Origin: Candidatus Multivorans sp. | GTDB lineage: Bacteria; Acidobacteriota; Thermoanaerobaculia; Multivoradales; Multivoraceae | DNA length: 64,000 nucleotides | Direction: 5' to 3' | NCBI GenBank assembly: GCA_965247095.1 | Contig: OZ251997.1 | Location: 2,688,001-2,752,000 of the forward strand | Shown here: positions 1 through 64,000 of the stretch, in pieces | How the letters are laid out: each line of letters opens with the position of its first letter | Position numbering within the stretch: position 1 is the first letter of the stretch | Notes under the pieces: model-generated | The model's database searches: none | The model's input: only the letters and a program-made list of their open reading frames with translations | What the model was told of the DNA's origin: nothing | Program-made: the position numbers and the translations under genes

Positions 1-150
1 GCGGCTCAGCCCGCCGATGTCCCCTACCTCTACTTCGTCAGCCGCAACGACGGCACCCACGTCTTCGCCGAGACCCTGGCCGAGCACAACCGCAACGTCG
101 CCAGGTGGCAGGTCCGCTACTGGCGCGAGCGGCGCGCAGCGGAGCGGTGA
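1..150 (+). CDS. mltG: Endolytic transglycosylase MltG, C-terminal fragment (runs off window)
   Basis: Frame 1 reads AAQPADVPYLYFVSRNDGTHVFAETLAEHNRNV..., the MltG/YceG C-terminal YLYFV...G.H.F..T..EH motif; TGA at 148-150. Confidence 0.85.
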   Translation, partial: AAQPADVPYLYFVSRNDGTHVFAETLAEHNRNVARWQVRYWRERRAAER

Positions 151-258
151 TCCTGGGAACCCGTGTGGCGCGACCCGCGCCACACGCGAACCACTCCGTG
201 TGCCCGTCATCGGGCGCACGGATGGCACGCGGGCGTCTCGCCCACATTCCGGCGAGCC
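151..258. repeat. REP-like palindromic cassette flanked by a 12-bp direct repeat
   Basis: TCCTGGGAAC leader (151-160), 11-bp perfect hairpin (162-186), a second hairpin, and GCGGGCGTCTCGCCC (229-243). Flanked by GCGGAGCGGTGA at 139-150 and 259-270. Confidence 0.6.
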
Positions 259-323
259 GCGGAGCGGTGAGAGGGTGAACGGTGGCATAGCCCCTGCATT
301 CAACCCGGCTAAGCTCATGCCCG

Positions 324-734
324 ATGCACCTGCCCACCCTCAACGCCATCCTGAACGCCGCCGCGGCGCTGCTGCTCGTTACCGGCTACGTCCTGATCCG
401 GCGCGGTCACCGCGAGCGGCACAAGCAGGTCATGCTGGCGGCGCTGGGGTGTTCGGCGGCGTTCCTGGTCTCCTATCTCTACTACCACTACAAGGTCGGT
501 TCGGTTCACTTCGAGGGCGAGGGGACGGTGCGGACCGTCTATCTCGGCATCCTCCTGACGCACACGGTGCTGGCCGTCGCGGTGCCGCCGCTGGCGCTGA
601 TCACGGTCTTCCGGGGCCTTCGAGGCAGGTACGACCGGCACAAGAAGATCGCCCGGATCACGCTGCCGATCTGGCTCTACGTGTCCGTGACCGGGGTCGT
701 TGTGTACTGGATGCTGTACCGGATGTCGTGGTGA
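324..734 (+). CDS. DUF420 family membrane protein
   Basis: LPTLNAILN...H...M...FLVSYLYYH...ILLTHTVLA...HKKIARITLPIWLYVSVTGVVVY is the typical DUF420 pattern. Confidence 0.9.
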   Translation: MHLPTLNAILNAAAALLLVTGYVLIRRGHRERHKQVMLAALGCSAAFLVSYLYYHYKVGSVHFEGEGTVRTVYLGILLTHTVLAVAVPPLALITVFRGLRGRYDRHKKIARITLPIWLYVSVTGVVVYWMLYRMSW

Positions 735-3271
735 AGGCGGGACGGAACCGGGTGCGAATCCGCCGGCTGCTTCTGGTTGCCGCCTGCCTCGCGCCGGCGC
801 TGGCCGGGGCTCAGGAGCCCGCGTGGCGGCTCTCCGAGTGGAGCGACGAGGAGCGGGAGTTCTTTCTCGACGGACCCCAGTACCTGCTGACGCCGGCCGA
901 GCTGCACCGGGTCCAGGATCTCCACCCGGGGGCGCGCCGCGAGTACATCGAGACCTTCCTGAACCGAGCCCAGATCGCCGAGGGCATCGAGCAGCGTCAC
1001 CGGCGGATCCGCCAGTCGGGCGCTCCGTTCTTCGATGTCCGCGCGCAGTTGCTGTTCCTGCACGGCGAGCCGGACGACATCGAGCCGGTCGACTGCGATC
1101 AGACCTTCCGGCCGCTTGAGATCTGGCGCTACGGGCCGGAGGAGGGCGAGCACGAGAACCTGGTCCTCTTCCAGCCCAAGCCGAACGAGGCGTTCCAGCT
1201 CTGGTTGCCCGAGTACTCCAAGCGGGTTCTGTACATGCCCGAGATGGAGTACTGGCTCGAGCAGTACGAAGAGCTTCGCGGTCTCATAAGAGCTCGCCGT
1301 TTCGACCTGCAGGTGTGCGAGGAGGCGCGGCGGGTCGACCGGGCCACAGGCGTCTGGGGCCTGTTCGACTTCCGGCCGCGGCGGCCTACCAATGCGAGTG
1401 TGCAGGGTTGGTTGAGGCCCCCACAGGATCTCGACGCCTGGGCCGCCGCGGCCGCGGCCGATCATCTGCCGGCGCCGCCCGCGCTGGAGCTCGAGGATCC
1501 GATCGTCACCTTCCCGGCGCGGAGCGGCCAGCGCATCGTGACCCGGATTCTCCTTTCCCTGCCGCCAGGCGCCTCCTTCGAGCCCTTTGTTGACGACACC
1601 GGCAGAGAGCAGGTCCGGATCAACGTGGAAGGCGTCATCGAGCAGCCGGACCGGATCTTCGATGTCTTCCGGGTGCGCTTCCTTTCCGGCACGCCGCCGG
1701 AGGACCGGTCGCTGGCGCTGCCGATGGAGCACCTGCTGCGTCCGGGTTCGGTCGTCCTCGTGAGGTTCCTGGTGCGCGACGAGATCAGCGGCGCCGTGGC
1801 GTACGGGGCGGTGCCGCTCGAGGTGCCGCTGGCGCCGCAGACGGCGCCGGCGAGTCCGGAAGACCGCCGCCGCCTCATCCTGGCGGCGGAGCAGTTGGTG
1901 GCGGACCTGCCGGAGACAGCGCTCGCCGCGGACAGCCGCCTGGTCCTGGTGCCGCCCGAAAGCGAGGTCGTGCTCGGGTTGTGGCGGGCCGAGACCCTGG
2001 TGACCGGGAGCGAGATCGTAGCGATGCGGTTCTTCGTCGACGGCGTGCTCCAGGTCACGCGCCGCCGGCCCCCGTTCAGCGCCGAGGTGCGGCTGGCGAA
2101 ATACCCGGCCGAGCAGGTGGTTCGGGTCGAGGGGCTCGACGAGAACGGCGAGGTCGTGGGTTCGGACGAACTGGTGCTGAACCAGCAGCGCGGCGAGTTG
2201 CGGGTGCTGATCAACGAACCCCGGCGGGGTGTTCGGGTGACGGGCAAGGTGGATGCCGTCGCCACGGTCATCGTGCCCGAGGAGCGCGTGGTTCAGGAGG
2301 TCGAGTTCCGGGTCGGAGAAGAGGTGCAGACCGTGCTGCGCAAACCGCCGTGGCGTGCCGAGATCGATGTGCCCGCGGCCGGCGATCAGGAGCTCGTCTA
2401 CCTCACCGTCGGCGCCACGCTGGACGACGGCAGCCGCGCGGAGGACGTGCGCTTCCTGAACGCGCCCGAGTTCACCGACACGGTAGACGTCGACCTGGTC
2501 GAGCTCTACACGACGGTGGTCGACAGTGCGAACCGGCCGGTGACGACCCTGGTCGAGAGCGACTTCACCGTCATGGAGGATGGGCGCCGGCAGGAGCTTG
2601 CGAAGTTTGAACTGGTCGAAGACCTGCCGCTCACCCTGGGAATCGTGATCGACACCTCGGGATCGATGGAAACGTCCCTCGGCGAGGCGCGCCGGACCGC
2701 GTCGCAGTTCCTTTCCAACCTGATCACGCCGCGCGACCGTTCCTTCGCGGTCGCCTTCGCCTCTCGTCCGGCGCTGCTGATCGGCCGGACGTCGGACGTC
2801 AGCGCGGTCGCTGCCTCGATCGAGAATCTGCGCGCCGCCGGCAACACCGCGTTGCATGATGCGCTGATCACCAGCTTGTACTACTTCCGGGGGGTCAGAG
2901 GCCGGCGCGCTCTGGTCCTGCTCTCCGATGGCGCAGACACGGCGAGCACGGTGTCGTTTCCTGACGTCGAGGATTATGCCCGCCGCTCGGCGGTGGCGAT
3001 CTACACGATCGGCCTCGGAGTCAGCCGCACCCAGATGATCCTGCGCAACAAGCTGAACGGCCTGGCCAAGGTCACCGGCGGCAGGTCGTTCTTCATCTCC
3101 AAAGCCGAGGATCTGGTGCCGGTGTATGACGAGATCGAACGCGAGCTGCGCTCGCAGTACCTGCTGGCGTACAACTCGAACCGGGCCGGCAGCGGCGACG
3201 AGTACCGCCAGGTCGAGCTGAAGGTCAAGGGCCGGTTCAAGGCGCGGACGATCAGCGGCTACTACCCATGA
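731..3271 (+). CDS. Exported GWxTD-like domain + Ig-like + VWA domain protein
   Basis: GTG start overlaps the DUF420 stop (GTGA). Signal peptide RIRRLLLVAACLAPALAGAQ; degenerate GWxTD region (DVRAQLLFLHGEPD...EIWRY); VWA MIDAS DTSGS, T.LHDA, LLSDG and C-terminal ELRSQYLLAY. Confidence 0.8.
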   Translation: MKAGRNRVRIRRLLLVAACLAPALAGAQEPAWRLSEWSDEEREFFLDGPQYLLTPAELHRVQDLHPGARREYIETFLNRAQIAEGIEQRHRRIRQSGAPFFDVRAQLLFLHGEPDDIEPVDCDQTFRPLEIWRYGPEEGEHENLVLFQPKPNEAFQLWLPEYSKRVLYMPEMEYWLEQYEELRGLIRARRFDLQVCEEARRVDRATGVWGLFDFRPRRPTNASVQGWLRPPQDLDAWAAAAAADHLPAPPALELEDPIVTFPARSGQRIVTRILLSLPPGASFEPFVDDTGREQVRINVEGVIEQPDRIFDVFRVRFLSGTPPEDRSLALPMEHLLRPGSVVLVRFLVRDEISGAVAYGAVPLEVPLAPQTAPASPEDRRRLILAAEQLVADLPETALAADSRLVLVPPESEVVLGLWRAETLVTGSEIVAMRFFVDGVLQVTRRRPPFSAEVRLAKYPAEQVVRVEGLDENGEVVGSDELVLNQQRGELRVLINEPRRGVRVTGKVDAVATVIVPEERVVQEVEFRVGEEVQTVLRKPPWRAEIDVPAAGDQELVYLTVGATLDDGSRAEDVRFLNAPEFTDTVDVDLVELYTTVVDSANRPVTTLVESDFTVMEDGRRQELAKFELVEDLPLTLGIVIDTSGSMETSLGEARRTASQFLSNLITPRDRSFAVAFASRPALLIGRTSDVSAVAASIENLRAAGNTALHDALITSLYYFRGVRGRRALVLLSDGADTASTVSFPDVEDYARRSAVAIYTIGLGVSRTQMILRNKLNGLAKVTGGRSFFISKAEDLVPVYDEIERELRSQYLLAYNSNRAGSGDEYRQVELKVKGRFKARTISGYYP

Positions 3272-3939
3272 GGGCCCGGCTGGCGGTGCTGCCGCTGGCG
3301 TTGGTGGCGCTGCTGCTCCTGACCGGGCCGGCCGCGGCTCAGGAAGAGCCCGGCGCCCGCGTGGTGTCCTTCGAGCGTCTCAACCGGGCCTACGAGCACC
3401 TGATCGACGACCTGGTTCCGGTGCGCATCGGCCCCGCCGAGGTCATGCTGCGCTCGCCCGAGCACTCCCTGACCGTGACTCACCACGCGGCGACCCTGAG
3501 TCCCGTTCACGACGGCGTGTTCGAAGCCGCGCTCGAACTGGAGATAGCCGGTTCGGGCCGCATCGACGCGGATGTCACGATCGGCAGCCTGGAGAGCCGG
3601 CTGAGCCAGGAGCTGACCGTTCCGCGCCAGACCCTCTACCTGGAGGGCCTGGTCACGGTGCGGCGGGGCGAGGAAGGTTACTGGATCACCACGGAGCGGA
3701 TGCCGGAAACGGCCCAGGTGAGGATCGAGAGCGAGTTGGGCACGCAGCTCTTCACCGTCTGCCGGCAGATGGCGCTGGTGCTGGTCAGCCTCGACTGCGA
3801 CGCGATCGAGCGCGCCGTCACCCTGATCCTCGTGCCGCTGCCGGAGGCCGGTGGCGAGTACCTTATCGCCCTGGAAGATGCGACGCCGGAGGAGCGCGAA
3901 GAGTTCGACCGCTTTCTTGGGGAGCGCTCGAAGCCCTGA
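3268..3939 (+). CDS. Hypothetical exported protein
   Basis: ATGA overlap with the upstream stop, signal peptide ending AAAQ, host-like codon usage. Confidence 0.7.
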   Translation: MRARLAVLPLALVALLLLTGPAAAQEEPGARVVSFERLNRAYEHLIDDLVPVRIGPAEVMLRSPEHSLTVTHHAATLSPVHDGVFEAALELEIAGSGRIDADVTIGSLESRLSQELTVPRQTLYLEGLVTVRRGEEGYWITTERMPETAQVRIESELGTQLFTVCRQMALVLVSLDCDAIERAVTLILVPLPEAGGEYLIALEDATPEEREEFDRFLGERSKP

Positions 3940-4047
3940 CGGCGCCCCCGCGCCCGAAACGGCAGCAGGAACCCTCCGGCGGGGCGGCGAATCCGGTAGG
4001 ATTTCGGCCGCTCGGCCGATTAGGGCCGACCCAGGAGTTGACTACGC

Positions 4048-4596
4048 ATGGCTACCCGTCGAATGATCTCGCGCCTCTACTACTTCACGATCGAGGATGA
4101 GGGCATCCTCGCCGAGTCGTTCGCCGGTCTGGACTCGGAGACCTTCGCGATCGCGTACAAGGTTGGGGACACGGACGATGTCTTCGTGATGACCAGCGAG
4201 ACGCGGGACGCCCTCGACCGGGCGGATGTGCCGTACAACCTGCTCGCCGAGGAGGACGGTTCGCGGGTCGCCCTGTACCACTCGCCGCTGTCGCGCGAGG
4301 AGTTGTCCGACTTCGAGGAGCCGCTCAAGGCGCTCGCACTCGCGTACCGGGCGATCGCGATGGCCTGCGTCGGCGTCAACGGCGAATCGGACCTCGGCTT
4401 CGACCTGAGCGAGGGGATGCGGAACTACACGTACTTCACCGCGCCGGCCGGCCACACCTTCATCTGGCGGCTGTTCACACACCGCGACGAGGCGCGACAG
4501 TTCCTGGACAAGCTCACGATCGGCGACAAGAGCGCTCTCGAGTGGGCCGAAGCGATTCCCATGGAGTCGGTGGTCGAACTCAAGGGCTTCCACTGA
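4048..4596 (+). CDS. Hypothetical protein (acidic, 182 aa)
   Basis: AGGAG SD upstream, strongly host-like GC3 bias; no recognised motif. Confidence 0.75.
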   Translation: MATRRMISRLYYFTIEDEGILAESFAGLDSETFAIAYKVGDTDDVFVMTSETRDALDRADVPYNLLAEEDGSRVALYHSPLSREELSDFEEPLKALALAYRAIAMACVGVNGESDLGFDLSEGMRNYTYFTAPAGHTFIWRLFTHRDEARQFLDKLTIGDKSALEWAEAIPMESVVELKGFH

Positions 4597-5924
4597 GTTC
4601 CGAACTCCCGGCCGGCACCTACACCGTCTCCCAGTTCGCGTGGGAGATGAAGGGTCTCCTCGGCGACGCCTATCCCTCGGTGTGGATCGCCGGCGAGGTC
4701 CAGAGACTCCGAACGGCCGCCCGGGGTCAGCTCTACTTCGAGCTGATCGAGAAGGGGCGGGGAGACCGGGTCCAGGCGAAGCTGGACTGCGTGGTCTGGA
4801 CAGACGACCGGCCCCGGGTCGAGGCGGCGCTGCGGGAGGCGGGCGTTGAACTGGAGGAGGGCGTCGTCCTGCGGTGTGCCGGCCGGCCCGACTTCTGGCC
4901 CGGCGGGGGCAGGTTCCAGTTCGTCGTCGCCGACGTCGACCCCCTGTTCTCGCTCGGCGCCCTGGAGAAGCGGCGCCGCGAGACCCTCCGCGCGCTCGAG
5001 GCGGCCGGTTTGCTCGAACTGAACAAGCGGTTGCCGCTGGCGGCGGTGCCGCTCGACATCGGCCTGGTGACCTCGGAGGGGAGCGCCGCCTACCACGATT
5101 TCCTCGACACGCTCCAGAACTCCGGGTTCGGCTTTCGGGTGTCCCTGGTCCATTCGGCCGTCCAGGGCGCTACGGCCGAGGCGGAAATCGGCCGCGCCTT
5201 CGAGTTGCTGAGCGCGTTCGCGCGCGGCGGGCGCCGGCTCGATGCGATCGCCCTGATCCGCGGCGGCGGGTCGCGGGCCGACCTGGCGACGTTCGACAGT
5301 CGCTCTGTGGCGCGCGCGGTCGCCGAATCGCCGGTGCCCGTGATCTGCGGTGTCGGCCACCAGATCGACGTGTCGATTTCGGACCTGGTCGCGCACACGA
5401 CCTGCAAGACGCCCACGGAGGCGGCCGAGACTCTTGTCGGCCGCGTCCGCGAGGCCGCCGCTCAATGCCATGCGCTGGAGCGCGATCTGACCCGGTCGGC
5501 CGAGCGGACGCTGTCCGCGGCGGAGCGGTCGGTCCGCGACACGGGACGGACACTGGGACGACGCGCGGAGACCGCAGTGGTCCGTGTCGGAGAGCGTCTG
5601 CGCTCGGCGGCGACGCGGCTACCCGGTCCGAGTCGGAGACTCCTGACCGACGCCAGGAAGCAGGAGCGGGAACGCCGGATGCGGCTGCTGCGGGGCGCGT
5701 TCCTGCCCGTGCGCCGGGCGGCGGAGCAGATGGAGGCTCACGGGCGCCTGTGTGATCAACTCTCGCCGGAGCGGACGCTCGCGCGTGGTTTCAGCCTGAC
5801 CCGGCGGGTGGACGGCCGTCTGGTGCGAAGGGTCGACGACGTAGCGGTAGACGCCGAACTGCGGACCCAGGTCTCGGGCGGCACCATCCGCAGCAGGGTG
5901 CTGGGTACGGAGGAGCGAACATGA
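4593..5924 (+). CDS. xseA: Exodeoxyribonuclease VII large subunit
   Basis: TVSQ...VWIAGEV, G.LYFEL, IGLVTS..SAAY.DF, RGGGS..DL..F, GVGHQID, TPT.AAE, LSPERTLARGFS. Start uncertain (CTG 4593). Confidence 0.93.
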   Translation: MSSELPAGTYTVSQFAWEMKGLLGDAYPSVWIAGEVQRLRTAARGQLYFELIEKGRGDRVQAKLDCVVWTDDRPRVEAALREAGVELEEGVVLRCAGRPDFWPGGGRFQFVVADVDPLFSLGALEKRRRETLRALEAAGLLELNKRLPLAAVPLDIGLVTSEGSAAYHDFLDTLQNSGFGFRVSLVHSAVQGATAEAEIGRAFELLSAFARGGRRLDAIALIRGGGSRADLATFDSRSVARAVAESPVPVICGVGHQIDVSISDLVAHTTCKTPTEAAETLVGRVREAAAQCHALERDLTRSAERTLSAAERSVRDTGRTLGRRAETAVVRVGERLRSAATRLPGPSRRLLTDARKQERERRMRLLRGAFLPVRRAAEQMEAHGRLCDQLSPERTLARGFSLTRRVDGRLVRRVDDVAVDAELRTQVSGGTIRSRVLGTEERT

Positions 5925-6232
5925 GCGCAGACGGCGCCGCCGGCGGGGACGAACTGAGTTTCAGCCAGGCGATGGAGGAGCTCGAGAGCGTGCTCCGGCG
6001 CATCGAGGGTGACGAGATCGACATCGACCAACTGGGCAGGGAGTTGGGGCGCGCCGCTCTATTGCTCGAGATCTGCCGGAAGAAGATCCGGCGGGCCGAG
6101 GTTGAGGTTCAGCAGATTGTCGAAGCGATCGAGGAGGAGGCGGCTGATTCCGGCGACGCGGCGGCCGATCCCCAGGAGGCTTCCGGCTTCGAGACGTCGG
6201 CCGGCGATCAGGACGACGACATTCCCTTCTGA
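5921..6232 (+). CDS. xseB: Exodeoxyribonuclease VII small subunit
   Basis: LSFSQAMEELESVLRRIE...C...I..AE..V motif; ATGA-coupled to xseA. Confidence 0.9.
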   Translation: MSADGAAGGDELSFSQAMEELESVLRRIEGDEIDIDQLGRELGRAALLLEICRKKIRRAEVEVQQIVEAIEEEAADSGDAAADPQEASGFETSAGDQDDDIPF

Positions 6233-6253
6233 TGTTGTACGACAACCTCTCTG

Positions 6254-7096
6254 ATGTTTGAGCGCCAGCAGACAGGCTCCGTCGTGTGCCCCGGCTGCGG
6301 CCGGTTGGTCGGCGTTCGGGATGAGCGCTGCTGGAACTGCGGCCGCGCCCGGCCCAGCCTGTTCGGTTTCTCCCGCGTGCTGCAGCGAATCGGCAGCGAG
6401 GCCGCGTTCTCCACCTTGGTGATCGGCATTTGCGTGGTGATCTTCGTGCTCGAGCTGGCGATGGCGCCGGGCGGGGTCGGCACCCGGTTGGGCTTCGGCT
6501 TTCTCTCGCCCGACTTCGAGGTCGCTATCCGGTTCGGAGCGAGTGGGGCGCCCATCGTCTTCGAGTACGACCGCTGGTGGACGATCCTGAGCGCCGGCTG
6601 GCTGCACGGCGGTCTGCTGCACATCGGCTTCAACATGTACTGGGTGCATCAACTCGGCCCGGCCATGGCGCGGCTCTACGGCACCGGGCGGGCGGCGATC
6701 ATCTACCTGGTCTCGTCGGCGTTGGGTTTCCTGGTCACCAGCGCCCTGCCGGTCTTCGCTCCGTGGATGCCGCTGACGCATCGCGGTGTGACCCTGGGCG
6801 CGTCGGCGGCGGTGTTCGGTTGGCTGGGGGCGCTGCTCTGCTACTCGCGGAGGACCGGCGGCCGCATGTTCCTGAGGCAGGTGCTGGGCATGGCCATTCC
6901 GCTGGTCCTGTTCGGACTGTTGCTTCCGGGGATCGACAACTGGGCTCACCTCGGCGGTCTGGCGGGCGGCTACCTGCTGGCGAGCATGTACAGCCCGGAC
7001 AAGCCGGAGGGTCCCGGGGAGGTGCTGGTCGCGCTCGTGCTGCTCGTCGTCTCGGTTCTCGCCGTTCCGTTCTCGTTTCTCACCTGGTCGTTCTAG
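6254..7096 (+). CDS. Rhomboid family intramembrane serine protease with N-terminal Zn ribbon
   Basis: CPGC...CWNC; WLHGGLLHIGFNM; GAS catalytic Ser; AHLGG catalytic His. Confidence 0.9.
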   Translation: MFERQQTGSVVCPGCGRLVGVRDERCWNCGRARPSLFGFSRVLQRIGSEAAFSTLVIGICVVIFVLELAMAPGGVGTRLGFGFLSPDFEVAIRFGASGAPIVFEYDRWWTILSAGWLHGGLLHIGFNMYWVHQLGPAMARLYGTGRAAIIYLVSSALGFLVTSALPVFAPWMPLTHRGVTLGASAAVFGWLGALLCYSRRTGGRMFLRQVLGMAIPLVLFGLLLPGIDNWAHLGGLAGGYLLASMYSPDKPEGPGEVLVALVLLVVSVLAVPFSFLTWSF

Positions 7097-7126
7097 GGCG
7101 CGAGGTCATGGTGAGGGCAGCGCCGC

Positions 7127-7162
7127 GCGAATAATCGTGCGCCGTTGTGGTGTATTATTCGC
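7127..7162 (+). promoter_or_regulatory. Putative ArgR operator (ARG-box-like) overlapping the argC promoter
   Basis: AT-rich inverted repeat GCGAATAAT...ATTATTCGC just upstream of argC, resembling the TGAATAAwwATTCA half sites; TATTAT -10 at 7153-7158; argR is in the operon. Confidence 0.55.
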
Positions 7163-7168
7163 CGCCTT

Positions 7169-8212
7169 GTGATTCGGGCAGCGATCGCCGGGGCGTCCGG
7201 CTACAGCGGGGCGGAACTGGTCCGGTGGTTGCACGACCACCCGGACGTGGAACTTGGTGCGCTTGCGGCGGGCCGCAGCGCGGGCCAGCCGGTCGAGGCC
7301 GTTTTCCCGCACCTGGGCGGCGTGGCGGAAGGCGACCTGGTCGAGGCCGACTGGGATCGCCTCGGCTCGGACGCCGATGTCGTGTTCCTTGCTCTGCCGC
7401 ACGGCGAGGCGCTGGCGGCTGCGTCCCGGCTGCTCGATGCGGGCGCCCGGGTGGTTGATCTCGGCGCCGACTTCCGGCTGCGGGATCCGGCCGCCTACCG
7501 GCGCTGGTACGGCGCGGAGCACACGGCGACGGACCTGCTGGCGGAAGCCGTCTACGGGCTCACCGAGTGGCGTCGTGACGCGGTGGCGGGCGCGCGGCTG
7601 GTCGCCAATCCGGGCTGCTACCCGACCGCGTCGTCGATGGCGCTCAAGCCGGTGCTCGAACACTTCGGCGACCGGGTGACCGGCGCGATCGTGATCGATG
7701 CGAAGTCCGGCGTCTCGGGAGCGGGGAGGAAACCGCGCGACGGCTACCAGTACTCGGAGCTGAACGAGAACTTCAAGCCCTATGGCTCGGGAGTTCATCG
7801 CCACCAGCCGGAGATCGAGCAGGAGCTGGCCGCTGGCGGCGGCGCCGGCGCCCAGGTTTTCTTCTCGCCGCATCTCGCCCCGATGACGCGGGGCATCCTC
7901 GCCGCCTGCTACGTGCCAATGTCGGAGGCGCCGAGCCGGGAGGAACTCGAGGCGGCGTTCCTCGATCGCTACGCCGACGAGCCCTTCGTGCGGGTGCTGA
8001 CGCAACAGGTTCTGCCGCAGACGAAGGCGACCCTGGGTTCCAACTACTGCGACATCGCGGTCCGGGTCGACCGGGAGCGGGGCCTGGCGGTCGTGTTCTC
8101 GGCCATCGACAATCTGGTCAAGGGGGCCGCCGGACAGGCGGTGCAGAACATGAATGTGATGTTCGGCTTGCCCGAAACAACCGGTCTTCTGGCCTCTCCG
8201 GTGTTCCCGTGA
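7169..8212 (+). CDS. argC: N-acetyl-gamma-glutamyl-phosphate reductase
   Basis: GASGYSG, FLALPHG, DLGADFRL, ANPGCYPT, SGVSGAG, DNLVKGAAGQAVQNMN. Confidence 0.97.
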   Translation: MIRAAIAGASGYSGAELVRWLHDHPDVELGALAAGRSAGQPVEAVFPHLGGVAEGDLVEADWDRLGSDADVVFLALPHGEALAAASRLLDAGARVVDLGADFRLRDPAAYRRWYGAEHTATDLLAEAVYGLTEWRRDAVAGARLVANPGCYPTASSMALKPVLEHFGDRVTGAIVIDAKSGVSGAGRKPRDGYQYSELNENFKPYGSGVHRHQPEIEQELAAGGGAGAQVFFSPHLAPMTRGILAACYVPMSEAPSREELEAAFLDRYADEPFVRVLTQQVLPQTKATLGSNYCDIAVRVDRERGLAVVFSAIDNLVKGAAGQAVQNMNVMFGLPETTGLLASPVFP

Positions 8213-8308
8213 GGATCGCAGTTCTGCGCAGAACATGGCTGTGTCGCTTAGGAATCTTCGGCTTGCCCGAAACAACCGGTCTCTTGGCCGTTCCGGTGTT
8301 CCCGTGAG
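8162..8308 (+). repeat. Imperfect 52-bp direct repeat of the argC 3' end (8162-8213 and 8257-8308)
   Basis: 48/52 identical by manual alignment; both copies end in GTGAG; palindrome GTTCTGCGCAGAAC (8221-8234) lies in the spacer. Confidence 0.9.
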
Positions 8309-9506
8309 CGCCGGCGTCGCCGCCCCGCGGGGCTTCGTTGCCGCCGGTGTCCACTGCGGCCTGAAGAAGGAGAAGCTGGATCTTGCGATCATCGCTTCGA
8401 CGGCGGCGGCGCCGGCAACGGTGGCGGGCGTGTTCACGCGCAACCAGGTCCAGGCCGCGCCGGTGCTCTACTGCCGCGAGGTGGCGGCCGGCGGCCGGGC
8501 CCGGGCGATCGTTGCGAACAGCGGCAACGCCAACGCCTGTACGGGTGAATCGGGTCTGGCCGATACCTGGGCCATGGCCGCGTGCGCCGGGGCGGCGCTA
8601 GAGATCGACTCAGAACACGTCCTCGTGGCTTCGACCGGTGTGATCGGCGTCCCCCTGCCGATGCCCACGGTGCTCGCCGGCATCGATCTCGCTGCTGCCG
8701 AACTGGGGCCGGACGGCGGCCAACTGGCGGCGGAAGCGATCCTGACCACGGACACGCGGCCCAAGATCGACGCCCTGAAGGTGGAACTCGCGGGCGGCGA
8801 AGTCACCATCGGCGGCATTGCCAAGGGCGCCGGCATGATGGCGCCGGACATGGCGACCACCCTGGCCTTCGTCACCACCGACGTGAAGGTGGCGCCGGCG
8901 GCGCTCGACCTCGCGCTGCGGAGAGCGGTTGAGCCGACCTTCAACAGCGTCACCGTCGACGGCGACACGAGCACGAACGACAGCATCCTGGTTCTTGCCA
9001 ACGGCGCCGCCGGTGTCGAAGCGGCCTCGGGGAAGGACCTGGAACGCTTCACCGACGCACTCGAACGTCTGTTGGGCCGCCTCGCGGTCGCCCTGATCGC
9101 CGACGGCGAGGGAGCGAACCGGGTGATCGAGGTTCGCGTAGGCGGCGCACGCACCGACGCCGCGGCGCGGCAGGTGGCGACGACGATCGCCAACTCCCCC
9201 CTGGTCAAGACGGCGTATCGCACAGGCCAGCCGAACTGGGGCCGGTTCATGGGGGCGATCGGCCGTTCGGGCGTCGACATCGTCGAACAGCGGATCGCGA
9301 TCGCGGTGTCCGTAGCGGACGATACGGTCGAGGTCGTGCGCGGCGGCCTCGGCGTCACGGACGACCTCGAACCCCTGGGCCGGGCGATGCTGGCGGACCA
9401 CTCCGTACTCCACGTCGATCTCGGGCTCGGCTCCGGCCGGTGGACGGTCTGGACCTGCGATCTGTCCGAGGGCTACATCCAGATCAACGCGAGCTACATC
9501 AGTTGA
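8304..9506 (+). CDS. argJ: Bifunctional ornithine acetyltransferase / N-acetylglutamate synthase
   Basis: NSGNANACTG, STGVIG, ILTTDT.PK, KGAGM..PDMAT, DGDTSTND, DGEGA, SPLVKTA, NWGR; GTG start at 8304. Confidence 0.96.
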   Translation: MSAGVAAPRGFVAAGVHCGLKKEKLDLAIIASTAAAPATVAGVFTRNQVQAAPVLYCREVAAGGRARAIVANSGNANACTGESGLADTWAMAACAGAALEIDSEHVLVASTGVIGVPLPMPTVLAGIDLAAAELGPDGGQLAAEAILTTDTRPKIDALKVELAGGEVTIGGIAKGAGMMAPDMATTLAFVTTDVKVAPAALDLALRRAVEPTFNSVTVDGDTSTNDSILVLANGAAGVEAASGKDLERFTDALERLLGRLAVALIADGEGANRVIEVRVGGARTDAAARQVATTIANSPLVKTAYRTGQPNWGRFMGAIGRSGVDIVEQRIAIAVSVADDTVEVVRGGLGVTDDLEPLGRAMLADHSVLHVDLGLGSGRWTVWTCDLSEGYIQINASYIS

Positions 9507-9522
9507 GGAACGGTTGCTAACG

Positions 9523-10383
9523 ATGAGAACGGAACGCGATCTGGGCCTGGAGATGGCGGTCGCGCTGCGCTACGCGTCGGCGTGGCGTGGCAAGCGGGTG
9601 GTGATCAAGTACGGCGGCCGCGCCATGGCCCGCGACGAGTTCGGCTCGCTGATCGAGGACATCGTGCTGCTCCGGAGCGCCGGCCTGCGGCCGGTGCTGG
9701 TCCACGGCGGCGGCGCCGAGATCTCGAAGACGCTCCAGATCATGGGGATCGAGCCGCGCTTCGTCGACGGCCTGCGCGTCACCGACCAGGACACGATGCG
9801 GGTGGTCGAGATGGTGCTCGGCGGTTCGGTGAACAAGCGCCTGGTGGGGATGATCCAGCGCGCCGGCGGCCGCGCCGTCGGGCTGACCGGCAAGGACGGC
9901 GACCTGCTGCGCGTGCGGCCCCATCCGCGGTCGGACGAGCTGGGCTTCGTCGGCGAGATCGAGAAGGTCGACACCTCGCTGCTCGATCAGCTCACGAACT
10001 CGGGCTACGTGCCGGTGATCGGGTCGCTCGGCGTCGGCCCGGGCGGCGAGACGTACAACATCAACGCCGACACAGCCGCCGCGGCGCTCGCCGCGGAAGT
10101 GGCGGCGGAGAAGCTCCTGCTCCTGACCAACGTGCGCGGCATCAGCGACAACGGCGAGTTCCGCTCACGGTTGACGCCCGCGCAGGCGCAGGAGCTGATC
10201 GACTCCGGCGTCGTGTCGGCCGGCATGGTGCCCAAGGTGCGGGCCTGCCTGAGCGCGCTCGAGGCCGGGGTCACAAGCGCCCACATCCTCGCCGCGAGCG
10301 AGCCGCACGGGCTCCTGGTGGAGCTGTTCACCGAGGGCGGAGTCGGCACGATGATCAAACAACCTGCGGAACCCGTGGAGTGA
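9523..10383 (+). CDS. argB: Acetylglutamate kinase
   Basis: VVIKYGG.AM, VHGGG, GLRVTD, YNINADT, GMVPKV, ELFT..GVGT. Confidence 0.96.
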   Translation: MRTERDLGLEMAVALRYASAWRGKRVVIKYGGRAMARDEFGSLIEDIVLLRSAGLRPVLVHGGGAEISKTLQIMGIEPRFVDGLRVTDQDTMRVVEMVLGGSVNKRLVGMIQRAGGRAVGLTGKDGDLLRVRPHPRSDELGFVGEIEKVDTSLLDQLTNSGYVPVIGSLGVGPGGETYNINADTAAAALAAEVAAEKLLLLTNVRGISDNGEFRSRLTPAQAQELIDSGVVSAGMVPKVRACLSALEAGVTSAHILAASEPHGLLVELFTEGGVGTMIKQPAEPVE

Positions 10384-10390
10384 CTGAAGC

Positions 10391-11569
10391 ATGACCGAGG
10401 ACAGCCTGTTCGCGAACTACAAACGGATGCCGGTGGCGTTCAGCCACGGCGACGGCGTGTTCCTCTGGGATCAGGGGGGTCGCGAGTATCTCGACTTCCT
10501 GGGCGGCATCGCGGTCTCTTCGCTGGGTCACAACCACCCCGCGCTGACCGGCGCGATCAGACGCCAGGCGGGGCGTTACCTCCACGTATCGAACCTGTAC
10601 CGGATTCCGGAGCAGGAACGGGCGGGCCGGATGCTGGTCGAGGCCACGGGCGGCGTCCTGGACCGGGCCTTCTTCTGCAACAGCGGCGCGGAGGCGGTCG
10701 AGGCGGCGATCAAGCTGGTGCGGCGCTACGCCTACGACCGCGACGGTTCGGGCGATCGGCACCGCATCGTGACCGCCGAGGGCGGCTTTCACGGCCGCAC
10801 CCTCGGCGCGCTTGCAGCGACCGGCACGCCCGCCTACCAGGTCGGGTTCAAGCCCCTGCCCGGGGGCTTCGCCGGCGTGCCGTTCGGTGACCTGGAGGCG
10901 GCCGCGGCCGAGATCGACGACACGACCTGCGCGGTGCTCATCGAGGCCATTCAGGGCGAGGCCGGCGTGATCGAACCGCCGGCGGGCTACCTCGAGGGTC
11001 TGCAGTCTCTCTGCCGGGAGCGGGGCGCCCTGTTTGTTCTCGACGAGGTGCAGACCGGGATCGGGCGGCTCGGCAGCGCCTTCGGCTTCCAGCACTACGG
11101 GCTCGAACCGGATGTGATCACCCTGGCCAAGGGGTTGGGCGGCGGCGTCCCGGTGGGCGCGGTCCTGGCGCGGGAAGAGGTTGCGGCAGCGCTCGTGCCC
11201 GGCACCCACGGAACCACCTTCGGCGGCAACCCCCTGGCGTGCTCGGCGGTGACGGCGGTGCTCGAGACAGTGCTCGATCCGGGCTTCTTGGAGCGTGTGG
11301 CGCGGGCCGGCGAGTACCTGCGCGCGCTGCTCGGACAACTCGGCGCCGGCGGCCTGGTCACCGAGGTACGGGGCCAGGGGCTGATGACCGCGATCGAATG
11401 CACGCCGGCGGCGCCCGCCGTGGCGAACCGCTGCCTGGAGAACGGCCTGATCGTCAACGCGCCGCGGCCGCACAGCATCCGCATGCTGCCGCCCCTCGTC
11501 GTCCACGACCCGGAGATCGAGCGCGCGGTCGGCATTCTCGGCCACGCGCTGGAGGAGGCCGCGGCTTGA
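10391..11569 (+). CDS. argD: Acetylornithine aminotransferase
   Basis: YLDFLGGIAV..LGH, FCNSGAEA, FHGRT, DEVQTG.GR, TLAKGLGGG, HGTTFGGNP; position in the arg operon. Confidence 0.93.
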   Translation: MTEDSLFANYKRMPVAFSHGDGVFLWDQGGREYLDFLGGIAVSSLGHNHPALTGAIRRQAGRYLHVSNLYRIPEQERAGRMLVEATGGVLDRAFFCNSGAEAVEAAIKLVRRYAYDRDGSGDRHRIVTAEGGFHGRTLGALAATGTPAYQVGFKPLPGGFAGVPFGDLEAAAAEIDDTTCAVLIEAIQGEAGVIEPPAGYLEGLQSLCRERGALFVLDEVQTGIGRLGSAFGFQHYGLEPDVITLAKGLGGGVPVGAVLAREEVAAALVPGTHGTTFGGNPLACSAVTAVLETVLDPGFLERVARAGEYLRALLGQLGAGGLVTEVRGQGLMTAIECTPAAPAVANRCLENGLIVNAPRPHSIRMLPPLVVHDPEIERAVGILGHALEEAAA

Positions 11570-13086
11570 GCGCGCGAGACCCGGGAGGAAGGGCGGGGCC
11601 GACCGCTGCGCCCCGGTTGTGGGGCGGCGCCTTCGAATCGGAGGTCGATCCGGTCATTGACGCGTATACGCGGTCGCTGCCGTTCGACCACCGGCTCGCG
11701 GCAGCGGACCTGGTGGGGTGCCTGGCCCATGCCCGGATGCTCTCCGAGACCGGCGTGATCGACCGCGAGTCGTCCCGCGCGATCCTCGAAGGTCTCAGTT
11801 CCCTGCTGCGGCGGATCGAGGCGGGGGAGCTCGAGGTCGGCGGTGCGGACGAGGACGTTCACACCTGGATCGAACGGCAGCTCACCGAAGAGGTCGGCGA
11901 CGCGGGCCGGCGTCTGCACACCGCGCGCAGCCGGAACGACCAGACGGCCGTGGCGCTGCGGCTGTGGCAACGGTCCGAGGTCGAGCGCGCGGTCGCGGCG
12001 GCCGCGGGCTTCGCCGGCGCCCTGATCCACCACGCCCGGCAGCACAAAGGTACCGCGCTGCCGGGCTACACCCACCTGCAGCGCGCCCAGCCGACCAGTC
12101 TTGCGCAGCATCTGCTGGCCCACGCGTGGTCCGTTCTGGCCGACGCCGGGCGGCTGCGGCGGGCGCATCGAACGGCGGGACTCTGCCCCCTGGGCGCGGG
12201 CGCGATGGCAGGGTCGCCGCACCGGATCGACCCCCGACGGAGCGCCGAGCTGCTCGGCATGGAGGCGCCGTACCCGAACACCATGTGGGCGGTGGCGGAC
12301 CGCGACTACGCCGCCGAGGCGCTCTTCGCCTGCGCGCTCACCATGGTGCACCTCTCGCGCTGGGCCGAGGAGGTCGTGCTGTGGACGTCCCGCGAGTTCG
12401 GCTTCGCCCGGCTGCAGGACCGGGCCGCCAAGGGTTCGAGCATCATGCCGCAGAAGAAGAACCCGGAGCCGGCGGAGATCCTGCGCGGCAAGTCGGGCCG
12501 CGCGATCGGCGACCTCGTTTCGTTGCTGGTGACGGTCAAGGGCCTGCCGCTCACCTACAACAGCGACCTGCAGGAGGACAAGGAGGCGCTTTTCGACGCC
12601 TTCGACACGGTGTGCGCCTCGCTCGAGGTGGCCCGGGTGCTTGGCGAGAGCCTGGACTTCGATCGTGAAGCGATGGCGGCCGCGCTCGAAGGTTCCTACA
12701 TCACCGCCACCGATCTGGCCGACCATCTCGCCGTCGCCGGCGTGCCGTTCCGCAGCGCCCACGAGCGCACCGGCGCCGTGGTTCGGGCCGCCGAGGAGCG
12801 GGGCGTGGAGCTGTGGCAACTCCCGGCCTCGGAGCTTCGGGAACTCGTTCCCGAGATCGGGGACATCGACGGACTCTTGGCGGCGCTTCGCCCGGAAGCC
12901 TCGCTCGCCGCCCACAGGAGCTACGGCGGGCCGGCGCCGGAACGGGTCGCCGAGCAGATCGAACTCGCCGCGGCACGGTTGGAGGAGGAACGCCGGTGGC
13001 TGGAGGCACAGGAACCGCCGCCGGTCTACCGCGCTCACCTGGACGGCGAGCTGATGGCGGAGGCGATCCCGGGGGACGGCGCATGA
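11566..13086 (+). CDS. argH: Argininosuccinate lyase
   Basis: LWGGAF, LHTARSRNDQ, PGYTHLQRAQP, GSSIMPQKKNP, YNSDLQEDKE; TTG start overlapping the argD stop. Confidence 0.96.
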   Translation: MSARDPGGRAGPTAAPRLWGGAFESEVDPVIDAYTRSLPFDHRLAAADLVGCLAHARMLSETGVIDRESSRAILEGLSSLLRRIEAGELEVGGADEDVHTWIERQLTEEVGDAGRRLHTARSRNDQTAVALRLWQRSEVERAVAAAAGFAGALIHHARQHKGTALPGYTHLQRAQPTSLAQHLLAHAWSVLADAGRLRRAHRTAGLCPLGAGAMAGSPHRIDPRRSAELLGMEAPYPNTMWAVADRDYAAEALFACALTMVHLSRWAEEVVLWTSREFGFARLQDRAAKGSSIMPQKKNPEPAEILRGKSGRAIGDLVSLLVTVKGLPLTYNSDLQEDKEALFDAFDTVCASLEVARVLGESLDFDREAMAAALEGSYITATDLADHLAVAGVPFRSAHERTGAVVRAAEERGVELWQLPASELRELVPEIGDIDGLLAALRPEASLAAHRSYGGPAPERVAEQIELAAARLEEERRWLEAQEPPPVYRAHLDGELMAEAIPGDGA

Positions 13087-13541
13087 GTCCGGCGATTCGG
13101 CGCGGCGCGATCCTCGACATCATCGGCGAGCGGCCGGTGTCGAGTCACAAGGAACTCGTGCGGGCGCTCGACCGGCGCGGTATCCGAGTGTCCCAGGCCA
13201 CCGTGTCGCGCGACGTGCGCCGTCTCGGCCTGGTCAAGGTGCCGCTCGCGGGCGGCGGCTCGCGCTACGCGCCGGCGGAGCAGGCCGCGAGCCCGCCCCG
13301 GCGCGACATCGAGCGGGCGCTGCGCCAGTTCGTGACCGGGTTCGACCAGGGCGAGGCGCTGATCGTGCTCAAGACCCGCAGCGGCCACGCCAACGCCCTC
13401 GCCGTCGCCCTCGACCAGACCGACTGGCCCGAAGTCGCCGGCACCCTCGCCGGCGACGACACTGTCCTCGTCGTCGTCAAGAGCGCCGCCGACCGGGAAC
13501 GCATTCGCGAGTCGCTCGCAGCGCTGCTGGAAGGCGACTGA
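13083..13541 (+). CDS. argR: Arginine repressor
   Basis: VSQATVSRD and GTLAGDDT motifs; ATGA overlap with argH. Confidence 0.95.
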   Translation: MSPAIRRGAILDIIGERPVSSHKELVRALDRRGIRVSQATVSRDVRRLGLVKVPLAGGGSRYAPAEQAASPPRRDIERALRQFVTGFDQGEALIVLKTRSGHANALAVALDQTDWPEVAGTLAGDDTVLVVVKSAADRERIRESLAALLEGD

Positions 13542-13619
13542 GCTGGCGGGAGTAGTATCGAGGTAGCCGTACGGCGTCGGCCGAGCGGCAGGGATAAGAG
13601 TCAGGCGATGTAGTCCGAG

Positions 13620-15136
13620 ATGCCGCGACCAAACGCCTTCAAGGCAAACGCCAGCTTCTTCAGGATGATCGCCCTGGGTGCCGTGGGCGCTCAGGGCGTT
13701 CAGGACCACCTGAGCGCGTTTGGACACGAGATGGTGGAACTAGAGCGCGGTTCACTCTCGACGAAGATCTGGCAAGACGTGAAGAGAAAGCGGGTCCGGA
13801 TACCGGACCTGTGCTGCACGCTATGTGGTGTTCGAGTGGAGTCGCGAGCGAAGACAAGGCCCGACTTGCGAATGTCGCACTCTACGCAAGACGCGGAACG
13901 TGCTTGGGACTACGGCATGCTCGACGGCGACTGGGTTGCATTTCCCGTTCTTTCGTCGCAAGAAGACTACTGGAGCGCGGGGGCGCTTGATGCGGAGCGT
14001 TCGCTCTGGCGCGAGCGGATCCGCACTTCGTGGAAGAGCGACGGCTATCTCAACTTTTTTGAAGTGGCGTCATTTCGAGGTGTGCCGTTTGAGCAAATCG
14101 GGCGCAAGGGGGTCACCGAAGGTTCGGAGATCCAGATCAAATGGTCGGCGCGTTTTGCTCCTGAGGATGGTCGCGTCACACGGCTGGAAGAGAAGAAGAT
14201 TCACTACACGACCGTTGGCGCCCCCGAGCGTCAGAGGCACTATCGCCTCGGCTCGAGCCTGAGTCCGGTTCTTCACGAAGGACAGAGGTTCGAGAAACAC
14301 CAAGTCATAGCTGCCCAGGCGCCTTCGCTGGACGTGGCGGAGCTGCAGTGTCGTGGGGGGTGCGATCGGCGACGCATTGCGGAGATGATTCGGTCGCGCG
14401 AGCGTACGAGTCGCTTTACAGGGTGCAAGCTGGCAAGGCTCCTGAGGAGCGGGACACTGGTGGACGCGATTCGGGAACTGGCTCAGGACGCCGTGGAAGA
14501 CACCTATGTTCGGATGGAAGCGCGGTCGTTTCTCTGTGCTGTAGCGGGCGAGAATGCCGATGTTTGGTTTCGCGAGATTCTGCTCGACCACCCAGACGAT
14601 CAGATGCGGCTGGAAGCCGTTGTCGCGCTTGCAGAGGTGCAGACACCGAGTGCCTTCAGGCTGTTGAGTCTCGTCCTGGAGGATCGGACGCAGGCTCTGT
14701 ACCTGCGGAGCGCATGCGCTTGGGCCATCGGCTGCCACCCCACGCGGGACGCCGCCGAGTGCCTAGTCCGCGCATTCTCGGATATCAGTGTGGAGGTGCG
14801 CAGCGAGGCGCTGGCGGCGCTCGAGAATCTGGCCGACTCAGGGCTCCAGGCTCTCGTTGCCGGCCTTGGCCATAGCTCGACCGGCATAGCTGCGGGTCAG
14901 CCGAGGCAATTCGCAGAATCGGTCGCCTTCCCAGGAGTCAGGTTGAGCGGGTCGTCGAGATGGCGGAGAGCAGCCGGTCAACTTGGCCGACATGGGCCTT
15001 GGGCCATCTTCCGAGCGACGACGTGAAGCCCCTCATCGCGACGCTTCAGGAGAGACGCCCCGACGTTCACTTTGCGCTCTCGGTGTTGTGGACCTTCCTG
15101 GAGAGCTGGGTGTCAAGAGACTGGTCGGCGCGATGA
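13620..15136 (+). pseudogene. Putative restriction-type nuclease (PD...E with CxxC) fused to C-terminal HEAT repeats; single frameshift near 14896
   Basis: IPDLCCTLCGVRVESRAK near the N-terminus; HEAT-like repeats (VRMEA, MRLEAVVALAEV, LRSACAWAIG, VRSEALAALENL). The -1 frame from 14897 (SAEAIRRIG...WSAR*) ends in TGA overlapping the MTase ATG. Could be a sequencing error rather than a true pseudogene. Confidence 0.6.
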
Positions 15137-16158
15137 GCGACCTGTTAGGGACTGGCCCTTGCTCCGAACTGAACCTGTGTCACACCCCTGTGTACCAGAC
15201 CCGCTATGGGGCTTGCTACCTCGGCGACTCGCTGAAGCTGATTCGCGAAATTCCGGCCGAATCGGTCGACTTAGTCGTGACCTCTCCGCCGTTTGCGCTG
15301 CTCAGGCAGAAGGCATACGGCAACAAGGGGCAGGCCGAGTACGTGGATTGGTTGTGTGAGTTCGGTGGGGAGGTCCTTCGTGTCCTTCGTGACACGGGGA
15401 GTTTCGTCCTAGATCTCGGTGGCGCCTACAAGCGGGGAGTGCCCGTTCGTTCTCTCTATCAGTATCGTGTTCTGCTGAAGCGATGTGACGAGACTGGCTT
15501 CCACCTCGCGGAAGAGTTCTTCTGGCACAACCCGGCGAAGCTACCTTCGCCAATCGAGTGGGTGAACAAGCGAAAGATACGAGCCAAGGACTCGGTGGAT
15601 ACCGTTTGGTGGCTTTCGAAGACGGAGTGGCCAAAGGCAGATGTTAGACGAGTGGTGGTTCCCTACTCGGAACGTATGAAGAAGCTCCTGCGAAACCCAG
15701 AGAGCTTCTACAGCCCCAAGAAGAGGCCATCCGGCCACGAGATCGGCAAGAGCTTCGAAGCAGAGAACAAGGGCGCAATACCTCCCAATCTCCTTCAGAT
15801 CGCAAACACGGACAGCAACTCTACGTACCTGCGTCTTGCGAAGCTCTTAGGGGTTAAGAGACATCCAGCCCGTTTTCCTCTGGGTCTTCCCAAGTTCTTT
15901 GTCGCCTTCCTTACCGATCCGGGTGATCTGGTTCTGGACATATTTGCTGGGTCAAACACGACCGGAAGAGCCGCAGAGGAACTCGGCCGCAGATGGGTCG
16001 CAGTGGAGATTGACAAGGACTACGCCGCCGGCTCGGCCCTTCGCTTCATGGATCGACTGCGTTCGTCCGAGGTGCGAGAGACGTTTGACCGAGTATGTCG
16101 GGGAGAGGCACCAGATTTGTCGGGACCGCCGTCGTTGTGGGAGCAGGTGGCTCCTTAG
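15133..16158 (+). CDS. Beta-class N4-cytosine DNA methyltransferase, M.PvuII-like
   Basis: TSPPFAL, NPAKLPSPIEWVNKRKIRAKD, WWLSKTEWPK, RPSGHEIGKSF, IPPNLLQI, HPARFP, DIFAGSNTTG; colinear with M.PvuII as I recall it. Confidence 0.9.
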   Translation: MSDLLGTGPCSELNLCHTPVYQTRYGACYLGDSLKLIREIPAESVDLVVTSPPFALLRQKAYGNKGQAEYVDWLCEFGGEVLRVLRDTGSFVLDLGGAYKRGVPVRSLYQYRVLLKRCDETGFHLAEEFFWHNPAKLPSPIEWVNKRKIRAKDSVDTVWWLSKTEWPKADVRRVVVPYSERMKKLLRNPESFYSPKKRPSGHEIGKSFEAENKGAIPPNLLQIANTDSNSTYLRLAKLLGVKRHPARFPLGLPKFFVAFLTDPGDLVLDIFAGSNTTGRAAEELGRRWVAVEIDKDYAAGSALRFMDRLRSSEVRETFDRVCRGEAPDLSGPPSLWEQVAP

Positions 16159-16192
16159 GCCCTAAGGGTGATTCGCGCCGAGGGCGGCAACT

Positions 16193-16822
16193 TCAGCCGC
16201 CCTGAACAGCCCGCCGCACCTGCCAGGACTGCCGCGTCTCCTGCGACGAGAAGCGCTGCTCCGCCCAGGGATCGCCGTAGGTGTGGTACCCGTTCTCCTC
16301 CCAGAAGCCCCGCTCGTCGGCGTTCAGGAACTCGATGCCGGAGACCCACTTGGCGCTCTTCCAGGCGTAGAGGTGGGGCACCACCAGGCGCAACGGACCG
16401 CCGTGGTCGGGCGCCAGCGGTTCGCCGCCGTGACGGTCGGCGAACAGGGCGTGCTCGGACAGCAGGTCTTTGAGCGGCAGGTTCGTGGTGTAGCCGCCGT
16501 AGCAGTGGAGCATCGCGTGGGTGGCGTCGGCGGTGGGCCGCACGGCCGCCAGGACGTCCCGGGTCGAGAACCCCGACCACGGGTTGTCCAGGGTCGAGAA
16601 GCGGGTCACGCAGTGGAAGTCGGCGACGACCTTGCGGCGCGGCAGCGCCTGGAGCGCCTGCCAGTCGAACGCGTGCTCGGATTCGACACGCCCGAACAGG
16701 CGCAGCGCGAACCGGGCCGGATCCACCTCCGGCGTGTCGCCGCAGGAGAGCACGGGCCACTTCTTGGTCACGTACTGGCCGGGGGGCACGCGGTCGTCGC
16801 CGCGATGGGGCGCGTCGTTCAT
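16193..16822 (-). CDS. Sulfite oxidase-like molybdopterin oxidoreductase (YuiH-like)
   Basis: PPGQ....WPVL, DFHCVT.FS, HGGPLRLVVPHLYAWKSAKW, GFWEENGYH.YGDPW. Confidence 0.9.
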   Translation of the reverse strand: MNDAPHRGDDRVPPGQYVTKKWPVLSCGDTPEVDPARFALRLFGRVESEHAFDWQALQALPRRKVVADFHCVTRFSTLDNPWSGFSTRDVLAAVRPTADATHAMLHCYGGYTTNLPLKDLLSEHALFADRHGGEPLAPDHGGPLRLVVPHLYAWKSAKWVSGIEFLNADERGFWEENGYHTYGDPWAEQRFSSQETRQSWQVRRAVQGG

Positions 16823-16866
16823 CGCGGCGGAGAATACATGGCGACGAGTGCTCGGTGCTGAGTCTG

Positions 16867-16912
16867 TCCTGGGAACGCGGGCATCCTGCCCGCATCGGGC
16901 GCGAAGCGCCCG
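16867..16912. repeat. REP-like palindrome
   Basis: TCCTGGGAACGCGGGCATCCTGCCCGCATC followed by hairpin CGGGCGC-GAA-GCGCCCG; same family as 45079-45108 and 151-245. Confidence 0.7.
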
Positions 16913-16950
16913 CTCGGTGATCCCTCAAACGCTGCAATACAGGCCACCGG

Positions 16951-16980
16951 TTGTCAAAGGTGAGTATTCTGGTCAACAAT
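16951..16980. promoter_or_regulatory. Putative promoter / Rrf2-family (IscR/CymR-like) operator upstream of cysteine synthase
   Basis: AT-rich patch; minus strand ATTGTTGACCAGAATACTCACCTTT resembles IscR type-1 sites; TTGTCA -35-like hexamer at 16951. Confidence 0.4.
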
Positions 16981-17033
16981 TCCCGGTCGCCGCTTTCGCC
17001 GCCCCGTCGGCGCGGTGAACGGGCGTCTTCATC

Positions 17034-18032
17034 ATGATCACCGAACCTTCTCTCGCGGCCTCCGCCGCCCCGCTGGCCGGCCCGCCGATTCCGGCGGGAC
17101 TGAATGACGCCGCCCGGCGGCTGCTGTCCCGGATAGGCAACACGCCGCTGCTCGACCTCAGTCACGCGCTGGGGCCGGCTGCGCGGGCCCTTGGCTCGGA
17201 GCTGCTGGCCAAGGCGGAGATGGCGAACCCCGGCGGCTCGGTGAAGGACCGTCCCGCGCGCCACATGATTCTGGCGGCGCGCGATGCCGGTCGGCTCGAG
17301 GAAGGCCGCCGCATCCTGGATGCGACCTCCGGCAACACCGGCATCGCCCTCGCCATGATCGGGGCGGCGATGGACGTCGGCGTCACGCTGTGCCTACCGA
17401 AGAACGCCTCGATCGAGCGGCGGCGCATTCTGGGCGCGTTCGGGGCCGAGCTCGTCCTCACCGATCCGATGGAGGGCGCGGACGGTGCGATCCGCGAGGC
17501 GCATCGGATGATCGAGGCGTCGCCGGCTGACTTCTGCTACGTCGACCAGTACAGCAACCCCGCCAACTGGCGGGCTCACTTCGAAACCACCGGGCCCGAG
17601 ATCTGGCTGCAGACCGAAGGTCGCCTGACCCACTTTGTCGCCGGTCTGGGGACCAGCGGCACCTTCTGCGGCACCGGGCGGTATCTGGCCGAGCGGGCGC
17701 CTCAGGTCCGGCTCATCTCGATGCAGCCGGACGGACCGTTCCACGGGTTGGAGGGGATGAAGCACATGCCCAGCTCCCTCGTGCCCGCGATCTACGACTC
17801 CAGGATCGCCCACGAGGAGACCGCGGTGAGCACGGAGGACGCGTACGCCGAGGTCAAGGCGCTGGCGCGCCGGAGCGGTCTCCTGGTCGGCATCTCGGCG
17901 GCGGCGAACGTGGTCGCGGCCCGGCGGATCGCCGAGCGCGCGGCCGGGGCCGGGGAACGCGCTGTCGCCGTCACCATTCTCTGCGACGGCGCCGACAAGT
18001 ATCTTTCCGAGCCGTTCTGGGACGAATCCTGA
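17034..18032 (+). CDS. cysM: PLP-dependent cysteine synthase (CysM-like)
   Basis: IGNTPL, KAE..NPGGSVKDR, ATSGNTG, DQYSNPAN, TTGPEIW, GLGTSGT, KYLSE.FW. Confidence 0.88.
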   Translation: MITEPSLAASAAPLAGPPIPAGLNDAARRLLSRIGNTPLLDLSHALGPAARALGSELLAKAEMANPGGSVKDRPARHMILAARDAGRLEEGRRILDATSGNTGIALAMIGAAMDVGVTLCLPKNASIERRRILGAFGAELVLTDPMEGADGAIREAHRMIEASPADFCYVDQYSNPANWRAHFETTGPEIWLQTEGRLTHFVAGLGTSGTFCGTGRYLAERAPQVRLISMQPDGPFHGLEGMKHMPSSLVPAIYDSRIAHEETAVSTEDAYAEVKALARRSGLLVGISAAANVVAARRIAERAAGAGERAVAVTILCDGADKYLSEPFWDES

Positions 18033-18508
18033 TGATCGCGCTTTCCGCCAGCGACCTGACGCGCATCCGCGCCCACGGCGAGGCCACCTACCCGGAAGAG
18101 TGCTGCGGCATCCTGGTCGGCCGTACCGAGCCGGCGGCCGGCGACAACGGCGATGCCGTGGTCAGCGTCGAGCGGCTGGTCGGCGCCGAGAACGAGCGTG
18201 AGGACGAGAACCGGCACAACCGTTACCTGATCCCGCCCGAGGTCATCCTGCGCACCGAGCGGGAGGCGCGGGCCGACGGCCTCGACGTGATCGGCTACTA
18301 CCACTCCCACCCCGATCATCCATCGCGTCCCAGCGACTTCGACCGCGACCACGCCTGGCCGGGCTACAGTTACCTGATCGTCTCGGTGCGCGAGGGCCGC
18401 GCCCGGGACGAGCGGAGTTGGCGGCTGAGTGGCGACCGCTCCCGATTCGACGAAGAACCCATCCACTGCCCCGAAGCGGCCGCAGCCGGCCGCACGGATA
18501 CGACCTAG
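18032..18508 (+). CDS. JAB/M67 (Mec+-like) metallopeptidase
   Basis: YPEECCGIL...IGYYHSHPDHPSRPSDFD (JAMM E-x-HSH-x7-S-x2-D). Confidence 0.92.
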   Translation: MIALSASDLTRIRAHGEATYPEECCGILVGRTEPAAGDNGDAVVSVERLVGAENEREDENRHNRYLIPPEVILRTEREARADGLDVIGYYHSHPDHPSRPSDFDRDHAWPGYSYLIVSVREGRARDERSWRLSGDRSRFDEEPIHCPEAAAAGRTDTT

Positions 18509-18536
18509 AGCCAGTCTGAGTCACACGGAGACCAAA

Positions 18537-19988
18537 ATGACCGTACTCATACAGATCCCCACGCCCCTGCGGGGCTTCGCCGACGAGAGCACCGAGGTGG
18601 CGGTCGCCGCCGCCACCGTCGGCGAGGCGATGGAGCAGCTCGTCACCCGGTACGAAGGACTGCGCCCCCACCTGTTCGGTGACGACGGCAAGCTGCGCAC
18701 CTTCGTCAACCTGTTTCTGAACGACGAGGACGTGCGCTACCTGGAGCGCGAAGCGACGCCGATCGTCGGTGACGCGACGCTGGCGATCATCCCGTCGATC
18801 GCCGGCGGCACGGTGGCCGAGCCGCCGGCCCAGGCGACCGCGACCGAACTGAGCCCGCAGGAGATCCTCCGCTACAGCCGGCACCTCATCATGCCCGAGG
18901 TCGGCGCCGAGGGGCAGTTGAAGCTCAAGGCCGCCAAGGTGCTGATGATCGGCACCGGCGGCCTCGGCTCGCCGCTCGGCATGTACCTGGCCGCCGCCGG
19001 CGTCGGCCGCCTCGGCCTGGTGGATTTCGACATCGTCGACGAGTCGAACCTGCACCGCCAGTTGCTCTACAGCAGCGCCGATGTCGGCCGCCCCAAGATC
19101 GACGCCGCGGTGGAGCGCCTGCACGAGGTGAACCCGCACATTGAACTCGTGCCGCACCCGGTCATGCTCGACTCGAGCAACGCGCTCGAGATCTTCGCCG
19201 ACTACGACCTGGTGGTCGACGGCACGGACAACTTCCCGACCCGCTATCTCGTCAACGACGCCTGCGTCCTGCTCGGCAAGCCGAACGTCTACGGCTCCAT
19301 CTTCCGCTTCGAGGGCCAGGTATCCGTCTTCTGGGGCGCCAAGGGCCCCTGCTACCGCTGCCTGTTCGCCGAGCCGCCGCCGCCGGGACTCGTCCCCTCA
19401 TGCGCCGAAGGCGGCGTCCTCGGCGTGCTGCCCGGCATCATCGGCAGCCTGCAGGCGAACGAGGTGATCAAGCTGATCATCGGCCAGGGCGATCCCCTGA
19501 TCGGCCGTCTCGTGCTCTTCGACGCGCTGCGCATGAGCTTCCGCGAACTCAAGCTGCGCAAGAACCCGGATTGCCCGATCTGCTCCGAGCACCCCACGCA
19601 GACCGAACTCATCGACTACGAAGAGTTCTGCGGCATCCCCGCCGTCCCCGAGGCACCGTCCCTGAACGACTTGATCGACGTGACCCCGACCCAGGTCCAG
19701 TCCTGGATCGACGAAGGCCGCGACGTACATATCCTCGACGTCCGCGGCCCGCAGGAGTACGCCATCTGCCGCATCCAGGGCTCGACCCTGATCCCCGTCG
19801 CCGAACTCGAAGGCCGCGTCGGCGAACTCGATCCCTCCCGCCTCTGGGTCGTCCACTGCCACCACGGTCCGCGGTCGACCCGGGCGACGCACATCCTGCG
19901 TGACCGCGGCTTCCAGCAGGCCTACAACCTGGCCGGCGGGATCGATGCCTGGGCGGAGGAAGTGGATCCGTCGTTGGCGCGGTACTGA
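18537..19988 (+). CDS. moeB: ThiS/MoaD-like sulfur carrier fused to MoeB/ThiF adenylyltransferase and rhodanese (MoeZ-like)
   Basis: IPTPLR...VNLFLNDEDVR...IIPSIAGG (Ubl), RYSRHL, GTGGLGS, SNLHRQ, DGTDNFPTRY, CYRC, PSCAEGGVLG, C-terminal CHHGPRS rhodanese. Confidence 0.92.
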   Translation: MTVLIQIPTPLRGFADESTEVAVAAATVGEAMEQLVTRYEGLRPHLFGDDGKLRTFVNLFLNDEDVRYLEREATPIVGDATLAIIPSIAGGTVAEPPAQATATELSPQEILRYSRHLIMPEVGAEGQLKLKAAKVLMIGTGGLGSPLGMYLAAAGVGRLGLVDFDIVDESNLHRQLLYSSADVGRPKIDAAVERLHEVNPHIELVPHPVMLDSSNALEIFADYDLVVDGTDNFPTRYLVNDACVLLGKPNVYGSIFRFEGQVSVFWGAKGPCYRCLFAEPPPPGLVPSCAEGGVLGVLPGIIGSLQANEVIKLIIGQGDPLIGRLVLFDALRMSFRELKLRKNPDCPICSEHPTQTELIDYEEFCGIPAVPEAPSLNDLIDVTPTQVQSWIDEGRDVHILDVRGPQEYAICRIQGSTLIPVAELEGRVGELDPSRLWVVHCHHGPRSTRATHILRDRGFQQAYNLAGGIDAWAEEVDPSLARY

Positions 19989-20109
19989 GAAAAGGTGCCG
20001 TCGCCGGATCACCAGAGGCGACGGACGGCGTAACGGTCGAAGATCTGCCGGCGCCCCCGGCATCGTCTACGCTGATCGGTAGCTCGGCTGACCAGCACGT
20101 CGTTTCCTT

Positions 20110-20310
20110 AATCCTCAATCGCACGGCGGGCGGATCGGGACAGCCGTTGGCTTCCGATTGGCCATCACAGGAACGCGTGGGTGTCGAGTAGCAGCCGCAC
20201 GCGTCACGCTTCCCAGGCCGCCAACTCCTCCTCGGGCAGCGGTTCGAAGAACCGATCGTCGATACGGATCTGCCCCCGCAGGGTGCCGAACTCCTGCTTG
20301 GCCGGGGGCC
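20110..20310 (-). pseudogene. Decayed Phd/YefM-type antitoxin C-terminus + truncated VapC (PIN) toxin
   Basis: Minus strand ...QEFGTLRGQIRIDDRFFEPLPEEELAAWEA* (stop 20204-20206), then GTG at 20200: VRLLLDTHAFL*WPIGSQRLS, a VapC N-terminus with Trp->stop. Confidence 0.75.
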
Positions 20311-20471
20311 GGCAAGCTGAAAGCGGCGATGGGCGTTGAGGTCGGCGGGCAGGTCTAGCCCGCTGCTACGCTCCAAGGCATCGGTCCAGTGACGGCGCAT
20401 GCCGACGGCTCCAGGGAACACCGTCGTCGGGCAGCAGTCTTGCCCTAGGACACGGCAGCCGAGAACCGCCC

Positions 20472-21695
20472 ATGATCAACCGAATCGCCATCAAGGGCTT
20501 CAAGAGTTTTCGCGCCGTGACCGTCGACTTGGGCGGATTGAACCTGTTCGTCGGCACGAATGCCAGCGGCAAGTCGAACTTCTTCGATGCGCTTCGCGTG
20601 CTGCAGGGGATCGGCAACGGCTTCACCGTGAGCGAGATCCTTGACGGCAAGCCGAGAAGCGCGACCAGCGAGGTTTGGGAGGGGATTCGAGGCGGGAGTG
20701 CGAAGGCGTGTTTCGAGGGGCCTGAGCAGCCTGAGATCTTCTGGATTACTGCGGCGGGCCGACTGAGGCTCGGAAAGGCGATTAGGCGATGGAAGTACTC
20801 CGTGACCGTGTCTCCGAACCGAGGCCATGTTGAGCGGGAGAGTCTGGAGTACGGAGGCCGTTCCATCTATGACTCCCGCTATGCCGACAGGGGTGGCGTC
20901 GGGAGCCCGGTTCTCAAAGTCGAGTATCAACACGGAGGACGCGGCCGACCCCGGCACCTACCGTTCGAACGTTCCCGGCCCGTTCTGCGGCAATTTGAAG
21001 GCGCGAATCGGGTGGAGTCGCAGCATGGTGCAATCACTGCGCGGGTGGCCGACGTGTTGGCCGACATGCAGCGGGTCGATCCCACGCCGACGATTCTGAG
21101 GGGTTACTCGCAGGCGCGGCAGGTGGACCGCATGGGCGAACACGGGGAGAACTTTGCCGCCTTGGTCAGGGGAATCTGCGCCGACCCCGATGTGGGTGGC
21201 GGATACCTCGATTGGCTGCGCGAGTTGCGGCCGGCGGAAGTGGACAGCGTAGGGACCTTGTCCGGTGCCGTGGGCGAGCCGCTCTTCATGTTGCGAGAGG
21301 GGGACAGGGAGTTTCCGGCACCGGTGTTGAGCGACGGGACGCTCCGGTTTGCCGCGATCGCTGCGGCGTTCTTTCAGCCCGACATGCCGCAGATCATGAC
21401 GATCGAGGAGCTCGAGAACGGCATACACGCGAGCCGAACGCGCCTGATCCTGGAACTCCTTCGGGCCAACGCCACGGCTGGTTCGACGCAGATTCTGGCG
21501 ACGACCCACTCGCCGGCTGTTCTGGCGTGGTTGAAGCCGTCGGAGTACGCCACGACCTACGTCTGCCGGCGCGACCAGGACACGAGTGAATCAACGATCA
21601 CGCCGCTCCGCGACGTTCCCGGTTTCAGGGAAGTTGCCAAGAGCCACTCGCTTGCCGATCTGTTCACGGAAGGCTGGCTGGAGGCGGCTTTGTGA
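20472..21695 (+). CDS. ABC/AAA_21-type ATPase (putative defence)
   Basis: IKGFKSF, Walker A GTNASGKSN, signature LSDGT, Walker B MTIEELENGIH, TTHS. Confidence 0.9.
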   Translation: MINRIAIKGFKSFRAVTVDLGGLNLFVGTNASGKSNFFDALRVLQGIGNGFTVSEILDGKPRSATSEVWEGIRGGSAKACFEGPEQPEIFWITAAGRLRLGKAIRRWKYSVTVSPNRGHVERESLEYGGRSIYDSRYADRGGVGSPVLKVEYQHGGRGRPRHLPFERSRPVLRQFEGANRVESQHGAITARVADVLADMQRVDPTPTILRGYSQARQVDRMGEHGENFAALVRGICADPDVGGGYLDWLRELRPAEVDSVGTLSGAVGEPLFMLREGDREFPAPVLSDGTLRFAAIAAAFFQPDMPQIMTIEELENGIHASRTRLILELLRANATAGSTQILATTHSPAVLAWLKPSEYATTYVCRRDQDTSESTITPLRDVPGFREVAKSHSLADLFTEGWLEAAL

Positions 21696-22255
21696 GTGTG
21701 CGGGTTCTGGTCATCCCGGAAGATCCAACTCTCAATGGCTACATTCTGAAACCGCTGGTGGAGATGGTTCTGGCGGAAGCGGGCAAACCCACCGCCAGGG
21801 TGACGGTGCTGACGAACCCCAGAATTCGCGGGTACGATGAAGCAGTTCGGGTGATCCGTCGCGGACTGTCTTCGCGGTACGGCTTCATGGATCTGTGGCT
21901 GTTCTTTCCGGACGCGGACCGGGCCAGCGACGCTGCGATGGGCGATCTCGAGCGGAGTTTGCGGCAGCAGGGCGTCGCCCTGCTCTGCTGTCCCGCTCAG
22001 CCCGAAGTCGAGATTTACGTCTGTGCGGCCTATCGCGAGCAGATTCGCGGTTCGTGGGACGAAGCGCGCTCGAACCCGCGATTCAAGGAAACCGTCTTCG
22101 AACCGCTGCTCAAAGCGCACGGCGATCCTCGACGTCCAGGTGGCGGGCGGAGCGCGATGACCGAGAAGTCGATAGCGCAGCGGCGCCAGTTCCTTCGGCT
22201 TTGCCCGGAGATCGCCGAGTTGCGGAATCGCATCGTCGAGGTCTTGAACGGCTGA
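21692..22255 (+). CDS. TOPRIM-like (DUF4276/RloB-like) partner protein
   Basis: GTGA-coupled to the ATPase; VLVIPED, FFPDAD and PEVEIY acidic motifs. Confidence 0.65.
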   Translation: MSVRVLVIPEDPTLNGYILKPLVEMVLAEAGKPTARVTVLTNPRIRGYDEAVRVIRRGLSSRYGFMDLWLFFPDADRASDAAMGDLERSLRQQGVALLCCPAQPEVEIYVCAAYREQIRGSWDEARSNPRFKETVFEPLLKAHGDPRRPGGGRSAMTEKSIAQRRQFLRLCPEIAELRNRIVEVLNG

Positions 22256-22340
22256 GCTGCGATTCCCGCCTCTGCAGACAGGTGGTTCGCCGATTCAACT
22301 GCGGCGAAGAGACGACAGCGCGGATCCGCGACGGCGATCG

Positions 22341-23309
22341 CTATCGCCTGGCCGTTTCGAACCGAGCTTCTCTTCCGCCCACTTGCACCCTCGCCTCGGG
22401 TAGCGCTTCCAGCGCGCGCCGCGGCAGCAGAGCGAAGCCGAGGGCGGTCTGATGCCGGGGTGATTGGCAGACGCTGGTCAACGTAGCCGCGGCGCGGCCC
22501 TTGAACTCGATCTCAGCACCGGCCGAGGGCAGGTGGCCCGCCGCGAATACAAGCCGGCACATCCGCCGCGCCGGCTGGCCGCGGTAGTGGATGCGGGCGA
22601 CGATCTCCTGGCCGAGGTAGCAGCCCTTCTCGTAGTCGACGGCGTCGTCGATCCCGGTTTCCTGTGGCAGGTTCGAGTCGTCGTAGTCGACGCCCCAGAG
22701 GGGGTGGCCGTGCTCGATGCGCAGGGCTTCGGTGGCCTCGGCGCCGACCTCGGGGATGCCCGCCTCGGCGAGGTCTTCGGCCATCAGCGGCGCGATGGCG
22801 GAGGACTGCCAGAGCGAGAAGGCGGGTACCGCGCTGTGGCCTTCGCGGACGAGGCGGGCCTGGTAGTCGAGCACCTCGACCTGGGCGTGGCGCCAGGGTT
22901 CGGTGAGGTCGTTGGCGGCGGTGGCGCCGAGCCCCGCCAGGACCTCGGCGCTCCGCGGGCCGGCCACGCGGACGGACGCCATGTCGCCGAGCGGGAGGAT
23001 CTCGACCTGGTCGGTGACGATGTACTTCTCCAGGTGGTCGATGATGGTCCTGCCTCGGCCCCTGGGGATCTCGAGCCAGAGGCGATCCTCGAGCCCCAGC
23101 ACGGTGGCGCTGGCGAGTACCCGCCCGCGGACGTCGGTGATGAAGCCGAAGACGCCGTGGCCGGGTTCCAGGCCTTCGACGGCCGACGTGACCATGCCGC
23201 CGAAGAACCGTTCCCGGTCGGGGCCCATGAGTTCGAGCCGGGAGGCCCGCGGCGGTTCGCACAGCGCGGCTTCGGTGGTGAGCAGCTCGTAGTCGCGTTC
23301 GAGGCTCAT
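22341..23309 (-). CDS. ygfZ: YgfZ/GcvT family folate-binding Fe-S maturation protein
   Basis: GPDRERFF.G.VT, LRIE.G.P, KGCYLGQEIVAR signature. Confidence 0.9.
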   Translation of the reverse strand: MSLERDYELLTTEAALCEPPRASRLELMGPDRERFFGGMVTSAVEGLEPGHGVFGFITDVRGRVLASATVLGLEDRLWLEIPRGRGRTIIDHLEKYIVTDQVEILPLGDMASVRVAGPRSAEVLAGLGATAANDLTEPWRHAQVEVLDYQARLVREGHSAVPAFSLWQSSAIAPLMAEDLAEAGIPEVGAEATEALRIEHGHPLWGVDYDDSNLPQETGIDDAVDYEKGCYLGQEIVARIHYRGQPARRMCRLVFAAGHLPSAGAEIEFKGRAAATLTSVCQSPRHQTALGFALLPRRALEALPEARVQVGGREARFETARR

Positions 23310-24010
23310 GGCAGTTCGGGGCCGGCGTGGCGGCCGTCCAGCAGTACGCGCCGGGCGGTCGCGTGGCGGAGGTCGGGCGCGACCCAGTCTGCGCCGGCCG
23401 CGTGCAGCCGGTGGTCGGGGGTGAAGCCGGTGGCGACACCCAGCACGGGTACGCCGTGCGCCTCGCCGCAGGCGACATCGCGCACGGTGTCGCCGATGAT
23501 CACCGTGTCGGCGGGGCCCGCTGCCGCCCCGGTACGTTCCGCGGCGCGGCGGACCGCCACCGGCACCAACTCGTTGCGCCGGACGCCGTCCTCGCCGAAG
23601 GCGCCGAAGTCGAAGAAGCGGTTGAGATCAAAGGGCGCGAGCTTGGCCCGGGCGCCGACCTCCCAGTTGCCGGTGAGCAGGCCCACGCAGGTGTCCTCGG
23701 CGGCGGCCAGCTCCTCGAGCAGTTCGACCACGCCGGGCAGCAGCCTCATCTGCGCCGGGTCGAGCCGGTCGAGCAGATCGGTGTAGTGCGAACGAACCTC
23801 GTCCAGGCGGGCCTCGACCTCGACGCGTGGGATGCCGGCATCGGTCATCAGGTCGATCACCGCCTCGGTGTCCGTCCTGCCGCCGAAGTCGTAGGCCCGG
23901 ACGTTGCCTGTCTGGCCGAAGGTTCGCTTCAGAGCCCCCATGAAGATGGGCCCGATCTGGGGGCCGCAGCGAACCAGGGTGCCGTCGATATCGAAGAGCA
24001 GGAGCCGCAT
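23306..24010 (-). CDS. HAD family hydrolase
   Basis: LFDIDGTL, LLTGN, IIGDT.RD. Confidence 0.9.
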   Translation of the reverse strand: MRLLLFDIDGTLVRCGPQIGPIFMGALKRTFGQTGNVRAYDFGGRTDTEAVIDLMTDAGIPRVEVEARLDEVRSHYTDLLDRLDPAQMRLLPGVVELLEELAAAEDTCVGLLTGNWEVGARAKLAPFDLNRFFDFGAFGEDGVRRNELVPVAVRRAAERTGAAAGPADTVIIGDTVRDVACGEAHGVPVLGVATGFTPDHRLHAAGADWVAPDLRHATARRVLLDGRHAGPELP

Positions 24011-24080
24011 CGCGTTGCCGGAGTTCCGAAGTAAGCGGGGAGACTATCCGTAGAGGCGCCGACTGCTAGCCTTTCCCGTC

Positions 24081-24770
24081 TTGATCGTACGCGTGCTGAG
24101 CTTCGCCACCGCTTTGGACGCCGTCGGCAGCGCCGAGACGGAGCACGAACTTCTGGACGGCAGCACGGTCGCCGACCTGATCGAGGGCCTGACTGCCGCG
24201 TACCCGGGTCTGGCGGCTCTGTGGCCGCGGCTGGCGGTGGCCGTCGACGGCGAGGTCGTCGCGGATCGGGCGGCGCCGCTTCACGACGGGGCCGAGGTCG
24301 CCCTCCTGCCGCCGGTGTCGGGCGGATCGTGCGGCGGCCGCGTAGGCCGGCTGCGGGACGGCGCCGTCGACGCGGAAACGGTGGCGGCGGTGCGCGCCGG
24401 TGTCGAGGACGCCGCGAACGGGGCGGTCGTCGTCTTCGTCGGCAACGTCCGCAACTCGTTTAGCGGCCGCCCGGTCGAGCGCATCACATACTCCGCGTAT
24501 CCAGCGATGGCGGAACGCCGCCTGGCGCGGATCGTGAGCGAACTCGAGGCGGCCGAGGCGGGAACCCGCGTGGAGATCGTCCACGGTCTGGGCACACTCG
24601 AAGTCGGCGAAGCCAGCGTGGTGATCGCCACCGCTTCAGCGCATCGGCGGCAGGCCTACGACACGAACCGTGTTGCGCTAGAGCGCCTCAAGGCCGAAGT
24701 ACCGATCTGGAAGCGGGAGCACTACCGCGACGGCCAGTCTGCCTGGCGGGAGGAAGAGCCGCTCGGGTAG
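24081..24770 (+). CDS. moaE: Fused molybdopterin synthase MoaD-MoaE
   Basis: N-terminal MoaD ending LLPPVSGG; MoaE GAVVVFVGNVR, SAHR, LK..VPIWKREH. Confidence 0.9.
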   Translation: MIVRVLSFATALDAVGSAETEHELLDGSTVADLIEGLTAAYPGLAALWPRLAVAVDGEVVADRAAPLHDGAEVALLPPVSGGSCGGRVGRLRDGAVDAETVAAVRAGVEDAANGAVVVFVGNVRNSFSGRPVERITYSAYPAMAERRLARIVSELEAAEAGTRVEIVHGLGTLEVGEASVVIATASAHRRQAYDTNRVALERLKAEVPIWKREHYRDGQSAWREEEPLG

Positions 24771-24857
24771 AGCCGGCGGCCTGGTGGCCCGGACAGCCCG
24801 ACGCCCCACAGGCCCCCGGACGGGCGGGTGCTACCTGCGACGCCGTCTTGGTGCCGC

Positions 24858-25247
24858 CTAGACGGCGAACGACGAGCCGCAGCCGCAGGTGCCGACGGCC
24901 TTCGGGTTCGAGAACTTGAACCCGGTTCCCGCGACGCCCAACTGGTAGTCGATCCTCGTGCCCTTGAGGTAGCGGGCGCTGATCGGGTCGACGTACACCT
25001 GCAGGCCGTCGTACTCGAACACCTCGTCTGCGTCGCGCTGGTTCGTCTCGAAGTCGAGCGCGTACTCGAAGCCGCTGCAGCCGCCGCCGCGGACCGCGAC
25101 CCGCAGGCCGTGATCGGACGAGAGACCCTCGTCCTCGCGTGTGAGCTTGATCATGCGCACCGCCTTGGCGGTCAGGTGCAGCGTTTCCGGCGCCTGCTGC
25201 GGCGCGGGTGGCGGCGAGGTTGGACTCGGGAAATCGATTTCTGGCAT
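24858..25247 (-). CDS. iscA: HesB/IscA family Fe-S carrier
   Basis: LRVAVRGGGCSGFEY, NPKA..TCGCGSSF. Confidence 0.93.
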   Translation of the reverse strand: MPEIDFPSPTSPPPAPQQAPETLHLTAKAVRMIKLTREDEGLSSDHGLRVAVRGGGCSGFEYALDFETNQRDADEVFEYDGLQVYVDPISARYLKGTRIDYQLGVAGTGFKFSNPKAVGTCGCGSSFAV

Positions 25248-25431
25248 CGTCTGTGGGCCTCCGCGGACCCGTGATCAAGCCGCTCGGGCGTGGCCGGCCG
25301 TACAGGTAGGGGGGCCGCGGCTCTGGTGCCCAAGGGTATCATCGAACCGTGTTGACAAGGACTTCGGACCGTTCGACACGGCCCCACGGAGGCAGTCACA
25401 ACCACGTTGGGCGCCCCGGGGAGGGCCGGGC

Positions 25432-26064
25432 ATGATCCGGGAACAGGGCCGCGGCGACGGCGGCTGCATCGAGGTGATCACGGGCGGCATGTTCTCGGGC
25501 AAGAGCGAGGAGCTGGTGCGCCGGCTCCGGCGCGCCCTGATCGCCCGCCAGCGTGTCCAGGTGTTCCGGATCGCGACCGATACTCGGGGCGGCGAGGCCG
25601 GTGTCGTGCGGACCCGGGACAACCGGAGCCTGTCCGCGGTGACGGTGACATCGAGCGACGAGATGCGCGAGAAGCTGAGTCTCGGCGTGGAGGTCGTGGG
25701 CATCGACGAGGCCCAGTTCTTCGACGGAGGACTGGTCGAGCTGGTGACGGAACTCGCCGATCTCGGCGTGCGAGTGATCGTGGCCGGGCTGGACCTGGAC
25801 TTTCGGCGCCGTCCCTTCGGGCCGATCCCGGAGCTCATGGCGATCGCGGAGTACGTCGACAAGATGCACGCCGTGTGCATGCGCTGCGGCGCCGCCGCGC
25901 AGTACTCGCTGCGCATCGCGGCCGGCGAACAGCAGGTCCTGGTCGGCGACTTCGAGGCCTATGAGCCCCTTTGCCGCCGCTGCTACGGCTCGTCCAGCGA
26001 GGCCGATCTGGACAGTGACGAGGCGGATGAGAACGAGTCCGCCGACCAGGCCCGCGCGAGCTAG
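25432..26064 (+). CDS. tdk: Thymidine kinase
   Basis: ITGGMFSGKSEEL, IDEAQFF, AGLDLDF...PFG, C..C...YEPLCRRC. Confidence 0.95.
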   Translation: MIREQGRGDGGCIEVITGGMFSGKSEELVRRLRRALIARQRVQVFRIATDTRGGEAGVVRTRDNRSLSAVTVTSSDEMREKLSLGVEVVGIDEAQFFDGGLVELVTELADLGVRVIVAGLDLDFRRRPFGPIPELMAIAEYVDKMHAVCMRCGAAAQYSLRIAAGEQQVLVGDFEAYEPLCRRCYGSSSEADLDSDEADENESADQARAS

Positions 26065-26699
26065 CGAATCAGGCCCTGCAGTGCCTGCCGGATCGTGGAA
26101 CCGAGGTCCGGTGACGACAGGTCGTGGCCTACGCCAGGAACCTCGAGGGCGCCGTTCAGGGTGGGCCAGCGTTTGGGCAGGCGGCGGATCATTGCCGGCG
26201 GAGTGAACCCGTCGAGCTGGCCGTAGACGACGGCGACGGGTACGGAGGCGGTGGCGGCGTCCTCGAAGTCGTAGTGGGTCAAGGGCGGCGCGATGAGCAA
26301 CATGCCGGCGGGCGGGTCCAGGGCGGCGTCAGCCTGCGGGAGCCGCGCCATCGTGACGACGGCGCCGAAGGAGTAGCCGACACCGAGACGCGGCAACCGC
26401 GGGAAGCGGCGACGGAGTTCCTGCTCGCAGGCGGCGAGGTCACAGATCTCGCCGCGGCCCGCGTCGTGGCGTCCCTCGCTGCGGCCGGCGCCGCGGAAGT
26501 TGAAGCGGAGCGCGGCGCCGCCCAGCTCGACCGCGGCCGTGGCGGCGGCGTCCACGACGTGGTTGTCCATGTCGCCGCCGTAGAGCGGGTGGGGGTGCGC
26601 GACGGTGGCGACGAAGGTCGGCGGCGCTTCTGGTTCGACCAGTGTGGCTTCCAACGCCCCGGCGGGGCCCTGGAGTTCGAGAGGCGTGATTCGAGGCAT
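26061..26699 (-). CDS. Alpha/beta hydrolase
   Basis: GPAG.LE, HPHPLYGG.M.N.VV, LRFNFRGAGRSEG, GYSFG. Confidence 0.9.
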   Translation of the reverse strand: MPRITPLELQGPAGALEATLVEPEAPPTFVATVAHPHPLYGGDMDNHVVDAAATAAVELGGAALRFNFRGAGRSEGRHDAGRGEICDLAACEQELRRRFPRLPRLGVGYSFGAVVTMARLPQADAALDPPAGMLLIAPPLTHYDFEDAATASVPVAVVYGQLDGFTPPAMIRRLPKRWPTLNGALEVPGVGHDLSSPDLGSTIRQALQGLIR

Positions 26700-26861
26700 C
26701 GTCTGACGGTCCGAGCGGTGGGAAGCGCGGAATATACTGCGCTGCGGCGCGGATTGCCCCCCGCAAAGCCGGAAGCGGCGCCTCGTCGTGCCGCGCGCCC
26801 CTTGAAACACCGCCGGTGACGCGCCGTACTCAAAGCGGGCGCTCACCAAGGAGTTCGTTCG

Positions 26862-27551
26862 ATGATCTTCGATCCCATGTACTTCGTGTTCCTGGCCCCC
26901 GGCCTGCTGCTGTCGCTGTGGGCCAGCTTCCGCGTCAAGTCGGCGTTCAAGAAGTACTCCAAGGTGCGGTCGGTGACCGGCATGACCGGCGCCCAGGCGG
27001 CGCAGCGACTGCTTGCCTACGCCGGCATCAACGACGTTCAGGTCGTTGCGACGCGGGGCCGGCTGTCCGATCACTACAACCCCGTGACCAAGAAACTGGC
27101 GTTGTCGGAGCCGGTCTACGGCTCGAACTCCGTGGCCGCGATCGGCATTGCCTGCCATGAGGCCGGACACGCCATTCAGCACGCCAAGAAGTACGCACCG
27201 CTGTGGCTGCGGTCGACCCTGGTGCCGATGGCCGGAATCGGCAGCAACCTGGGCTACCTCGTCATGTTCTTCGGCCTGATTCTGGGCAACATGGGCATGT
27301 TCATGGTGGGTGTGGTGATGTTCTCGGCGGTCGTCCTGTTCCAACTCGTCACCCTGCCGGTCGAGTTCGATGCCACCGCCCGCGCCAAGCGCCTCGCCGT
27401 CGAGCAGGGTCTGATCCTGCAGACCGAGCGGGTCGGGATGGACCGGGTTCTCAACGCCGCCGCGCTGACCTACGTCGCCGCCGCCGTCTCCTCGCTCCTC
27501 ACCCTCGCCTACTTCCTGATGCGAGCTGGTCTTCTCGGTGGCCGCGACTAG
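26862..27551 (+). CDS. Membrane zinc metallopeptidase (YugP family)
   Basis: LSDHYNP, HEAGHAIQH, TLPVEFDA, LNAAALTYVAA. Confidence 0.92.
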   Translation: MIFDPMYFVFLAPGLLLSLWASFRVKSAFKKYSKVRSVTGMTGAQAAQRLLAYAGINDVQVVATRGRLSDHYNPVTKKLALSEPVYGSNSVAAIGIACHEAGHAIQHAKKYAPLWLRSTLVPMAGIGSNLGYLVMFFGLILGNMGMFMVGVVMFSAVVLFQLVTLPVEFDATARAKRLAVEQGLILQTERVGMDRVLNAAALTYVAAAVSSLLTLAYFLMRAGLLGGRD

Positions 27552-28930
27552 ATCGGTTCGCCCAACTGCGCCGTGAGCTCGGCCTGGCGGACGGCGAGTT
27601 CTTCGGGGGTCGAGGCTTCCAGGACGAGCCGCAGCAAGGGTTCGGTGTTCGACGGGCGGACGTTGAACCACCAGTCGTCGAAGTCGATGCGGATGCCGTC
27701 GAGGCGGTCGAGCGTGCCGCCTTGGGCCTCGACGTAGCGCTCGACGAGGGCCGCCATGGCGGCGTCCTTGTCCTCGACTTCGAAGTTGATCTCGCTGCTC
27801 TTCGCGTAGCGGCGAAGGGGCGCGGTGATCTCGGAGAAGGACTTGCCGGAGCGGCGGATCAGGTTGAGAACCGCGACCACGGCCAGGATCGAGCTGTCGG
27901 CGCAGTAGTTCTGGCGGAAGTAGTAGTGGCCGGCGAGTTCGCCGCCGAACAGGGCAGAGGTAGCGCGCATCGTCGCCTTGACGAACGAGTGGCCGACGCG
28001 TTCCGCCAGCGGTGTGCCGCCGTGCTCGCGGATGTACTCGGGCACCGCGCGGGAGGAGCGGATGTCGTGGATCACGGTGCCGCCGGGCACCCTTTCCAGC
28101 ATCAGGCCGGCGATCAGGCCGGTGATCAGGTCGGACCCGATCGGCTCGCCGAGCTCGTCCACGAAGGCGGCGCGGTCGCCGTCGCCGTCGAAACTGACGC
28201 CCAGGTCCGCTTGGCTGCCTGTGACGAGGCGGCTCAGGTCGTGCAGGTTCTCCGGCAGCAGCGGGTTCGCCTCGTGGTTCGGGAAGGTCCCGTCGAGTTC
28301 GAAGTAAAGCGGCAGCAGTTCGACGCCGCAGGCTTCGAGCAGGGACCGGTAGATCGTGCCCATCCCGTTCGCCGCGTCGGCCGCGAGCCGCAACTTCGGT
28401 CCGTCTCTGGCCTCGAACGACCGATCGAGGAAGGAGAGCACGTGCTCGGCGTACGCGGCTTCGATGCTCGTCGCTTCGACCCGTCCGGGCGACGCGGCCG
28501 GCGCCGGTTCCGGGCCGAGGGCGTGCTCCTCGATGATCGGGATGCCGTGGTCTCCCGACACCGGCACGGCGCCGGCGAGGCTGAACTTGAGGCCGTTGTA
28601 CTCGGCCGCGTTGTGGCTGGCCGTGACCTGGATGCCGCCCGCGGTGCCGAGCCGGCCGGTGGCGAAGTAGTTCATCGGCGTGGTGGCGAGGCCGATGTCG
28701 AGGACGTCGAGGCCGGCCCGGGTCAGCCCGTCGCAGAGCGCCTCGGAGAGTGGCACGCTGTGGGACCGCATATCGCGGCTGACGACGACCGTGCGCGGCC
28801 GCTCAGCGCCCTGGTCGCCTTCGAGTTCGACGAGGTGACCGAATGCCATCCCGATCCGGCGCGCCAGCTCCTCGTTCAACTGTCCCGGATAGAGGCCGCG
28901 GACGTCGTAGGCCTTGAAGATTCCTGCCAT
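27548..28930 (-). CDS. Phosphomannomutase/phosphoglucomutase
   Basis: IFKAYDVRG, TASHN, FDGDGDR, GGELAGH, RPSNTEP. Confidence 0.95.
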   Translation of the reverse strand: MAGIFKAYDVRGLYPGQLNEELARRIGMAFGHLVELEGDQGAERPRTVVVSRDMRSHSVPLSEALCDGLTRAGLDVLDIGLATTPMNYFATGRLGTAGGIQVTASHNAAEYNGLKFSLAGAVPVSGDHGIPIIEEHALGPEPAPAASPGRVEATSIEAAYAEHVLSFLDRSFEARDGPKLRLAADAANGMGTIYRSLLEACGVELLPLYFELDGTFPNHEANPLLPENLHDLSRLVTGSQADLGVSFDGDGDRAAFVDELGEPIGSDLITGLIAGLMLERVPGGTVIHDIRSSRAVPEYIREHGGTPLAERVGHSFVKATMRATSALFGGELAGHYYFRQNYCADSSILAVVAVLNLIRRSGKSFSEITAPLRRYAKSSEINFEVEDKDAAMAALVERYVEAQGGTLDRLDGIRIDFDDWWFNVRPSNTEPLLRLVLEASTPEELAVRQAELTAQLGEPI

Positions 28931-28949
28931 GGGGTTCTCTTGCCCTCGC

Positions 28950-31900
28950 TTAGTGAGGCTGTACTTCGATCACGAAGGCGAAGGACTGACCCTCGATGGG
29001 GGCCTCTTCCAGGCCGTCCGGTCCGTCGCCGTTCACGGCCTGGAGCGTGACAGCCAGGGTCTCGCCGCAGATCCACTCCCGGTGCGCGTCGATGGCCCGT
29101 TCGATCTCCTCGTTCGTCCGGTAGCGGACGGCGATGCGGTCGGCGTAGTCGAGGTCGGCGGCGCGGCGCCGGTTCTGGACCCGGTGGACGACCTCGCGTG
29201 CGAGGCCCTCGGCGATCAGGTCGTCGTCCAGGTCGACGTCGAGGGCCACCAGGAGCTCGCTGTCGCCGTGCACGGCGATCCCGGGCCGCTCTTCGAGCCG
29301 CACCTCGACCTCGTGCGGATCGAGGTACGCGGTGTCGCCGTCGAGGTCGATCGCGATGCGCCCGTGGCTGTCGAGTTCCCGCTTCAGGTCGGCGCCGCTT
29401 CGGGCGGCGAGGGCGGCCCGCACGGCCGGCATGGCGCGACCGAACCGGGGACCGCACTTCGGGTAGTGCGGCACCACGTCGAAGGAGACGTACTCGGAGC
29501 TGTCGGCGGCCCAGCCCACTTCGCGCACGTTCAGTTCGTCCGAGACGAGGTCGACGTAGGGCTCGACCAGGGATTCGAGTTCCGGATCGGCGCTGACCAG
29601 GGTGACGGAGCGGAGCGGCTGGCGGATCTTGATGCTGTTCGCGTTGCGCGCGGAGCGGCCATTGCGCGCTATCTGTAGCACGATTGCCATCGCCGCCTCG
29701 AGCCGCTCTTCGGCGCGGTCGGCGGGCGCCTCGGGCCACGACTCGAGGTGGCAACTGACCGCGCCCTGGCCCTGGCTCGAAAGCAGCCGGCGGTGCAGCT
29801 CCTCGGCCACGAAGGGCACGAAGGGGGCGATCAGGAGGCGCAGCGTGGTCAGGACTTCGTACAGAGTCTGGTAGGCGCTCTCCTTCTCCGTGGCCGGCCC
29901 GCCGGCGCCCGGCGCCTCGTTGGGCGCCCAGAACCGGTCGCGGCTGCGCCGGATGTACCAGTTCGTCAGCTCATCGAGAAACGTCTCGATGCCGCGTGCG
30001 GCGGGCGCCGTGCTGTAGCCGCGCAGATGGTCGGTTGTGGCTCGAACGAGCCGGTAGAGACGGAGCAGGATCCAGCGGTCGAGCTGAGCCCGTTCGGCGA
30101 AGGGGATTTCGGCCCGACCGGGTCTCCAGCCATCGAGGTTGGCGTAGATGGTGAAGAACGACAGCGCGTTCCACAACGGCAGCAGGAAGGTCTGGGCCGC
30201 TTCCCGCACCAGGCGAGCCGAGAAACGGGACGGCTGCTCCGGGTTGTTGACGCAGAAGTACCAGCGCAGGGCGTCGGCGCCGGTCTCGGCCAGCACCTCC
30301 ATCGGTTCGACCACGTTGCCGAGGCGTTTGGACATCTTGCGGCCGTTCTCGTCGTTGACGTGGCCGAGGACGATGCAGTTGCGGTAGGCCGGGCTGTCGA
30401 ACAGCAGGCAGCCGAGGACGTGCAGGGTGTAGAACCAGCCCCGGGTCTGATCGACCGCTTCGGAGATGAAGTCGGCCGGGAAGCGGGAGCGGAAGGTCTC
30501 CCGGTTCTCGAACGGATAGTGGTACTGCGCGAAGGGCATGGCGCCGGAATCGAACCAGGCGTCGATCACGTACTCGACGCGTTTCATGACGCCGGAACAG
30601 GCTGCGGCGCCGCACGACCAGTGGAAGTCGTCGTCGATGAAGGGGCGGTGGGGATCGAAGCTGGCGCGGTCGTACGGGTTGTCGGGCAGGGGCCTTCCGG
30701 CGCGCCGGAACAACTCCTCGAAGGAGCCGACGACCTCGGCCTCGCCGCAGTCGCCGCATTTCCAGACCGGCAGCGGCGTGCCCCAGTAGCGGCTGCGGGA
30801 CAGGGCCCAGTCGACGACGTTCTCGAGCCAGTCCCCGAAGCGTCCCTCCCCCACGTGCTCCGGGTGCCAGTGGACCTGCCGGTTCTTCTCGATCAACCGG
30901 TCGCGGGCCGCGGTGGTGCGCACGAACCAGCTCGTCGTCGCGTAGTAGAGCAGCGGCTGATCGCAGCGCCAGCAGAAGGGGTAGCTGTGGCTGTGCCGTT
31001 CGCCGTGGAGCAGGCGGCCCCGCAGCCGCAGCGAGCGGACGATCTTCGGGTCGGCGTCCTTGAACCAGTCGCCGTTGATCTCGTCGATCAGGGACCGGAT
31101 GGAAGGATCTTCGGAACTTGCGTCGGCGTCGAGCGCGACCCGGCCCTCCGCGTCGACCGCCTGCAACTCCGGCAGACCGTATTCGCGGCCGCTGCGTTCG
31201 TCGTCCTCGCCGAACAGGGGCGCCGTGTGGACCGCGCCGGTGCCCTCGGCCCGGGTGACGTAGTCGGCGAGCAGGATGCGGAAACCGGCGGCGTCCGACA
31301 CCTCGGCGGGCTGGTACGGGCGACTCGGTTCGACGGGGAACGGCCGGTCGTAGAGCAGGCCCTCCAGGGCCCGGCCGGAGAAGCGGGCCACCGTCGCGGC
31401 TTCGCGCAGGTCGAGGCGGGTCGGCTTGCCGTTGCCGGGAACGAGCACCGGAACCGGTCGTTCGAGGTCCTCTGCGATCAGCAGCAGCCGCGCCGGGTCG
31501 GCGGGGTCGGTCACAGCGCGGTAGGTCAGTTCGGGATGCACCGCGATGCCGGCGTGGGAAAGCAGCGTCCAGGGCGTCGTCGTCCAGGCCACGATGGCGA
31601 TCGGCCGGTCGGTGCTGAACGCCGCGTCCCCGTGTGCCTCGTCGCCGATTGCCCCAAACGTCTGGCCGGGCCGTAGCGGGAAGCGCACCCAGATCGACGG
31701 ATCCTCCGTGTCCCGGTAGTTCTGCGCCACCTCGTGGCTCGACAGGGTGGTGCCGCAGCGGGCGCAGTAGGGCTGGATCTTCCGGCCCTCGTAGAGCAGG
31801 TCCTGCCGCCAGAGCTCGGCCAGCGCCCACCACACGGATTCGATGTAGGTGTTCTTGTAGGTCAGGTAGGCGCCGTCCATGTCGAGCCAGTAGCCCACCC

Positions 31901-32327
31901 GCTCGGTCATCCTCCGCCACTGGCGCTCGTAGGCGCTGACGCTCTCGAGGCAGGCGCGGTTGAACTTCTCGATTCCGTAGTCCTCGATCTGCTGTTTGCC
32001 GGAGAAGCCGAGCCGCTTCTCGACCTCGATCTCCACCGGCAGGCCGTGCGTGTCCCAACCGCCCTTGCGGGGCACGCGCCGCCCGGTCATCGTGCGGAAC
32101 CGGGGGTAGAGGTCCTTGACCACGCGGGTAACGACATGGCCGACGTGCGGCACGTTGTTGGCGGTCGGCGGACCCTCGTAGAACGAGAACTCGCGGTCGT
32201 CGTCGCCGCCGGCCGCCAGAGAGGCCTCGAAGACCTTTTCGCGCCGCCAGAACTCGAGCGTCTCGCGCTCGAGTTCTGGAAAGGGATAGCCGCCCGGGAC
32301 GGACGGGAAGGCGGGATCCCTGGACAC
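28950..32327 (-). CDS. ileS: Isoleucine--tRNA ligase (type 2)
   Basis: YEGPPTAN..PHVGH, GWDTHGLPVE, WTTTPWTL, DWALSRSRYWGTP, DQTRGWFY, KMSKR; no C-terminal Zn finger. Confidence 0.97.
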   Translation of the reverse strand: MSRDPAFPSVPGGYPFPELERETLEFWRREKVFEASLAAGGDDDREFSFYEGPPTANNVPHVGHVVTRVVKDLYPRFRTMTGRRVPRKGGWDTHGLPVEIEVEKRLGFSGKQQIEDYGIEKFNRACLESVSAYERQWRRMTERVGYWLDMDGAYLTYKNTYIESVWWALAELWRQDLLYEGRKIQPYCARCGTTLSSHEVAQNYRDTEDPSIWVRFPLRPGQTFGAIGDEAHGDAAFSTDRPIAIVAWTTTPWTLLSHAGIAVHPELTYRAVTDPADPARLLLIAEDLERPVPVLVPGNGKPTRLDLREAATVARFSGRALEGLLYDRPFPVEPSRPYQPAEVSDAAGFRILLADYVTRAEGTGAVHTAPLFGEDDERSGREYGLPELQAVDAEGRVALDADASSEDPSIRSLIDEINGDWFKDADPKIVRSLRLRGRLLHGERHSHSYPFCWRCDQPLLYYATTSWFVRTTAARDRLIEKNRQVHWHPEHVGEGRFGDWLENVVDWALSRSRYWGTPLPVWKCGDCGEAEVVGSFEELFRRAGRPLPDNPYDRASFDPHRPFIDDDFHWSCGAAACSGVMKRVEYVIDAWFDSGAMPFAQYHYPFENRETFRSRFPADFISEAVDQTRGWFYTLHVLGCLLFDSPAYRNCIVLGHVNDENGRKMSKRLGNVVEPMEVLAETGADALRWYFCVNNPEQPSRFSARLVREAAQTFLLPLWNALSFFTIYANLDGWRPGRAEIPFAERAQLDRWILLRLYRLVRATTDHLRGYSTAPAARGIETFLDELTNWYIRRSRDRFWAPNEAPGAGGPATEKESAYQTLYEVLTTLRLLIAPFVPFVAEELHRRLLSSQGQGAVSCHLESWPEAPADRAEERLEAAMAIVLQIARNGRSARNANSIKIRQPLRSVTLVSADPELESLVEPYVDLVSDELNVREVGWAADSSEYVSFDVVPHYPKCGPRFGRAMPAVRAALAARSGADLKRELDSHGRIAIDLDGDTAYLDPHEVEVRLEERPGIAVHGDSELLVALDVDLDDDLIAEGLAREVVHRVQNRRRAADLDYADRIAVRYRTNEEIERAIDAHREWICGETLAVTLQAVNGDGPDGLEEAPIEGQSFAFVIEVQPH

Positions 32328-32368
32328 GGCGTGCGGACGTTGCAGCAGAGTCGGGGAGGATGCCCCGA

Positions 32369-33382
32369 TCAGGCGGCGAAACGCTGGCGCTCGATGAACG
32401 CCGTAAGCGCCGCCGCGACCTTGGCCGGCCGTTCGACGTGGGGCAGATTGCGGCAGCCGTCGAAGACCTCCAGGTCGGCCTTCGGCAGCTCCTGGAGCCA
32501 GAGATCGGCAGTCTCAAGCGGTGGATGGGTGGCCTGACGGCCCCATGCCAGCCACAGCGGCTGCTGGAGTTCGTGGCCGAAACCGGCTTCGAGTTGGTGG
32601 CCGAGCCGGCCGCAGAGGCTATCGATCAGGGCGTGGCTGGCGCCGGGCAGGTGGCTGGCGCGGTACATCGCCTCGACCACCGCTTCGCCGAGTCCCTCGG
32701 CCCCGAACATGGTCTCGCGACGCAGGTGAGTCTCCAGAGCCCGCTGGCCGGTCACCAGGTTGAGTGCCGAGGTGCCGAGCAGGGGGGCTCGCAGGAGCGT
32801 ATGAAGGACAGGGTCGCCGCGGTCCTGGATGACGTCGACGCCCAGGCTCTGAGGTGCGATGAGCGCCAGGGCGGCGACCCGTTGGGGCGCATCCAGGGCC
32901 ACCTGGACGGCGTATGCCGCGGCGCGGTGCGGGGCGACGAGAACCGCGGGTTCGCCGATGGCCTTTTCCAGGAAACGGTCGAGCAGTTCGATGTAGAGCT
33001 CGGCCGTGTAACGCTGAGCCTTGCGCTCCGAGTCGCCCCAGCCGAGCCAGTCGGGGACGAAGCAGTCGTGGCCGCCAGCGAGGCGCTCTGCCGCTTCGCG
33101 CCAGAGCAGTCCGGTGTGGCCGGGTCCGAAGGTGTGAAGCAGGACCATCGGCGGCGCGGCGCCCTGGCCGGCCCGGGGCAGGTGGACGAAGGCGATCCGC
33201 TGACCGTCGATCTCGATGTGCCGGGTGGCGCCCCACGCGGGTCGGGGCAACCGCGCGGCCCGGCGCGCGACCACCGTGTTGATGACGGCGGGCGCCCCGA
33301 GCGCCACCCCGCCCAGAATCAGGCCGCGGGTCACGCGACGCCTGCGAAGACGCTTCAGTTCCTGGTCGGCGGACCGTGCCAT
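32369..33382 (-). CDS. Membrane-anchored alpha/beta-fold protein
   Basis: N-terminal hydrophobic segment, VLLH, DWLGWGDS, LPHVE.P; nucleophile elbow appears degenerate. Confidence 0.75.
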   Translation of the reverse strand: MARSADQELKRLRRRRVTRGLILGGVALGAPAVINTVVARRAARLPRPAWGATRHIEIDGQRIAFVHLPRAGQGAAPPMVLLHTFGPGHTGLLWREAAERLAGGHDCFVPDWLGWGDSERKAQRYTAELYIELLDRFLEKAIGEPAVLVAPHRAAAYAVQVALDAPQRVAALALIAPQSLGVDVIQDRGDPVLHTLLRAPLLGTSALNLVTGQRALETHLRRETMFGAEGLGEAVVEAMYRASHLPGASHALIDSLCGRLGHQLEAGFGHELQQPLWLAWGRQATHPPLETADLWLQELPKADLEVFDGCRNLPHVERPAKVAAALTAFIERQRFAA

Positions 33383-33424
33383 GACGCGGACAATAACAGT
33401 GCAAGCGGCGTGCATAATCTGCTC

Positions 33425-33898
33425 GTGGCGTTCGAGATCGTCGTGGTGTGGGTTGGTCGTCGGCGTGAGCCTTGGGAGTCCCTCTGCGGCGACTACCGCC
33501 GGCGGATCCGGAGGTTCGTTCCGGTGCGGGAGCAGGTGGTGCGTCCGGCGCGCGGGGACGACCGGACTCGTCTTCGGCTCGAGGGGAACGCCATCCGCGC
33601 CGTCCTGCCCCCGGAGGTCTGGACGGTGTGCCTCGACCGGAAGGGCCGGAACCTGAGTTCAAGCGCCCTCGCGGCGGAGGTCGGGCGGCTGCGCACCGAG
33701 TGGCGCCGGCCGGTCGCGTGGATCGTCGGGTCCGATCTGGGACTCGATCGCAAGTTGTTGGAATCGTCGCGTTCCCGGCTTTCTCTGGGGTCTTTGACCC
33801 TCCCTCACGAACTCGCCCGGTTGACCGTTCTCGAGCAGATCTACCGCTCTTTCACCATCCTTGCGGGAATCAACTATCATCGGCGACCGTTTCACTGA
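33425..33898 (+). CDS. rlmH: 23S rRNA pseudouridine-1915 N3-methyltransferase
   Basis: LD..G..LSS, VGS..GL, SLGSLTLPHELARL..LEQIYR..TI..G.NYH. Confidence 0.93.
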   Translation: MAFEIVVVWVGRRREPWESLCGDYRRRIRRFVPVREQVVRPARGDDRTRLRLEGNAIRAVLPPEVWTVCLDRKGRNLSSSALAAEVGRLRTEWRRPVAWIVGSDLGLDRKLLESSRSRLSLGSLTLPHELARLTVLEQIYRSFTILAGINYHRRPFH

Positions 33899-33918
33899 GC
33901 CGCGTGAGGAAAAAAGAA

Positions 33919-35649
33919 GTGGCAAGCGCTGACGAAAGCGCCCGGAGCGGCGGAACAGACAACAGGAAGGATCAGGCTGCCGCCAAGGCTCGCTCGGTCG
34001 AAACCGAACAGGCCGCGGCGAAGAAGGCTGCGGCCGAGGCGGCGCGCAAGGTGGCTGCAGCCGAGCGCGCGGCGAAGTCCGCTGTCCAGAAGAAGGCCGT
34101 GGCTCAACAGGCCGCTCGGGAGGCGAAGTCGTTGTCGGCCGCCGCCGCCAGAGCGAAGAAGGTCGCCGAAACCAAGAAGGCGGCTGCCGCGGCTGCCGTC
34201 AAGGCGGCGACCGAACGCCGCGTTGCCGCGAGGAAGGCGGAGAGAGCGGCTGCAGCGGGCAACACGGCCGCGGAGAAGGCAGTCGGGATCGCCGCCGCGC
34301 GTCAGTCGGCAGCGCAGCAGGCTGCGAAGGACAAGAAGACCAGGGCCGCGCTGGCTCAGACGGCTGAGCGGGAGGCCGAGGCGCGCAAGGCGGCGCATGA
34401 CGAGGCGGTCAAGAAGGCCGCCGAGTTGTCGCGTCTGGCGAGGGAGGCGGCCGGGCGCCTAAGTACCGCGGAAGCGACGGCGAAGCGAGCGGATCGCGAA
34501 GCGGCTGCCAAGGCTGCGGCCGCGGAGAAGGCCGCTCTGGAGGCTGCGGAGAGCAGAGCGGCGCTCGAGGAAGCCCGGAGCACCGAAGCTGCGGAGCGTG
34601 AAGCCGCCGAAACCGCCATGGCGGTTGAGGGGGACGAGAAGGAGGCGGCGAAGCTTGCGACTCGTGACGCCACTGCCCGTAGGTCTGCGGCGGTGCAAGC
34701 AGAACGCAAGGCCGGCAGCACCTCCGATCTCGCGGCCAAGGGACAGAAGGAGGCGACCGCCAGGAAGAAGGCAGCCGCGCAGTCGGCGAGGCTTGCCGCG
34801 ACGGCAGGCGCCGCCGCCGAAAAGGCGGCGAAGCTGGCGTCGGAACGCAAGACGGTAGCCCAGGCGGCGGCCAAGGATGCCGCTCTAAAGGGGGTGGCGG
34901 CGCGGAAGGCCGCGCGCACGGCAGCGTCCCGGTCAGCGGCGTTCGAGAAGGCTGCCAAGGCTGCGGCCGAGGCGAAGGCCGCGGCGAAGGCCGCGGCCAG
35001 GGCGGCTGAGCGGGCTGCTGCCGCCGCGGAGAAGCGGGTAGCCAAGGCCCTGGCGGCGGAGGAAGCCGAGGCGAAGAGGCCTGAGGTGGAGGCAGCAGCC
35101 GCAGCGGAAACCGCCGCGAGGGAGGCCTCCGAACGGGAAGCCGCAAAGCGACTTGCGGCCAAGCAGCAGTTGGCCAGGAAGAAGGCAGCCCAGAAGAAGG
35201 CGCCTCCGCGGACAGCGCCGACGCTGCTCCTCAGGCCACAGCGCACGGGCGACGGCCAGGGGAATAACGCTGGTCTAAAGATCTCCGACGTCGACATGGA
35301 ATTGGTGCGGGAGCGGCTGGAGAAGAAGCGGCGGGAGCTGTTCGGTCGCTACAGCCGTGACCTCCATGCCGGCCTGAAGGCGTCGTCGGGCGAAGGGTCG
35401 GAGGATCTCGTCGACCGGGCGAACCACGCCTACAGCCGGGAGTTGAACTTCTCGCTGTCCGACAGCGACGGAACTCTGCTGGAGCGGATCGACGAGGCGA
35501 CGACCCGTCTCGACGACGGCACCTTCGGCGTCTGCGTCCACTGCCACGCTGAGCTCGGCCCTGCCCGCCTCGAAGCGGTGCCCTGGGCCTCCTATTGCTT
35601 CAACTGCCAGGAACTCGAGGAGAAGGGTCGGCTTCCGAGAGAAGAGTGA
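33919..35649 (+). CDS. DksA/TraR C4-zinc-finger protein with long Ala/Lys/Glu-rich N-terminal extension
   Basis: C-terminal DLVDRA coiled-coil tip, G.C.HC...RLEAVPW...CFNCQE; about 430 aa of AAKKAA/AAER low-complexity sequence; GAGGA SD before GTG 33919. Confidence 0.8.
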   Translation: MASADESARSGGTDNRKDQAAAKARSVETEQAAAKKAAAEAARKVAAAERAAKSAVQKKAVAQQAAREAKSLSAAAARAKKVAETKKAAAAAAVKAATERRVAARKAERAAAAGNTAAEKAVGIAAARQSAAQQAAKDKKTRAALAQTAEREAEARKAAHDEAVKKAAELSRLAREAAGRLSTAEATAKRADREAAAKAAAAEKAALEAAESRAALEEARSTEAAEREAAETAMAVEGDEKEAAKLATRDATARRSAAVQAERKAGSTSDLAAKGQKEATARKKAAAQSARLAATAGAAAEKAAKLASERKTVAQAAAKDAALKGVAARKAARTAASRSAAFEKAAKAAAEAKAAAKAAARAAERAAAAAEKRVAKALAAEEAEAKRPEVEAAAAAETAAREASEREAAKRLAAKQQLARKKAAQKKAPPRTAPTLLLRPQRTGDGQGNNAGLKISDVDMELVRERLEKKRRELFGRYSRDLHAGLKASSGEGSEDLVDRANHAYSRELNFSLSDSDGTLLERIDEATTRLDDGTFGVCVHCHAELGPARLEAVPWASYCFNCQELEEKGRLPREE

Positions 35650-37151
35650 AGACGGCTGCTGCAATCGACGCGGCGGTCGCGCGCATCGAAGGCGGTGACC
35701 GCCAGCCGCTGTACCTCGTGATCGGCGAGCAGGTGGTGGCGATGAAGGCGGCGACCCGGATTGCGGGCGCCCTGGCAGCAGGCAGCGGCTGTGAGGTGGT
35801 CGTCCACAAACGGCCGGCCGAGCTGCGTCCGATCCTGGCCGATCTGTTGACCTTTTCCCTCTTCGATCCGGCCAAGGTCACCCTGGTCAGCGACAGCGCG
35901 ATCTTTGCCGACAAGACCGCCGCCGCCGACCTGATCGACGACGCGGAGGCGGCGCTGCCGGTCTCGGCGGGGGCCGCGCTCTCGTCCGCGGGGAAGGAAG
36001 CGGCCGGCCGGCTCCTGCAGGCGCTGCGGCTGTTCAGTATTCCCGCGGACGCAGGTGCTCCCGATGAGGTGGTCTCGTCGCTGCCCGCTTCGGCCCTGGA
36101 CGGAGGCGTGAAGCACCGCAGGCGCAGCAGGCGCCGGCGAACGAAGAAACAGAAGGCGGAACTCGCCGGGGACCTGGCCGGATTGCTCGAGGCCGCGAGA
36201 GCCGAGGATCTCATGGGGTGGTCGGACAGCGATCTGGCCGAGCTTGGCCGCATGGTCGACGGCGTTCTGCCGGAGGGGCATGCCCTCGTGTTTGCCGAAC
36301 GGCGCGCCGACCGCGCCCACCCTCTCGTTCAGCGGCTGTCCGAGAGGAAGGCGACCTTCGAGGTCGGTGCGCTCGAGTTCGACCGCCGTGGCGGAGTTGG
36401 GGGACTCGACTCCGTCGTCGCCGAGCTGGCGGATGAGACCGGCGTCGGCATCGATCGCGGCGCGGTGGAGGAATTGGCGCGCCGTACCCTGCGCAAGAGC
36501 GAGGGCTGGGGCGAGACCGAGGTCGACGCCGACTCCGCCGCCCGTTTCGCCGCCGAGTACCGCAAGATCGCCGGCGCGGTCCGCGATCGGGCGGGCCGGA
36601 TCGACCGGAGCGCGGTGGAGGAGATGGTGGCCGACCGCGGCGACCAGGATGTTTTCCAACTGCTCGACGCGATCGCCCAGCAGCGTCCCGCCCAGGCGCT
36701 CGCACTCTTCAGGCGCCGGCTGGACAGTTCCGCCGACCGGAACGCCGCTCGACTCTCCTTCTTCGCCCTGCTGGCCAACTTCTGCCAGCAGTTGGCGGTT
36801 GCCCATGGCATTGCGGTGTCCCTCGACCTTCCGGCAGAGCGCAACTTCAACCGCTTCAAGACACGTGTCCTGCCGAAGCTGACCGCCGAACTGCCGGGCG
36901 GCGCCGCCAACCCGCTGACGCGGATCCACCCGTTTCGCCTCTTCCGCATCTACGAGGCGGCTTCAGCGCGGCGCGATGCCCGCGCCTCGCGGGCAATCGC
37001 CGGTCTGCCCTGGCGGGTGCTCCAGACGGAAGTGCGGCTCAAGGGCGGCAGCGCCGACGGCGATACCGCGCTGGAGGCGCTGGTCGCGGCGGTAGCGGGC
37101 ATGAGCCGGACCGGTCGCGACGGCGGCGCCCGCGGCCGCCGCTCGTCCTGA
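35646..37151 (+). CDS. holA: DNA polymerase III delta subunit-like protein (enlarged)
   Basis: PLYLVIGE, LLTFSLF, I...AVEELA, E..K, VFQLLDAI, L..E..LKGG...ALEALV pattern of HolA. Confidence 0.7.
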   Translation: MKTAAAIDAAVARIEGGDRQPLYLVIGEQVVAMKAATRIAGALAAGSGCEVVVHKRPAELRPILADLLTFSLFDPAKVTLVSDSAIFADKTAAADLIDDAEAALPVSAGAALSSAGKEAAGRLLQALRLFSIPADAGAPDEVVSSLPASALDGGVKHRRRSRRRRTKKQKAELAGDLAGLLEAARAEDLMGWSDSDLAELGRMVDGVLPEGHALVFAERRADRAHPLVQRLSERKATFEVGALEFDRRGGVGGLDSVVAELADETGVGIDRGAVEELARRTLRKSEGWGETEVDADSAARFAAEYRKIAGAVRDRAGRIDRSAVEEMVADRGDQDVFQLLDAIAQQRPAQALALFRRRLDSSADRNAARLSFFALLANFCQQLAVAHGIAVSLDLPAERNFNRFKTRVLPKLTAELPGGAANPLTRIHPFRLFRIYEAASARRDARASRAIAGLPWRVLQTEVRLKGGSADGDTALEALVAAVAGMSRTGRDGGARGRRSS

Positions 37152-37153
37152 CG

Positions 37154-37978
37154 ATGCCGGAGCTGCCGGAGGTCGAGGTTCTGCGCCGGAGCCTGGAGCG
37201 GCCACTCGTGGGCGACCGCTTCGAGGCGGTGCGCGTCCACTTCCCGACCCTGCGCGAACCGCTCTGCGCGCCGGCGCTCCGCCGCCTCGAAGGGCGGACG
37301 GTCCGCCGCCTGCGCCGGCGGGCGAAGTACCTGTGGATCGACGCCTCCGGCGGACTGACCCTGGTGGTGCACCTGGGGATGAGCGGCCGCTTGACGCTGG
37401 TCGACCGGGGGACACCGCTCGTGGCGCACGAACACCTCGGCTTCGATCTGGCGTCGGGCCGCCGGCTGCGGTTTTGCGATCCGCGGCGTTTCGGCGTCGC
37501 CTTCGTAGCGGCAACCGAAGACCTCGACGGCGACCGGCACTTTCGCCACCTCGGCGTCGAACCCCTGACGCCGGAGTTCGACGGGGCCTGTCTTGCGGCG
37601 CTGGCCCGTGGCCGCCGCGCCCCGGTCAAGAGCTTCCTGATGGACGCCTCCCTGGTCGTGGGCGTCGGCAACATCTACGCTTCGGAGGCGCTGTACCGCG
37701 CGGGCATCCACCCCCGCCGCTCCGTGGCGCGGATTGCCCGCCGGCGGTTCGACCGCCTCGGCGCGGCGGTTCGCGCCGTGCTCGGCGAGGCGATCGAGCA
37801 GGGCGGGACGACGCTCAACGACTTTGCCGACGGCGCGGGCAACTCCGGCTACTTCCAGGTCTCGCTCGACGTCTACGGCCGCGAGGGCGAGCCGTGTCCG
37901 GCCGGTTGCGGTTCAGGCATCCGCCGTTTCAACATCTCGAACCGCAGTACGTACTACTGCCCGCGCTGCCAGCGGTAG
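37154..37978 (+). CDS. mutM: Formamidopyrimidine-DNA glycosylase
   Basis: MPELPEVE, RRAKYL, HLGMSG, DPRRFG, GVGNIYASE, C-terminal Zn finger YCPRCQ. Confidence 0.97.
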   Translation: MPELPEVEVLRRSLERPLVGDRFEAVRVHFPTLREPLCAPALRRLEGRTVRRLRRRAKYLWIDASGGLTLVVHLGMSGRLTLVDRGTPLVAHEHLGFDLASGRRLRFCDPRRFGVAFVAATEDLDGDRHFRHLGVEPLTPEFDGACLAALARGRRAPVKSFLMDASLVVGVGNIYASEALYRAGIHPRRSVARIARRRFDRLGAAVRAVLGEAIEQGGTTLNDFADGAGNSGYFQVSLDVYGREGEPCPAGCGSGIRRFNISNRSTYYCPRCQR

Positions 37979-38045
37979 GCGGGCCGGGCGCTCCACCCGT
38001 CTTGACGAACCGGAACCGCAGTCCGGTCGCGTGTACGATTCGGGC

Positions 38046-38441
38046 ATGCGCCCCAAGTCGCAGGACGACCAGCTTCAAGCAGCAGCCGCTGCATCTCGGG
38101 CGGCCGATGGGCTTGACCTGCTCATCCTGTACGGATCCCGTGCGCGCGGCGATGCCCGTCGGAATGCGGACTGGGACTTCGGCTACCTCGGCGACGACCC
38201 GATGGACGTGGCGGGCCTTCTGGCTGCACTCGTCGAGGCTCTCGGGGACGACAACGTCGATCTTGTGGATCTGGACCGGACGACCGGTCTGCTGCGCTTC
38301 AGGGCCGCCTGCGACGGCTTGCTCGTGTACGAGTCGGAGTTTGGCGTGTTTGACCGCTATCGGCTCGACGCCGCGAGCTTCTGGTGCGAGAACGTCTCGA
38401 TCTTCGAGCGAGGCTACGAAGAGACTCTGGAGGCCCTGTAG
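38046..38441 (+). CDS. MNT (minimal nucleotidyltransferase) antitoxin
   Basis: LYGSRARGDARRNADWD (GSX10DXD), VDLVDL. Confidence 0.9.
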   Translation: MRPKSQDDQLQAAAAASRAADGLDLLILYGSRARGDARRNADWDFGYLGDDPMDVAGLLAALVEALGDDNVDLVDLDRTTGLLRFRAACDGLLVYESEFGVFDRYRLDAASFWCENVSIFERGYEETLEAL

Positions 38442-38443
38442 CC

Positions 38444-38869
38444 GTGCGGGTGCTCGACCGAGCCGTTCTTGCGGAGCGCGTGATGGTCGTCGAGCGTCAT
38501 CTCGAGCGGGTGGCGGATCGGCTGCCCGCCTCGCTGGCAGGCTTTCGGCCCGCGACGGATACAGCCGACGCCGTCCTGCTTCATCTCTGGCAGGCGACGC
38601 AGATCGTGATCGACACCGCCATGGGCGCTTGCCTGAATCTCTCCCTGGGAACTCCCTGCAGCTACGCGGATGCGTTTCGACGCCTTGAGAACGGAGGGAT
38701 CATCAGCACCGTCCTCGCCGATCGGCTGGTCCGCGCCGCCGGATTCCGCAATCTCGTAGCTCACGCCTACGAGTCGTTGGACATGGCGCGCGTCCATGAG
38801 GCCGCAAGGACCGGTCCCGCTGACCTGCGCCGGTTTCTTGCCTGCCTGAGCAAGCACGCGGAAGAGTAG
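38444..38869 (+). CDS. HEPN (DUF86/HepT) toxin
   Basis: GFRNLVAHAY (RX4HXY) directly downstream of MNT. Confidence 0.9.
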   Translation: MRVLDRAVLAERVMVVERHLERVADRLPASLAGFRPATDTADAVLLHLWQATQIVIDTAMGACLNLSLGTPCSYADAFRRLENGGIISTVLADRLVRAAGFRNLVAHAYESLDMARVHEAARTGPADLRRFLACLSKHAEE

Positions 38870-38907
38870 AGCGAAGTACTTCGCGCGGCGAGAAGAGCCC
38901 GGTGCCG

Positions 38908-40683
38908 CTACGTCAGCGGCCAGAACCTCGGGATCAGCAGCACGGAGATCACGAAAAACATGATCTTGAGCGGGGCGCCGAACTTCACGTAGTCCATGAA
39001 GCGGTAGCCGCCGGGACCGAAGACCATCGCGTTCGTCTGGTATCCCATCGGGGTCAGGAAGCTGGCGGAGGCGGCGAACGCGACGGTGATCATGAACGGC
39101 TTGGGGTCGAGCCCCATGGAGGTCGCGGCGGTGCCGGCGATCGGCACCATGAGCACCGCGGTCGAGTTGTTCGACACGATCTCCGAGAGCAGGGCGGTCG
39201 CCAGGTAGATCAGCGCGATCACCGCCCAAGCCCCGTAGTCGGCGCCGGCGTTCGCGATCGTCTCGCCGATCATCGCCGCCAGCCCCGTCTTCTCCATCGC
39301 GATTCCCATCGGCAGGATGCCGACGAGCAGGAAGATGACGGTCCAGTTGATCGCTTCGTAGGCCTGCTGCACGGAGATTCCGCCAAAGACGATGAGAGCC
39401 ACAGCGCCCAGAATCGAGGCCTTGAGGATCGATGTCACGCCGGTGGCTGCGAGGAGGACGACGAGCGGGATGATCGCCACGCTGAGCCACCACCTGCGGG
39501 GGACCACGAGCCGCAGCTTGACTTCCTGCAGCGGCACGAAGTCCTCCGTCTCGTAGAGGGCTTCGATCCGGGAACGGGGGCCGAACACGAGCAGGGTGTC
39601 CCAGTTGTGGAGGACGATGTGAGCCAGCTTCTCGCGGATCGATTCGCCGTAGCGGTTGAGCGCCAGCACGAAGCAGCCGAAGCGGCGGCGGAAGTCCAGA
39701 TCCCGGATCGTCGAGCCGGTAAGCCGGGAGACCGGTGAGAGCTGGATCTCGGCCATGATGTTGTTCTGGTCCGAGAGTTCGCGATCGTCGACCTTGACGT
39801 CGGTCAGGAGACGCAGGCCGTGGTGGTCCCGGAAGTTGACGATGTCCTCCATGCGCCCTTCGACGATCAGGAGATCTCCCCCCTGAATCGGCCGCGCGCG
39901 CAGTTCGACCGCGATCCGCTCGCCGCCGCGCAGGATCTCCAGCACGGTCAGGCGGAATCGTTCGTTGATGCGGGCTTCGACCACGTTGCTGCCGATGAGC
40001 TGGCTCCCCTCGGGCACCTGGACCTCGGTCAGAAACGACGACAGTTGGTACTTGGCGGTCAGGTCGGAGGTGGCGGCGCGGGGCTTCAGAAAGCGCATCG
40101 GCACCAGGACGATGTACGTGAAACCAACGGCCAGCAGGATGAGTCCGAGACCTAGAAACTCGAACATGCTGAAGGCGCCGTAGCCGCTCTCTTCCGACCT
40201 CGAGCTGACCAGCAGGTTGGTCGAGGTGCCGATCAGGGTGCAGGTGCCGCCGATGATGGAGAGGTAGGACAGCGGCAGCAGAATCCGGGACGGCGACACG
40301 TCGTAGTGCTTGGCGATCTGGATGCCGACCGGCATCAGGATCGCCATCGCGGCGGTGTTGTTGACGAAGGCCGAAAGCACGCCGCAGACGAGAATCAGGG
40401 CGATGGCGCCAAGCCAGTGCGTGGCGCCGGACATCTGCGAGAGTTTCTGGCCGAAGCGGTCGATCAGGCCGGTGTGAGCCAGTCCGTAGCTGAGGATGAA
40501 CATCATCATCACCGTGATCACGGCGTCGTTGCTGAAGCCCCGGATCGCTTCCTGGGGCGTCACCAGACCGAACAGCAGCAGCAGCCCCAGGCTGGAGAGA
40601 GCGACCGCGTCGATCGGCAGCCACTCGAAGCTGAAGGCCAGGAACGTGAAGGCGATGATCGCTACGAGGATCCAGATATCCAT
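38908..40683 (-). CDS. SLC13/CitM-like permease with TrkA-C domains
   Basis: SAFVNNT, GGTCTLIGTSTN, two RCK_C domains, FLTPMGYQTN.MV.GPGGY.F.D. Confidence 0.93.
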   Translation of the reverse strand: MDIWILVAIIAFTFLAFSFEWLPIDAVALSSLGLLLLFGLVTPQEAIRGFSNDAVITVMMMFILSYGLAHTGLIDRFGQKLSQMSGATHWLGAIALILVCGVLSAFVNNTAAMAILMPVGIQIAKHYDVSPSRILLPLSYLSIIGGTCTLIGTSTNLLVSSRSEESGYGAFSMFEFLGLGLILLAVGFTYIVLVPMRFLKPRAATSDLTAKYQLSSFLTEVQVPEGSQLIGSNVVEARINERFRLTVLEILRGGERIAVELRARPIQGGDLLIVEGRMEDIVNFRDHHGLRLLTDVKVDDRELSDQNNIMAEIQLSPVSRLTGSTIRDLDFRRRFGCFVLALNRYGESIREKLAHIVLHNWDTLLVFGPRSRIEALYETEDFVPLQEVKLRLVVPRRWWLSVAIIPLVVLLAATGVTSILKASILGAVALIVFGGISVQQAYEAINWTVIFLLVGILPMGIAMEKTGLAAMIGETIANAGADYGAWAVIALIYLATALLSEIVSNNSTAVLMVPIAGTAATSMGLDPKPFMITVAFAASASFLTPMGYQTNAMVFGPGGYRFMDYVKFGAPLKIMFFVISVLLIPRFWPLT

Positions 40684-40702
40684 GGGCAGCCGCCTCTAGC
40701 AG

Positions 40703-41539
40703 CTAGCCGATCGGCAGGCGGCGGTGGGAGGCGACGGGCATCGAGCGCCGCACCTCGGCAACACGCCGCCGGTCGATCTCGGCGACCGCGATCCCCGGCG
40801 CGTCACCCGCGTCTGCCAGGACGTGACCCCAGGGGTCGATGATCACCGAGTGCCCGTAGCTGTGACGAAGCCCGCGGTCGTCGTGTTTGCCGGTCTGCGC
40901 CGCGGCCAACACGTAGCACTGGGTCTCGATCGCGCGGGCGCGCAGCAGCGGGCGCCAGTGGTCTTTCCCCGTCATCAGGGTGAAGGCGGAGGGCACGGTC
41001 AGGATCTCCGCGCCGTCACGGGCCAACCGCAGGTAGAGCTCGGGGAACCGGAGGTCGTAGCAGATCGTGAGGCCGAGGCGGCCGAGTGGCGTGTCGACGG
41101 TGACCGTGTCCGCACCGGGTACGGCGGTCTTCGACTCCAGGAACCGCACGGCGTCGGAGACATCCACGTCGAAGAGGTGAATCTTGCGGTAGGTGGCCGC
41201 AATCTGCCCTTGGGGATCGAACAGGACGCTGGTGTTGTAGCAGCGGCTGCCGTCCTCCTCGGGCGAGAGTTCGTTGTAGGAGCCGAGGAGGAGGTAGATG
41301 CCCCGGTCCCGGGCCAGCGCCGCGAAGCGGCCGCAGGTTGCGCCCGAGGTCGGCTCCGCGAGCTTCACCTTTTCCTTGTGCGGTCCGAGATAGTTCGTGT
41401 TCTCCGGCGTGGTCACGAACTTCGCGCCGCGGTCCGCCGCGGTCTCGATCCAGTGGCGGGCCGTCTCCCAGTTCGCCTGCTCGTCGGACGTGGCGCCCAT
41501 CTGGACGACGGCGGCGAGATAGGTCGATGTGTCGTTCAT
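40703..41539 (-). CDS. Carbon-nitrogen hydrolase (Nit1/YbeM-like)
   Basis: TPEN, YRKIHLFD, ICYDLRFPE, TGKDHW..LLRARAIE. Confidence 0.92.
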   Translation of the reverse strand: MNDTSTYLAAVVQMGATSDEQANWETARHWIETAADRGAKFVTTPENTNYLGPHKEKVKLAEPTSGATCGRFAALARDRGIYLLLGSYNELSPEEDGSRCYNTSVLFDPQGQIAATYRKIHLFDVDVSDAVRFLESKTAVPGADTVTVDTPLGRLGLTICYDLRFPELYLRLARDGAEILTVPSAFTLMTGKDHWRPLLRARAIETQCYVLAAAQTGKHDDRGLRHSYGHSVIIDPWGHVLADAGDAPGIAVAEIDRRRVAEVRRSMPVASHRRLPIG

Positions 41540-41608
41540 TCCGGTCGCATCCCTTCGCCGGGAGCTTACCGCCGCCCGGCCACGATCCGGGCTAAGCTTC
41601 GGGCACCC

Positions 41609-44600
41609 ATGTGCGGGATCGTCGGCATCCTGATGCGCTCCCACCCCGGGCCGGCGACCTGTTCGCGGGAACTGCTGGAGGGGCTCGTCGCGAGCGGTCG
41701 CTGCGTAGAGGCGGCGGTCGGTGGTCTGGATGGCGCCGATGCGGAGGTGCTCGCGTCGGCTCTGACCGATGCCGCCTCGGGGATCGCGAGCTGGAATCGG
41801 CGGCTGCGCGCCCGTCCCGCGGTGCGCTCCCTGGTGCGGGACCCGGCGCTGTGCGCTGCGGTTGCCGACGCGCTCGAGCCAAGCTTCAAGGCACTCAAGA
41901 GACTGGAGTCGAACCTGGACGCCGGCGCCGCGGCGTTCGGCGACGCGGGCCTGGAGGTGCTCAACCGGGCGGCGGGCGCCCTGGCGGACGCCGAGTGGGC
42001 GATCCGCTGCGACCGGTTGCGGACCGCGGCCGAGGTCCGGGCTCTGGCGCCGGCCGGCGTCAGCGACGCGGGGCTCGACGTGCTGATCGGGGTCCACCAG
42101 GCCTTCTCGTCCCTCGACCGGCTGGAGATCCGCGGTCGCGACTCCGCCGGCCTGTTCCTGCTGCTCTCGGGACACGGCCTCGACGCGGGCGATCCGGCGA
42201 TCCGGGCGGAGCTCGACCGGCGGAGGGGGGATTCTCTGTTCGGCCATCGCGCGATCGCCCGACGCGGCGGTCGCCTGAGCCTGATCTACAAGTGCGCCGA
42301 AGAGATCGGTGAGCTGGGCGACAACGTGCGCTTCCTGCGCGCGGCGGTGGCAGGCGACCCGGTCCTGGCGGCGGCGCTCGAGAGTCCGGACGTCGAAGCG
42401 GCCATCCTCGGGCACACGCGTTGGGCCAGCGTCGGCCGGGTCAACGAGGCGAACGCACATCCCTTGAACGAGGCGGAGGCGAGTGCCGGCGAAGCAGGCT
42501 CGGAGCACGCGCCGCAGGTCGTGGCGGCGATCAACGGCGACATCGACAACCACGCCGACCTGCGGGTGCTGGAGAAGCTGGACATCGACCCGCGCATCAC
42601 GACCGACACGAAGGTCATGCCGGTGCTCATGTCGCGCCGGCTGGCCCACGGCGACGAACCGCTCGAGGCGTTCCGCGGCACGGTTTCGGGGTTCGAGGGT
42701 TCGCTCGCCGTCGGCACGCTCTGCGGCGACGATCCGAACCGGCTCTACCTGGCGATCCAGGGCAGTGGCCAGGGGCTCTATGTGGGACTCGCGGACCACG
42801 CCTTCGTGGTGGCCAGCGAGCCGTACGGCCTGGTGGAGGAGACCTCCACGTATCTGCGTCTGGACGGTGAGGCGACGGTCGGCCCCGACCGGCCAAGCGT
42901 CGCCACGGGCCAGATCGCGGTGCTCGACGCGCGGCGCGCCGGCGACCTGGGGGGTATCGAGCGTTGTGGATTGGACGGCTCGCCGCTGCCGCTGGACAGG
43001 GAGGAGTTGGAGCGGGCGGAGATCACGACCCGCGACATCGACCGGGGCGAGTTTCCTCATTTCCTGCTCAAGGAGATCAGCGAAGCACCGCGATCGGTGC
43101 TGAAGACGCTACGCGGGAAGTTGTTCGAGGATGCTGCCGGACGCCTCAGGGTGACGTTGGGCCGGCAGACGATCCCGGACGCCGTGGCGCGCGACCTGGG
43201 AAGCGGCGCGATCACCAGAATCGTGATCACCGGCCAGGGCACGGCCGCCGTCGCCGGTCAGGGCATCGCCGCCGCGACCCTTGGCCGGCTGCGCGAGCGC
43301 GGTCTCACCGGGCTTCGAGTCGAGGCGATGCCGGCGACGGAACTTTCGGGCTTCCACCTGCAGCCCGACATGACGGACACCCTGGTCGTGGCGGTCAGTC
43401 AGTCGGGCACGACGACGGACACGCTGCGCACCCTCAACCTGACGCAGCGCCGCGGGGCCCGCGCCATCGCCATCGTCAACCGCCGCGACTCCGATCTGGC
43501 GGACCGGGCGGACGGCGTGCTCTACACTTCGGACGGCCGGGACGTGGAGATGAGCGTCGCCTCGACCAAGGCCTTCTATTCCCAGATCGCGGCCGGGATG
43601 CTGCTGGCCGTGTCGGTCGCCGACCTGGTCGCGGGCGGGGCCGACGAGCGGCCCGCCGCCGACCGGCTGCTGCGGGAGCTGCGGGCATTGCCGGAGGCGA
43701 TGGAACGCACCCTCGCGTTGCGGGAGGGAATCGCCGCGGCGGCGCGGCGGTACGCGCCGAGGCTGCGGGACTGGTCGGTGGTCGGCAACGGCCTCGACCG
43801 CATCGCGGCGGAGGAGATCCGAATCAAGCTTGCGGAACTCTGCTACAAGGCGATCGCCTGCGACGCGACGGAGGACAAGAAGCACATCGACCTGTCGTCC
43901 GAACCGCTGATCCTGGTGTGCGCGACGGGAGTCCACGGTTCGACCGCGGCCGATACGAGGAAGGAGATCGACGTCTACCGGGCGCACCGCGCCACGCCGA
44001 TCGTCATCGCCTCGGAGGGCGCCGGGTTCCAGGCGGCGCCGGTGGTGATCGAAGTGCCCGAGGCCGCGCCCGAGTTGTCCTTCGTGCTGGCGACGGTCGT
44101 CGGTCACCTGTTCGGCTACCACGCGGCGCTTGCCATCGACGATCTCGCCAAGCCGCTGCGCGCAATCCGCGCCGCGCTCGGCTCGATCGCGGGCGCCGCG
44201 ACGCCCTCCCGGCCGGTCGCCCGGTTGCGTGAACTGGCGGCCGCCGAGATCGACGCCGTTCGTGAGGGCCTGGCCGACGGAAGCTACGACGGCAACCTGC
44301 ACACCGGCAGGGCGGTGCGGCTGGCCGTCGCACTCGACCGCCTGAGCGCCGGCGAGTCCGCAGACGGCGGGGAGACCGACACGGCGGCGCTGCTCGAGGC
44401 TCTGCGGAGCTCCCTGACTCCGGCCATCGACGATCTGACCCGGCACATCGACACGATCAAGCACCAGGCGAAGACGGTGACCGTGGGCATCTCCCGCCAC
44501 GACCAGACCCTGGGGCGGATGTCCCTGGCGACCGCCCTGCTCGAGGCCGGCGCGCCGGAAGAGTCGATCTCGTCCGAGGACCGGCGGACGATGAGCGCGC

Positions 44601-45166
44601 TCGATCCCTTCGTCGACCAGGTGCTCGGCTACGTCCGCTACCAGCTCTGGTGTGGAGGCGACGGTCCCGCGCCGGGCGACGCCGCCACCATCCGCGTGTT
44701 GCGCGCCGGCGGCCTGTGCCGCGATCTCCAGTCGCGGACGGTGCGGCAGCCGTTGCTCCAGGGCACCAAGTACGCGGTCGCGGTCGAGGGCCGGTTGATG
44801 GCGGCGCGGGGCCGGACGGATGGCCGGGTGTTCATCGGCGTGCCCGAATTCGAGAGCGGCGAGGTCACGGCTCTCAGCCTGATCCACGTGCGCTTCCGCG
44901 AGCGCGCCCCGGCGCCCGAGCTTCGCCGGTTGCTCTCCGGCTACCGCGAGCGCTACTCGGGCCTGCGCGACCAGGTGCTGAAGAAGGCGCCGGAGTTCGA
45001 CGACCGGCTACTGGCCGAACTTCCGGTCGAGGACCTTCTGATCGACCCCGTGTCCCAGCTCGCGGAGCGTTGGCAGAGTCCTGGGAACGCGGGCGTCTCG
45101 CCCGCATCCGGCGGCGGCAGCGCGCGGGGGCACGGCGCGAGCCTGCTCGAGGCGCCACAGCCATGA
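41609..45166 (+). CDS. Giant GlmS-like glutamine amidotransferase/SIS protein (1185 aa)
   Basis: MCGIVG, RGRDSAG, GHTRWAS, NAHP, NGDIDN, SQSGTTTDT, VASTKAF, KLAELCY, KKH, AKTVTV; large insertions and a C-terminal extension. Confidence 0.85.
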   Translation: MCGIVGILMRSHPGPATCSRELLEGLVASGRCVEAAVGGLDGADAEVLASALTDAASGIASWNRRLRARPAVRSLVRDPALCAAVADALEPSFKALKRLESNLDAGAAAFGDAGLEVLNRAAGALADAEWAIRCDRLRTAAEVRALAPAGVSDAGLDVLIGVHQAFSSLDRLEIRGRDSAGLFLLLSGHGLDAGDPAIRAELDRRRGDSLFGHRAIARRGGRLSLIYKCAEEIGELGDNVRFLRAAVAGDPVLAAALESPDVEAAILGHTRWASVGRVNEANAHPLNEAEASAGEAGSEHAPQVVAAINGDIDNHADLRVLEKLDIDPRITTDTKVMPVLMSRRLAHGDEPLEAFRGTVSGFEGSLAVGTLCGDDPNRLYLAIQGSGQGLYVGLADHAFVVASEPYGLVEETSTYLRLDGEATVGPDRPSVATGQIAVLDARRAGDLGGIERCGLDGSPLPLDREELERAEITTRDIDRGEFPHFLLKEISEAPRSVLKTLRGKLFEDAAGRLRVTLGRQTIPDAVARDLGSGAITRIVITGQGTAAVAGQGIAAATLGRLRERGLTGLRVEAMPATELSGFHLQPDMTDTLVVAVSQSGTTTDTLRTLNLTQRRGARAIAIVNRRDSDLADRADGVLYTSDGRDVEMSVASTKAFYSQIAAGMLLAVSVADLVAGGADERPAADRLLRELRALPEAMERTLALREGIAAAARRYAPRLRDWSVVGNGLDRIAAEEIRIKLAELCYKAIACDATEDKKHIDLSSEPLILVCATGVHGSTAADTRKEIDVYRAHRATPIVIASEGAGFQAAPVVIEVPEAAPELSFVLATVVGHLFGYHAALAIDDLAKPLRAIRAALGSIAGAATPSRPVARLRELAAAEIDAVREGLADGSYDGNLHTGRAVRLAVALDRLSAGESADGGETDTAALLEALRSSLTPAIDDLTRHIDTIKHQAKTVTVGISRHDQTLGRMSLATALLEAGAPEESISSEDRRTMSALDPFVDQVLGYVRYQLWCGGDGPAPGDAATIRVLRAGGLCRDLQSRTVRQPLLQGTKYAVAVEGRLMAARGRTDGRVFIGVPEFESGEVTALSLIHVRFRERAPAPELRRLLSGYRERYSGLRDQVLKKAPEFDDRLLAELPVEDLLIDPVSQLAERWQSPGNAGVSPASGGGSARGHGASLLEAPQP
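45079..45108. repeat. REP-like palindrome within a coding sequence
   Basis: TCCTGGGAACGCGGGCGTCTCGCCCGCATC, near-identical to 16867-16896. Confidence 0.75.
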
Positions 45167-46134
45167 GGATCCTGCTCACCGGCAGCGCCGGGTTCATCGG
45201 CTTTCACGTTGCCAGGGCTTTGCTCGGCCGCGGCGACGAGGTGATCGGGTACGACAGCTTCAATCGGTACTACGACCCCGAGCTCAAGGAGGCCCGCAAC
45301 GCGATCCTCGAAGAGCGCCCCAACTTTCGTCTGGTCCGCGCCGACATCGGGGATAGGCCCGCCCTTCAGGCCGCCTTCGACGAGCTCGTCGATGGCGCTG
45401 CCGGCGGCGAGACGCGGGTCTGCCACCTCGCGGCCCAGGCCGGAGTACGCCATTCGATCGCCCATCCGAACGCGTTCGTTCGCGACAACGTGCAGGCCTT
45501 CACGCACGTGCTGGAGCTGTGCCGCGACCGGGAGGTCGGCGGCCTGATCTACGCCTCGAGCAGCTCGGTGTACGGCGACAGCACGCGGGAGCGGCTCAGC
45601 GAGGACGACGGCACTTCCGCTCAGTGCTCCCTCTACGGCGCGACGAAGAAGATGAACGAGCTGATGGCCTCGGTCTACAACCACCTCTACGGCCTGCGGG
45701 CGACCGGCCTGCGCTTCTTCACCGTCTACGGCCCCTGGGGCAGACCCGACATGGCCCTGTTCCTGTTCACCGGCGCCGTGCTGCGCGGGGAGCGCATGGA
45801 GGTCTTCGGGCACGGCCGGATGCACCGGGACTTCACCTACATCGACGACATCGTCGCCGGCGTCGTGTCGGCGATCGACTGCAACCACGAACTTCTGGTG
45901 TGCAATCTCGCCGCCGGCCGCACCGAGGAGCTGATGGAGTTCATCCGCCAGATCGAGTCGAGCTGCGGCCGCGAGGGCGAGAAGGAGTTCCTGCCCATGC
46001 AGCCGGGCGATGTCGTCCGCACCTCGGCCGACCTCACCCAGGCCAGGAAGTACCTCGGCTACGAGCCGACGACCGCGATCGATGTCGGGATCCCCCGCTT
46101 CGTCGACTGGTATCGCAGCCACTACGGCCTGTAG
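45163..46134 (+). CDS. NAD-dependent epimerase (UDP-glucuronate 4-epimerase-like)
   Basis: TGSAGFIG, HLAAQAGVR, YASSSSVYG, YGATK, LRFFTVYGPWGRPDMA, RDFTYIDD, PMQPGDV. Confidence 0.93.
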   Translation: MRILLTGSAGFIGFHVARALLGRGDEVIGYDSFNRYYDPELKEARNAILEERPNFRLVRADIGDRPALQAAFDELVDGAAGGETRVCHLAAQAGVRHSIAHPNAFVRDNVQAFTHVLELCRDREVGGLIYASSSSVYGDSTRERLSEDDGTSAQCSLYGATKKMNELMASVYNHLYGLRATGLRFFTVYGPWGRPDMALFLFTGAVLRGERMEVFGHGRMHRDFTYIDDIVAGVVSAIDCNHELLVCNLAAGRTEELMEFIRQIESSCGREGEKEFLPMQPGDVVRTSADLTQARKYLGYEPTTAIDVGIPRFVDWYRSHYGL

Positions 46135-46192
46135 GGGTGGCCGGCGCCGGTCCGGTTATCGTTGCCGCCCGAACAACCTCAGGAGTCACAGC

Positions 46193-47833
46193 GTGAAGGT
46201 AGCCCAAGGAGTCGCCGAGTACCTCAAGCGGGAGGGTGTGGAGTTCATCCTCGCCTATCCCGTCAACCCGATCGTCGAGGCGGCGGCGGTGGCCGACATC
46301 CGTACGGTGATCGTCCGCCAGGAGCGGATCGGCCTGCACATGGCCGATGCGGTCAGCCGGCTCAGTTCCGGCCGGCAGCTCGGCGTCTTCGTGATGCAGA
46401 GCGGCCCCGGCACCGAGAACGCCTTCGGCGGCGTGGCCCAGGCCTTCGGCGAGTCGGCGCCGATCCTGGTGATGCCCATGGGCTACAGCCGGCGCGCCGC
46501 CCACGTGACGCCGAACTTCAACGCGGTGATGAACTTCCAGCATGTGACGAAGTGGTGCGAGCCGCTGACCATGGGCAAGGCGCTGCCGGAGGTGATGCGG
46601 CGCGCGTTCGCCCAACTGCGCTCCGGCCGTCCCGGCCCGGTGCTGATCGAGGTGCCTCAGGACGTCTTCGGCGAGGACGTGCCCGAGGACTTGCAACACC
46701 GCCCGAGCCAGCCGGTACGTGTCGGCCCCGATCCGGAGCTGATTCGGAAGGCCGCGGAGATGCTGGCGTCGGCGGAGCGGCCGGTGATTTATGCCGGCCA
46801 GGGCGTTCACTACGCCGAGGCCTGGGACGAGCTGCGGCGCGTGGCGGAACTCCTGAACGCGCCGGTGACCACCAGTCTCGGCGGCAAGAGTTCCTTCAAC
46901 GAGGATCATCCCCTGTCGCTCGGGTCCGGCGGAAGGGCCGTGCCGGAGACGGTCCACGAGTTCCTGAGCGCGGCCGACGTGATCTTCGGCATCGGCTGCA
47001 GCTTCACCACCACCGCCTTCGGGCTGTACATGAGGAAGTACGCGCAGGCGAAGATCCTGCACGCGACGCTGGACCCGGTCGACCTGAACAAGGAGATCGC
47101 GGCGGATTGCGCGGTCGCGGGCGACGCGAAGCTGACCCTGGCCGCCCTGATCGAGGAGCTGGAAGGGCAGTCGCTGCTGCAGGCGGCGGCGCGGGCTGAA
47201 ACCGTGCCGGCTGAGATCCACTCGATCCGGGCCGGCTGGCTCGACGAGTGGATGCCGAAGCTGACCTCCGACTCGGCGCCCCTGTCGCCGTACCGCGTGC
47301 TCTGGGATCTGATGCACACCGTCGACCGCGACAACGTGATCATCACCCACGACGCCGGGTCGCCGCGCGATCAGCTTTCGCCCTTCTGGCGCAGCACGAC
47401 GCCGCTTTCCTACATCGGCTGGGGCAAGACGACCCAGCTCGGCTACGGCCTCGGCCTGGCAATGGGCGCGAAGCTCGCCCAGCCGGACAAGCTCTGCATC
47501 AACGTCTGGGGCGACGCCGCGATCGGCTTCACGGGCATGGACTTCGAGACCGCGGTGCGGGAACGCCTGCCGATCCTGTCCATCCTGATGAACAACTTCT
47601 CGATGGCGATCGAACTGCCGATCATGAAGGTGGCGACCGAGAAGTACCGGAGCACCGACATCTCCGGCCACTACGCGGACATGGCCAAGGCCTTCGGCGG
47701 CTACGGCGAGCGGGTGACCGAGCCTTCGGAGATCGTGCCGGCGATTCGCCGCGGCATCGAAGCGACCGAGTCCGGCACCCCGGCGCTGCTCGAGTTCATC
47801 ACCGAGAAAGAGATCGGCATCTCCAGCTATTGA
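46193..47833 (+). CDS. Thiamine-diphosphate-dependent enzyme (acetolactate synthase-like superfamily)
   Basis: RQER...HMADA, GPG.EN, GRPGPV.IEVP.D, GDAA...NN ThDP motif. Confidence 0.9.
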   Translation: MKVAQGVAEYLKREGVEFILAYPVNPIVEAAAVADIRTVIVRQERIGLHMADAVSRLSSGRQLGVFVMQSGPGTENAFGGVAQAFGESAPILVMPMGYSRRAAHVTPNFNAVMNFQHVTKWCEPLTMGKALPEVMRRAFAQLRSGRPGPVLIEVPQDVFGEDVPEDLQHRPSQPVRVGPDPELIRKAAEMLASAERPVIYAGQGVHYAEAWDELRRVAELLNAPVTTSLGGKSSFNEDHPLSLGSGGRAVPETVHEFLSAADVIFGIGCSFTTTAFGLYMRKYAQAKILHATLDPVDLNKEIAADCAVAGDAKLTLAALIEELEGQSLLQAAARAETVPAEIHSIRAGWLDEWMPKLTSDSAPLSPYRVLWDLMHTVDRDNVIITHDAGSPRDQLSPFWRSTTPLSYIGWGKTTQLGYGLGLAMGAKLAQPDKLCINVWGDAAIGFTGMDFETAVRERLPILSILMNNFSMAIELPIMKVATEKYRSTDISGHYADMAKAFGGYGERVTEPSEIVPAIRRGIEATESGTPALLEFITEKEIGISSY

Positions 47834-47873
47834 TGGAGCTGGTGAGCCGACCCGCAGATCGATGCTAGGGAGG

Positions 47874-48947
47874 ATGAACGTGCCTCCACACCAACCTATT
47901 CAACGCAAGTGGGTTCACAGGTTGCTTGACTGGGAGCTCCTGGAAGGCCGATGCGTGAGGTTTCCGACGATAGGTCGGACATTTCCATTGACGCTTCTGA
48001 GGAAGTACGAAGAGCGTGAGCCGTACTTTTCTCACTACATGTCTTGGCGGCTCGGCACCTTTCAGAATGAGGCTCCCTTCGAAAGACTGGACGATCTGCT
48101 GCGGCTTGCCGAGTCACTGCCCAACTGGAAGCAGGAGAGGAAGTCTCTGGTCGGATCGGCTGATTACTCGGAGTTCTGGTCGCTGGTCTGGCAACTGCAG
48201 GTGGCCGAGCATCTCAGCAGCGTGGGTTCAGAGGTGGCCTGGGCGAGCCCAAAGGCCGCGAGTCCGGATCTGTCGGCATTGGTCGACGGCCAGCGTTGCT
48301 TCGTAGAGTGCTACGCGCCGCGCAAGTCATTTGGTCTGTTGAGCTTCATCGAACACCTCGTCTCGCTTGTCGACCGCAACATTCGTGTCTCGTACGACCG
48401 TTGCCTGCCCTTCCGCCTCGCAGGGAACTCTAGCGAGACAGCTTTCGTCGACCAAGTTCTGAAACGGTGTCTGGCCTCGGATCGTCTCGCCCAGGCCAGG
48501 CGGGAGGCAGAGACGCAGTATCCGGTGGTGCTCTTCAAGGATGAGGACAGCTCCCTCTACGTCTACCTGGAAGGCGAGAATGCCGATGCCTATATGCCAG
48601 GGATTGTGCCGAATCAGACGGGATCTCCAGAGCATTACTTGGAACTCGTGCTGAGGGAGGCGCTAGAGGCGAAGCGGTGCGCGAACGGTCTGAAGGAACA
48701 CCGGCCGAATCTCTTGGCCGTGAACTACCTCCTCAGCACCGACTTTCAGCTCGCGGAAGCACTGAGAGGCTTGCCGGCGGCGCAGATCGACGCCGAAGTC
48801 GGCGCGAGTATCGATGCTCTTGCGGTATCGACAGTCGGAATCGACGACCGCCTGAGCAAGGAGGGGCTGAAGGTAGTCAGCGACTCAAGGGCAGTGAATG
48901 TCGCAGTGAAACGAATCGCAACGCGAGTGTCGGGAAAAGGCGCATGA
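47874..48947 (+). CDS. Hypothetical protein, possible PD-(D/E)xK fold
   Basis: Long ORF with atypical codon usage; SPDL...FVECY motif; GGAGG upstream. Confidence 0.6.
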   Translation: MNVPPHQPIQRKWVHRLLDWELLEGRCVRFPTIGRTFPLTLLRKYEEREPYFSHYMSWRLGTFQNEAPFERLDDLLRLAESLPNWKQERKSLVGSADYSEFWSLVWQLQVAEHLSSVGSEVAWASPKAASPDLSALVDGQRCFVECYAPRKSFGLLSFIEHLVSLVDRNIRVSYDRCLPFRLAGNSSETAFVDQVLKRCLASDRLAQARREAETQYPVVLFKDEDSSLYVYLEGENADAYMPGIVPNQTGSPEHYLELVLREALEAKRCANGLKEHRPNLLAVNYLLSTDFQLAEALRGLPAAQIDAEVGASIDALAVSTVGIDDRLSKEGLKVVSDSRAVNVAVKRIATRVSGKGA

Positions 48948-48992
48948 CACCAGCGCCACATCGAGAAGGTACGGTTCCGGTGCGATCGGTCG

Positions 48993-50033
48993 TCATCCTC
49001 GACGTAGAGTCGAGTACTCACGCAGGCGCGTGTGAGCCACCAGTTGGCGCATGTTCTGGAGCGTGAAGACCTTTCCCCGCGCGGCGATGATGAGCTTCTT
49101 CATGTCTTCTCGCCGAATGCCGAAGCCGCGGCCCGCGATACAGGCGACGACCTGAAACTTGGGGTTGTCGGCAGGCCGGTCCCGCAGACTCAGTTCGCTC
49201 AGGTGTTGGACTCGGGTGATCTTGTCTCGGGCGGTTCCGTCGTCCTCGCTGAGCTTGGCCTCGATGACGACCTGGGGGTTCAGCTCGCTCGGAACGATGA
49301 AGTCCGGCGCTTGGTCGAAGCCGGGGATTCTCTCGGCCCGACCGGTTTTCCGAAAGGTGATGTCGGCCCGCGCCAGTGCTGCCTCGATCGCGTTCTCGAC
49401 GAGGTTACCGACGATCTCGCTCACAGAGTCGCGGTGGGCCGCGAACGGTCTTCCAAGAAACCGCTCGCAGAGGAGCACGGAGTAGGGCGCTCCCAGGCTC
49501 GCGATCGTGCGGAGGCTGTCCAGGCCGGCGGTCGTGTCGGCTTTGTCGAGCCGATGAAGTCGGTCGGCGGGCACGTTCGGCGCTCCTCGAGCCAGGTGTT
49601 CGCACGCGACGGTGACCAGCGCTCTTACCCGTTGTTCGGTAACGCCGCCGTTCCGTGGCAACGGCCGTTCAGGATCGGTCCTGATTCCGCGGTCCAAGGC
49701 CCTCGCGGCTCCTTGTGGAACCTCGATGCCCGTGTAGCGCGTGGCGAGGTACGCCCATTCCGGCGGCGTGAAGCCCAACATGCAGCGAAGGACGATCAAG
49801 GAGATCGGTTCGTCGAGGACCGCCTCTGCTACCTCCACCGGCCTGAAGGCCCGAAAGCCCGAAGTGACCCGCTTGAGCCGCTCGTAGGCGGCGTCGAACG
49901 TCGGGAAGTCAACGAAGCCCTCTCCTCGGGGCATCACGAGGAACTCCGACTCGAGAGCCCCGAACACGGCGTCAACGAAGCGGTCGAGGTTCGTCTCGAC
50001 CTCGTGGAAGGCGACTTCAAAAGGGAATGGCAA
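48993..50033 (-). CDS. Putative restriction endonuclease (PD-(D/E)xK)
   Basis: QAPDFIVP...VVIEAK catalytic motif followed by DDGTARDK; overlaps the methylase 3' end. Confidence 0.75.
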   Translation of the reverse strand: MPFPFEVAFHEVETNLDRFVDAVFGALESEFLVMPRGEGFVDFPTFDAAYERLKRVTSGFRAFRPVEVAEAVLDEPISLIVLRCMLGFTPPEWAYLATRYTGIEVPQGAARALDRGIRTDPERPLPRNGGVTEQRVRALVTVACEHLARGAPNVPADRLHRLDKADTTAGLDSLRTIASLGAPYSVLLCERFLGRPFAAHRDSVSEIVGNLVENAIEAALARADITFRKTGRAERIPGFDQAPDFIVPSELNPQVVIEAKLSEDDGTARDKITRVQHLSELSLRDRPADNPKFQVVACIAGRGFGIRREDMKKLIIAARGKVFTLQNMRQLVAHTRLREYSTLRRG

Positions 50034-52206
50034 CTTGTTTTTCCTCAGAGGCAGCCTTGCCGGGAGGCTGGCTCGCCGGCTGCTTCGGTAAGGGTGCTTC
50101 CGCGAGGCGTCGAGCCAAGTCGTCCGGGCTACCGAACCGGGTGAGTGCCTCGTTGAGCAGCCCTAGGCGTTGCTCCGTCGGCAGCGACTTGTCCCACCGG
50201 GCGTGCAGCTCGTTGACCGCGAGGCGGGTCAGGTGGCCGAGGAGCATGCATCGGATGTCGCCGTAGGTAGCCTTCCAGCCAGCCGCCCGAAGCTGGGACC
50301 GGTCCTTGGCGACAAGGGCCGATGGCTCTTCCTGCGAGTCGGGGAACTCATGCGAAAGCTCGGCGTCGGGAGACCTGCAAACAAACACAGTGTCGACGAT
50401 GGATGACGCCGTGCCGTGAATGTGTATCGAGCCGCTCATTTCCGCTGGGCACGGAAGCGCCGTGGTGCAAAGGAAGCCAGCGTCGAGAACCGCGACGCCT
50501 ACGGCACAGTAGGCCTCGACTCGATTGTGGTGGAACGTGAAAGCCAGGGGTGCGCCTGGCTTCAGCGCATCGGCTGCTCGGGTCCAGGCGGCAGACAGAC
50601 CTTCCGCGAAATGGGACAGCCCCCTGGCCTCGGTCGCATTGCCCGTCAGCTCTCGGCTCGAGCGTGTGGAGGTGCGGTTGAAGCCCTGGTGGTCAGTGGC
50701 GGCAAGGCGCTGTAACCAGGCGAAGCAGTAGTCCATGAGTTCTGCGTACTGCACGTTGCCGAAGTACGGTGGGTCCGTCAGCACCGCGTCCAGAGTGTCG
50801 GGCTCGAAATGGGTGGAGGTGGCGTCCGCGCGGCGCAATCGCACGACCCGGCGGCGGCCGTTGGCTTCCGCGCCGATGCGCTCGCCCTGGATGGGAACGC
50901 GACGCCGACGCGACCCAACCTGTTTCACCTCGAAAGGCGCCTCGCAGAATCGCTTCGCCTCCAGATACTTGCTGGTGATGTTCGACCAGCCTCCGGAGCC
51001 CACGTTTCCGCCGTTCGATCTCGGAATCCCGAGAAGGTTCGGCTCGCACTGCACCAGCCCCACCGGAAATCCATGGACCGAGAAGACATCCAGCGCCTTC
51101 AGGCTCTTGGAGTCGTAGCGACAGAGCATGTTCTGGTAGCGCAGGAGGTCGGACAAGTTGGTTGCGAGGGCTTGCCGGATCCGAGAATCCGGCACATCGG
51201 CAATCAGTCTGCAGCTCAACTCCAATCCGAGCAGTTGCCGCGAATTCGACATCTCTCGGTAGCGGCCGTAGCCCCAGCGTCGTAGCCGGTTGCTCTCGTC
51301 GCCGGCGGGAATCTCGGCATCCGGTACGTAGCGCGGTGTCAGTCCGCGCCAGTCTTCGGATGCAGCACGAACATGCTCCAGATCCTCGGCGTCGGGTTTC
51401 TTGAAGAACCGCCCCTTGTGGTGGGGCCGGTGCCTTGGATTGTGGTACTCGATCGCGAACAGCCGGTGAGCCGGTGGCCCCGAGGGCCTGTCCGGATAGG
51501 TGTTCGAGTGGCCACACCTCGGGCAATCGCAGCGGCCACGGCCTGCCGGTCCCGCGACACGGAGTTCCGCGGAGCAGGACGTACAGTCGCCGGGCCTCGC
51601 CAAGTCGGCGGCGTCGTTGAGGTCGCCGCACTCGGGACAGATCAGAACGTTGGTCGGGTGACGACTGTCCCTGGCCAGAACGAAGCCGGGAAACAGATCG
51701 ATCGAGTGGTCGCAGCCCCGACACGTCAGCGTCTTCACCCAGAGGAAGCTCTTGACCGGAACCTCTGAGTCTCCGTAGAGAGGACATCCGGTGCGGTAGT
51801 ACTTACCGATGCGTGCGTCGAGGGTGCTCCTCAGCGTGTGGGCAGCCTGTTGGTAGGCCATGAGATCGATGGAGGCGATCTCCTCCCGGACAATCCACGC
51901 CGCCATCGGATTGATGTCAAGTCCCTCGATGTCGCAGCCGATGCGATTGGCTTCGATGAGGGGAATGCCGCCGCCCATGAACGGGTCAGCGACACGGAGT
52001 CCCGGAAGATCGTGAGAACGATAGAAGGACTCGCGCAAAGGTCCGTCAACAAACTCGGAGAGCAGGAGGCCTCGGAAGAGGGTGCCGGGCCGGCGAGCGA
52101 ACCACTTGTGTACGGCGATGATCGGCCGATAGACCTGCTGGATCTGCTTCTCACGCAGAGCCATTTCGGCGACCAGAGGCACATCGAATTGGCGCTCGAT
52201 ACTCAT
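50017..52206 (-). CDS. DUF1156-like adenine DNA methyltransferase with Zn ribbons
   Basis: HKWFARRP, DPFMGGG (motif I), TDPPYFGNVQYAEL (motif IV), several CxxC pairs. Confidence 0.88.
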   Translation of the reverse strand: MSIERQFDVPLVAEMALREKQIQQVYRPIIAVHKWFARRPGTLFRGLLLSEFVDGPLRESFYRSHDLPGLRVADPFMGGGIPLIEANRIGCDIEGLDINPMAAWIVREEIASIDLMAYQQAAHTLRSTLDARIGKYYRTGCPLYGDSEVPVKSFLWVKTLTCRGCDHSIDLFPGFVLARDSRHPTNVLICPECGDLNDAADLARPGDCTSCSAELRVAGPAGRGRCDCPRCGHSNTYPDRPSGPPAHRLFAIEYHNPRHRPHHKGRFFKKPDAEDLEHVRAASEDWRGLTPRYVPDAEIPAGDESNRLRRWGYGRYREMSNSRQLLGLELSCRLIADVPDSRIRQALATNLSDLLRYQNMLCRYDSKSLKALDVFSVHGFPVGLVQCEPNLLGIPRSNGGNVGSGGWSNITSKYLEAKRFCEAPFEVKQVGSRRRRVPIQGERIGAEANGRRRVVRLRRADATSTHFEPDTLDAVLTDPPYFGNVQYAELMDYCFAWLQRLAATDHQGFNRTSTRSSRELTGNATEARGLSHFAEGLSAAWTRAADALKPGAPLAFTFHHNRVEAYCAVGVAVLDAGFLCTTALPCPAEMSGSIHIHGTASSIVDTVFVCRSPDAELSHEFPDSQEEPSALVAKDRSQLRAAGWKATYGDIRCMLLGHLTRLAVNELHARWDKSLPTEQRLGLLNEALTRFGSPDDLARRLAEAPLPKQPASQPPGKAASEEKQVAIPF

Positions 52207-53624
52207 GGTCTACACGGCGACGGCGGCGACAGCAGCGACGGCATGGCCGGCCCCTTGCGGGCCACTGCCGAGTCGATTGCCTTCGGCAGCACCGTGACGA
52301 TCTTCTCGATCTCCTCGTCGCCCAGGATGAAGGGCGGGCCGAGACAGATGACGTCGCGCGCCGGATCGTTGCCGCCGGGATAGAAGAAGACGTCCATCGA
52401 CAGCCCGGCCGCCATCACGGCGTTGACCATCGCGACTTCGGCCGGGAACGGCTCGAGGGTCTCGCGGTCCCGGACCAGTTCGATGCCGTAGAGCAGGCCG
52501 CGACCGCGGATCTCCGCGACGTGCGGATGCTCGCCGAGGGCCTCGTGCAGCCGCTCGCCGAGGACCGCGCCGACGGTCGCGGCGCGCTCGACGAGCTCCT
52601 CCTCCTCCAGGATGCGGAGCACCTCGTTCGCCGCGGCGCAGGCCGGCGAGTGGGCGCCGTAGGTGAAGAACATGACGGAGTCGCCCGCGTCCGCGATCGG
52701 CGCTGTGACCTCTTCCCGTGCGGCGATGGCGACCAGGGGTGCGTAGCCGCCGGTCAGCCCCTTGCCGCCGACCAGGATGTCCGGAACCAGGTCCCAGTGG
52801 TCGACGCCGAACTTCCGGCCGGTGCGGCCGAAGCCGGTCATCACCTCGTCGGCGATCAGGAGAATGCCGTGCCGCCGGCAGATCTGCGCGATCCGGTCGA
52901 GATAGCCGTCCGGCGGAACCAGCGCGCCGGCATTCGATCCCACGATCGGCTCGATGACGAAGGCCGCGATCTCTTCCGGGCCGATCTGTTCGAACACCCG
53001 CTCGACTTCGTCGGCGCAGGCGATCTCGCACGAGGGGAACGTCTTGCCCATGGGACAGCGCAGGCAGTAGTGCGCGGGCGGCCGTGGCTGGTTGGTCTGC
53101 TCGTCGATCAGCCAGGGTTCGAAACCGGCCCGGCGCGCCCTGTGGCCGCCCACCGCCAGCGAGGCCATCGTGGCGCCGTGGTACGAGAGTTCACGTCCCA
53201 GTACCCGCCAGCGCTCGGGGCGTCCCGCCGACAGGTGATGCTGACGGGCGAAGCGGATCGCCAGGTCCATCGCCTCGGAACCGCCGCTGGCGAACAGGAC
53301 CCGCTTGATGTCGCCGGGCAGCCAGCGGGTCCGCAGGCGGTGGACCAGCTCGGCGCGCGCCGGGGTCACGAACGGAGGCACGACGTAGTCCGTCTGCGCG
53401 GCGGCGCGGGCGTAGGCCTCCGCGACTTCGCGCCGTCCGTGCCCGATGTTCGAGACGATCGCGCCGCCGGCCGCGTCGAGAATGCGGCGGCCACAGGAAG
53501 TGATCAGGTAGCAGCCCTCCGTCGCCGCCACCTCCAGCGGCGCCTTGCCCTGAGCCAGGAATGGATAGTCGTTGGCGTGCGGCAGCGGCGCCCCTTCGCC
53601 GGAGCGTAGATCGACCGTGTTCAT
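52203..53624 (-). CDS. Class III PLP aminotransferase
   Basis: SGGSEA, SYHG.T, EPIVG, DEVMTGFGRTG, GKGL.GGY, RGRGL. Confidence 0.93.
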   Translation of the reverse strand: MNTVDLRSGEGAPLPHANDYPFLAQGKAPLEVAATEGCYLITSCGRRILDAAGGAIVSNIGHGRREVAEAYARAAAQTDYVVPPFVTPARAELVHRLRTRWLPGDIKRVLFASGGSEAMDLAIRFARQHHLSAGRPERWRVLGRELSYHGATMASLAVGGHRARRAGFEPWLIDEQTNQPRPPAHYCLRCPMGKTFPSCEIACADEVERVFEQIGPEEIAAFVIEPIVGSNAGALVPPDGYLDRIAQICRRHGILLIADEVMTGFGRTGRKFGVDHWDLVPDILVGGKGLTGGYAPLVAIAAREEVTAPIADAGDSVMFFTYGAHSPACAAANEVLRILEEEELVERAATVGAVLGERLHEALGEHPHVAEIRGRGLLYGIELVRDRETLEPFPAEVAMVNAVMAAGLSMDVFFYPGGNDPARDVICLGPPFILGDEEIEKIVTVLPKAIDSAVARKGPAMPSLLSPPSPCRP

Positions 53625-53686
53625 GTCCTGAGACTAGCGCCTCCAAACGCCTCGCAGGCTCGGAGTTTGGTCCCAGCCCCCACCTC

Positions 53687-53745
53687 ACAAGGACGCTGCG
53701 TCAGCAGAACTTACTTCGTTGCGTTCTGCGACGCAGCCTCCTTGT
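53687..53745. repeat. Long imperfect inverted repeat in a divergent intergenic region
   Basis: ACAAGGACGCTGCGTCAGCAGAAC / GTTCTGCGACGCAGCCTCCTTGT: 22 paired bases, 1 mismatch, 1 bulge, 12-nt loop. Confidence 0.75.
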
Positions 53746-53788
53746 AGACTGCCGGCCGTTGCCGGGACTTCTTCGGCAGCCGCAAGCC

Positions 53789-54382
53789 ATGAATGGGATC
53801 CACGACATGGGCGGGATGCACGGCTTCGGCGCCGTGGATCGCCGCCCGGACGAGGCTCTGTTCCCCGAGGCCTGGCAGGGCCGGGTCTGCGCGCTGGCGG
53901 GTTACGCGACGAGCGCCGGACTCGCGAACATCGACGCGTTCCGCCATGCGATCGAGCGGATGCCGGCGGACCGCTACCTCTCCGACGGGTACTACGGGCG
54001 CTGGCTCTACGCGCTGGAAACCCTGGCTCACGAGCGCCTGGCCGATGGCCGGCAGCCGGCGCCGCCCGAGCACGAAGGTTCGGTGGTGAGGGAGGTCGAC
54101 CACGAGCCGATCTACGCGGTCGGCGATGCCGTTCGCACCTGGAACCGGCACCCCGAGGGCCATACGCGCTTGCCGGGCTACGCGCGGAACCGTCGCGGCG
54201 TGGTCGCCGACGTGCATCCGGCGTGTGTCTATCCCGACACGAACGCCGACGGGCGCGGCGAGTCGCCGCAGCACCTCTACACCGTCGGCTTCTCCGGCCC
54301 CGAACTCTGGGGCGAGGAGGCGGAAGCCGGCGCCACGGTCTACATCGACCTGTTCGAGCCGTACCTGGAGGCGATGCCGTGA
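53789..54382 (+). CDS. nthB: Nitrile hydratase subunit beta
   Basis: MNGIHDMGGMHGFG, FRHAIERM, YY.RW, GHTRLP.Y.R, YTV.F...ELWG, DLFEPYLE. Confidence 0.95.
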   Translation: MNGIHDMGGMHGFGAVDRRPDEALFPEAWQGRVCALAGYATSAGLANIDAFRHAIERMPADRYLSDGYYGRWLYALETLAHERLADGRQPAPPEHEGSVVREVDHEPIYAVGDAVRTWNRHPEGHTRLPGYARNRRGVVADVHPACVYPDTNADGRGESPQHLYTVGFSGPELWGEEAEAGATVYIDLFEPYLEAMP

Positions 54383-55032
54383 CGACCGAAACCGCGAGTC
54401 CCAAACCCGGTTGGCGCGCTCCCGCGCCAACCGCGACCCAGTCCGCGCCCCCGTCATCGGGGGCGCGGATGGCACTCCGCACCGAGGCGCTAGAGGCTCT
54501 GCTGGTGGAGAAGGGCCTGGTCGAATCCGCCGCGGTCGACGCCGTGGTCGAGCGCTACGAGCAGGACATCGGGCCGCTGCGCGGCGCCCAGGCCGTGGCG
54601 CGCGCCTGGACCGACCCGGCCTTCAAGGAGCGCTTGCTCGATGACGGTATGCCGGCGGTCCGCGAGTTGGGCTTCGGCGACAAGATGGACGGTCACGTCG
54701 CCCGCCTCGTGGTCAAGGAGAACACGGAGTCCGTCCACAACCTGGTCGTCTGCACGTTGTGTTCCTGCTACCCGTGGGCGGTGCTCGGGCTGCCGCCGGC
54801 CTGGTACAAGTCGCCGGCGTACCGTTCGCGGGCGGTGCGCGAACCCCGCCGGCTGCTCTCGGAGCTGGGCCTCGATCTGCCGCCCGAGGTCGAGCTGCGG
54901 GTCTGGGACTCGAGCGCGGAGGTGCGCTACCTGGTCCTGCCGCAGCGGCCGCCGGCGAGCGACGGCCTCAAGCCGGACGAGCTGGCCGCCCTGGTCACCC
55001 GCGACGCGATGATCGGCGTCGAGCGTCTGTGA
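54379..55032 (+). CDS. nthA: Nitrile hydratase subunit alpha (cobalt type)
   Basis: VCTLCSCYPW (Co-type Thr/Tyr), LGLPP.WYKS..YRSR.V.EPR, VWDS.AE.RY. Confidence 0.96.
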   Translation: MTTETASPKPGWRAPAPTATQSAPPSSGARMALRTEALEALLVEKGLVESAAVDAVVERYEQDIGPLRGAQAVARAWTDPAFKERLLDDGMPAVRELGFGDKMDGHVARLVVKENTESVHNLVVCTLCSCYPWAVLGLPPAWYKSPAYRSRAVREPRRLLSELGLDLPPEVELRVWDSSAEVRYLVLPQRPPASDGLKPDELAALVTRDAMIGVERL

Positions 55033-55460
55033 ACCTCTCGGTCCGGCTGGACGAGGACGGCGCTGCCGCGCCGCCACGCGAGAACGGAGAGCTGGCCTTC
55101 AGCGCGCCCTGGGAAAGCCGGTTGTTCGGCCTGACGATGACCCTCGTCGAAGCCGGCCGCCTCGACTGGGAGGCGTTCCGCCAGCGTCTGATCGCGCGGA
55201 TAGCCGCGTGGGAGAAGCAGGCAGCCGGGGAGTCCTGGAACTACTGGCAGCGATGGCGGGAGGCCTTCGAGGACTCCCTCGAAGCCGCGGGACTCGTCGC
55301 CGCGCCGGAGATCGACGGCCTGACCCGCCGGCTCGCGGCGCGGCCGCACGGTCACGATCATCACCACGACCACCACGACCACCACGACCACTTGCACGAA
55401 CACGGCGGCCACGGGCGTCCCGGGGATTCCCCGCCCGCCGCCACGGAGATCGACCGATGA
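55029..55460 (+). CDS. Nitrile hydratase accessory protein with His-rich tail
   Basis: PPRENGEL.F.APWESR.FG, W..FR..LI, Y...W; C-terminal HGHDHHHDHHDHHDH. Confidence 0.9.
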   Translation: MNLSVRLDEDGAAAPPRENGELAFSAPWESRLFGLTMTLVEAGRLDWEAFRQRLIARIAAWEKQAAGESWNYWQRWREAFEDSLEAAGLVAAPEIDGLTRRLAARPHGHDHHHDHHDHHDHLHEHGGHGRPGDSPPAATEIDR

Positions 55461-56314
55461 CAGCTCAATTGCTTGCGGGCCAACCCGTCGCCGAGGCGGT
55501 CCTCGCCGAGGTCGCGGAGCGGGTCGACGAACTCCGCGCGGCCGGCATACGTCCCGGTCTGGGGACGATCCTGGTCGGCGACGACGCGGCGTCCAGCGGC
55601 TACGTCCGGAAGAAGCACGAGACCTGCGAGGAGGTCGGGATCGCCTCGTTCCACGCACAGGTACCGGCGGATGCCGGCCAGGCCGAACTGCTTGCCGCCG
55701 TCGACCGCTTCAACGCGGACCCGGAAGTCGACGCGTACATCATCCAGCACCCGGTGCCCGCCGGTTTCGACTTCAACGAGGCCCTGGCGCGCATGGACGC
55801 GCGCAAGGACGCCGACGGCCTGCACCCGGTCAACCTGGGCAAGCTGGTGCTCCAGGAGCGGGGGCCTGTCCCCTGCACGCCCGCCGGCATCCAGGCCATG
55901 CTCGTCCACTACGGAATCGACATCGGCGGCCGCGAGGTCGTGGTGCTGGGCCGCGGCCCGACCCTCGGACGCCCGCTGTCCCTGCTGCTGACCCTGAAGC
56001 AGCCCGGCGCGAACGCCATCGTCACCGTCGTCCACACCGGCGCCCGGGACACAGCGCCCTTCACCCGCCGCGCCGACATCGTGGTCGCGGCTCTGGGCGT
56101 GCCGCGCTTCGTTCAGCCGGAGATGATCAAGCCCGGCGCGGTCGTGGTCAGCGGCGGCATCAGTTGGGAGGGCAGGAAGCTCCTGCCCGACGTCGACGAG
56201 TCGGTCGGCGACGTGGCGAGCTGGATCACCCCGCGGCTCGGGGGCGTGGGGCCGACCACGGTGGCGATGCTGCTGCGGAACACGGTGCTGGCGGCGGCGG
56301 AAAGGATGGGTTGA
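55457..56314 (+). CDS. folD: Bifunctional methylenetetrahydrofolate dehydrogenase/cyclohydrolase
   Basis: LVGDD.AS..YV..K, KD.DGLHP.NLG, PCTP.GI, GR....GRP, TP..GGVGP.TVAML. Confidence 0.93.
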   Translation: MTAQLLAGQPVAEAVLAEVAERVDELRAAGIRPGLGTILVGDDAASSGYVRKKHETCEEVGIASFHAQVPADAGQAELLAAVDRFNADPEVDAYIIQHPVPAGFDFNEALARMDARKDADGLHPVNLGKLVLQERGPVPCTPAGIQAMLVHYGIDIGGREVVVLGRGPTLGRPLSLLLTLKQPGANAIVTVVHTGARDTAPFTRRADIVVAALGVPRFVQPEMIKPGAVVVSGGISWEGRKLLPDVDESVGDVASWITPRLGGVGPTTVAMLLRNTVLAAAERMG

Positions 56315-56315
56315 G

Positions 56316-58553
56316 ATGAGATGGCTGGCCCTGGCCTTGACCGTCGCCGCTGCGCCGGCCGGCGCCCAGGAACTGATCGGCTTCCACCCCGACCGGGTCG
56401 CCGCGCAGCGGGAGATGGAGGAACGGGGCGACGGCTGGATCGCGCCCGAGGATCTCCTGGAATGGAGCCGCGGGATGACGCCGCGGCCGCATCATGCCGG
56501 TTCGCCCCAGGCCGAGGCGAACGCGCGCTGGATGGTGGAGCGCTTCAGGGAGTGGGGGTTCGAGGCCGAGATCGAGACCTACCACGTCCTGTTCCCGACG
56601 CCCCGGCGGCGCTCACTGACCCTGCTCGAGCCGACCCGGTTCGAGGCCTCCCTGATCGAAGAGCCGGCGGCGGGAGACGGCACGGCAGAGGTCGCGGTCG
56701 CGGAGGGACTGCCCCCCTTCAACGCCTACTCGGCCGACGGCGACGTGACCGCGGAACTGGTCTACGTGAACCGCGGGGTTCCCGAGGACTACGAAGTGCT
56801 CGAACGCCTGGGGATCGAGGTCCGCGGGCGCATCGTGATCGCCCGCTACGGCGGCTCGTGGCGCGGCATCAAGCCGAAGGTCGCCTTCGAACGCGGAGCG
56901 GTCGGCTGCCTGATCTTCAACGATCCCGGGGACGACGGCTACAGCCAGGGCGCGGCGTACCCGGACGGTTCGTTCAAGCACCCGAGCGCGGTCCAGCGCG
57001 GTTCGGTCCTGGACCTGCCGCTTCGTCCCGGCGATCCGTTGACGCCGATGCGCGGCGCCACGGAGGACGCAAGCCGGCTCGACCGGAGTGACGCCGAGAC
57101 GCTGATGCAGATCCCCGTTCTGCCCATCTCGTGGCGGGACGCGCAGCCGCTGCTCGAGGCTTTGGGCGGCGAGACGGCGCCGGCCGATTGGCGGGGCGGT
57201 CTGCCGATCACCTACCGGATCGGCCCCGGACCGGCCCGCGTGCGGCTGCGGCTCGAGTTCGACTGGGACCTCGCGCCGGCGCACAACGTGATCGCCAGGC
57301 TGCCGGGCAGTGAGCGGCCGGACCAGTGGATCCTGCGCGGCAATCACCACGATGCCTGGGTGATCGGCGCCCGGGATCCGATCAGCGGCCTGGTCGGTCT
57401 GCTGGCGGAAGCGCAGGCCGTCGGCTGGTTGGCCAGAGAGGGGCACCGGCCCCGTCGCACGATCGTGTACGCGGCCTGGGATGCCGAGGAGCCGGGTCTG
57501 CTCGGCTCCACCGAGTGGGTGGAGCACCACGCCGACGAACTGCGCGAGCACGCGGCGGTCTACATCAACTCGGACTCGAACAGCCGCGGCTTCCTGCGCG
57601 CCGGTGGGTCGCATGCCCTGGAGACCCTGGTCAACCAGGTCGCGAAGGACGTCGAGGACCCGCAGACCGGGGTCAGCGTCGGCGAACGGCTACGCGCTTC
57701 GCGGCGCGCCCGCGGCACTCCCGCCGTCTACCAGCGGCTTCAGGCCTCGGACCGGCTGCGGATCTCCGCTCTGGGCTCCGGCTCCGACTACTCGCCGTTC
57801 CTCCAGCACCTCGGTGTGTCGTCCCTGAACGTCGGTTACGGCGGCGAGTCGTCCGGCGGCGAGTACCACACCGCCTTCGACTCCTTCGACTTCTACCGCC
57901 GGTTCGTCGACCCGGGCGCCGTCTACGGCGCCGCGCTGGCCCGCACGGGCCTGCGCCTTGTGCTGCGGCTGGCCAATGCCGACGTGCTGCCGTTCGAGTT
58001 CGGCGCCACCGCAGCCACCGTCGGCCGCTACGTCGACGAGGTCGTCCAGCTTGCCGCGAACGAGCGCACGCGGCTGGAACGGGAGGGTGAACTGGTGCGG
58101 AGCGGCGCCTTCCGGTTGGCGGCTGATCCGACCCGGCCCTTCGTGGAACCGGAAGCGCAAGCGACGGCCCCGTACCTGAACTTCGCGCCGCTCAGGAACG
58201 CGCACGATCGGCTCGTGCGCGCTGCGAAGTCTGCCGACGAGTCGCTGGCATCGGCGGCTCAGAACGGCGACGAGGACGCCCAGGAGCAGCTCGACGAACT
58301 CATCGTGGGCAGCGAACGGCTGTTGACGCGGGCCCACGGTCTGCCGGGCCGTCCCTGGTTCCGGCACCACCTGTATTCGCCCGGTCTCTACACCGGCTAC
58401 GGCGTGAAGACGCTGCCGGGAGTTCGGGAGGCGATCGAGAAGAGCGAGTGGGACGAAGCCCAGAGGCAGATCGACATCGCCGCTGAGGTGCTCGGCGAGT
58501 ACGCCGAGCAGTTGAAGCGGATGGCGCGGGCTACGGAGTCCAGGGAACCGTAG
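56316..58553 (+). CDS. M28 glutamate carboxypeptidase II-like peptidase (PA + TfR dimer domains), exported
   Basis: Signal peptide, FNAYS, VQRGSV, GNHHDAW..GA.DP.SG, WDAEE.GLLGSTEW, GSGSDY, YHT.FD, GY...TLPG. Confidence 0.93.
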   Translation: MRWLALALTVAAAPAGAQELIGFHPDRVAAQREMEERGDGWIAPEDLLEWSRGMTPRPHHAGSPQAEANARWMVERFREWGFEAEIETYHVLFPTPRRRSLTLLEPTRFEASLIEEPAAGDGTAEVAVAEGLPPFNAYSADGDVTAELVYVNRGVPEDYEVLERLGIEVRGRIVIARYGGSWRGIKPKVAFERGAVGCLIFNDPGDDGYSQGAAYPDGSFKHPSAVQRGSVLDLPLRPGDPLTPMRGATEDASRLDRSDAETLMQIPVLPISWRDAQPLLEALGGETAPADWRGGLPITYRIGPGPARVRLRLEFDWDLAPAHNVIARLPGSERPDQWILRGNHHDAWVIGARDPISGLVGLLAEAQAVGWLAREGHRPRRTIVYAAWDAEEPGLLGSTEWVEHHADELREHAAVYINSDSNSRGFLRAGGSHALETLVNQVAKDVEDPQTGVSVGERLRASRRARGTPAVYQRLQASDRLRISALGSGSDYSPFLQHLGVSSLNVGYGGESSGGEYHTAFDSFDFYRRFVDPGAVYGAALARTGLRLVLRLANADVLPFEFGATAATVGRYVDEVVQLAANERTRLEREGELVRSGAFRLAADPTRPFVEPEAQATAPYLNFAPLRNAHDRLVRAAKSADESLASAAQNGDEDAQEQLDELIVGSERLLTRAHGLPGRPWFRHHLYSPGLYTGYGVKTLPGVREAIEKSEWDEAQRQIDIAAEVLGEYAEQLKRMARATESREP

Positions 58554-58588
58554 CCCGCGACCACCCGGACGACGGCCGCGGGTCGACT

Positions 58589-59692
<1,104 letters not shown>

Positions 59693-59974
59693 GTCGGTTC
59701 TCCCTCTTGAAGCTGTCGGCCCCCTATCGGGGTACTCGACCGGCGGAATCGCGGCGAATGAGCGTTGGCTTTTCCACTACGAAAGAATAAGCTAGCGGAC
59801 GGTAGCATGAGTTGACCCTCCTTTAGCAGTTTTTCTTTTCGAACCGTGCCTGAATTGATGGAAGGTTCATGAATTTCTGAAGGTTCCGCGAACTGTGTTG
59901 CTGGGCGCCCTGGAAAGCGGGGCGGCAACGCCGCCAACAAGAGGCGCCGGCCGCCTCGAGGTTGCCCGGGGGCC

Positions 59975-60892
59975 TCAGCGCGGGCTGAGGGCGCAGCGGA
60001 AGCCGGTGTTGTCGAGACCTGAATCGGGCGCCGAGTGGTTGCGGTTCGCGTTCCGGTAGCCCTCGCAGTAGCTCGCGGCGCACAGCCAGGAGCCGCCCTT
60101 CAGGACCTTCTCGCCGCCGGCGCCGCCGGGCAGGTACCAGTCGTCGCACCACTCCCAGACGTTGCCGCCGAGGTCGAAGACGCCGAGGTCGTTCGGTGGA
60201 TACGAGCCGACCGGCGCCAGATAGGTGTGCCCGTCGGCCGCCTCGTCCGTGCCGGGAAAGTCGCCCTGCCAGACGTTTCCGACCCATTCGCCGTCGGGGG
60301 CGGGATCGTCGCCCCAGGGGTAGCGGGCGTGGCCGGCGCCGTCGTTGCCGGCGGCGGCGGCGAGGTCCCATTCAGCCTCGGTCGGGAGCCGCCTACCGCG
60401 CCAGGCGCAGAAGGCGTCGGCGTCGGCCCAACTGACGTGGACGACGGGGAGTTCGGGTTGGGCTTCGGCGCCGGGGCCGCGGGGACGCCGCCAGTCGGCG
60501 CCGTCGACCCTCAGCCACCAGGGCGTTCCCGGCACCCGCTGTTCCTGGGCAGGGTTCGCGGTCGCTTCCGGGTGGAAGACCAGGGACCAGTCCCAGCGCT
60601 CGGCCTCGGTGACGAATCCGGTCGCGTCGACGAAGGCGGCGAAGTCCCGGTTCGTGACCTCGTAGACGTCCAGGTCGAAGGCAGCGACTTCGAGTTCCCC
60701 TCCGGAGCGGGGCACGGCGCCGGCGGGTACGCGCACCATGCCTTCCGGCGCCGGTTCGGGCGCGGTCGAACCGGCCGGCTCTGAAGTCACGGCCCGCGTC
60801 GACTCCTCCGGCGGACCGGCGCAACCGAGGACGGCGGCGATGCCGATCGAAGCGAGGAGCGCCGGCGGGCGTGGGCGGCGCCGCGGGGTCAC
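59975..60892 (-). CDS. Formylglycine-generating enzyme (SUMF1 family), probable lipoprotein
   Basis: EVTN..F..FV, PVVHVSW.DA, RLPTEAEW, GNVWEW, GGSWLC...YC..YR; lipobox AVLGC. Confidence 0.88.
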   Translation of the reverse strand: MTPRRRPRPPALLASIGIAAVLGCAGPPEESTRAVTSEPAGSTAPEPAPEGMVRVPAGAVPRSGGELEVAAFDLDVYEVTNRDFAAFVDATGFVTEAERWDWSLVFHPEATANPAQEQRVPGTPWWLRVDGADWRRPRGPGAEAQPELPVVHVSWADADAFCAWRGRRLPTEAEWDLAAAAGNDGAGHARYPWGDDPAPDGEWVGNVWQGDFPGTDEAADGHTYLAPVGSYPPNDLGVFDLGGNVWEWCDDWYLPGGAGGEKVLKGGSWLCAASYCEGYRNANRNHSAPDSGLDNTGFRCALSPR

Positions 60893-60997
60893 GGCGCCCA
60901 CCCGAAACGGTTCAGATCGATGCGGCCGCGCCGGTCAATGCCTGCCGTCATGGCGCCCACCCGAAACGGTCCAGATCAATTCGGCCGCAGCGATCAA
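60888..60997 (-). repeat. Imperfect 51-bp direct repeat of the ATL gene 3' end
   Basis: 60888-60938 vs 60947-60997, 44/51 identical by manual alignment. Confidence 0.88.
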
Positions 60998-61283
60998 ACA
61001 CGATGCCCTCGTCTTCGAGCAGAAAGCGCTGCCGGTCCACGCTCTCCAGCAGATCGAGACCGCGCTCGCTGACCTCGCCGCGGGCGTTGACCACCCGGTG
61101 CCAGGGCACGCCGTCGTCGCCCAGCCGGGCAAGGGCATAGCCGACCTGCCGGGCGTTGCGGGGACGCTCGGCGAGAGCGGCGATCTGGCCGTAGGTGGCG
61201 ACACGGCCCTCGGGGATGCACTGCACGATGCGGTGGAAGGTCTTGTGAAGGCCGTTCGTGGCCTGATGTTCGGGTGCGGTCAC
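60948..61283 (-). CDS. Alkyltransferase-like protein (MGMT family, ATL)
   Basis: IP.GRVATYGQIA, ARQVGYAL, PWHRV (Trp replacing the catalytic Cys). Confidence 0.92.
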   Translation of the reverse strand: MTAPEHQATNGLHKTFHRIVQCIPEGRVATYGQIAALAERPRNARQVGYALARLGDDGVPWHRVVNARGEVSERGLDLLESVDRQRFLLEDEGIVFDRCGRIDLDRFGWAP

Positions 61284-61354
61284 GATCGGGGAACCTTACT
61301 AGGAGACCGCGCCGCCTCTCCGAACCCCATTCTGCTACCTTCGGCGATCCAAGC

Positions 61355-62617
61355 ATGTCCTCCGACGATCGAGGTCACAGCCGCCTCGACCGGCGGCGCA
61401 ACTACGCCGCCCTGCTCGCCCATGGCCTGCTCGGCATGACCGGGTTCCGCCTGCTCCAGGCGCCGACCTTCCTGCCGACCTACATCCACCTGCTGACCGG
61501 CGCCAGTCTGGCGGTGGGCGCGGCTTCGGCCTGCCAGAGCCTGGGAATGTTCGTGTCGCCAGTGCTCAGCGCCGCGCTGGCCGAGCACCGCAGCCACGTG
61601 AAGTGGGCCACCGTGCTGTTCGGCGGTCTGATGCGGCTGCAGATCCTGGTCCTCGCCCTGCTGGCCCTGTTCGCGCCGGTCGATGTCGCGGTGTTCCTGA
61701 TCTGGCCGGTGCTGGTGATGTGGGGCCTGTCGAGTGGCATGCAGATGGTCGTGTTCAACCTGCTGTTGGCGAAAGCGGTGCCCGTCACTCGGAGAGGACG
61801 GCTGCAGGGGACACGCAACCTGAGTGCCGGTGTCTCGGTGATCCTGATGTCGGTCGTCGCCGGATGGGTGCTGGACCGCTACGGGTTTCCGCGGGGCTAC
61901 GGTCTGACCTTCCTGGGCGCCGCGGTGATGGCCTCGGCAGGGCTTGCTTTCATGGGCCTCATTCGGGAACCCGCCGCCCTCGATGTGCACGCGACGGGAC
62001 TCAGCCTGCGAGTCCGGCTTGGCAAACTGCCGGATCTCTTCCGCTCCGACCGCGACTTTGCGGGCTTCCTGGAGGCGCGACTGCTGAGCAGTGCCGCTCG
62101 AGGCGCCTTGCCGTTCTACATCGTGCTGGTCAGCGAGCGGTTCGGCGTCAGCGGAGCCCGCCTCGCCGGTTTGACCATCGTCTTCGTGGCGGCGCAGTCG
62201 GTCTGCGCCCTGATGTGGGGCCTGCTGGGTGACCGGTCGGGCTTTCGCGTCGTGTTCGTGCTGGCGCTCGGCACCTGGATCATGGGCAGCCTCATCGTCC
62301 TCTGGGCGCCGGTCTTCCCGGTCGCGTATGTGGTCTTCCTGCTGGTTGGCGCGGGCCTCAGCGGCGTGCTGCTCGCGTCGCAGAACCTGGTGCTCGAGTT
62401 CGGACGGGAGCGCGACCGCCCGATGCGCATCGCCGCCACCCACTCACTCTCCGAGGCGGCGGGCGTGGCGGCGTTCCTGGGTGCGGGATTGATCAGCCAG
62501 GTGGCGCCGATCGAGAGCGTGTTTCTGATCTCCATCGTTCTCCATCTGTTGGCGCTACGGAGGTTGATCCGCACCGTGGACCCGCGGCGCACGGCGCAGA
62601 AGGCCGCGGCGGACTAG
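61355..62617 (+). CDS. MFS transporter
   Basis: About 12 hydrophobic segments, G.L.DR.G motifs. Confidence 0.85.
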   Translation: MSSDDRGHSRLDRRRNYAALLAHGLLGMTGFRLLQAPTFLPTYIHLLTGASLAVGAASACQSLGMFVSPVLSAALAEHRSHVKWATVLFGGLMRLQILVLALLALFAPVDVAVFLIWPVLVMWGLSSGMQMVVFNLLLAKAVPVTRRGRLQGTRNLSAGVSVILMSVVAGWVLDRYGFPRGYGLTFLGAAVMASAGLAFMGLIREPAALDVHATGLSLRVRLGKLPDLFRSDRDFAGFLEARLLSSAARGALPFYIVLVSERFGVSGARLAGLTIVFVAAQSVCALMWGLLGDRSGFRVVFVLALGTWIMGSLIVLWAPVFPVAYVVFLLVGAGLSGVLLASQNLVLEFGRERDRPMRIAATHSLSEAAGVAAFLGAGLISQVAPIESVFLISIVLHLLALRRLIRTVDPRRTAQKAAAD

Positions 62618-62986
62618 GCCTGGCCGTCCTGGCATGGGGATTGCTTGATCCCTGTGTGTCGGGACTGCAAGCGTCGTCCCGAGAGATGTGGAACACACCC
62701 GGAGGAGGTCCCTCACCAACTCTCCTGCCTAGTAACCCAAGAGCGGACCGGCGGCGCGGCCGCGTGCTAACGACGCTTGTTCTAGCTATTCGCCTGCGCC
62801 ACTACTTGCCGGTTCAGCCTCCTGCTCGGATCTTCCAACTCGCTCCGTTATCTCTGGGCGAGCCTTCCAGATTCCTTCCAACGGACCTCCTCCGCTCCGC
62901 TTCCACCTATACCCAAGAGCCGCCGCCCCGGACACGACAACGTGGACCGGTCGCGGCGCCCGGCCGCGCCAGGATGGCGCGGTCGG

Positions 62987-64000
62987 CTAGGGACGGTCGT
63001 GCAGGTACCGTGACACGGCGTCCAGAGCGATTCGCTCCTGGGCGCCGGTGTCGCGGTCGCGCACGGTGACCGTTTGATCGTCGAGGGTCTGGCCGTCGAC
63101 GGTGAAGCAACAGGGCGTGCCGGCCTCGTCCATTCGCGCGTAGCGTTTGCCGATCGACTGCTTCGCGTCGTACTGGATGCGGTAGTACCGGCGGAGTTCG
63201 AGGTAGAGCGCCTCCGCGATCTCGGGCATTCCGCCCTTGTTCACCAAGGGGAAGACGCCCGCGTGAATCGGCGCCAGCCGGTGCGGGAAGCGCATGAGTT
63301 CGGACGATGGCCGGCTCTCGTCGACGGTGTACGCCTCGCAGAGCAGCGCCAGCACACCCCGGGTCAGGCCGGCGGCGGGTTCGATCACGTGGGGCACGAA
63401 GCGCTCGCGCGTCTGCTGATCGAAGGTCTCCAGCTTGACGCCGCTCCACTGCTGGTGCTGCTCCAGGTCGAAGCTGCCGCGGTGGGCCACTCCCTCGAGC
63501 TCGCCGAAACCCGGCTCGGTGAACGGGTACTGGTACTCGACGTCGAAGGTGCCCTCGCCGGTCTGGGCGTAGTGGGCCAGTTCGGACGCCTCGTGGCGGC
63601 GCAGGCGCAGCCGGTCGCCGGCCAGACCCAGGCCGCTCCACCAGTCCATCCGCGCCTGGGTCCAGAACTCGAACCAGATCTTGGCCTCGGACGGGTGGCA
63701 GAACCACTCCATCTCCATCTGCTCGAACTCACGGGTGCGAAAGATGTAGTTCCTCGGCGTGACCTCGTTCCGAAAGGCCTTGCCGATCTGTGCGATGCCG
63801 AACGGCAGCCGCACCCTCGAGGTGTCCAGCACGCCCTTGTAGTTCAGGAAGATGCCCTGGGCCGTTTCGGGCCGCAGGTAGGCGATGTTGTCCTCACCGG
63901 AGGCGGCGCCGACGAAGGTCTTGAACATCAGGTTGAAGTCGCGGGCCTCGGTCAGCGTCCCCGGCCCCGAGGCGCCGGGCGCCCAGACATGGTCCCGCTC
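62987..64000 (-). CDS. glyQS: Glycine--tRNA ligase, alpha2 type (5' end outside window)
   Basis: FNLMFKT, YLRPETAQGIF, IGKAFRNE.TP, FRTREFEQME, PHVIEP, IGKRY.R.DE.GTP. Confidence 0.96.
   Translation of the reverse strand, partial: ERDHVWAPGASGPGTLTEARDFNLMFKTFVGAASGEDNIAYLRPETAQGIFLNYKGVLDTSRVRLPFGIAQIGKAFRNEVTPRNYIFRTREFEQMEMEWFCHPSEAKIWFEFWTQARMDWWSGLGLAGDRLRLRRHEASELAHYAQTGEGTFDVEYQYPFTEPGFGELEGVAHRGSFDLEQHQQWSGVKLETFDQQTRERFVPHVIEPAAGLTRGVLALLCEAYTVDESRPSSELMRFPHRLAPIHAGVFPLVNKGGMPEIAEALYLELRRYYRIQYDAKQSIGKRYARMDEAGTPCCFTVDGQTLDDQTVTVRDRDTGAQERIALDAVSRYLHDRP

What the first reader, a model, noticed from the sequence alone, without database searches (positions are those of the whole stretch)
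1..64000. Apparent complete absence of the PvuII site CAGCTG across the window
Seen (manual scan): dozens of AGCTG occur but are always preceded by G, A or T, and dozens of CAGCT occur but are never followed by G. Gln-Leu is repeatedly written CAG TTG, CAG CTC or CAA CTG despite the strong CTG preference elsewhere. On base composition alone roughly 20 sites would be expected in 64 kb at ~69% GC (my rough estimate). Known: restriction-site avoidance marks long-term coexistence with a cognate nuclease. Inference: this lineage has been under long-term selection from a CAGCTG-cutting activity, which independently predicts the specificity of the neighbouring M.PvuII-like module.
Basis: partly seen in the sequence, partly recalled or inferred. 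Interest (0 to 1): 0.7.

Follow-up and report, generated by a model that had tools for sequence, protein, structure and literature searches.

The report
Genus-wide purge of the PvuII site
This bacterium and most of its genus have almost erased the six-letter DNA word CAGCTG from their genomes, the scar of long exposure to restriction enzymes that cut that word, one of which, of a previously undescribed type, lies in this window.

Summary
CAGCTG occurs 0 times in the window (19-22 expected) and 73 times in the 4.6-Mb genome (1243-1850 expected; O/E 0.02-0.06). It is the most depleted of all 2080 hexamers.

The neighbouring module is a 2.65-kb low-GC insertion. It holds a close M.PvuII homologue, translationally coupled to a 505-aa partner that is not R.PvuII-like: an N-terminal domain resembling PD-(D/E)XK nucleases, a beta domain and HEAT repeats.
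- The pair is conserved in 76 of 76 loci with room, across many phyla.
- In the DNA around those loci CAGCTG is the most depleted palindrome (112 vs 519).
- This supports a CAGCTG-specific restriction-modification system.

The module is not the cause of the purge.
- It occurs in only 3 closely related species.
- Here its nuclease gene carries a 1-bp frameshift; a ~99%-identical strain has it intact.
- 27 of 33 congeners with no M.PvuII-type methylase found are purged as strongly.
- On an IleRS tree the purge is ancestral, with at least 5 separate relaxations and at least 8 gains or losses of M.PvuII-type modules.

Best reading: long, recurrent genus-level exposure to CAGCTG-cutting systems. 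This is a known kind of phenomenon, in an extreme instance.

The parts
1..64000 (.). Window with no CAGCTG. It is part of a 279,455-bp CAGCTG-free stretch of the genome.
   Evidence: 0 matches against 19.1 expected; 0 against 21.9 codon-aware; size of the site-free stretch.
13542..16188 (+). 2,647-bp low-GC insertion (GC 0.603) carrying the two-gene restriction-modification module. It lies between argR and a molybdopterin-oxidoreductase gene.
   Evidence: GC profile. In G052 the two flanks abut exactly, at query positions 1542 and 4190 of window:12000-18000. The same insertion sits at the same site in G061 and G053, with flanks 92-97% identical.
13620..15136 (+). Candidate restriction nuclease gene, 505 aa when intact: N-terminal domain resembling PD-(D/E)XK nucleases, a beta-rich middle domain, and C-terminal HEAT repeats. 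It is frameshifted in this genome. The annotated frame runs 13620-15026; the true C-terminus is in the frame of 14960-15136.
   Evidence: Homologues are about 505 aa and align to both frames. AlphaFold2 models have pLDDT 88.3 and 80.9. The 11 best VIA-align matches are all PD-(D/E)XK nucleases, Z 5.3-7.9. HEAT_2 matches at E 6.7e-11. No REase model matches in Pfam or PADLOC.
14894..14896 (+). Run of three G where relatives have four. This 1-bp deletion shifts the nuclease frame.
   Evidence: DNA alignment with G053 and G061. Contigs of runs X5 and X7 confirm three G. Contigs of X9 and X10 (11 differences in 1201 bases) carry an extra G behind 14893.
15133..16158 (+). M.PvuII-type N4-cytosine DNA methyltransferase, 341 aa, intact. 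Its ATG overlaps the nuclease stop codon (ATGA).
   Evidence: phmmer against PDB chain 1BOO_A (M.PvuII): E 2.4e-130, 438 bits, covering chain residues 2-320 of 323, with the TSPPF motif aligned. Pfam N6_N4_Mtase E 3.8e-39. PADLOC MTase_II E 3.1e-149. ATGA overlap seen.

Best explanation
CAGCTG is a taboo word in this lineage. The lineage is a genus of Acidobacteriota; two congeners' record titles read Candidatus Multivorans. The word has been purged by long, recurrent selection against the recognition site of PvuII-isospecific Type II restriction enzymes. These circulate in the genus as small mobile restriction-modification cassettes.

Inferred mechanism. Whenever such a cassette is resident, arriving or being lost, unmethylated chromosomal sites risk double-strand cuts. 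DNA exchanged between strains that differ in carriage is cut at any site it holds. Synonymous and other tolerated changes that remove sites are therefore favoured. Sites survive mainly where the sequence is constrained (tRNAs) or recently imported (low-GC DNA).

The window holds one such cassette: an M.PvuII homologue, translationally coupled to a 505-aa nuclease candidate unrelated in sequence to R.PvuII. It was inserted between argR and a molybdoenzyme gene in, or exchanged among, a small clade of species. In this strain the nuclease gene has a 1-bp deletion, so the methylase is probably solitary here. The purge is older and wider than the cassette.

Shown: the counts, the homology, the gene linkage, the distribution and the frameshift. 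Inferred: cleavage at CAGCTG by the partner protein, methylation at CAGCTG, and the selective mechanism.
For: 1. The depletion is extreme and word-specific. 73 sites against 1243-1697 expected; lowest of 2080 hexamers; AGCT and other CMGCKG words are normal. The codon-aware O/E is 0.019, and all three reading frames are depleted: 19, 6 and 11 observed against 1513.6, 73.3 and 262.6 expected.

2. Residual sites sit where selection cannot act or has not yet acted.
- 37 of 73 lie in the 20% of the genome outside the high-GC3 gene calls. O/E is 0.113 there against 0.026 in the calls.
- 16 of 73 lie in the 37 of 923 5-kb bins with GC below 0.64.
- 3 lie in tRNA genes.

3. The methylase is a close M.PvuII homologue.

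4. Its partner is strictly linked to it. A methylase 58-92% identical lies immediately downstream in 76 of 80 loci from many phyla and two archaea. In the other 4 loci the contig ends at the nuclease gene.

5. In the 78 non-congener loci (1.32 Mb), CAGCTG is the most depleted of the 63 palindromes tested (112 against 518.6). 26 of the 55 loci with expectation of at least 5 have no site at all. The control CTGCAG gives 408 against 456.5 over all 80 loci.

6. The partner's N-terminal domain resembles PD-(D/E)XK nucleases, PvuII among them. E40, E42, P62, D63, E74 and K78 are invariant.

7. The partner decays while the methylase does not. It is broken in 8 of 76 loci, the methylase in 0 of 76. 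G000 and G061 carry different frameshifts and G053 is intact. A ~99%-identical strain is intact.

8. Distribution in the genus.
- 36 of 42 species have 61-301 sites.
- M.PvuII-type methylases of three sequence types, each with a different partner gene, occur in 9 of 42 species.
- Their presence needs at least 8 changes on an IleRS tree, and weak depletion at least 5.

9. Passages of PMC4687349 report that avoidance grows with the lifespan of a restriction-modification system. They also report avoidance without the system, read there as traces of lost systems.
Against: - No cleavage or methylation data exist for any part of this.
- The nuclease gene is frameshifted in this very genome.
- 33 of 42 species show no M.PvuII-type methylase with this query. 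I found no other gene that tracks the purge. The one C5 methylase of G000 is in 19 of 42 species, including weakly purged ones.
- The specificity of the second methylase type is ambiguous. In its metagenome loci GGATCC (65 against 223.2) is slightly more depleted than CAGCTG (85 against 250.3).
- The specificity of the third type was not tested.
- Expectations for relatives rest on a crude yardstick, the reversed word GTCGAC. In G000 the Markov expectation is about 0.25-0.35 of that count.
- The tree is of one gene, built by the quick method.
- The fold matches have Z below 8, a range the tool calls common.
- The canonical E-x-K lysine position holds R76, with K78 two residues later.
Confidence: 0.75

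Rival explanations
1. The neighbouring module itself caused the purge. On this view the lineage has carried this very cassette for a long time, and the avoidance is its direct footprint.
For: The three carriers of this cassette have three of the four lowest counts in the genus: 61, 73 and 86, with the lowest non-carrier at 94. The module itself has no CAGCTG.
Against: The three carriers are close relatives that share the insertion at one site, so they count as one event. 27 of 33 species without any M.PvuII-type methylase have 94-301 sites, and both major clades of the genus are purged. The module has foreign composition (GC 0.603 against 0.68). An exact empty site exists in G052.
Confidence: 0.04
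2. The purge is a fossil. An ancestor of the genus held a CAGCTG system for a long time, the system is gone, and nothing selects against the word today in most species.
For: Most species lack a detectable system. PMC4687349 interprets such cases as traces of lost systems (passages). Sister genera show intermediate ratios of 0.11-0.21 to the yardstick.
Against: Five species at five separate places on the tree have 509-1959 sites. One of them (G046, 509) sits in a tight clade with sisters at 118-148. So sites return on the time scale of speciation where the constraint lapses, and the other 36 species need continuing constraint. M.PvuII-type modules are still being gained and lost, with at least 8 changes. 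An intact nuclease allele exists in a ~99%-identical strain.
Confidence: 0.13
3. The cause is not restriction. It could be a mutational bias, for example deamination of the methylated cytosine turning CAGCTG into CAGTTG and CAACTG. Or a host factor could use CAGCTG as a signal, so that stray copies are harmful.
For: CAG-TTG and CAA-CTG, the deamination products, take 858 of the roughly 1495 missing Gln-Leu CAG-CTG pairs (my arithmetic).
Against: CAA and TTG are simply the synonymous transition alternatives, so the pattern does not discriminate. CAA-CTC is enriched as much (586 against 173). Frames 2 and 3 and non-coding DNA are depleted too. A methylation-driven bias needs the methylase in every purged species, and 33 of 42 lack it. 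From general knowledge, not a call: N4-methylcytosine deaminates to uracil, which is repaired. Unrelated phyla that carry the nuclease-methylase pair show the same purge.
Confidence: 0.06

Closest known systems
Restriction-site avoidance in prokaryotic genomes. Sources: Rusinov et al. 2015, PMC4687349, of which I read passages; Gelfand and Koonin 1997 and Rocha et al. 2001, which I recall and did not read here.
   Same: A palindromic recognition word is strongly under-represented against Markov expectation. The avoidance is linked to the time a Type II system has resided. Avoidance also occurs in genomes that no longer hold the system.
   Different: The degree is extreme (O/E 0.02-0.06, the lowest of 2080 hexamers). 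It is shared by 36 of 42 species of a genus of largely uncultured Acidobacteriota, with at least five separate relaxations. At least three different M.PvuII-type cassettes come and go on that purged background.
The PvuII restriction-modification system of Proteus (R.PvuII, M.PvuII, C.PvuII)
   Same: The methylase is a close homologue of M.PvuII (E 2.4e-130, full length, SPPF motif). The inferred site is CAGCTG.
   Different: The partner is not an R.PvuII-family protein. It is 505 aa with a beta domain and HEAT repeats, has no Pfam Endonuc-PvuII match, and gives only Z 5.4-5.5 in fold comparison with PvuII. There is no room for a C-protein gene. The genes are co-directional, nuclease first, with an ATGA overlap. 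The divergent, C-controlled layout of PvuII is recalled and from the abstract of PMC2175313.
Small PD-(D/E)XK nucleases: I-Ssp6803I, archaeal Hjc, NhoI, MspI, DpnI
   Same: These are the best structural matches of the N-terminal 240 residues (Z 7.9 to 5.5). The domain has conserved acidic residues and a lysine on the core strands.
   Different: No sequence similarity is detectable (Pfam, PDB and PADLOC searches). The motif reads D63...E74-S-R76-A-K78 rather than D...(D/E)-x-K. The domain is fused to a beta domain and about 260 residues of HEAT repeats.

Membership tests
Restriction-driven site avoidance | The word is significantly under-represented against composition-, Markov- and codon-aware expectations | tested here: met
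   0 against 19.1-21.9 in the window. 73 against 1243-1697 in the genome. 36 against 1849.5 in gene calls.
Restriction-driven site avoidance | The depletion is specific to the full recognition word, not to its sub-words or degenerate relatives | tested here: met
   AGCT O/E 0.97. CCGCGG 0.94-1.14. CAGCGG and CCGCTG 0.87-0.99. CAGCTG is the lowest of 2080 hexamers.
Restriction-driven site avoidance | The genome encodes, or has encoded, a system that recognises the word | tested here: met
   An M.PvuII homologue with a conserved nuclease-like partner is present. The specificity is inferred from homology and from avoidance in 78 unrelated carrier loci. It has not been measured.
Restriction-driven site avoidance | Avoidance co-varies with carriage of the system among relatives | tested here: not met
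   Within the genus, 27 of 33 species without an M.PvuII-type methylase are as purged as the 9 carriers. Across phyla, carriers of the module are purged.
PvuII-type restriction-modification system | M.PvuII-family N4-cytosine methyltransferase | tested here: met
   phmmer against 1BOO_A: E 2.4e-130, chain residues 2-320 of 323, SPPF motif aligned.
PvuII-type restriction-modification system | R.PvuII-family endonuclease (Pfam PF09225) | tested here: not met
   The partner ORF matches only HEAT and Arm families at E up to 1. The genome-wide PF09225 search found 0 of 21 genomes, but its control rang in 0 of 14, so that search alone says little.
PvuII-type restriction-modification system | Controller (C) protein gene with C-boxes | tested here: not met
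   The 2,647-bp insertion is filled by the two genes (13620-15136 and 15133-16158). Only 78 bases remain upstream and 30 downstream. C-boxes were not searched.
PD-(D/E)XK nuclease superfamily (partner protein) | alpha-beta-beta-beta-alpha-beta core fold | tested here: inconclusive
   The 11 best of 48,161 chains are all PD-(D/E)XK nucleases, Z 7.9-5.3, with 90-134 residues aligned. The tool warns that Z below 8 is common. Foldseek found nothing at E of 1e-3 or better; Hjc ranked 41st.
PD-(D/E)XK nuclease superfamily (partner protein) | Catalytic D...(D/E)-x-K motif | tested here: inconclusive
   P62, D63, E74 and K78 are invariant, and R76 is kept in at least 90% of 59 and of 38 sequences. The spacing is E-x3-K, with R at the canonical K position.
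Solitary (orphan) DNA methyltransferase | No cognate nuclease gene beside the methylase | tested here: not met
   A conserved partner lies upstream in 76 of 76 loci with room. In this strain the partner is frameshifted, so the methylase may act as a solitary enzyme.

The most novel reading that the evidence does not exclude
The 505-aa partner founds an undescribed, very widespread family of PvuII-isospecific restriction endonucleases: a PD-(D/E)XK-like domain fused to a beta domain and HEAT repeats. I found 177 loci among species-representative genomes of many bacterial phyla and two archaea. Its specificity can be read purely from the purge it leaves in host DNA. The genus-wide taboo would be a population-level adaptation: a shared site-free gene pool lets strains that differ in carriage of CAGCTG cassettes keep exchanging DNA and gain or lose the cassettes without dying. 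That in turn would keep such cassettes circulating.
Probability: 0.45. Interest if true: 0.6.

Novelty: new member of a known kind. Interest (0 to 1): 0.5.

Why it matters
Restriction-site avoidance is textbook biology, so the finding itself is a strong new instance and not a new principle. Three things give it value.

1. It is one of the cleanest cases one could ask for. It shows a near-total, word-exact purge, ancestral to a genus, with several independent relaxations. That makes the rate of site loss and regain, and the question of what maintains a taboo when most genomes lack the enzyme, directly measurable in a group with many complete genomes.

2. Avoidance plus gene linkage assigns a recognition site (CAGCTG) to a large, unannotated protein family. 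That family is currently labelled only 'HEAT repeat protein'. The prediction can be tested in a week with commercial PvuII as comparator.

3. It warns that a neighbouring restriction-modification module and an avoided word can agree without the module being the cause.

Tried and rejected
- R.PvuII family (PF09225) in 21 genomes: 0 matches, but the control rang in 0 of 14 genomes, so the search is uninformative.
- Foldseek on the full-length model returned only HEAT and armadillo repeat proteins. Foldseek on the N-terminal model gave nothing at E of 1e-3 or better.
- PDB sequence search with the partner found only artificial HEAT proteins.
- Search for a genus-wide methylase that tracks the purge:
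  - The only C5 methylase of G000 is in 19 of 42 species, including the weakly purged G045, G046 and G050. It is missing from the strongly purged G061, so there is no correlation.
  - The other N6_N4 methylase hits of G000 were not pursued. One is a roughly 1040-aa protein whose homologues also occur in the unpurged G003. I take it to be a Type III-like Mod methylase from recalled motifs only.
- AAGCTT, the second most depleted palindrome, as the site of the DUF1156-like methylase: it is uniformly low in all 57 family genomes (36-155 in the genus), so it is not tied to that sporadic gene.
- Specificity of the second methylase type: it is ambiguous between CAGCTG and GGATCC in metagenome loci. 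GGATCC is not depleted in the four carriers within the genus (1757-2001 sites).
- A deamination signature cannot be separated from synonymous-codon constraint.
- Earlier notes of this scan: nothing fitted.
- Literature:
  - CAGCTG with avoidance terms gave 11 irrelevant papers.
  - 'HEAT repeat' with 'restriction-modification' gave 22 papers. None of the 12 listed was, by title and abstract, about a HEAT-repeat Type II enzyme.
  - In one search, the 10 papers listed out of 122 had no 'HEAT repeat' occurrence.
  - 'Multivorans' with 'Thermoanaerobaculia' gave 2 papers, neither on this topic.
- REBASE was not available, so I cannot say whether the family is listed there as putative.
Full report
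**1. The observation**

An exact search finds no CAGCTG in the 64,000-base window. Dinucleotide-preserving shuffles expect 19.1 (sd 3.9).
- 78 AGCTG occur, none preceded by C.
- 44 CAGCT occur, none followed by G.

The window is G000:C1:2688001-2752000 of a single-contig genome of 4,617,209 bp. That genome holds 73 sites against 1580 (mononucleotide), 1697 (order-2 Markov) or 1243 (order-4 Markov) expected. The window lies in a 279,455-bp site-free stretch.

CAGCTG has the lowest O/E of the 64 palindromic hexamers under both Markov models. It is also lowest of all 2080 strand-merged hexamers with expectation of at least 50: 0.059, with AAGCTT next at 0.213. The depletion belongs to the whole word:
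- AGCT is at 0.97.
- CCGCGG, CAGCGG and CCGCTG are normal.

**2. Codon-aware test**

I called genes crudely by GC3, giving 2913 calls that cover 80% of the genome. I then computed the expected count from the amino-acid sequences and genome-wide synonymous codon usage.
- Expected 1849.5, observed 36 (O/E 0.019).
- By frame: 19, 6 and 11 observed against 1513.6, 73.3 and 262.6 expected.
- For the 41 calls wholly inside the window: 21.9 expected, 0 observed.
- Twenty other words run through the same model gave O/E between 0.47 and 1.37. The exceptions were AAGCTT (0.34) and the replacement words CAGTTG (2.96) and CAACTG (1.60).

Gln-Leu is CAG-CTG in 19 of 3595 cases.

**3. Where the remaining sites are**

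- Three of the 73 lie in tRNA genes: Thr, Asp and Ala.
- 37 of 73 lie in the 20% of the genome outside the high-GC3 calls. O/E is 0.113 there against 0.026 inside.
- 16 of 73 lie in the 37 of 923 5-kb bins with GC below 0.64.

Sites persist where sequence is constrained or looks imported.

**4. The neighbouring module**

Pfam annotation of the window shows ordinary housekeeping genes, among them an arginine operon, IleRS and molybdopterin genes. One N6_N4 methylase lies at 14983-16158 in a low-GC patch. Its likely start is the ATG at 15133.

The methylase matches the solved M.PvuII chain 1BOO_A over residues 2-320 of 323, with E 2.4e-130, and the SPPF motif is aligned.

The upstream ORF (13620-15026, 468 aa) matches only HEAT repeats in its C-terminal part. 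A database search found 346 relatives at E of 1e-3 or better among 8000 scored candidates. They are typically 503-508 aa and 42-85% identical.

Alignment shows the window's gene leaves the family's frame after about residue 427. The family's C-terminus is encoded in the frame of 14960-15136. The cause is one missing G in a G-run at 14894-14896. With the frame restored the gene would end at 15136, overlapping the methylase start as ATGA.

**5. Is the frameshift real?**

- Contigs of two runs of one sample (X5, X7) match the window over 14300-15239 without any difference, at depth 66.5 and 32. They show the same three G.
- Contigs of two runs of another study (X9, X10) differ at 11 letters in 1201 and carry a fourth G, which gives an intact frame.

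The tool warns that the best holder may be the window's own source sample. So X5 and X7 show that the deletion is not peculiar to this assembly, but they are not independent strains. X9 and X10 show that an intact allele exists in a ~99%-identical strain.

**6. What the partner is**

An AlphaFold2 model of an intact relative is confident (pLDDT 88.3, pTM 0.84). It has three parts:
- an N-terminal alpha/beta part,
- a beta-rich part,
- HEAT repeats from about residue 240.

The N-terminal 240 residues were modelled alone (pLDDT 80.9) and compared with 48,161 solved chains. The 11 best matches are all PD-(D/E)XK nucleases:

| Match | Z |
|---|---|
| I-Ssp6803I | 7.9 |
| Hjc | 6.5 |
| NhoI | 6.4 |
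| MspI | 5.8 |
| D212 | 5.7 |
| DpnI | 5.5 |
| PvuII | 5.5 and 5.4 |

These Z values are in the range the tool calls common, and Foldseek found nothing significant. The fold assignment is therefore likely but not secure.

E40, E42, P62, D63, E74 and K78 are invariant, and R76 nearly so, in 59 and in 38 aligned sequences. No Pfam or PADLOC restriction-enzyme model matches the protein.

**7. Linkage and avoidance across phyla**

A scan of species-representative genomes found 177 loci encoding relatives of the partner; 80 were kept. By their record titles they come from:
- Planctomycetota, Acidobacteriota, Gemmatimonadota, Chloroflexota, Cyanobacteria, Armatimonadota, NC10 and proteobacterial lineages,
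- Opitutia and Limisphaerales,
- two Methanotrichaceae archaea, and others.

In 76 of the 80 loci an M.PvuII-type methylase (58-92% identical) follows immediately. In the other four the contig ends at or within 114 bases of the match.

Over the 78 loci that are not congeners (1.32 Mb, flanks included):
- CAGCTG is the most depleted of the 63 palindromes with expectation of at least 30 (112 against 518.6, O/E 0.22). CCTAGG is next at 0.32.
- 26 of the 55 loci with expectation of at least 5 have no site, and 39 of 55 have at most one.
- The control CTGCAG is 408 against 456.5 over all 80 loci.

This ties the pair to CAGCTG independently of homology. Since solitary methylases are not expected to drive avoidance, it also argues that the pair includes a cutting activity.

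The partner gene is broken (more than one frame, or a partial best match) in 8 of 76 loci. The methylase is broken in 0 of 76. That asymmetry is expected of a toxic nuclease gene.

**8. The module is young and local**

An M.PvuII-type methylase at E of 1e-30 or better occurs in 9 of 42 genomes of the genus, and in 0 of 15 genomes of 12 other genera of the family. There are three sequence types:

| Type | Identity to the window's methylase | Genomes | Partner gene |
|---|---|---|---|
| This one | at least 91% | G000, G061, G053 | PD-(D/E)XK-like/HEAT protein |
| Second | 55-56% | G002, G005, G043, G052 | protein with an Mrr_cat domain |
| Third | 48-50% | G001, G039 (G039 with a stop codon) | ResIII helicase |

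G061 and G053 carry the module at the same site as the window, with flanks 92-97% identical. In G052 the two flanks abut exactly, which defines a 2,647-bp insertion at window 13542-16188. At that site G058 and G059 have about 130 bases, and G062 has an IS110-family transposase. G061 has its own frameshift near residue 382, while G053 is intact.

**9. The purge is old and wide**

Counts in the 42 genus genomes:
- 36 have 61-301 sites.
- G046 has 509, G050 722, G045 783, G056 826, G003 1097 and G011 1959.
- The reversed word GTCGAC, the tool's yardstick, occurs 3872-6112 times.

In G000 the Markov expectation for CAGCTG is 0.25-0.35 of the GTCGAC count. So ratios of 0.054 or less mean strong depletion, while G003 (0.26) and G011 (0.51) are essentially unpurged. 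I could not compute proper expectations for genomes other than G000.

Of the 33 species without a detected M.PvuII-type methylase, 27 have 94-301 sites. Several of these are complete single-contig genomes, for example G062 with 94. Other genera of the family range from 0.11 to 0.69 of the yardstick. Eight genomes of other families in the order range from 0.11 to 2.3.

**10. Phylogenetic pattern**

I built an IleRS protein tree of 43 rows: G000, 39 congeners and 3 outgroups.
- G035 was left out because it had no match.
- G045 was left out because its gene is in two frames.
- G036 is partial.
- The tree used the quick method with SH-aLRT support only.

The tree puts strongly purged species in both major clades of the genus. 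The five weakly purged species included fall at five separate places, needing at least 5 changes. Presence or type of the M.PvuII-type methylase needs at least 8 changes. G046 (509 sites) sits in a well-supported four-species clade with 118, 128 and 148.

The simplest reading has three parts:
- The purge is ancestral.
- It has lapsed repeatedly.
- The cassettes turn over continually.

This is one gene and one quick tree, so the counts of changes are rough.

**11. What maintains the purge in non-carriers?**

I do not know, and I say so plainly. No single methylase I tested tracks the purge.

The second methylase type may also be CAGCTG-specific. In 79 metagenome loci CAGCTG is 85 against 250.3. 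But GGATCC is slightly lower there (65 against 223.2) and is not depleted in the carriers within the genus. That specificity stays open.

The reading I favour is recurrent exposure at the level of the genus's gene pool. It fits the passages of PMC4687349 on lifespan and on traces of lost systems. A pure fossil explanation is weakened by the independent regains.

**12. Comparison with the known**

The phenomenon is classical restriction-site avoidance.

The module works like a Type II restriction-modification system of PvuII specificity, but it is not a PvuII system by membership:
- Only the methylase is homologous.
- The nuclease candidate belongs to another, unannotated family.
- There is no room for a C-protein gene.

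I found no description of a HEAT-repeat Type II enzyme in three literature searches, seen as listings only and as one irrelevant listing. REBASE was not available.

**13. Verdict**

Novelty: a new member of a known kind, with a probably new nuclease family as a by-product. Interest is moderate.

Noticed in passing
window 20472-22255 (+): A low-GC two-gene island. It holds an AAA_21 ATPase matching the candidate defence family PDC-M07A (E 3.3e-68, PADLOC) and MADS3-like models, followed by a 187-aa ORF with no family. The island is absent from G061 and present in G053.
   Followed up: partly
window 47862-52206: A second low-GC island (GC 0.60-0.65). It holds a 729-aa DUF1156-like DPPY methylase (50017-52206, minus strand), which is 88% identical to a gene lying next to the second-type M.PvuII-like module in G052. 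Downstream is a 346-aa ORF (48993-50033, minus strand) with a PD...EAK-like motif and no family match. A 361-aa ORF without a family is also present. This is probably a second restriction-modification system of unknown site.
   Followed up: partly
whole genome and 57 family genomes: AAGCTT is the second most depleted hexamer in G000 (120 against 483-562). It is uniformly rare in all 42 genus genomes (36-155) and in most other genera of the family, including those not purged of CAGCTG. CTAG is also low (O/E 0.34), as in many bacteria.
   Followed up: partly
window about 16863-16919: A repeat of about 50 bases downstream of the molybdopterin-oxidoreductase gene. It matches dozens of places (88-100% identity) in each of four congeners. 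It looks like an interspersed REP-like element.
   Followed up: no
L220 3124-4506 (G062), same intergenic site as window 13542: In G062 the argR / Mo-oxidoreductase spacer holds an IS110-family transposase instead of the restriction-modification module. The spacer therefore seems to be an insertion hotspot.
   Followed up: partly
L002, L003, L011, L012 (second-type modules in G002, G005, G043, G052): Each locus of 2.7-3.9 kb holds 2-3 CAGCTG sites, although the host genomes have only 72-267 in 4.4-5.1 Mb. In L094 the sites lie in the partner gene and the methylase gene (7039, 8217, 8349). This points to recent import or a regulatory use.
   Followed up: no
L138-L140 and other metagenome loci: Some carriers of the Mrr_cat/methylase pair have 0 CTGCAG against about 5 expected, and several have 0-1 GGATCC against 7-9 expected. 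These are avoidance signatures of other systems in those organisms.
   Followed up: no
genome 3,764,302-3,767,746 (outside the window): Four CAGCTG sites cluster in a low-GC region (0.58-0.60) that includes a tRNA-Ala(TGC). It looks like the rRNA operon, where sequence constraint would preserve the word. I did not confirm the rRNA.
   Followed up: no

Follow-up and report, generated by a model that had tools for sequence, protein, structure and literature searches.

A putative restriction-modification islet of Candidatus Multivorans that pairs a PvuII-type methyltransferase with a disrupted, nuclease-like HEAT-repeat protein

Results

A low-GC insertion of two genes behind argR

The DNA under study is a stretch of 64,000 nucleotides from a Candidatus Multivorans genome (contig OZ251997.1), which is referred to as the window throughout. 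An earlier note on this DNA had described a two-gene islet of atypical codon usage following argR. This description held up, as GC content falls to 0.55-0.66 over ~13400-16200 compared to 0.70-0.75 in the flanks, and the gene located 5' of the islet is identified as argR by its Pfam matches (Arg_repressor_C, 7.5e-23; Arg_repressor, 3e-16). A low-GC insertion of 2.65 kb (13542-16192) separates argR from a molybdopterin oxidoreductase gene, and comparison with two genomes of the same genus, G010 and G003, revealed an empty site at this position. The individual features are listed in Table 1. The same 78-bp leader sequence is also carried by the loci L001 and L002. Scanning the islet for promoters and terminators returned no promoter-like sites and four terminator-like sites, the latter being no more than the shuffle expectation.

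Table 1. Features of the islet and its right-hand neighbor, in window coordinates
Feature	Position	Strand	Evidence
Islet left end, leader from argR stop (13539-13541) to partner ATG	13542..13619, 78 bp	.	Empty-site comparison with G010, G003
Partner gene up to the frameshift (residues 1-425 and two bases of codon 426)	13620..14896	+	ORF, family alignment, model, Pfam HEAT_2
Frameshift site, GGG in place of the GGGG found in orthologues and two related strains	14894..14896	+	DNA alignment, run contigs
Out-of-frame tail, 42 unrelated residues and stop	14897..15026	+	468-aa ORF versus 505-aa intact relatives
Displaced C-terminal part of partner (residues 427-505 and TGA)	14897..15136	+	Stop-to-stop frame; 87% identity to P0002 residues 424-505
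M.PvuII-type N4-cytosine DNA methyltransferase, 341 aa, intact	15133..16158	+	Pfam, PADLOC, PDB matches
Islet right end, to stop of convergent molybdopterin oxidoreductase gene	16159..16192, 34 bp	.	Empty-site comparison
Molybdopterin oxidoreductase gene	16193..16822	-	Pfam Oxidored_molyb 2.4e-38

It had also been claimed that the cassette contains neither R.PvuII nor a C protein, and we likewise found neither. Across 12 loci, conservation does not extend to a third gene, and the partner has no match to the R.PvuII domain (Pfam PF09225) at E <= 1. Given a leader of 78 bp, a trailer of 34 bp, and the lack of a third conserved ORF in these 12 loci, there is no room for either gene. A search of the whole genome for PF09225 was empty, but 14 control genomes were equally silent, so that no weight is placed on it. 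Overall, the islet is best read as a horizontally acquired, mobile two-gene Type II restriction-modification cassette that consists of a HEAT-tailed partner and a PvuII-type methyltransferase.

The downstream gene is a close relative of M.PvuII

Recognition of the downstream product as M.PvuII-like was supported by its match to M.PvuII (PDB 1boo_A; E 1.4e-130, residues 13-330). The two proteins align end to end with one one-residue gap and ~57% identity (183/319 columns, counted from the alignment midline), and the agreement is strongest in a central block, in which 72/104 columns are identical. Further matches were obtained with Pfam N6_N4_Mtase (PF01555; 2.5e-39, cut-off 26.7 bits) and PADLOC MTase_II (PDLC03323; 3.1e-149). 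The segments quoted in the earlier note (TSPPF, PSPIEWVNKRKIR, and HPARFP) all lie within the 341-aa protein. Both TSPPF and DIFAGSNTTG are readable in the translation, and we take these to be the catalytic SPPF/Y and AdoMet-binding FxGxG-type motifs, respectively. The methyltransferase ATG (15133-15135) overlaps the partner TGA (15134-15136) to form ATGA, just as the proposed coupling of the two genes had it. Judging from its likeness to M.PvuII, the methyltransferase most probably protects CAGCTG through m4C modification.

The upstream gene encodes a member of a large unannotated family

As it stands, the partner ORF (13620..15026, + strand) encodes 468 aa. Continuing it in the stop-to-stop frame 14876..15136, which ends in the TGA at 15134-15136, yields a repaired protein of 505 aa, the length that had been anticipated. 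A C-terminal HEAT array had been proposed as well, and it is evident both from a Pfam HEAT_2 match (PF13646) on residues 317-402 (6.7e-11, 42.8 bits versus a gathering threshold of 27.7) and from helix pairs of the structural model that span residues 250 to 495. Among 8000 candidates scored, we found 346 partner-family proteins, and the family comprises 320 clusters at 50% identity. In public sources, its members carry no label beyond HEAT repeat protein or hypothetical protein. No nuclease model in PADLOC, NCBIfam, Pfam, or PHROG matched the partner, and its N-terminal 250 residues have no family in the PDB (E <= 10), PHROGs, the ESM Atlas, NCBIfam, or PADLOC. Likewise, no description of the HEAT-tailed family was found in the portion of the literature reached by a full-text search. 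A metagenome scan using the single distant-branch protein P0144 as its query did not return any relatives. Based upon its sequence, the partner is a member of a conserved, large, and unannotated family of ~505 residues that combines a nuclease-like N-terminus with a HEAT tail.

In this family, the N-terminal block at residues 61-78 (IPDLCCTLCGVRVESRAK) contains P62, D63, E74, and K78, which are invariant together with K57 and R60 in an alignment of 36 sequences that extends down to 25% identity; R76 is at least 90% conserved, the invariant K78 follows E74 at +4, and the basic loop K55-R60 is invariant too. The earlier note had described this region as a PD...E segment with an embedded CxxC. 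The PD...E residues are indeed family constants, but the CxxC is not, since C66 is at least 90% conserved, while C69 is lost in the wider alignment. At the other end of the protein, A425, G426, E429, W456, and W459 are invariant, while L490, W491, F493, S496, and W497 are conserved at 90% or more.

A PvuII-like methyltransferase follows the partner at every locus

The earlier note had further supposed that partner homologues would co-occur with PvuII-like methyltransferases. Such a gene was found directly downstream and on the same strand in 17/17 distinct loci (11 genome-contig loci, five loci from a 401-genome phylum sample, and the window), which represent several phyla and partner identities as low as 33%. 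At all 11 genome-contig loci, the methyltransferases are 62-92% identical. In four of the five phylum-sample loci, the partners are merely 33-34% identical. The identities of the two proteins co-vary (Spearman 0.80, n=16, with related genomes not being independent). In the divergent loci, a partner identity of 33% is accompanied by a methyltransferase identity of 60-64%, indicating that the partner evolves much faster. Restriction enzymes usually evolve faster than their methyltransferases.

The partner is predicted to contain a nuclease-type core and to dimerize through its HEAT tail

The structural model of the partner (pLDDT 83.2, pTM 0.82) predicts a PD-(D/E)XK-like core, followed by a beta barrel-sandwich (~176-236) and then HEAT repeats from ~250. 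Although a Foldseek search of the PDB with this model gave nothing at E <= 0.001, the VIA-align rows covering most of the N-terminal domain were all PD-(D/E)XK-type nucleases or tRNA-splicing endonuclease subunits. The highest scores were obtained for Hjc (Z 7.9-8.9; best 2wcw with Z 8.9, rmsd 3.0, and 112/121 residues aligned) and I-Ssp6803I (2ost; Z 8.2, 131 of 148 aligned), while further core matches included NhoI (Z 7.4), MspI (6.8), DpnI (6.6), and two PvuII chains (6.3 and 5.8). It should be noted that these Z scores are middling, as models that have no clear relative also typically reach best values of 7-8. In the model, P62-D63 precedes strand 64-66, E74 lies inside strand 72-75, and the third motif reads E-x-R-x-K, whereas the canonical form is (D/E)-x-K. 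The proposal of a nuclease-type fold at the N-terminus is borne out by the VIA-align rows and the Hjc match, and the model suggests a PD-(D/E)XK-type core with an alpha-beta-beta-beta-alpha-beta order, albeit at middling Z values.

Using an alignment built in the present analysis, a partner homodimer was predicted with an ipSAE of 0.70 (runs 0.71, 0.70, and 0.69) versus 0.00 for the best control, a contact agreement of at least 94%, and a pLDDT of 88. In calibration, the mark used for such predictions was reached by 20/30 solved homodimers and 1/23 solved monomers. The predicted interface is symmetric and comprises residues 11-25, 47-50, 119-139, 391-398, 421-429, 455-459, and 481-504, mainly in the last HEAT helices. 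The best-conserved C-terminal residues (the A425-W497 set) fall inside it. Our best reading of this prediction is that the HEAT tail serves as a dimerization scaffold.

The HEAT array had instead been imagined as a sensor or regulator that activates the nuclease in response to a phage protein, which would make the islet a sensor-type defense system rather than plain restriction-modification. HEAT/ARM proteins do occur among the PADLOC candidate defense models, and the partner weakly matches one of them (HEAT-ARM_XIII, E 1e-05), although this match covers merely 87/1972 profile positions and falls short of the whole model. In addition, a nuclease lacking a C protein would need some other means of control. 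However, plain restriction-modification already predicts the 17/17 methyltransferase pairing without any sensor, the best-conserved C-terminal residues sit in the predicted self-interface, no third gene is conserved, and copies were not found in phage and plasmid collections searched by tblastn with P0002. The sole positive evidence concerning the HEAT tail is the predicted homodimer, and a sensor role was not borne out; we regard it as very unlikely.

The partner gene is disrupted in the window and at other loci

Alignment of the window with two orthologous loci showed that one G has been lost from a GGGG run in the partner gene. Two strains that are 97-99% identical, X9 and X1, lack the frameshift and carry an extra G behind 14893; X9 has 74 differences over 2539 bases. 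Two run contigs, X5 and X6 (depth 66.5 and 31.4), are identical to the window sequence over this site (0 gaps), and neither contains an alternative form at a 10% threshold. Because X5 and X6 may be the assembly's own source data, they cannot serve to prove the frameshift independently. X5 also yielded a minor contig (depth 7.9) that skips 13820-13889 and 13949-15073; considered as a possible deletion variant, it has 85% likeness, may derive from another organism, and was set aside. The possible origin of X5 and X6, together with the position of the lost base in a homopolymer, would be compatible with an assembly or read error in an otherwise intact gene. Against such an error, the two contigs were built independently, four G residues make a short run for a systematic error, and other loci contain different real-looking disruptions. 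Thus, we consider an artifact to be highly improbable.

In total, the partner is disrupted in 4/17 loci: three by different frameshifts (the window, L002, and L005) and one by a stop codon (TAA in L033), with the L002 lesion being a lost T outside of any run. Deletion remnants of the partner were also encountered (P0095, G399, and G277). The methyltransferase frame is open in 17/17 loci. These results bear upon the notion that the partner is a DNA-binding or scaffold accessory of the methyltransferase, for example in target loading or regulation, with a catalytically inert core. Such a role could be argued from the departure of the E-x-R-x-K motif from (D/E)-x-K, from fold Z scores that do not exceed ~9, and from the failure to find a nuclease match at the sequence level. 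Conversely, P62, D63, E74, and K78 remain invariant across members that are only 25-45% identical, the partner evolves faster than the methyltransferase, and it has been independently disrupted in 4/17 loci compared to 0/17 for the methyltransferase. This asymmetry better fits a dispensable or toxic nuclease than a needed cofactor. An accessory role therefore seems improbable.

With the frameshift, residues 427-505 are lost and with them the core of the predicted dimer interface, so that the nuclease is probably dead and the methyltransferase left as an orphan. The partner was probably inactivated only recently in this strain. The window would thereby record the usual fate of such cassettes, in which the nuclease is lost through a single-base deletion and the methyltransferase survives.

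CAGCTG is strongly depleted in the host genome

In the host genome, CAGCTG occurs 73 times versus 1243 expected (O/E 0.059, z -48), making it the most depleted of the 64 palindromic hexamers, and the window contains 0 sites versus 19.1 expected. The remaining sites favor low-GC DNA, as 16% of them lie in stretches of <0.62 GC versus 2% of random positions. The three islet-bearing genomes, with 61, 73, and 86 sites, rank 1st, 3rd, and 4th lowest among 42 genus genomes. Of the 36 genus genomes with <=301 sites, most do not carry the islet, and many have no PvuII-like methyltransferase at all. Consequently, the depletion is not attributable to the islet alone. All six genus genomes with >500 sites are without a PvuII-like methyltransferase at E <= 1e-20. 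Among five other hosts, the counts are 692, 2027, 2748, 47, and 79, compared to 710, 5716, 7724, 65, and 71 for the reversed-pattern controls (rather than a model expectation), which amounts to no uniform depletion. Two of these hosts of the pair, G059 (2027 sites) and G060 (2748), are not depleted in absolute terms.

These data also speak to whether the cassette might recognize some site other than CAGCTG, with other systems having caused the genus-wide depletion. The depletion of islet-free genus genomes and its absence from G059 and G060 would agree with this, as would the merely ~57% identity to M.PvuII and the fact that other PvuII-like methyltransferases of the genus (48-56% identical) pair with Mrr_cat or helicase partners. 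On the other hand, the alignment to M.PvuII is end to end with a highly identical central block, the islet-bearing genomes are among the lowest of the genus, and none of the six site-rich genomes encodes a PvuII-like methyltransferase at the above threshold. On balance, we think a different site is rather unlikely. If CAGCTG is indeed the site, this lineage would be one whose genome keeps an extreme CAGCTG avoidance after the loss of the partner.

Discussion

A proposed restriction enzyme with a dimerizing HEAT tail

Taken as a whole, the best explanation is that the islet encodes a non-canonical CAGCTG restriction enzyme with a HEAT dimerization tail that has been inactivated in this strain, to which we assign a probability of roughly 0.65. 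According to this explanation, the upstream gene would take the place of R.PvuII in the cassette and supply a nuclease core built around P62-D63 ... E74-x-R76-x-K78 and the basic loop K55-R60. The core would be followed by the barrel-sandwich beta module and then by the HEAT solenoid, whose last helices would pair two subunits into a symmetric dimer, which a palindromic site requires. In the window, the recent one-base deletion would have killed the nuclease and left the methyltransferase as an orphan.

A more speculative extension is that the family represents a structurally new class of Type IIP enzyme, in which the HEAT solenoid serves for dimerization and perhaps clamps the DNA as well, with concentration-dependent dimerization replacing the delay imposed by C.PvuII. 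If the HEAT ends must be paired for the cores to act together, dimerization could supply such a delay. We consider this extension doubtful as yet; if true, it would explain how a nuclease-first, controller-free cassette can establish itself in hosts across at least five phyla.

Comparison with known systems

The islet resembles the PvuII restriction-modification system in its full-length relative of M.PvuII, its probable use of the same CAGCTG palindrome, and the shared PD-(D/E)XK fold class of the partner and R.PvuII (the PvuII chains being among the structural matches above). In contrast, the partner has ~505 aa in three modules compared to 157 residues for the R.PvuII chain (1ni0_A), and it lacks a Pfam Endonuc-PvuII match. 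The cassette is also without a controller gene and is organized as nuclease then methyltransferase with an overlapping stop and start. If the family cuts CAGCTG, it would be a PvuII isoschizomer of different architecture with hundreds of natural variants. The predicted pairing of the tails, if real, would add a HEAT-solenoid dimerization mode to the Type II enzymes.

The best structural matches to the partner core are minimal PD-(D/E)XK nucleases, Hjc and I-Ssp6803I, both of which act as symmetric oligomers. However, neither has sequence similarity to the partner, which differs from them in its E-x-R-x-K motif. In addition, beta insertions break up the partner core, which is fused to the barrel module and HEAT solenoid. 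The barrel module (176-236) superimposes upon the RNA polymerase beta sandwich-barrel hybrid and biotinyl/lipoyl domains with Z up to 10.2 and an rmsd of 1.2 (58 residues, 26-28% identity), but the context there is entirely different and the function is not transferable; that the module of the partner contacts DNA would be a guess. DNA-binding proteins with HEAT-like repeats, such as the AlkD glycosylase family, apply their helical solenoid to DNA rather than to the sensing of other proteins, and by analogy the HEAT tail might also line a DNA channel, which we regard as a lead.

A final comparison comes from within the genus. At three loci (L026, L028, and L029), a PvuII-like methyltransferase (~55% identical) directly follows a 455-aa Mrr_cat protein, such that, as in the window, a methyltransferase of the M.PvuII family follows a large non-PvuII nuclease candidate. 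We considered the Mrr_cat proteins as relatives of the HEAT-tailed family and rejected them, as they belong to another family (Pfam Mrr_cat 4.2e-10; hhalign probability 0.15). If our reading is true, one methyltransferase family would serve at least three unrelated nuclease partners, namely R.PvuII, the HEAT-tailed family, and Mrr_cat.

A two-gene insertion between argR and an oxidoreductase gene

Candidatus Multivorans is a genus of Acidobacteriota within the class Thermoanaerobaculia, and the window from its genome G000 carries a nuclease-like HEAT-repeat gene (the partner) followed by a methyltransferase gene, the stop codon of the first overlapping the start codon of the second as ATGA. 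GC content is 0.55-0.66 across ~13400-16200 versus 0.70-0.75 in the flanks. In two other genomes of the genus (G010 and G003), only 5-8 bp separate the argR stop from the end of the oxidoreductase gene, and the window holds an extra 2.65 kb at this site (~13542-16192). The islet is thus an insertion at a clean empty site. Its left junction is common to the window and to L001 and L002, the corresponding loci of same-genus genomes G050 and G055. Of the 42 genus genomes, three (G000, G050 and G055) encode a methyltransferase at least 91% identical, and the partner was found in none of the 24 other same-genus genomes drawn. At the empty site of G001 (L020), approximately seven direct repeats of a GC-rich ~30-bp unit fill the intergenic gap.

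Features of the islet and its surroundings in the window
Feature	Position	Strand	Length	Remark
argH and argR				upstream neighbors
Partner ORF as it stands	13620..15026	+	468 aa	
Second open frame	14876 to TGA 15134-15136			true partner C-terminus
Methyltransferase	ATG at 15133		341 aa	within the ORF after the partner's
Molybdopterin oxidoreductase gene				downstream neighbor, convergent

The partner is consistently linked to an M.PvuII-type methyltransferase

Judged by its sequence, the methyltransferase belongs to the M.PvuII family, as it matched Pfam N6_N4_Mtase (2.5e-39), PADLOC MTase_II (3.1e-149), and M.PvuII itself (1boo_A, 1.4e-130) over residues 13-330 with a single one-residue gap and ~57% identity counted from the alignment midline. 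Two of the sequencing runs aligned to the window (X5 and X6) also contain a second, lower-depth variant of 15210-16158 (X5 depth ~16, 42-64 differences per contig), which shows that the gene is also carried by a related strain or species in that sample.

Homologs of the partner numbered 346 at E <= 0.001 among 8000 candidates scored, most of them 503-508 aa among the 120 matches listed, and their sources name them only as HEAT repeat or hypothetical proteins. The N-terminal 250 residues retrieved 320 clusters at 50% identity (245 with E <= 1e-10), with no larger fusions among the 150 matches listed, the longest being 553 aa. The partner matched no Pfam, NCBIfam, PADLOC, or PHROG nuclease model, and the portions of the literature available to our search held no description of the family. 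In all 11 loci from the contig search, a PvuII-like methyltransferase (62-92% identical) lies directly downstream on the same strand, the hosts being titled Candidatus Multivorans, candidate division NC10, Planctomycetota, Brocadiaceae, Armatimonadota, and Anaerolineae. Sampling 401 genomes from the phylum to which G062 (host of locus L008) belongs added six full-length members, one of which was L008 again. The five new loci all had the methyltransferase (60-71% identical), and in four of them the partner shares just 33-34% identity with that of the window. Linkage therefore persists down to 33% partner identity and holds at 17 of 17 distinct loci, window counted. The identities of the two proteins are correlated (rho 0.80, n=16, with related genomes not being independent), and no other ORF was conserved among 12 loci.

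The partner has a nuclease-type N-terminal domain and a predicted dimerizing HEAT end

Among others, E40, E42, K55-R60, P62, D63, C66, C69, R72, E74, R76, K78, and S86-H87-S88 are invariant in 44 sequences. In a wider alignment of 36 sequences, 25-45% identical to its first, P62, D63, E74, K78, W51, K57, and R60 were still invariant and R76, C66, E40, and E42 were conserved at >=90%, whereas C69 fell below 90%. The PD...E segment is therefore the conserved heart of the family, while the CxxC embedded in it is not universal.

Models of window residues 1-290 (pLDDT 83.2, pTM 0.82, low confidence at 1-10 and 43-58) and of the full-length intact relative P0002 (pLDDT 86.1, pTM 0.83) were obtained, the latter with helix pairs spanning 250 to 495. 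Foldseek returned no match at E <= 0.001. VIA-align comparison of the N-terminal domain with 48,161 chains gave I-Ssp6803I (Z 8.2, 131 aligned of 148), four Hjc entries (6.3-7.9), NhoI (7.4), MspI (6.8), DpnI (6.6), single-chain PvuII (6.3), D212 (6.3), and PvuII Y94F (5.8), values that are middling by the tool's own yardstick; a repeat comparison gave Hjc at Z 8.9 (112/121 aligned). All rows covering most of the domain were PD-(D/E)XK-type nucleases or a tRNA-splicing endonuclease subunit (SEN15). Residues 176-236 match an RNA polymerase beta barrel module (Z up to 10.2, rmsd 1.2, 26-28% identity).

Two copies of residues 11-505 were predicted to form a homodimer with ipSAE 0.70 (runs 0.71, 0.70, and 0.69), contacts agreeing at >=94%, and pLDDT 88, and the best of three controls scored 0.00. 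Among solved structures, 20 of 30 homodimers and 1 of 23 monomers attain this mark by the tool's own account, a calibration that is only rough with the custom alignment used here. The predicted interface comprises residues 11-25, 47-50, 119-139, 391-398, 421-429, 455-459, and 481-504; all 25 of the least-error contacts listed involve residues 422-498, and A425, G426, E429, W456, W459, L490, W491, F493, S496, and W497 within it are invariant or nearly so. The prediction supports a partner that would dimerize through its HEAT end.

The partner gene is disrupted in the window and elsewhere

The window reads GGG at 14894-14896, compared with GGGG in L001 and L002, and the C-terminal end of intact relatives, ...SVLWTFLESWVSRDWSAR, is found in its displaced frame. 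Contigs from X5 (depth 66.5) and X6 (depth 31.4), two runs that contain 0.99 of the sampled words and are perhaps from the source sample itself, show neither a difference from the window nor a gap across the site. The extra G is present in X9 (74 differences over 2539 bases) and in X1, recorded as a sponge metagenome. The frameshift is real and strain-specific. It swaps residues 427-505 for 42 unrelated residues and therefore removes the core of the predicted dimer interface. L002 has lost a T elsewhere in the gene and L005 shifts frame near residue 481; as the disruption differs in each, these three frameshifts are independent events. An in-frame TAA in L033 brings the disrupted partner genes to 4 of 17 loci, and the methyltransferase frame is open in all 17. 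Deletion remnants of the partner occur as P0095 and in G399 and G277. In a minor X5 contig (depth 7.9), 13819 is joined directly to 13890, and 13948 to 15074; its source could be a relative that has lost most of the partner gene, or a different organism.

CAGCTG is depleted throughout the genus

Under a fourth-order Markov model, the 4,617,209-bp G000 genome has 73 CAGCTG sites versus 1243 expected (O/E 0.059, z -48), the lowest O/E of the 64 palindromic hexamers, and the window has none versus 19.1 expected. The second most depleted is the HindIII site AAGCTT (120 versus 562, O/E 0.21). Surviving CAGCTG sites cluster in a handful of short lower-GC segments (~2376529-2382024, 3764302-3767746, and 4281460-4283645), likely recently acquired. 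Avoidance is genus-wide: counts lie between 61 and 301 in 36 of the 42 genomes, most of which lack the islet and many of which lack any PvuII-like methyltransferase; the remaining six (509-1959 sites) all lack one at E <= 1e-20. Counted from the lowest, the three genomes with the islet stand 1st, 3rd, and 4th among the 42, and the pair also occurs in two other hosts, which have 2027 and 2748 sites. In the ~4 Mb genomes G061 and G062 (hosts of L006 and L008), CAGCTG occurs 47 and 79 times and the reversed control GTCGAC 65 and 71 times, a shared rarity that may reflect a general avoidance of palindromes or an unusual base composition. Overall, the depletion suggests that the genus has long been exposed to CAGCTG restriction and fits the inferred site of the cassette, but it is not creditable to this cassette alone, given the low counts in islet-free genomes and the high counts in the two other hosts.

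Comparison with known systems

By logic and linkage, the islet is a Type II restriction-modification cassette. We consider it fairly probable (roughly 65%) that the partner represents a non-canonical CAGCTG restriction enzyme family, with the HEAT tail serving as a dimerization scaffold, newly inactivated in this strain. What the earlier note observed is confirmed, and its interpretation holds in part: the nuclease-type fold of the partner N-terminus and the pairing with PvuII-like methyltransferases find support. Other neighbors of PvuII-like methyltransferases were also seen: in L026, L028, and L029 (G002, G049, and G005), a different one, ~55% identical, directly follows a 455-aa protein that ends in an Mrr_cat domain (Pfam 4.2e-10), and in L030 and L031, one adjoins a ResIII/helicase protein. 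The islet has a methyltransferase of the M.PvuII family in common with the PvuII system but is distinct from that system, since it lacks both R.PvuII and C.PvuII.
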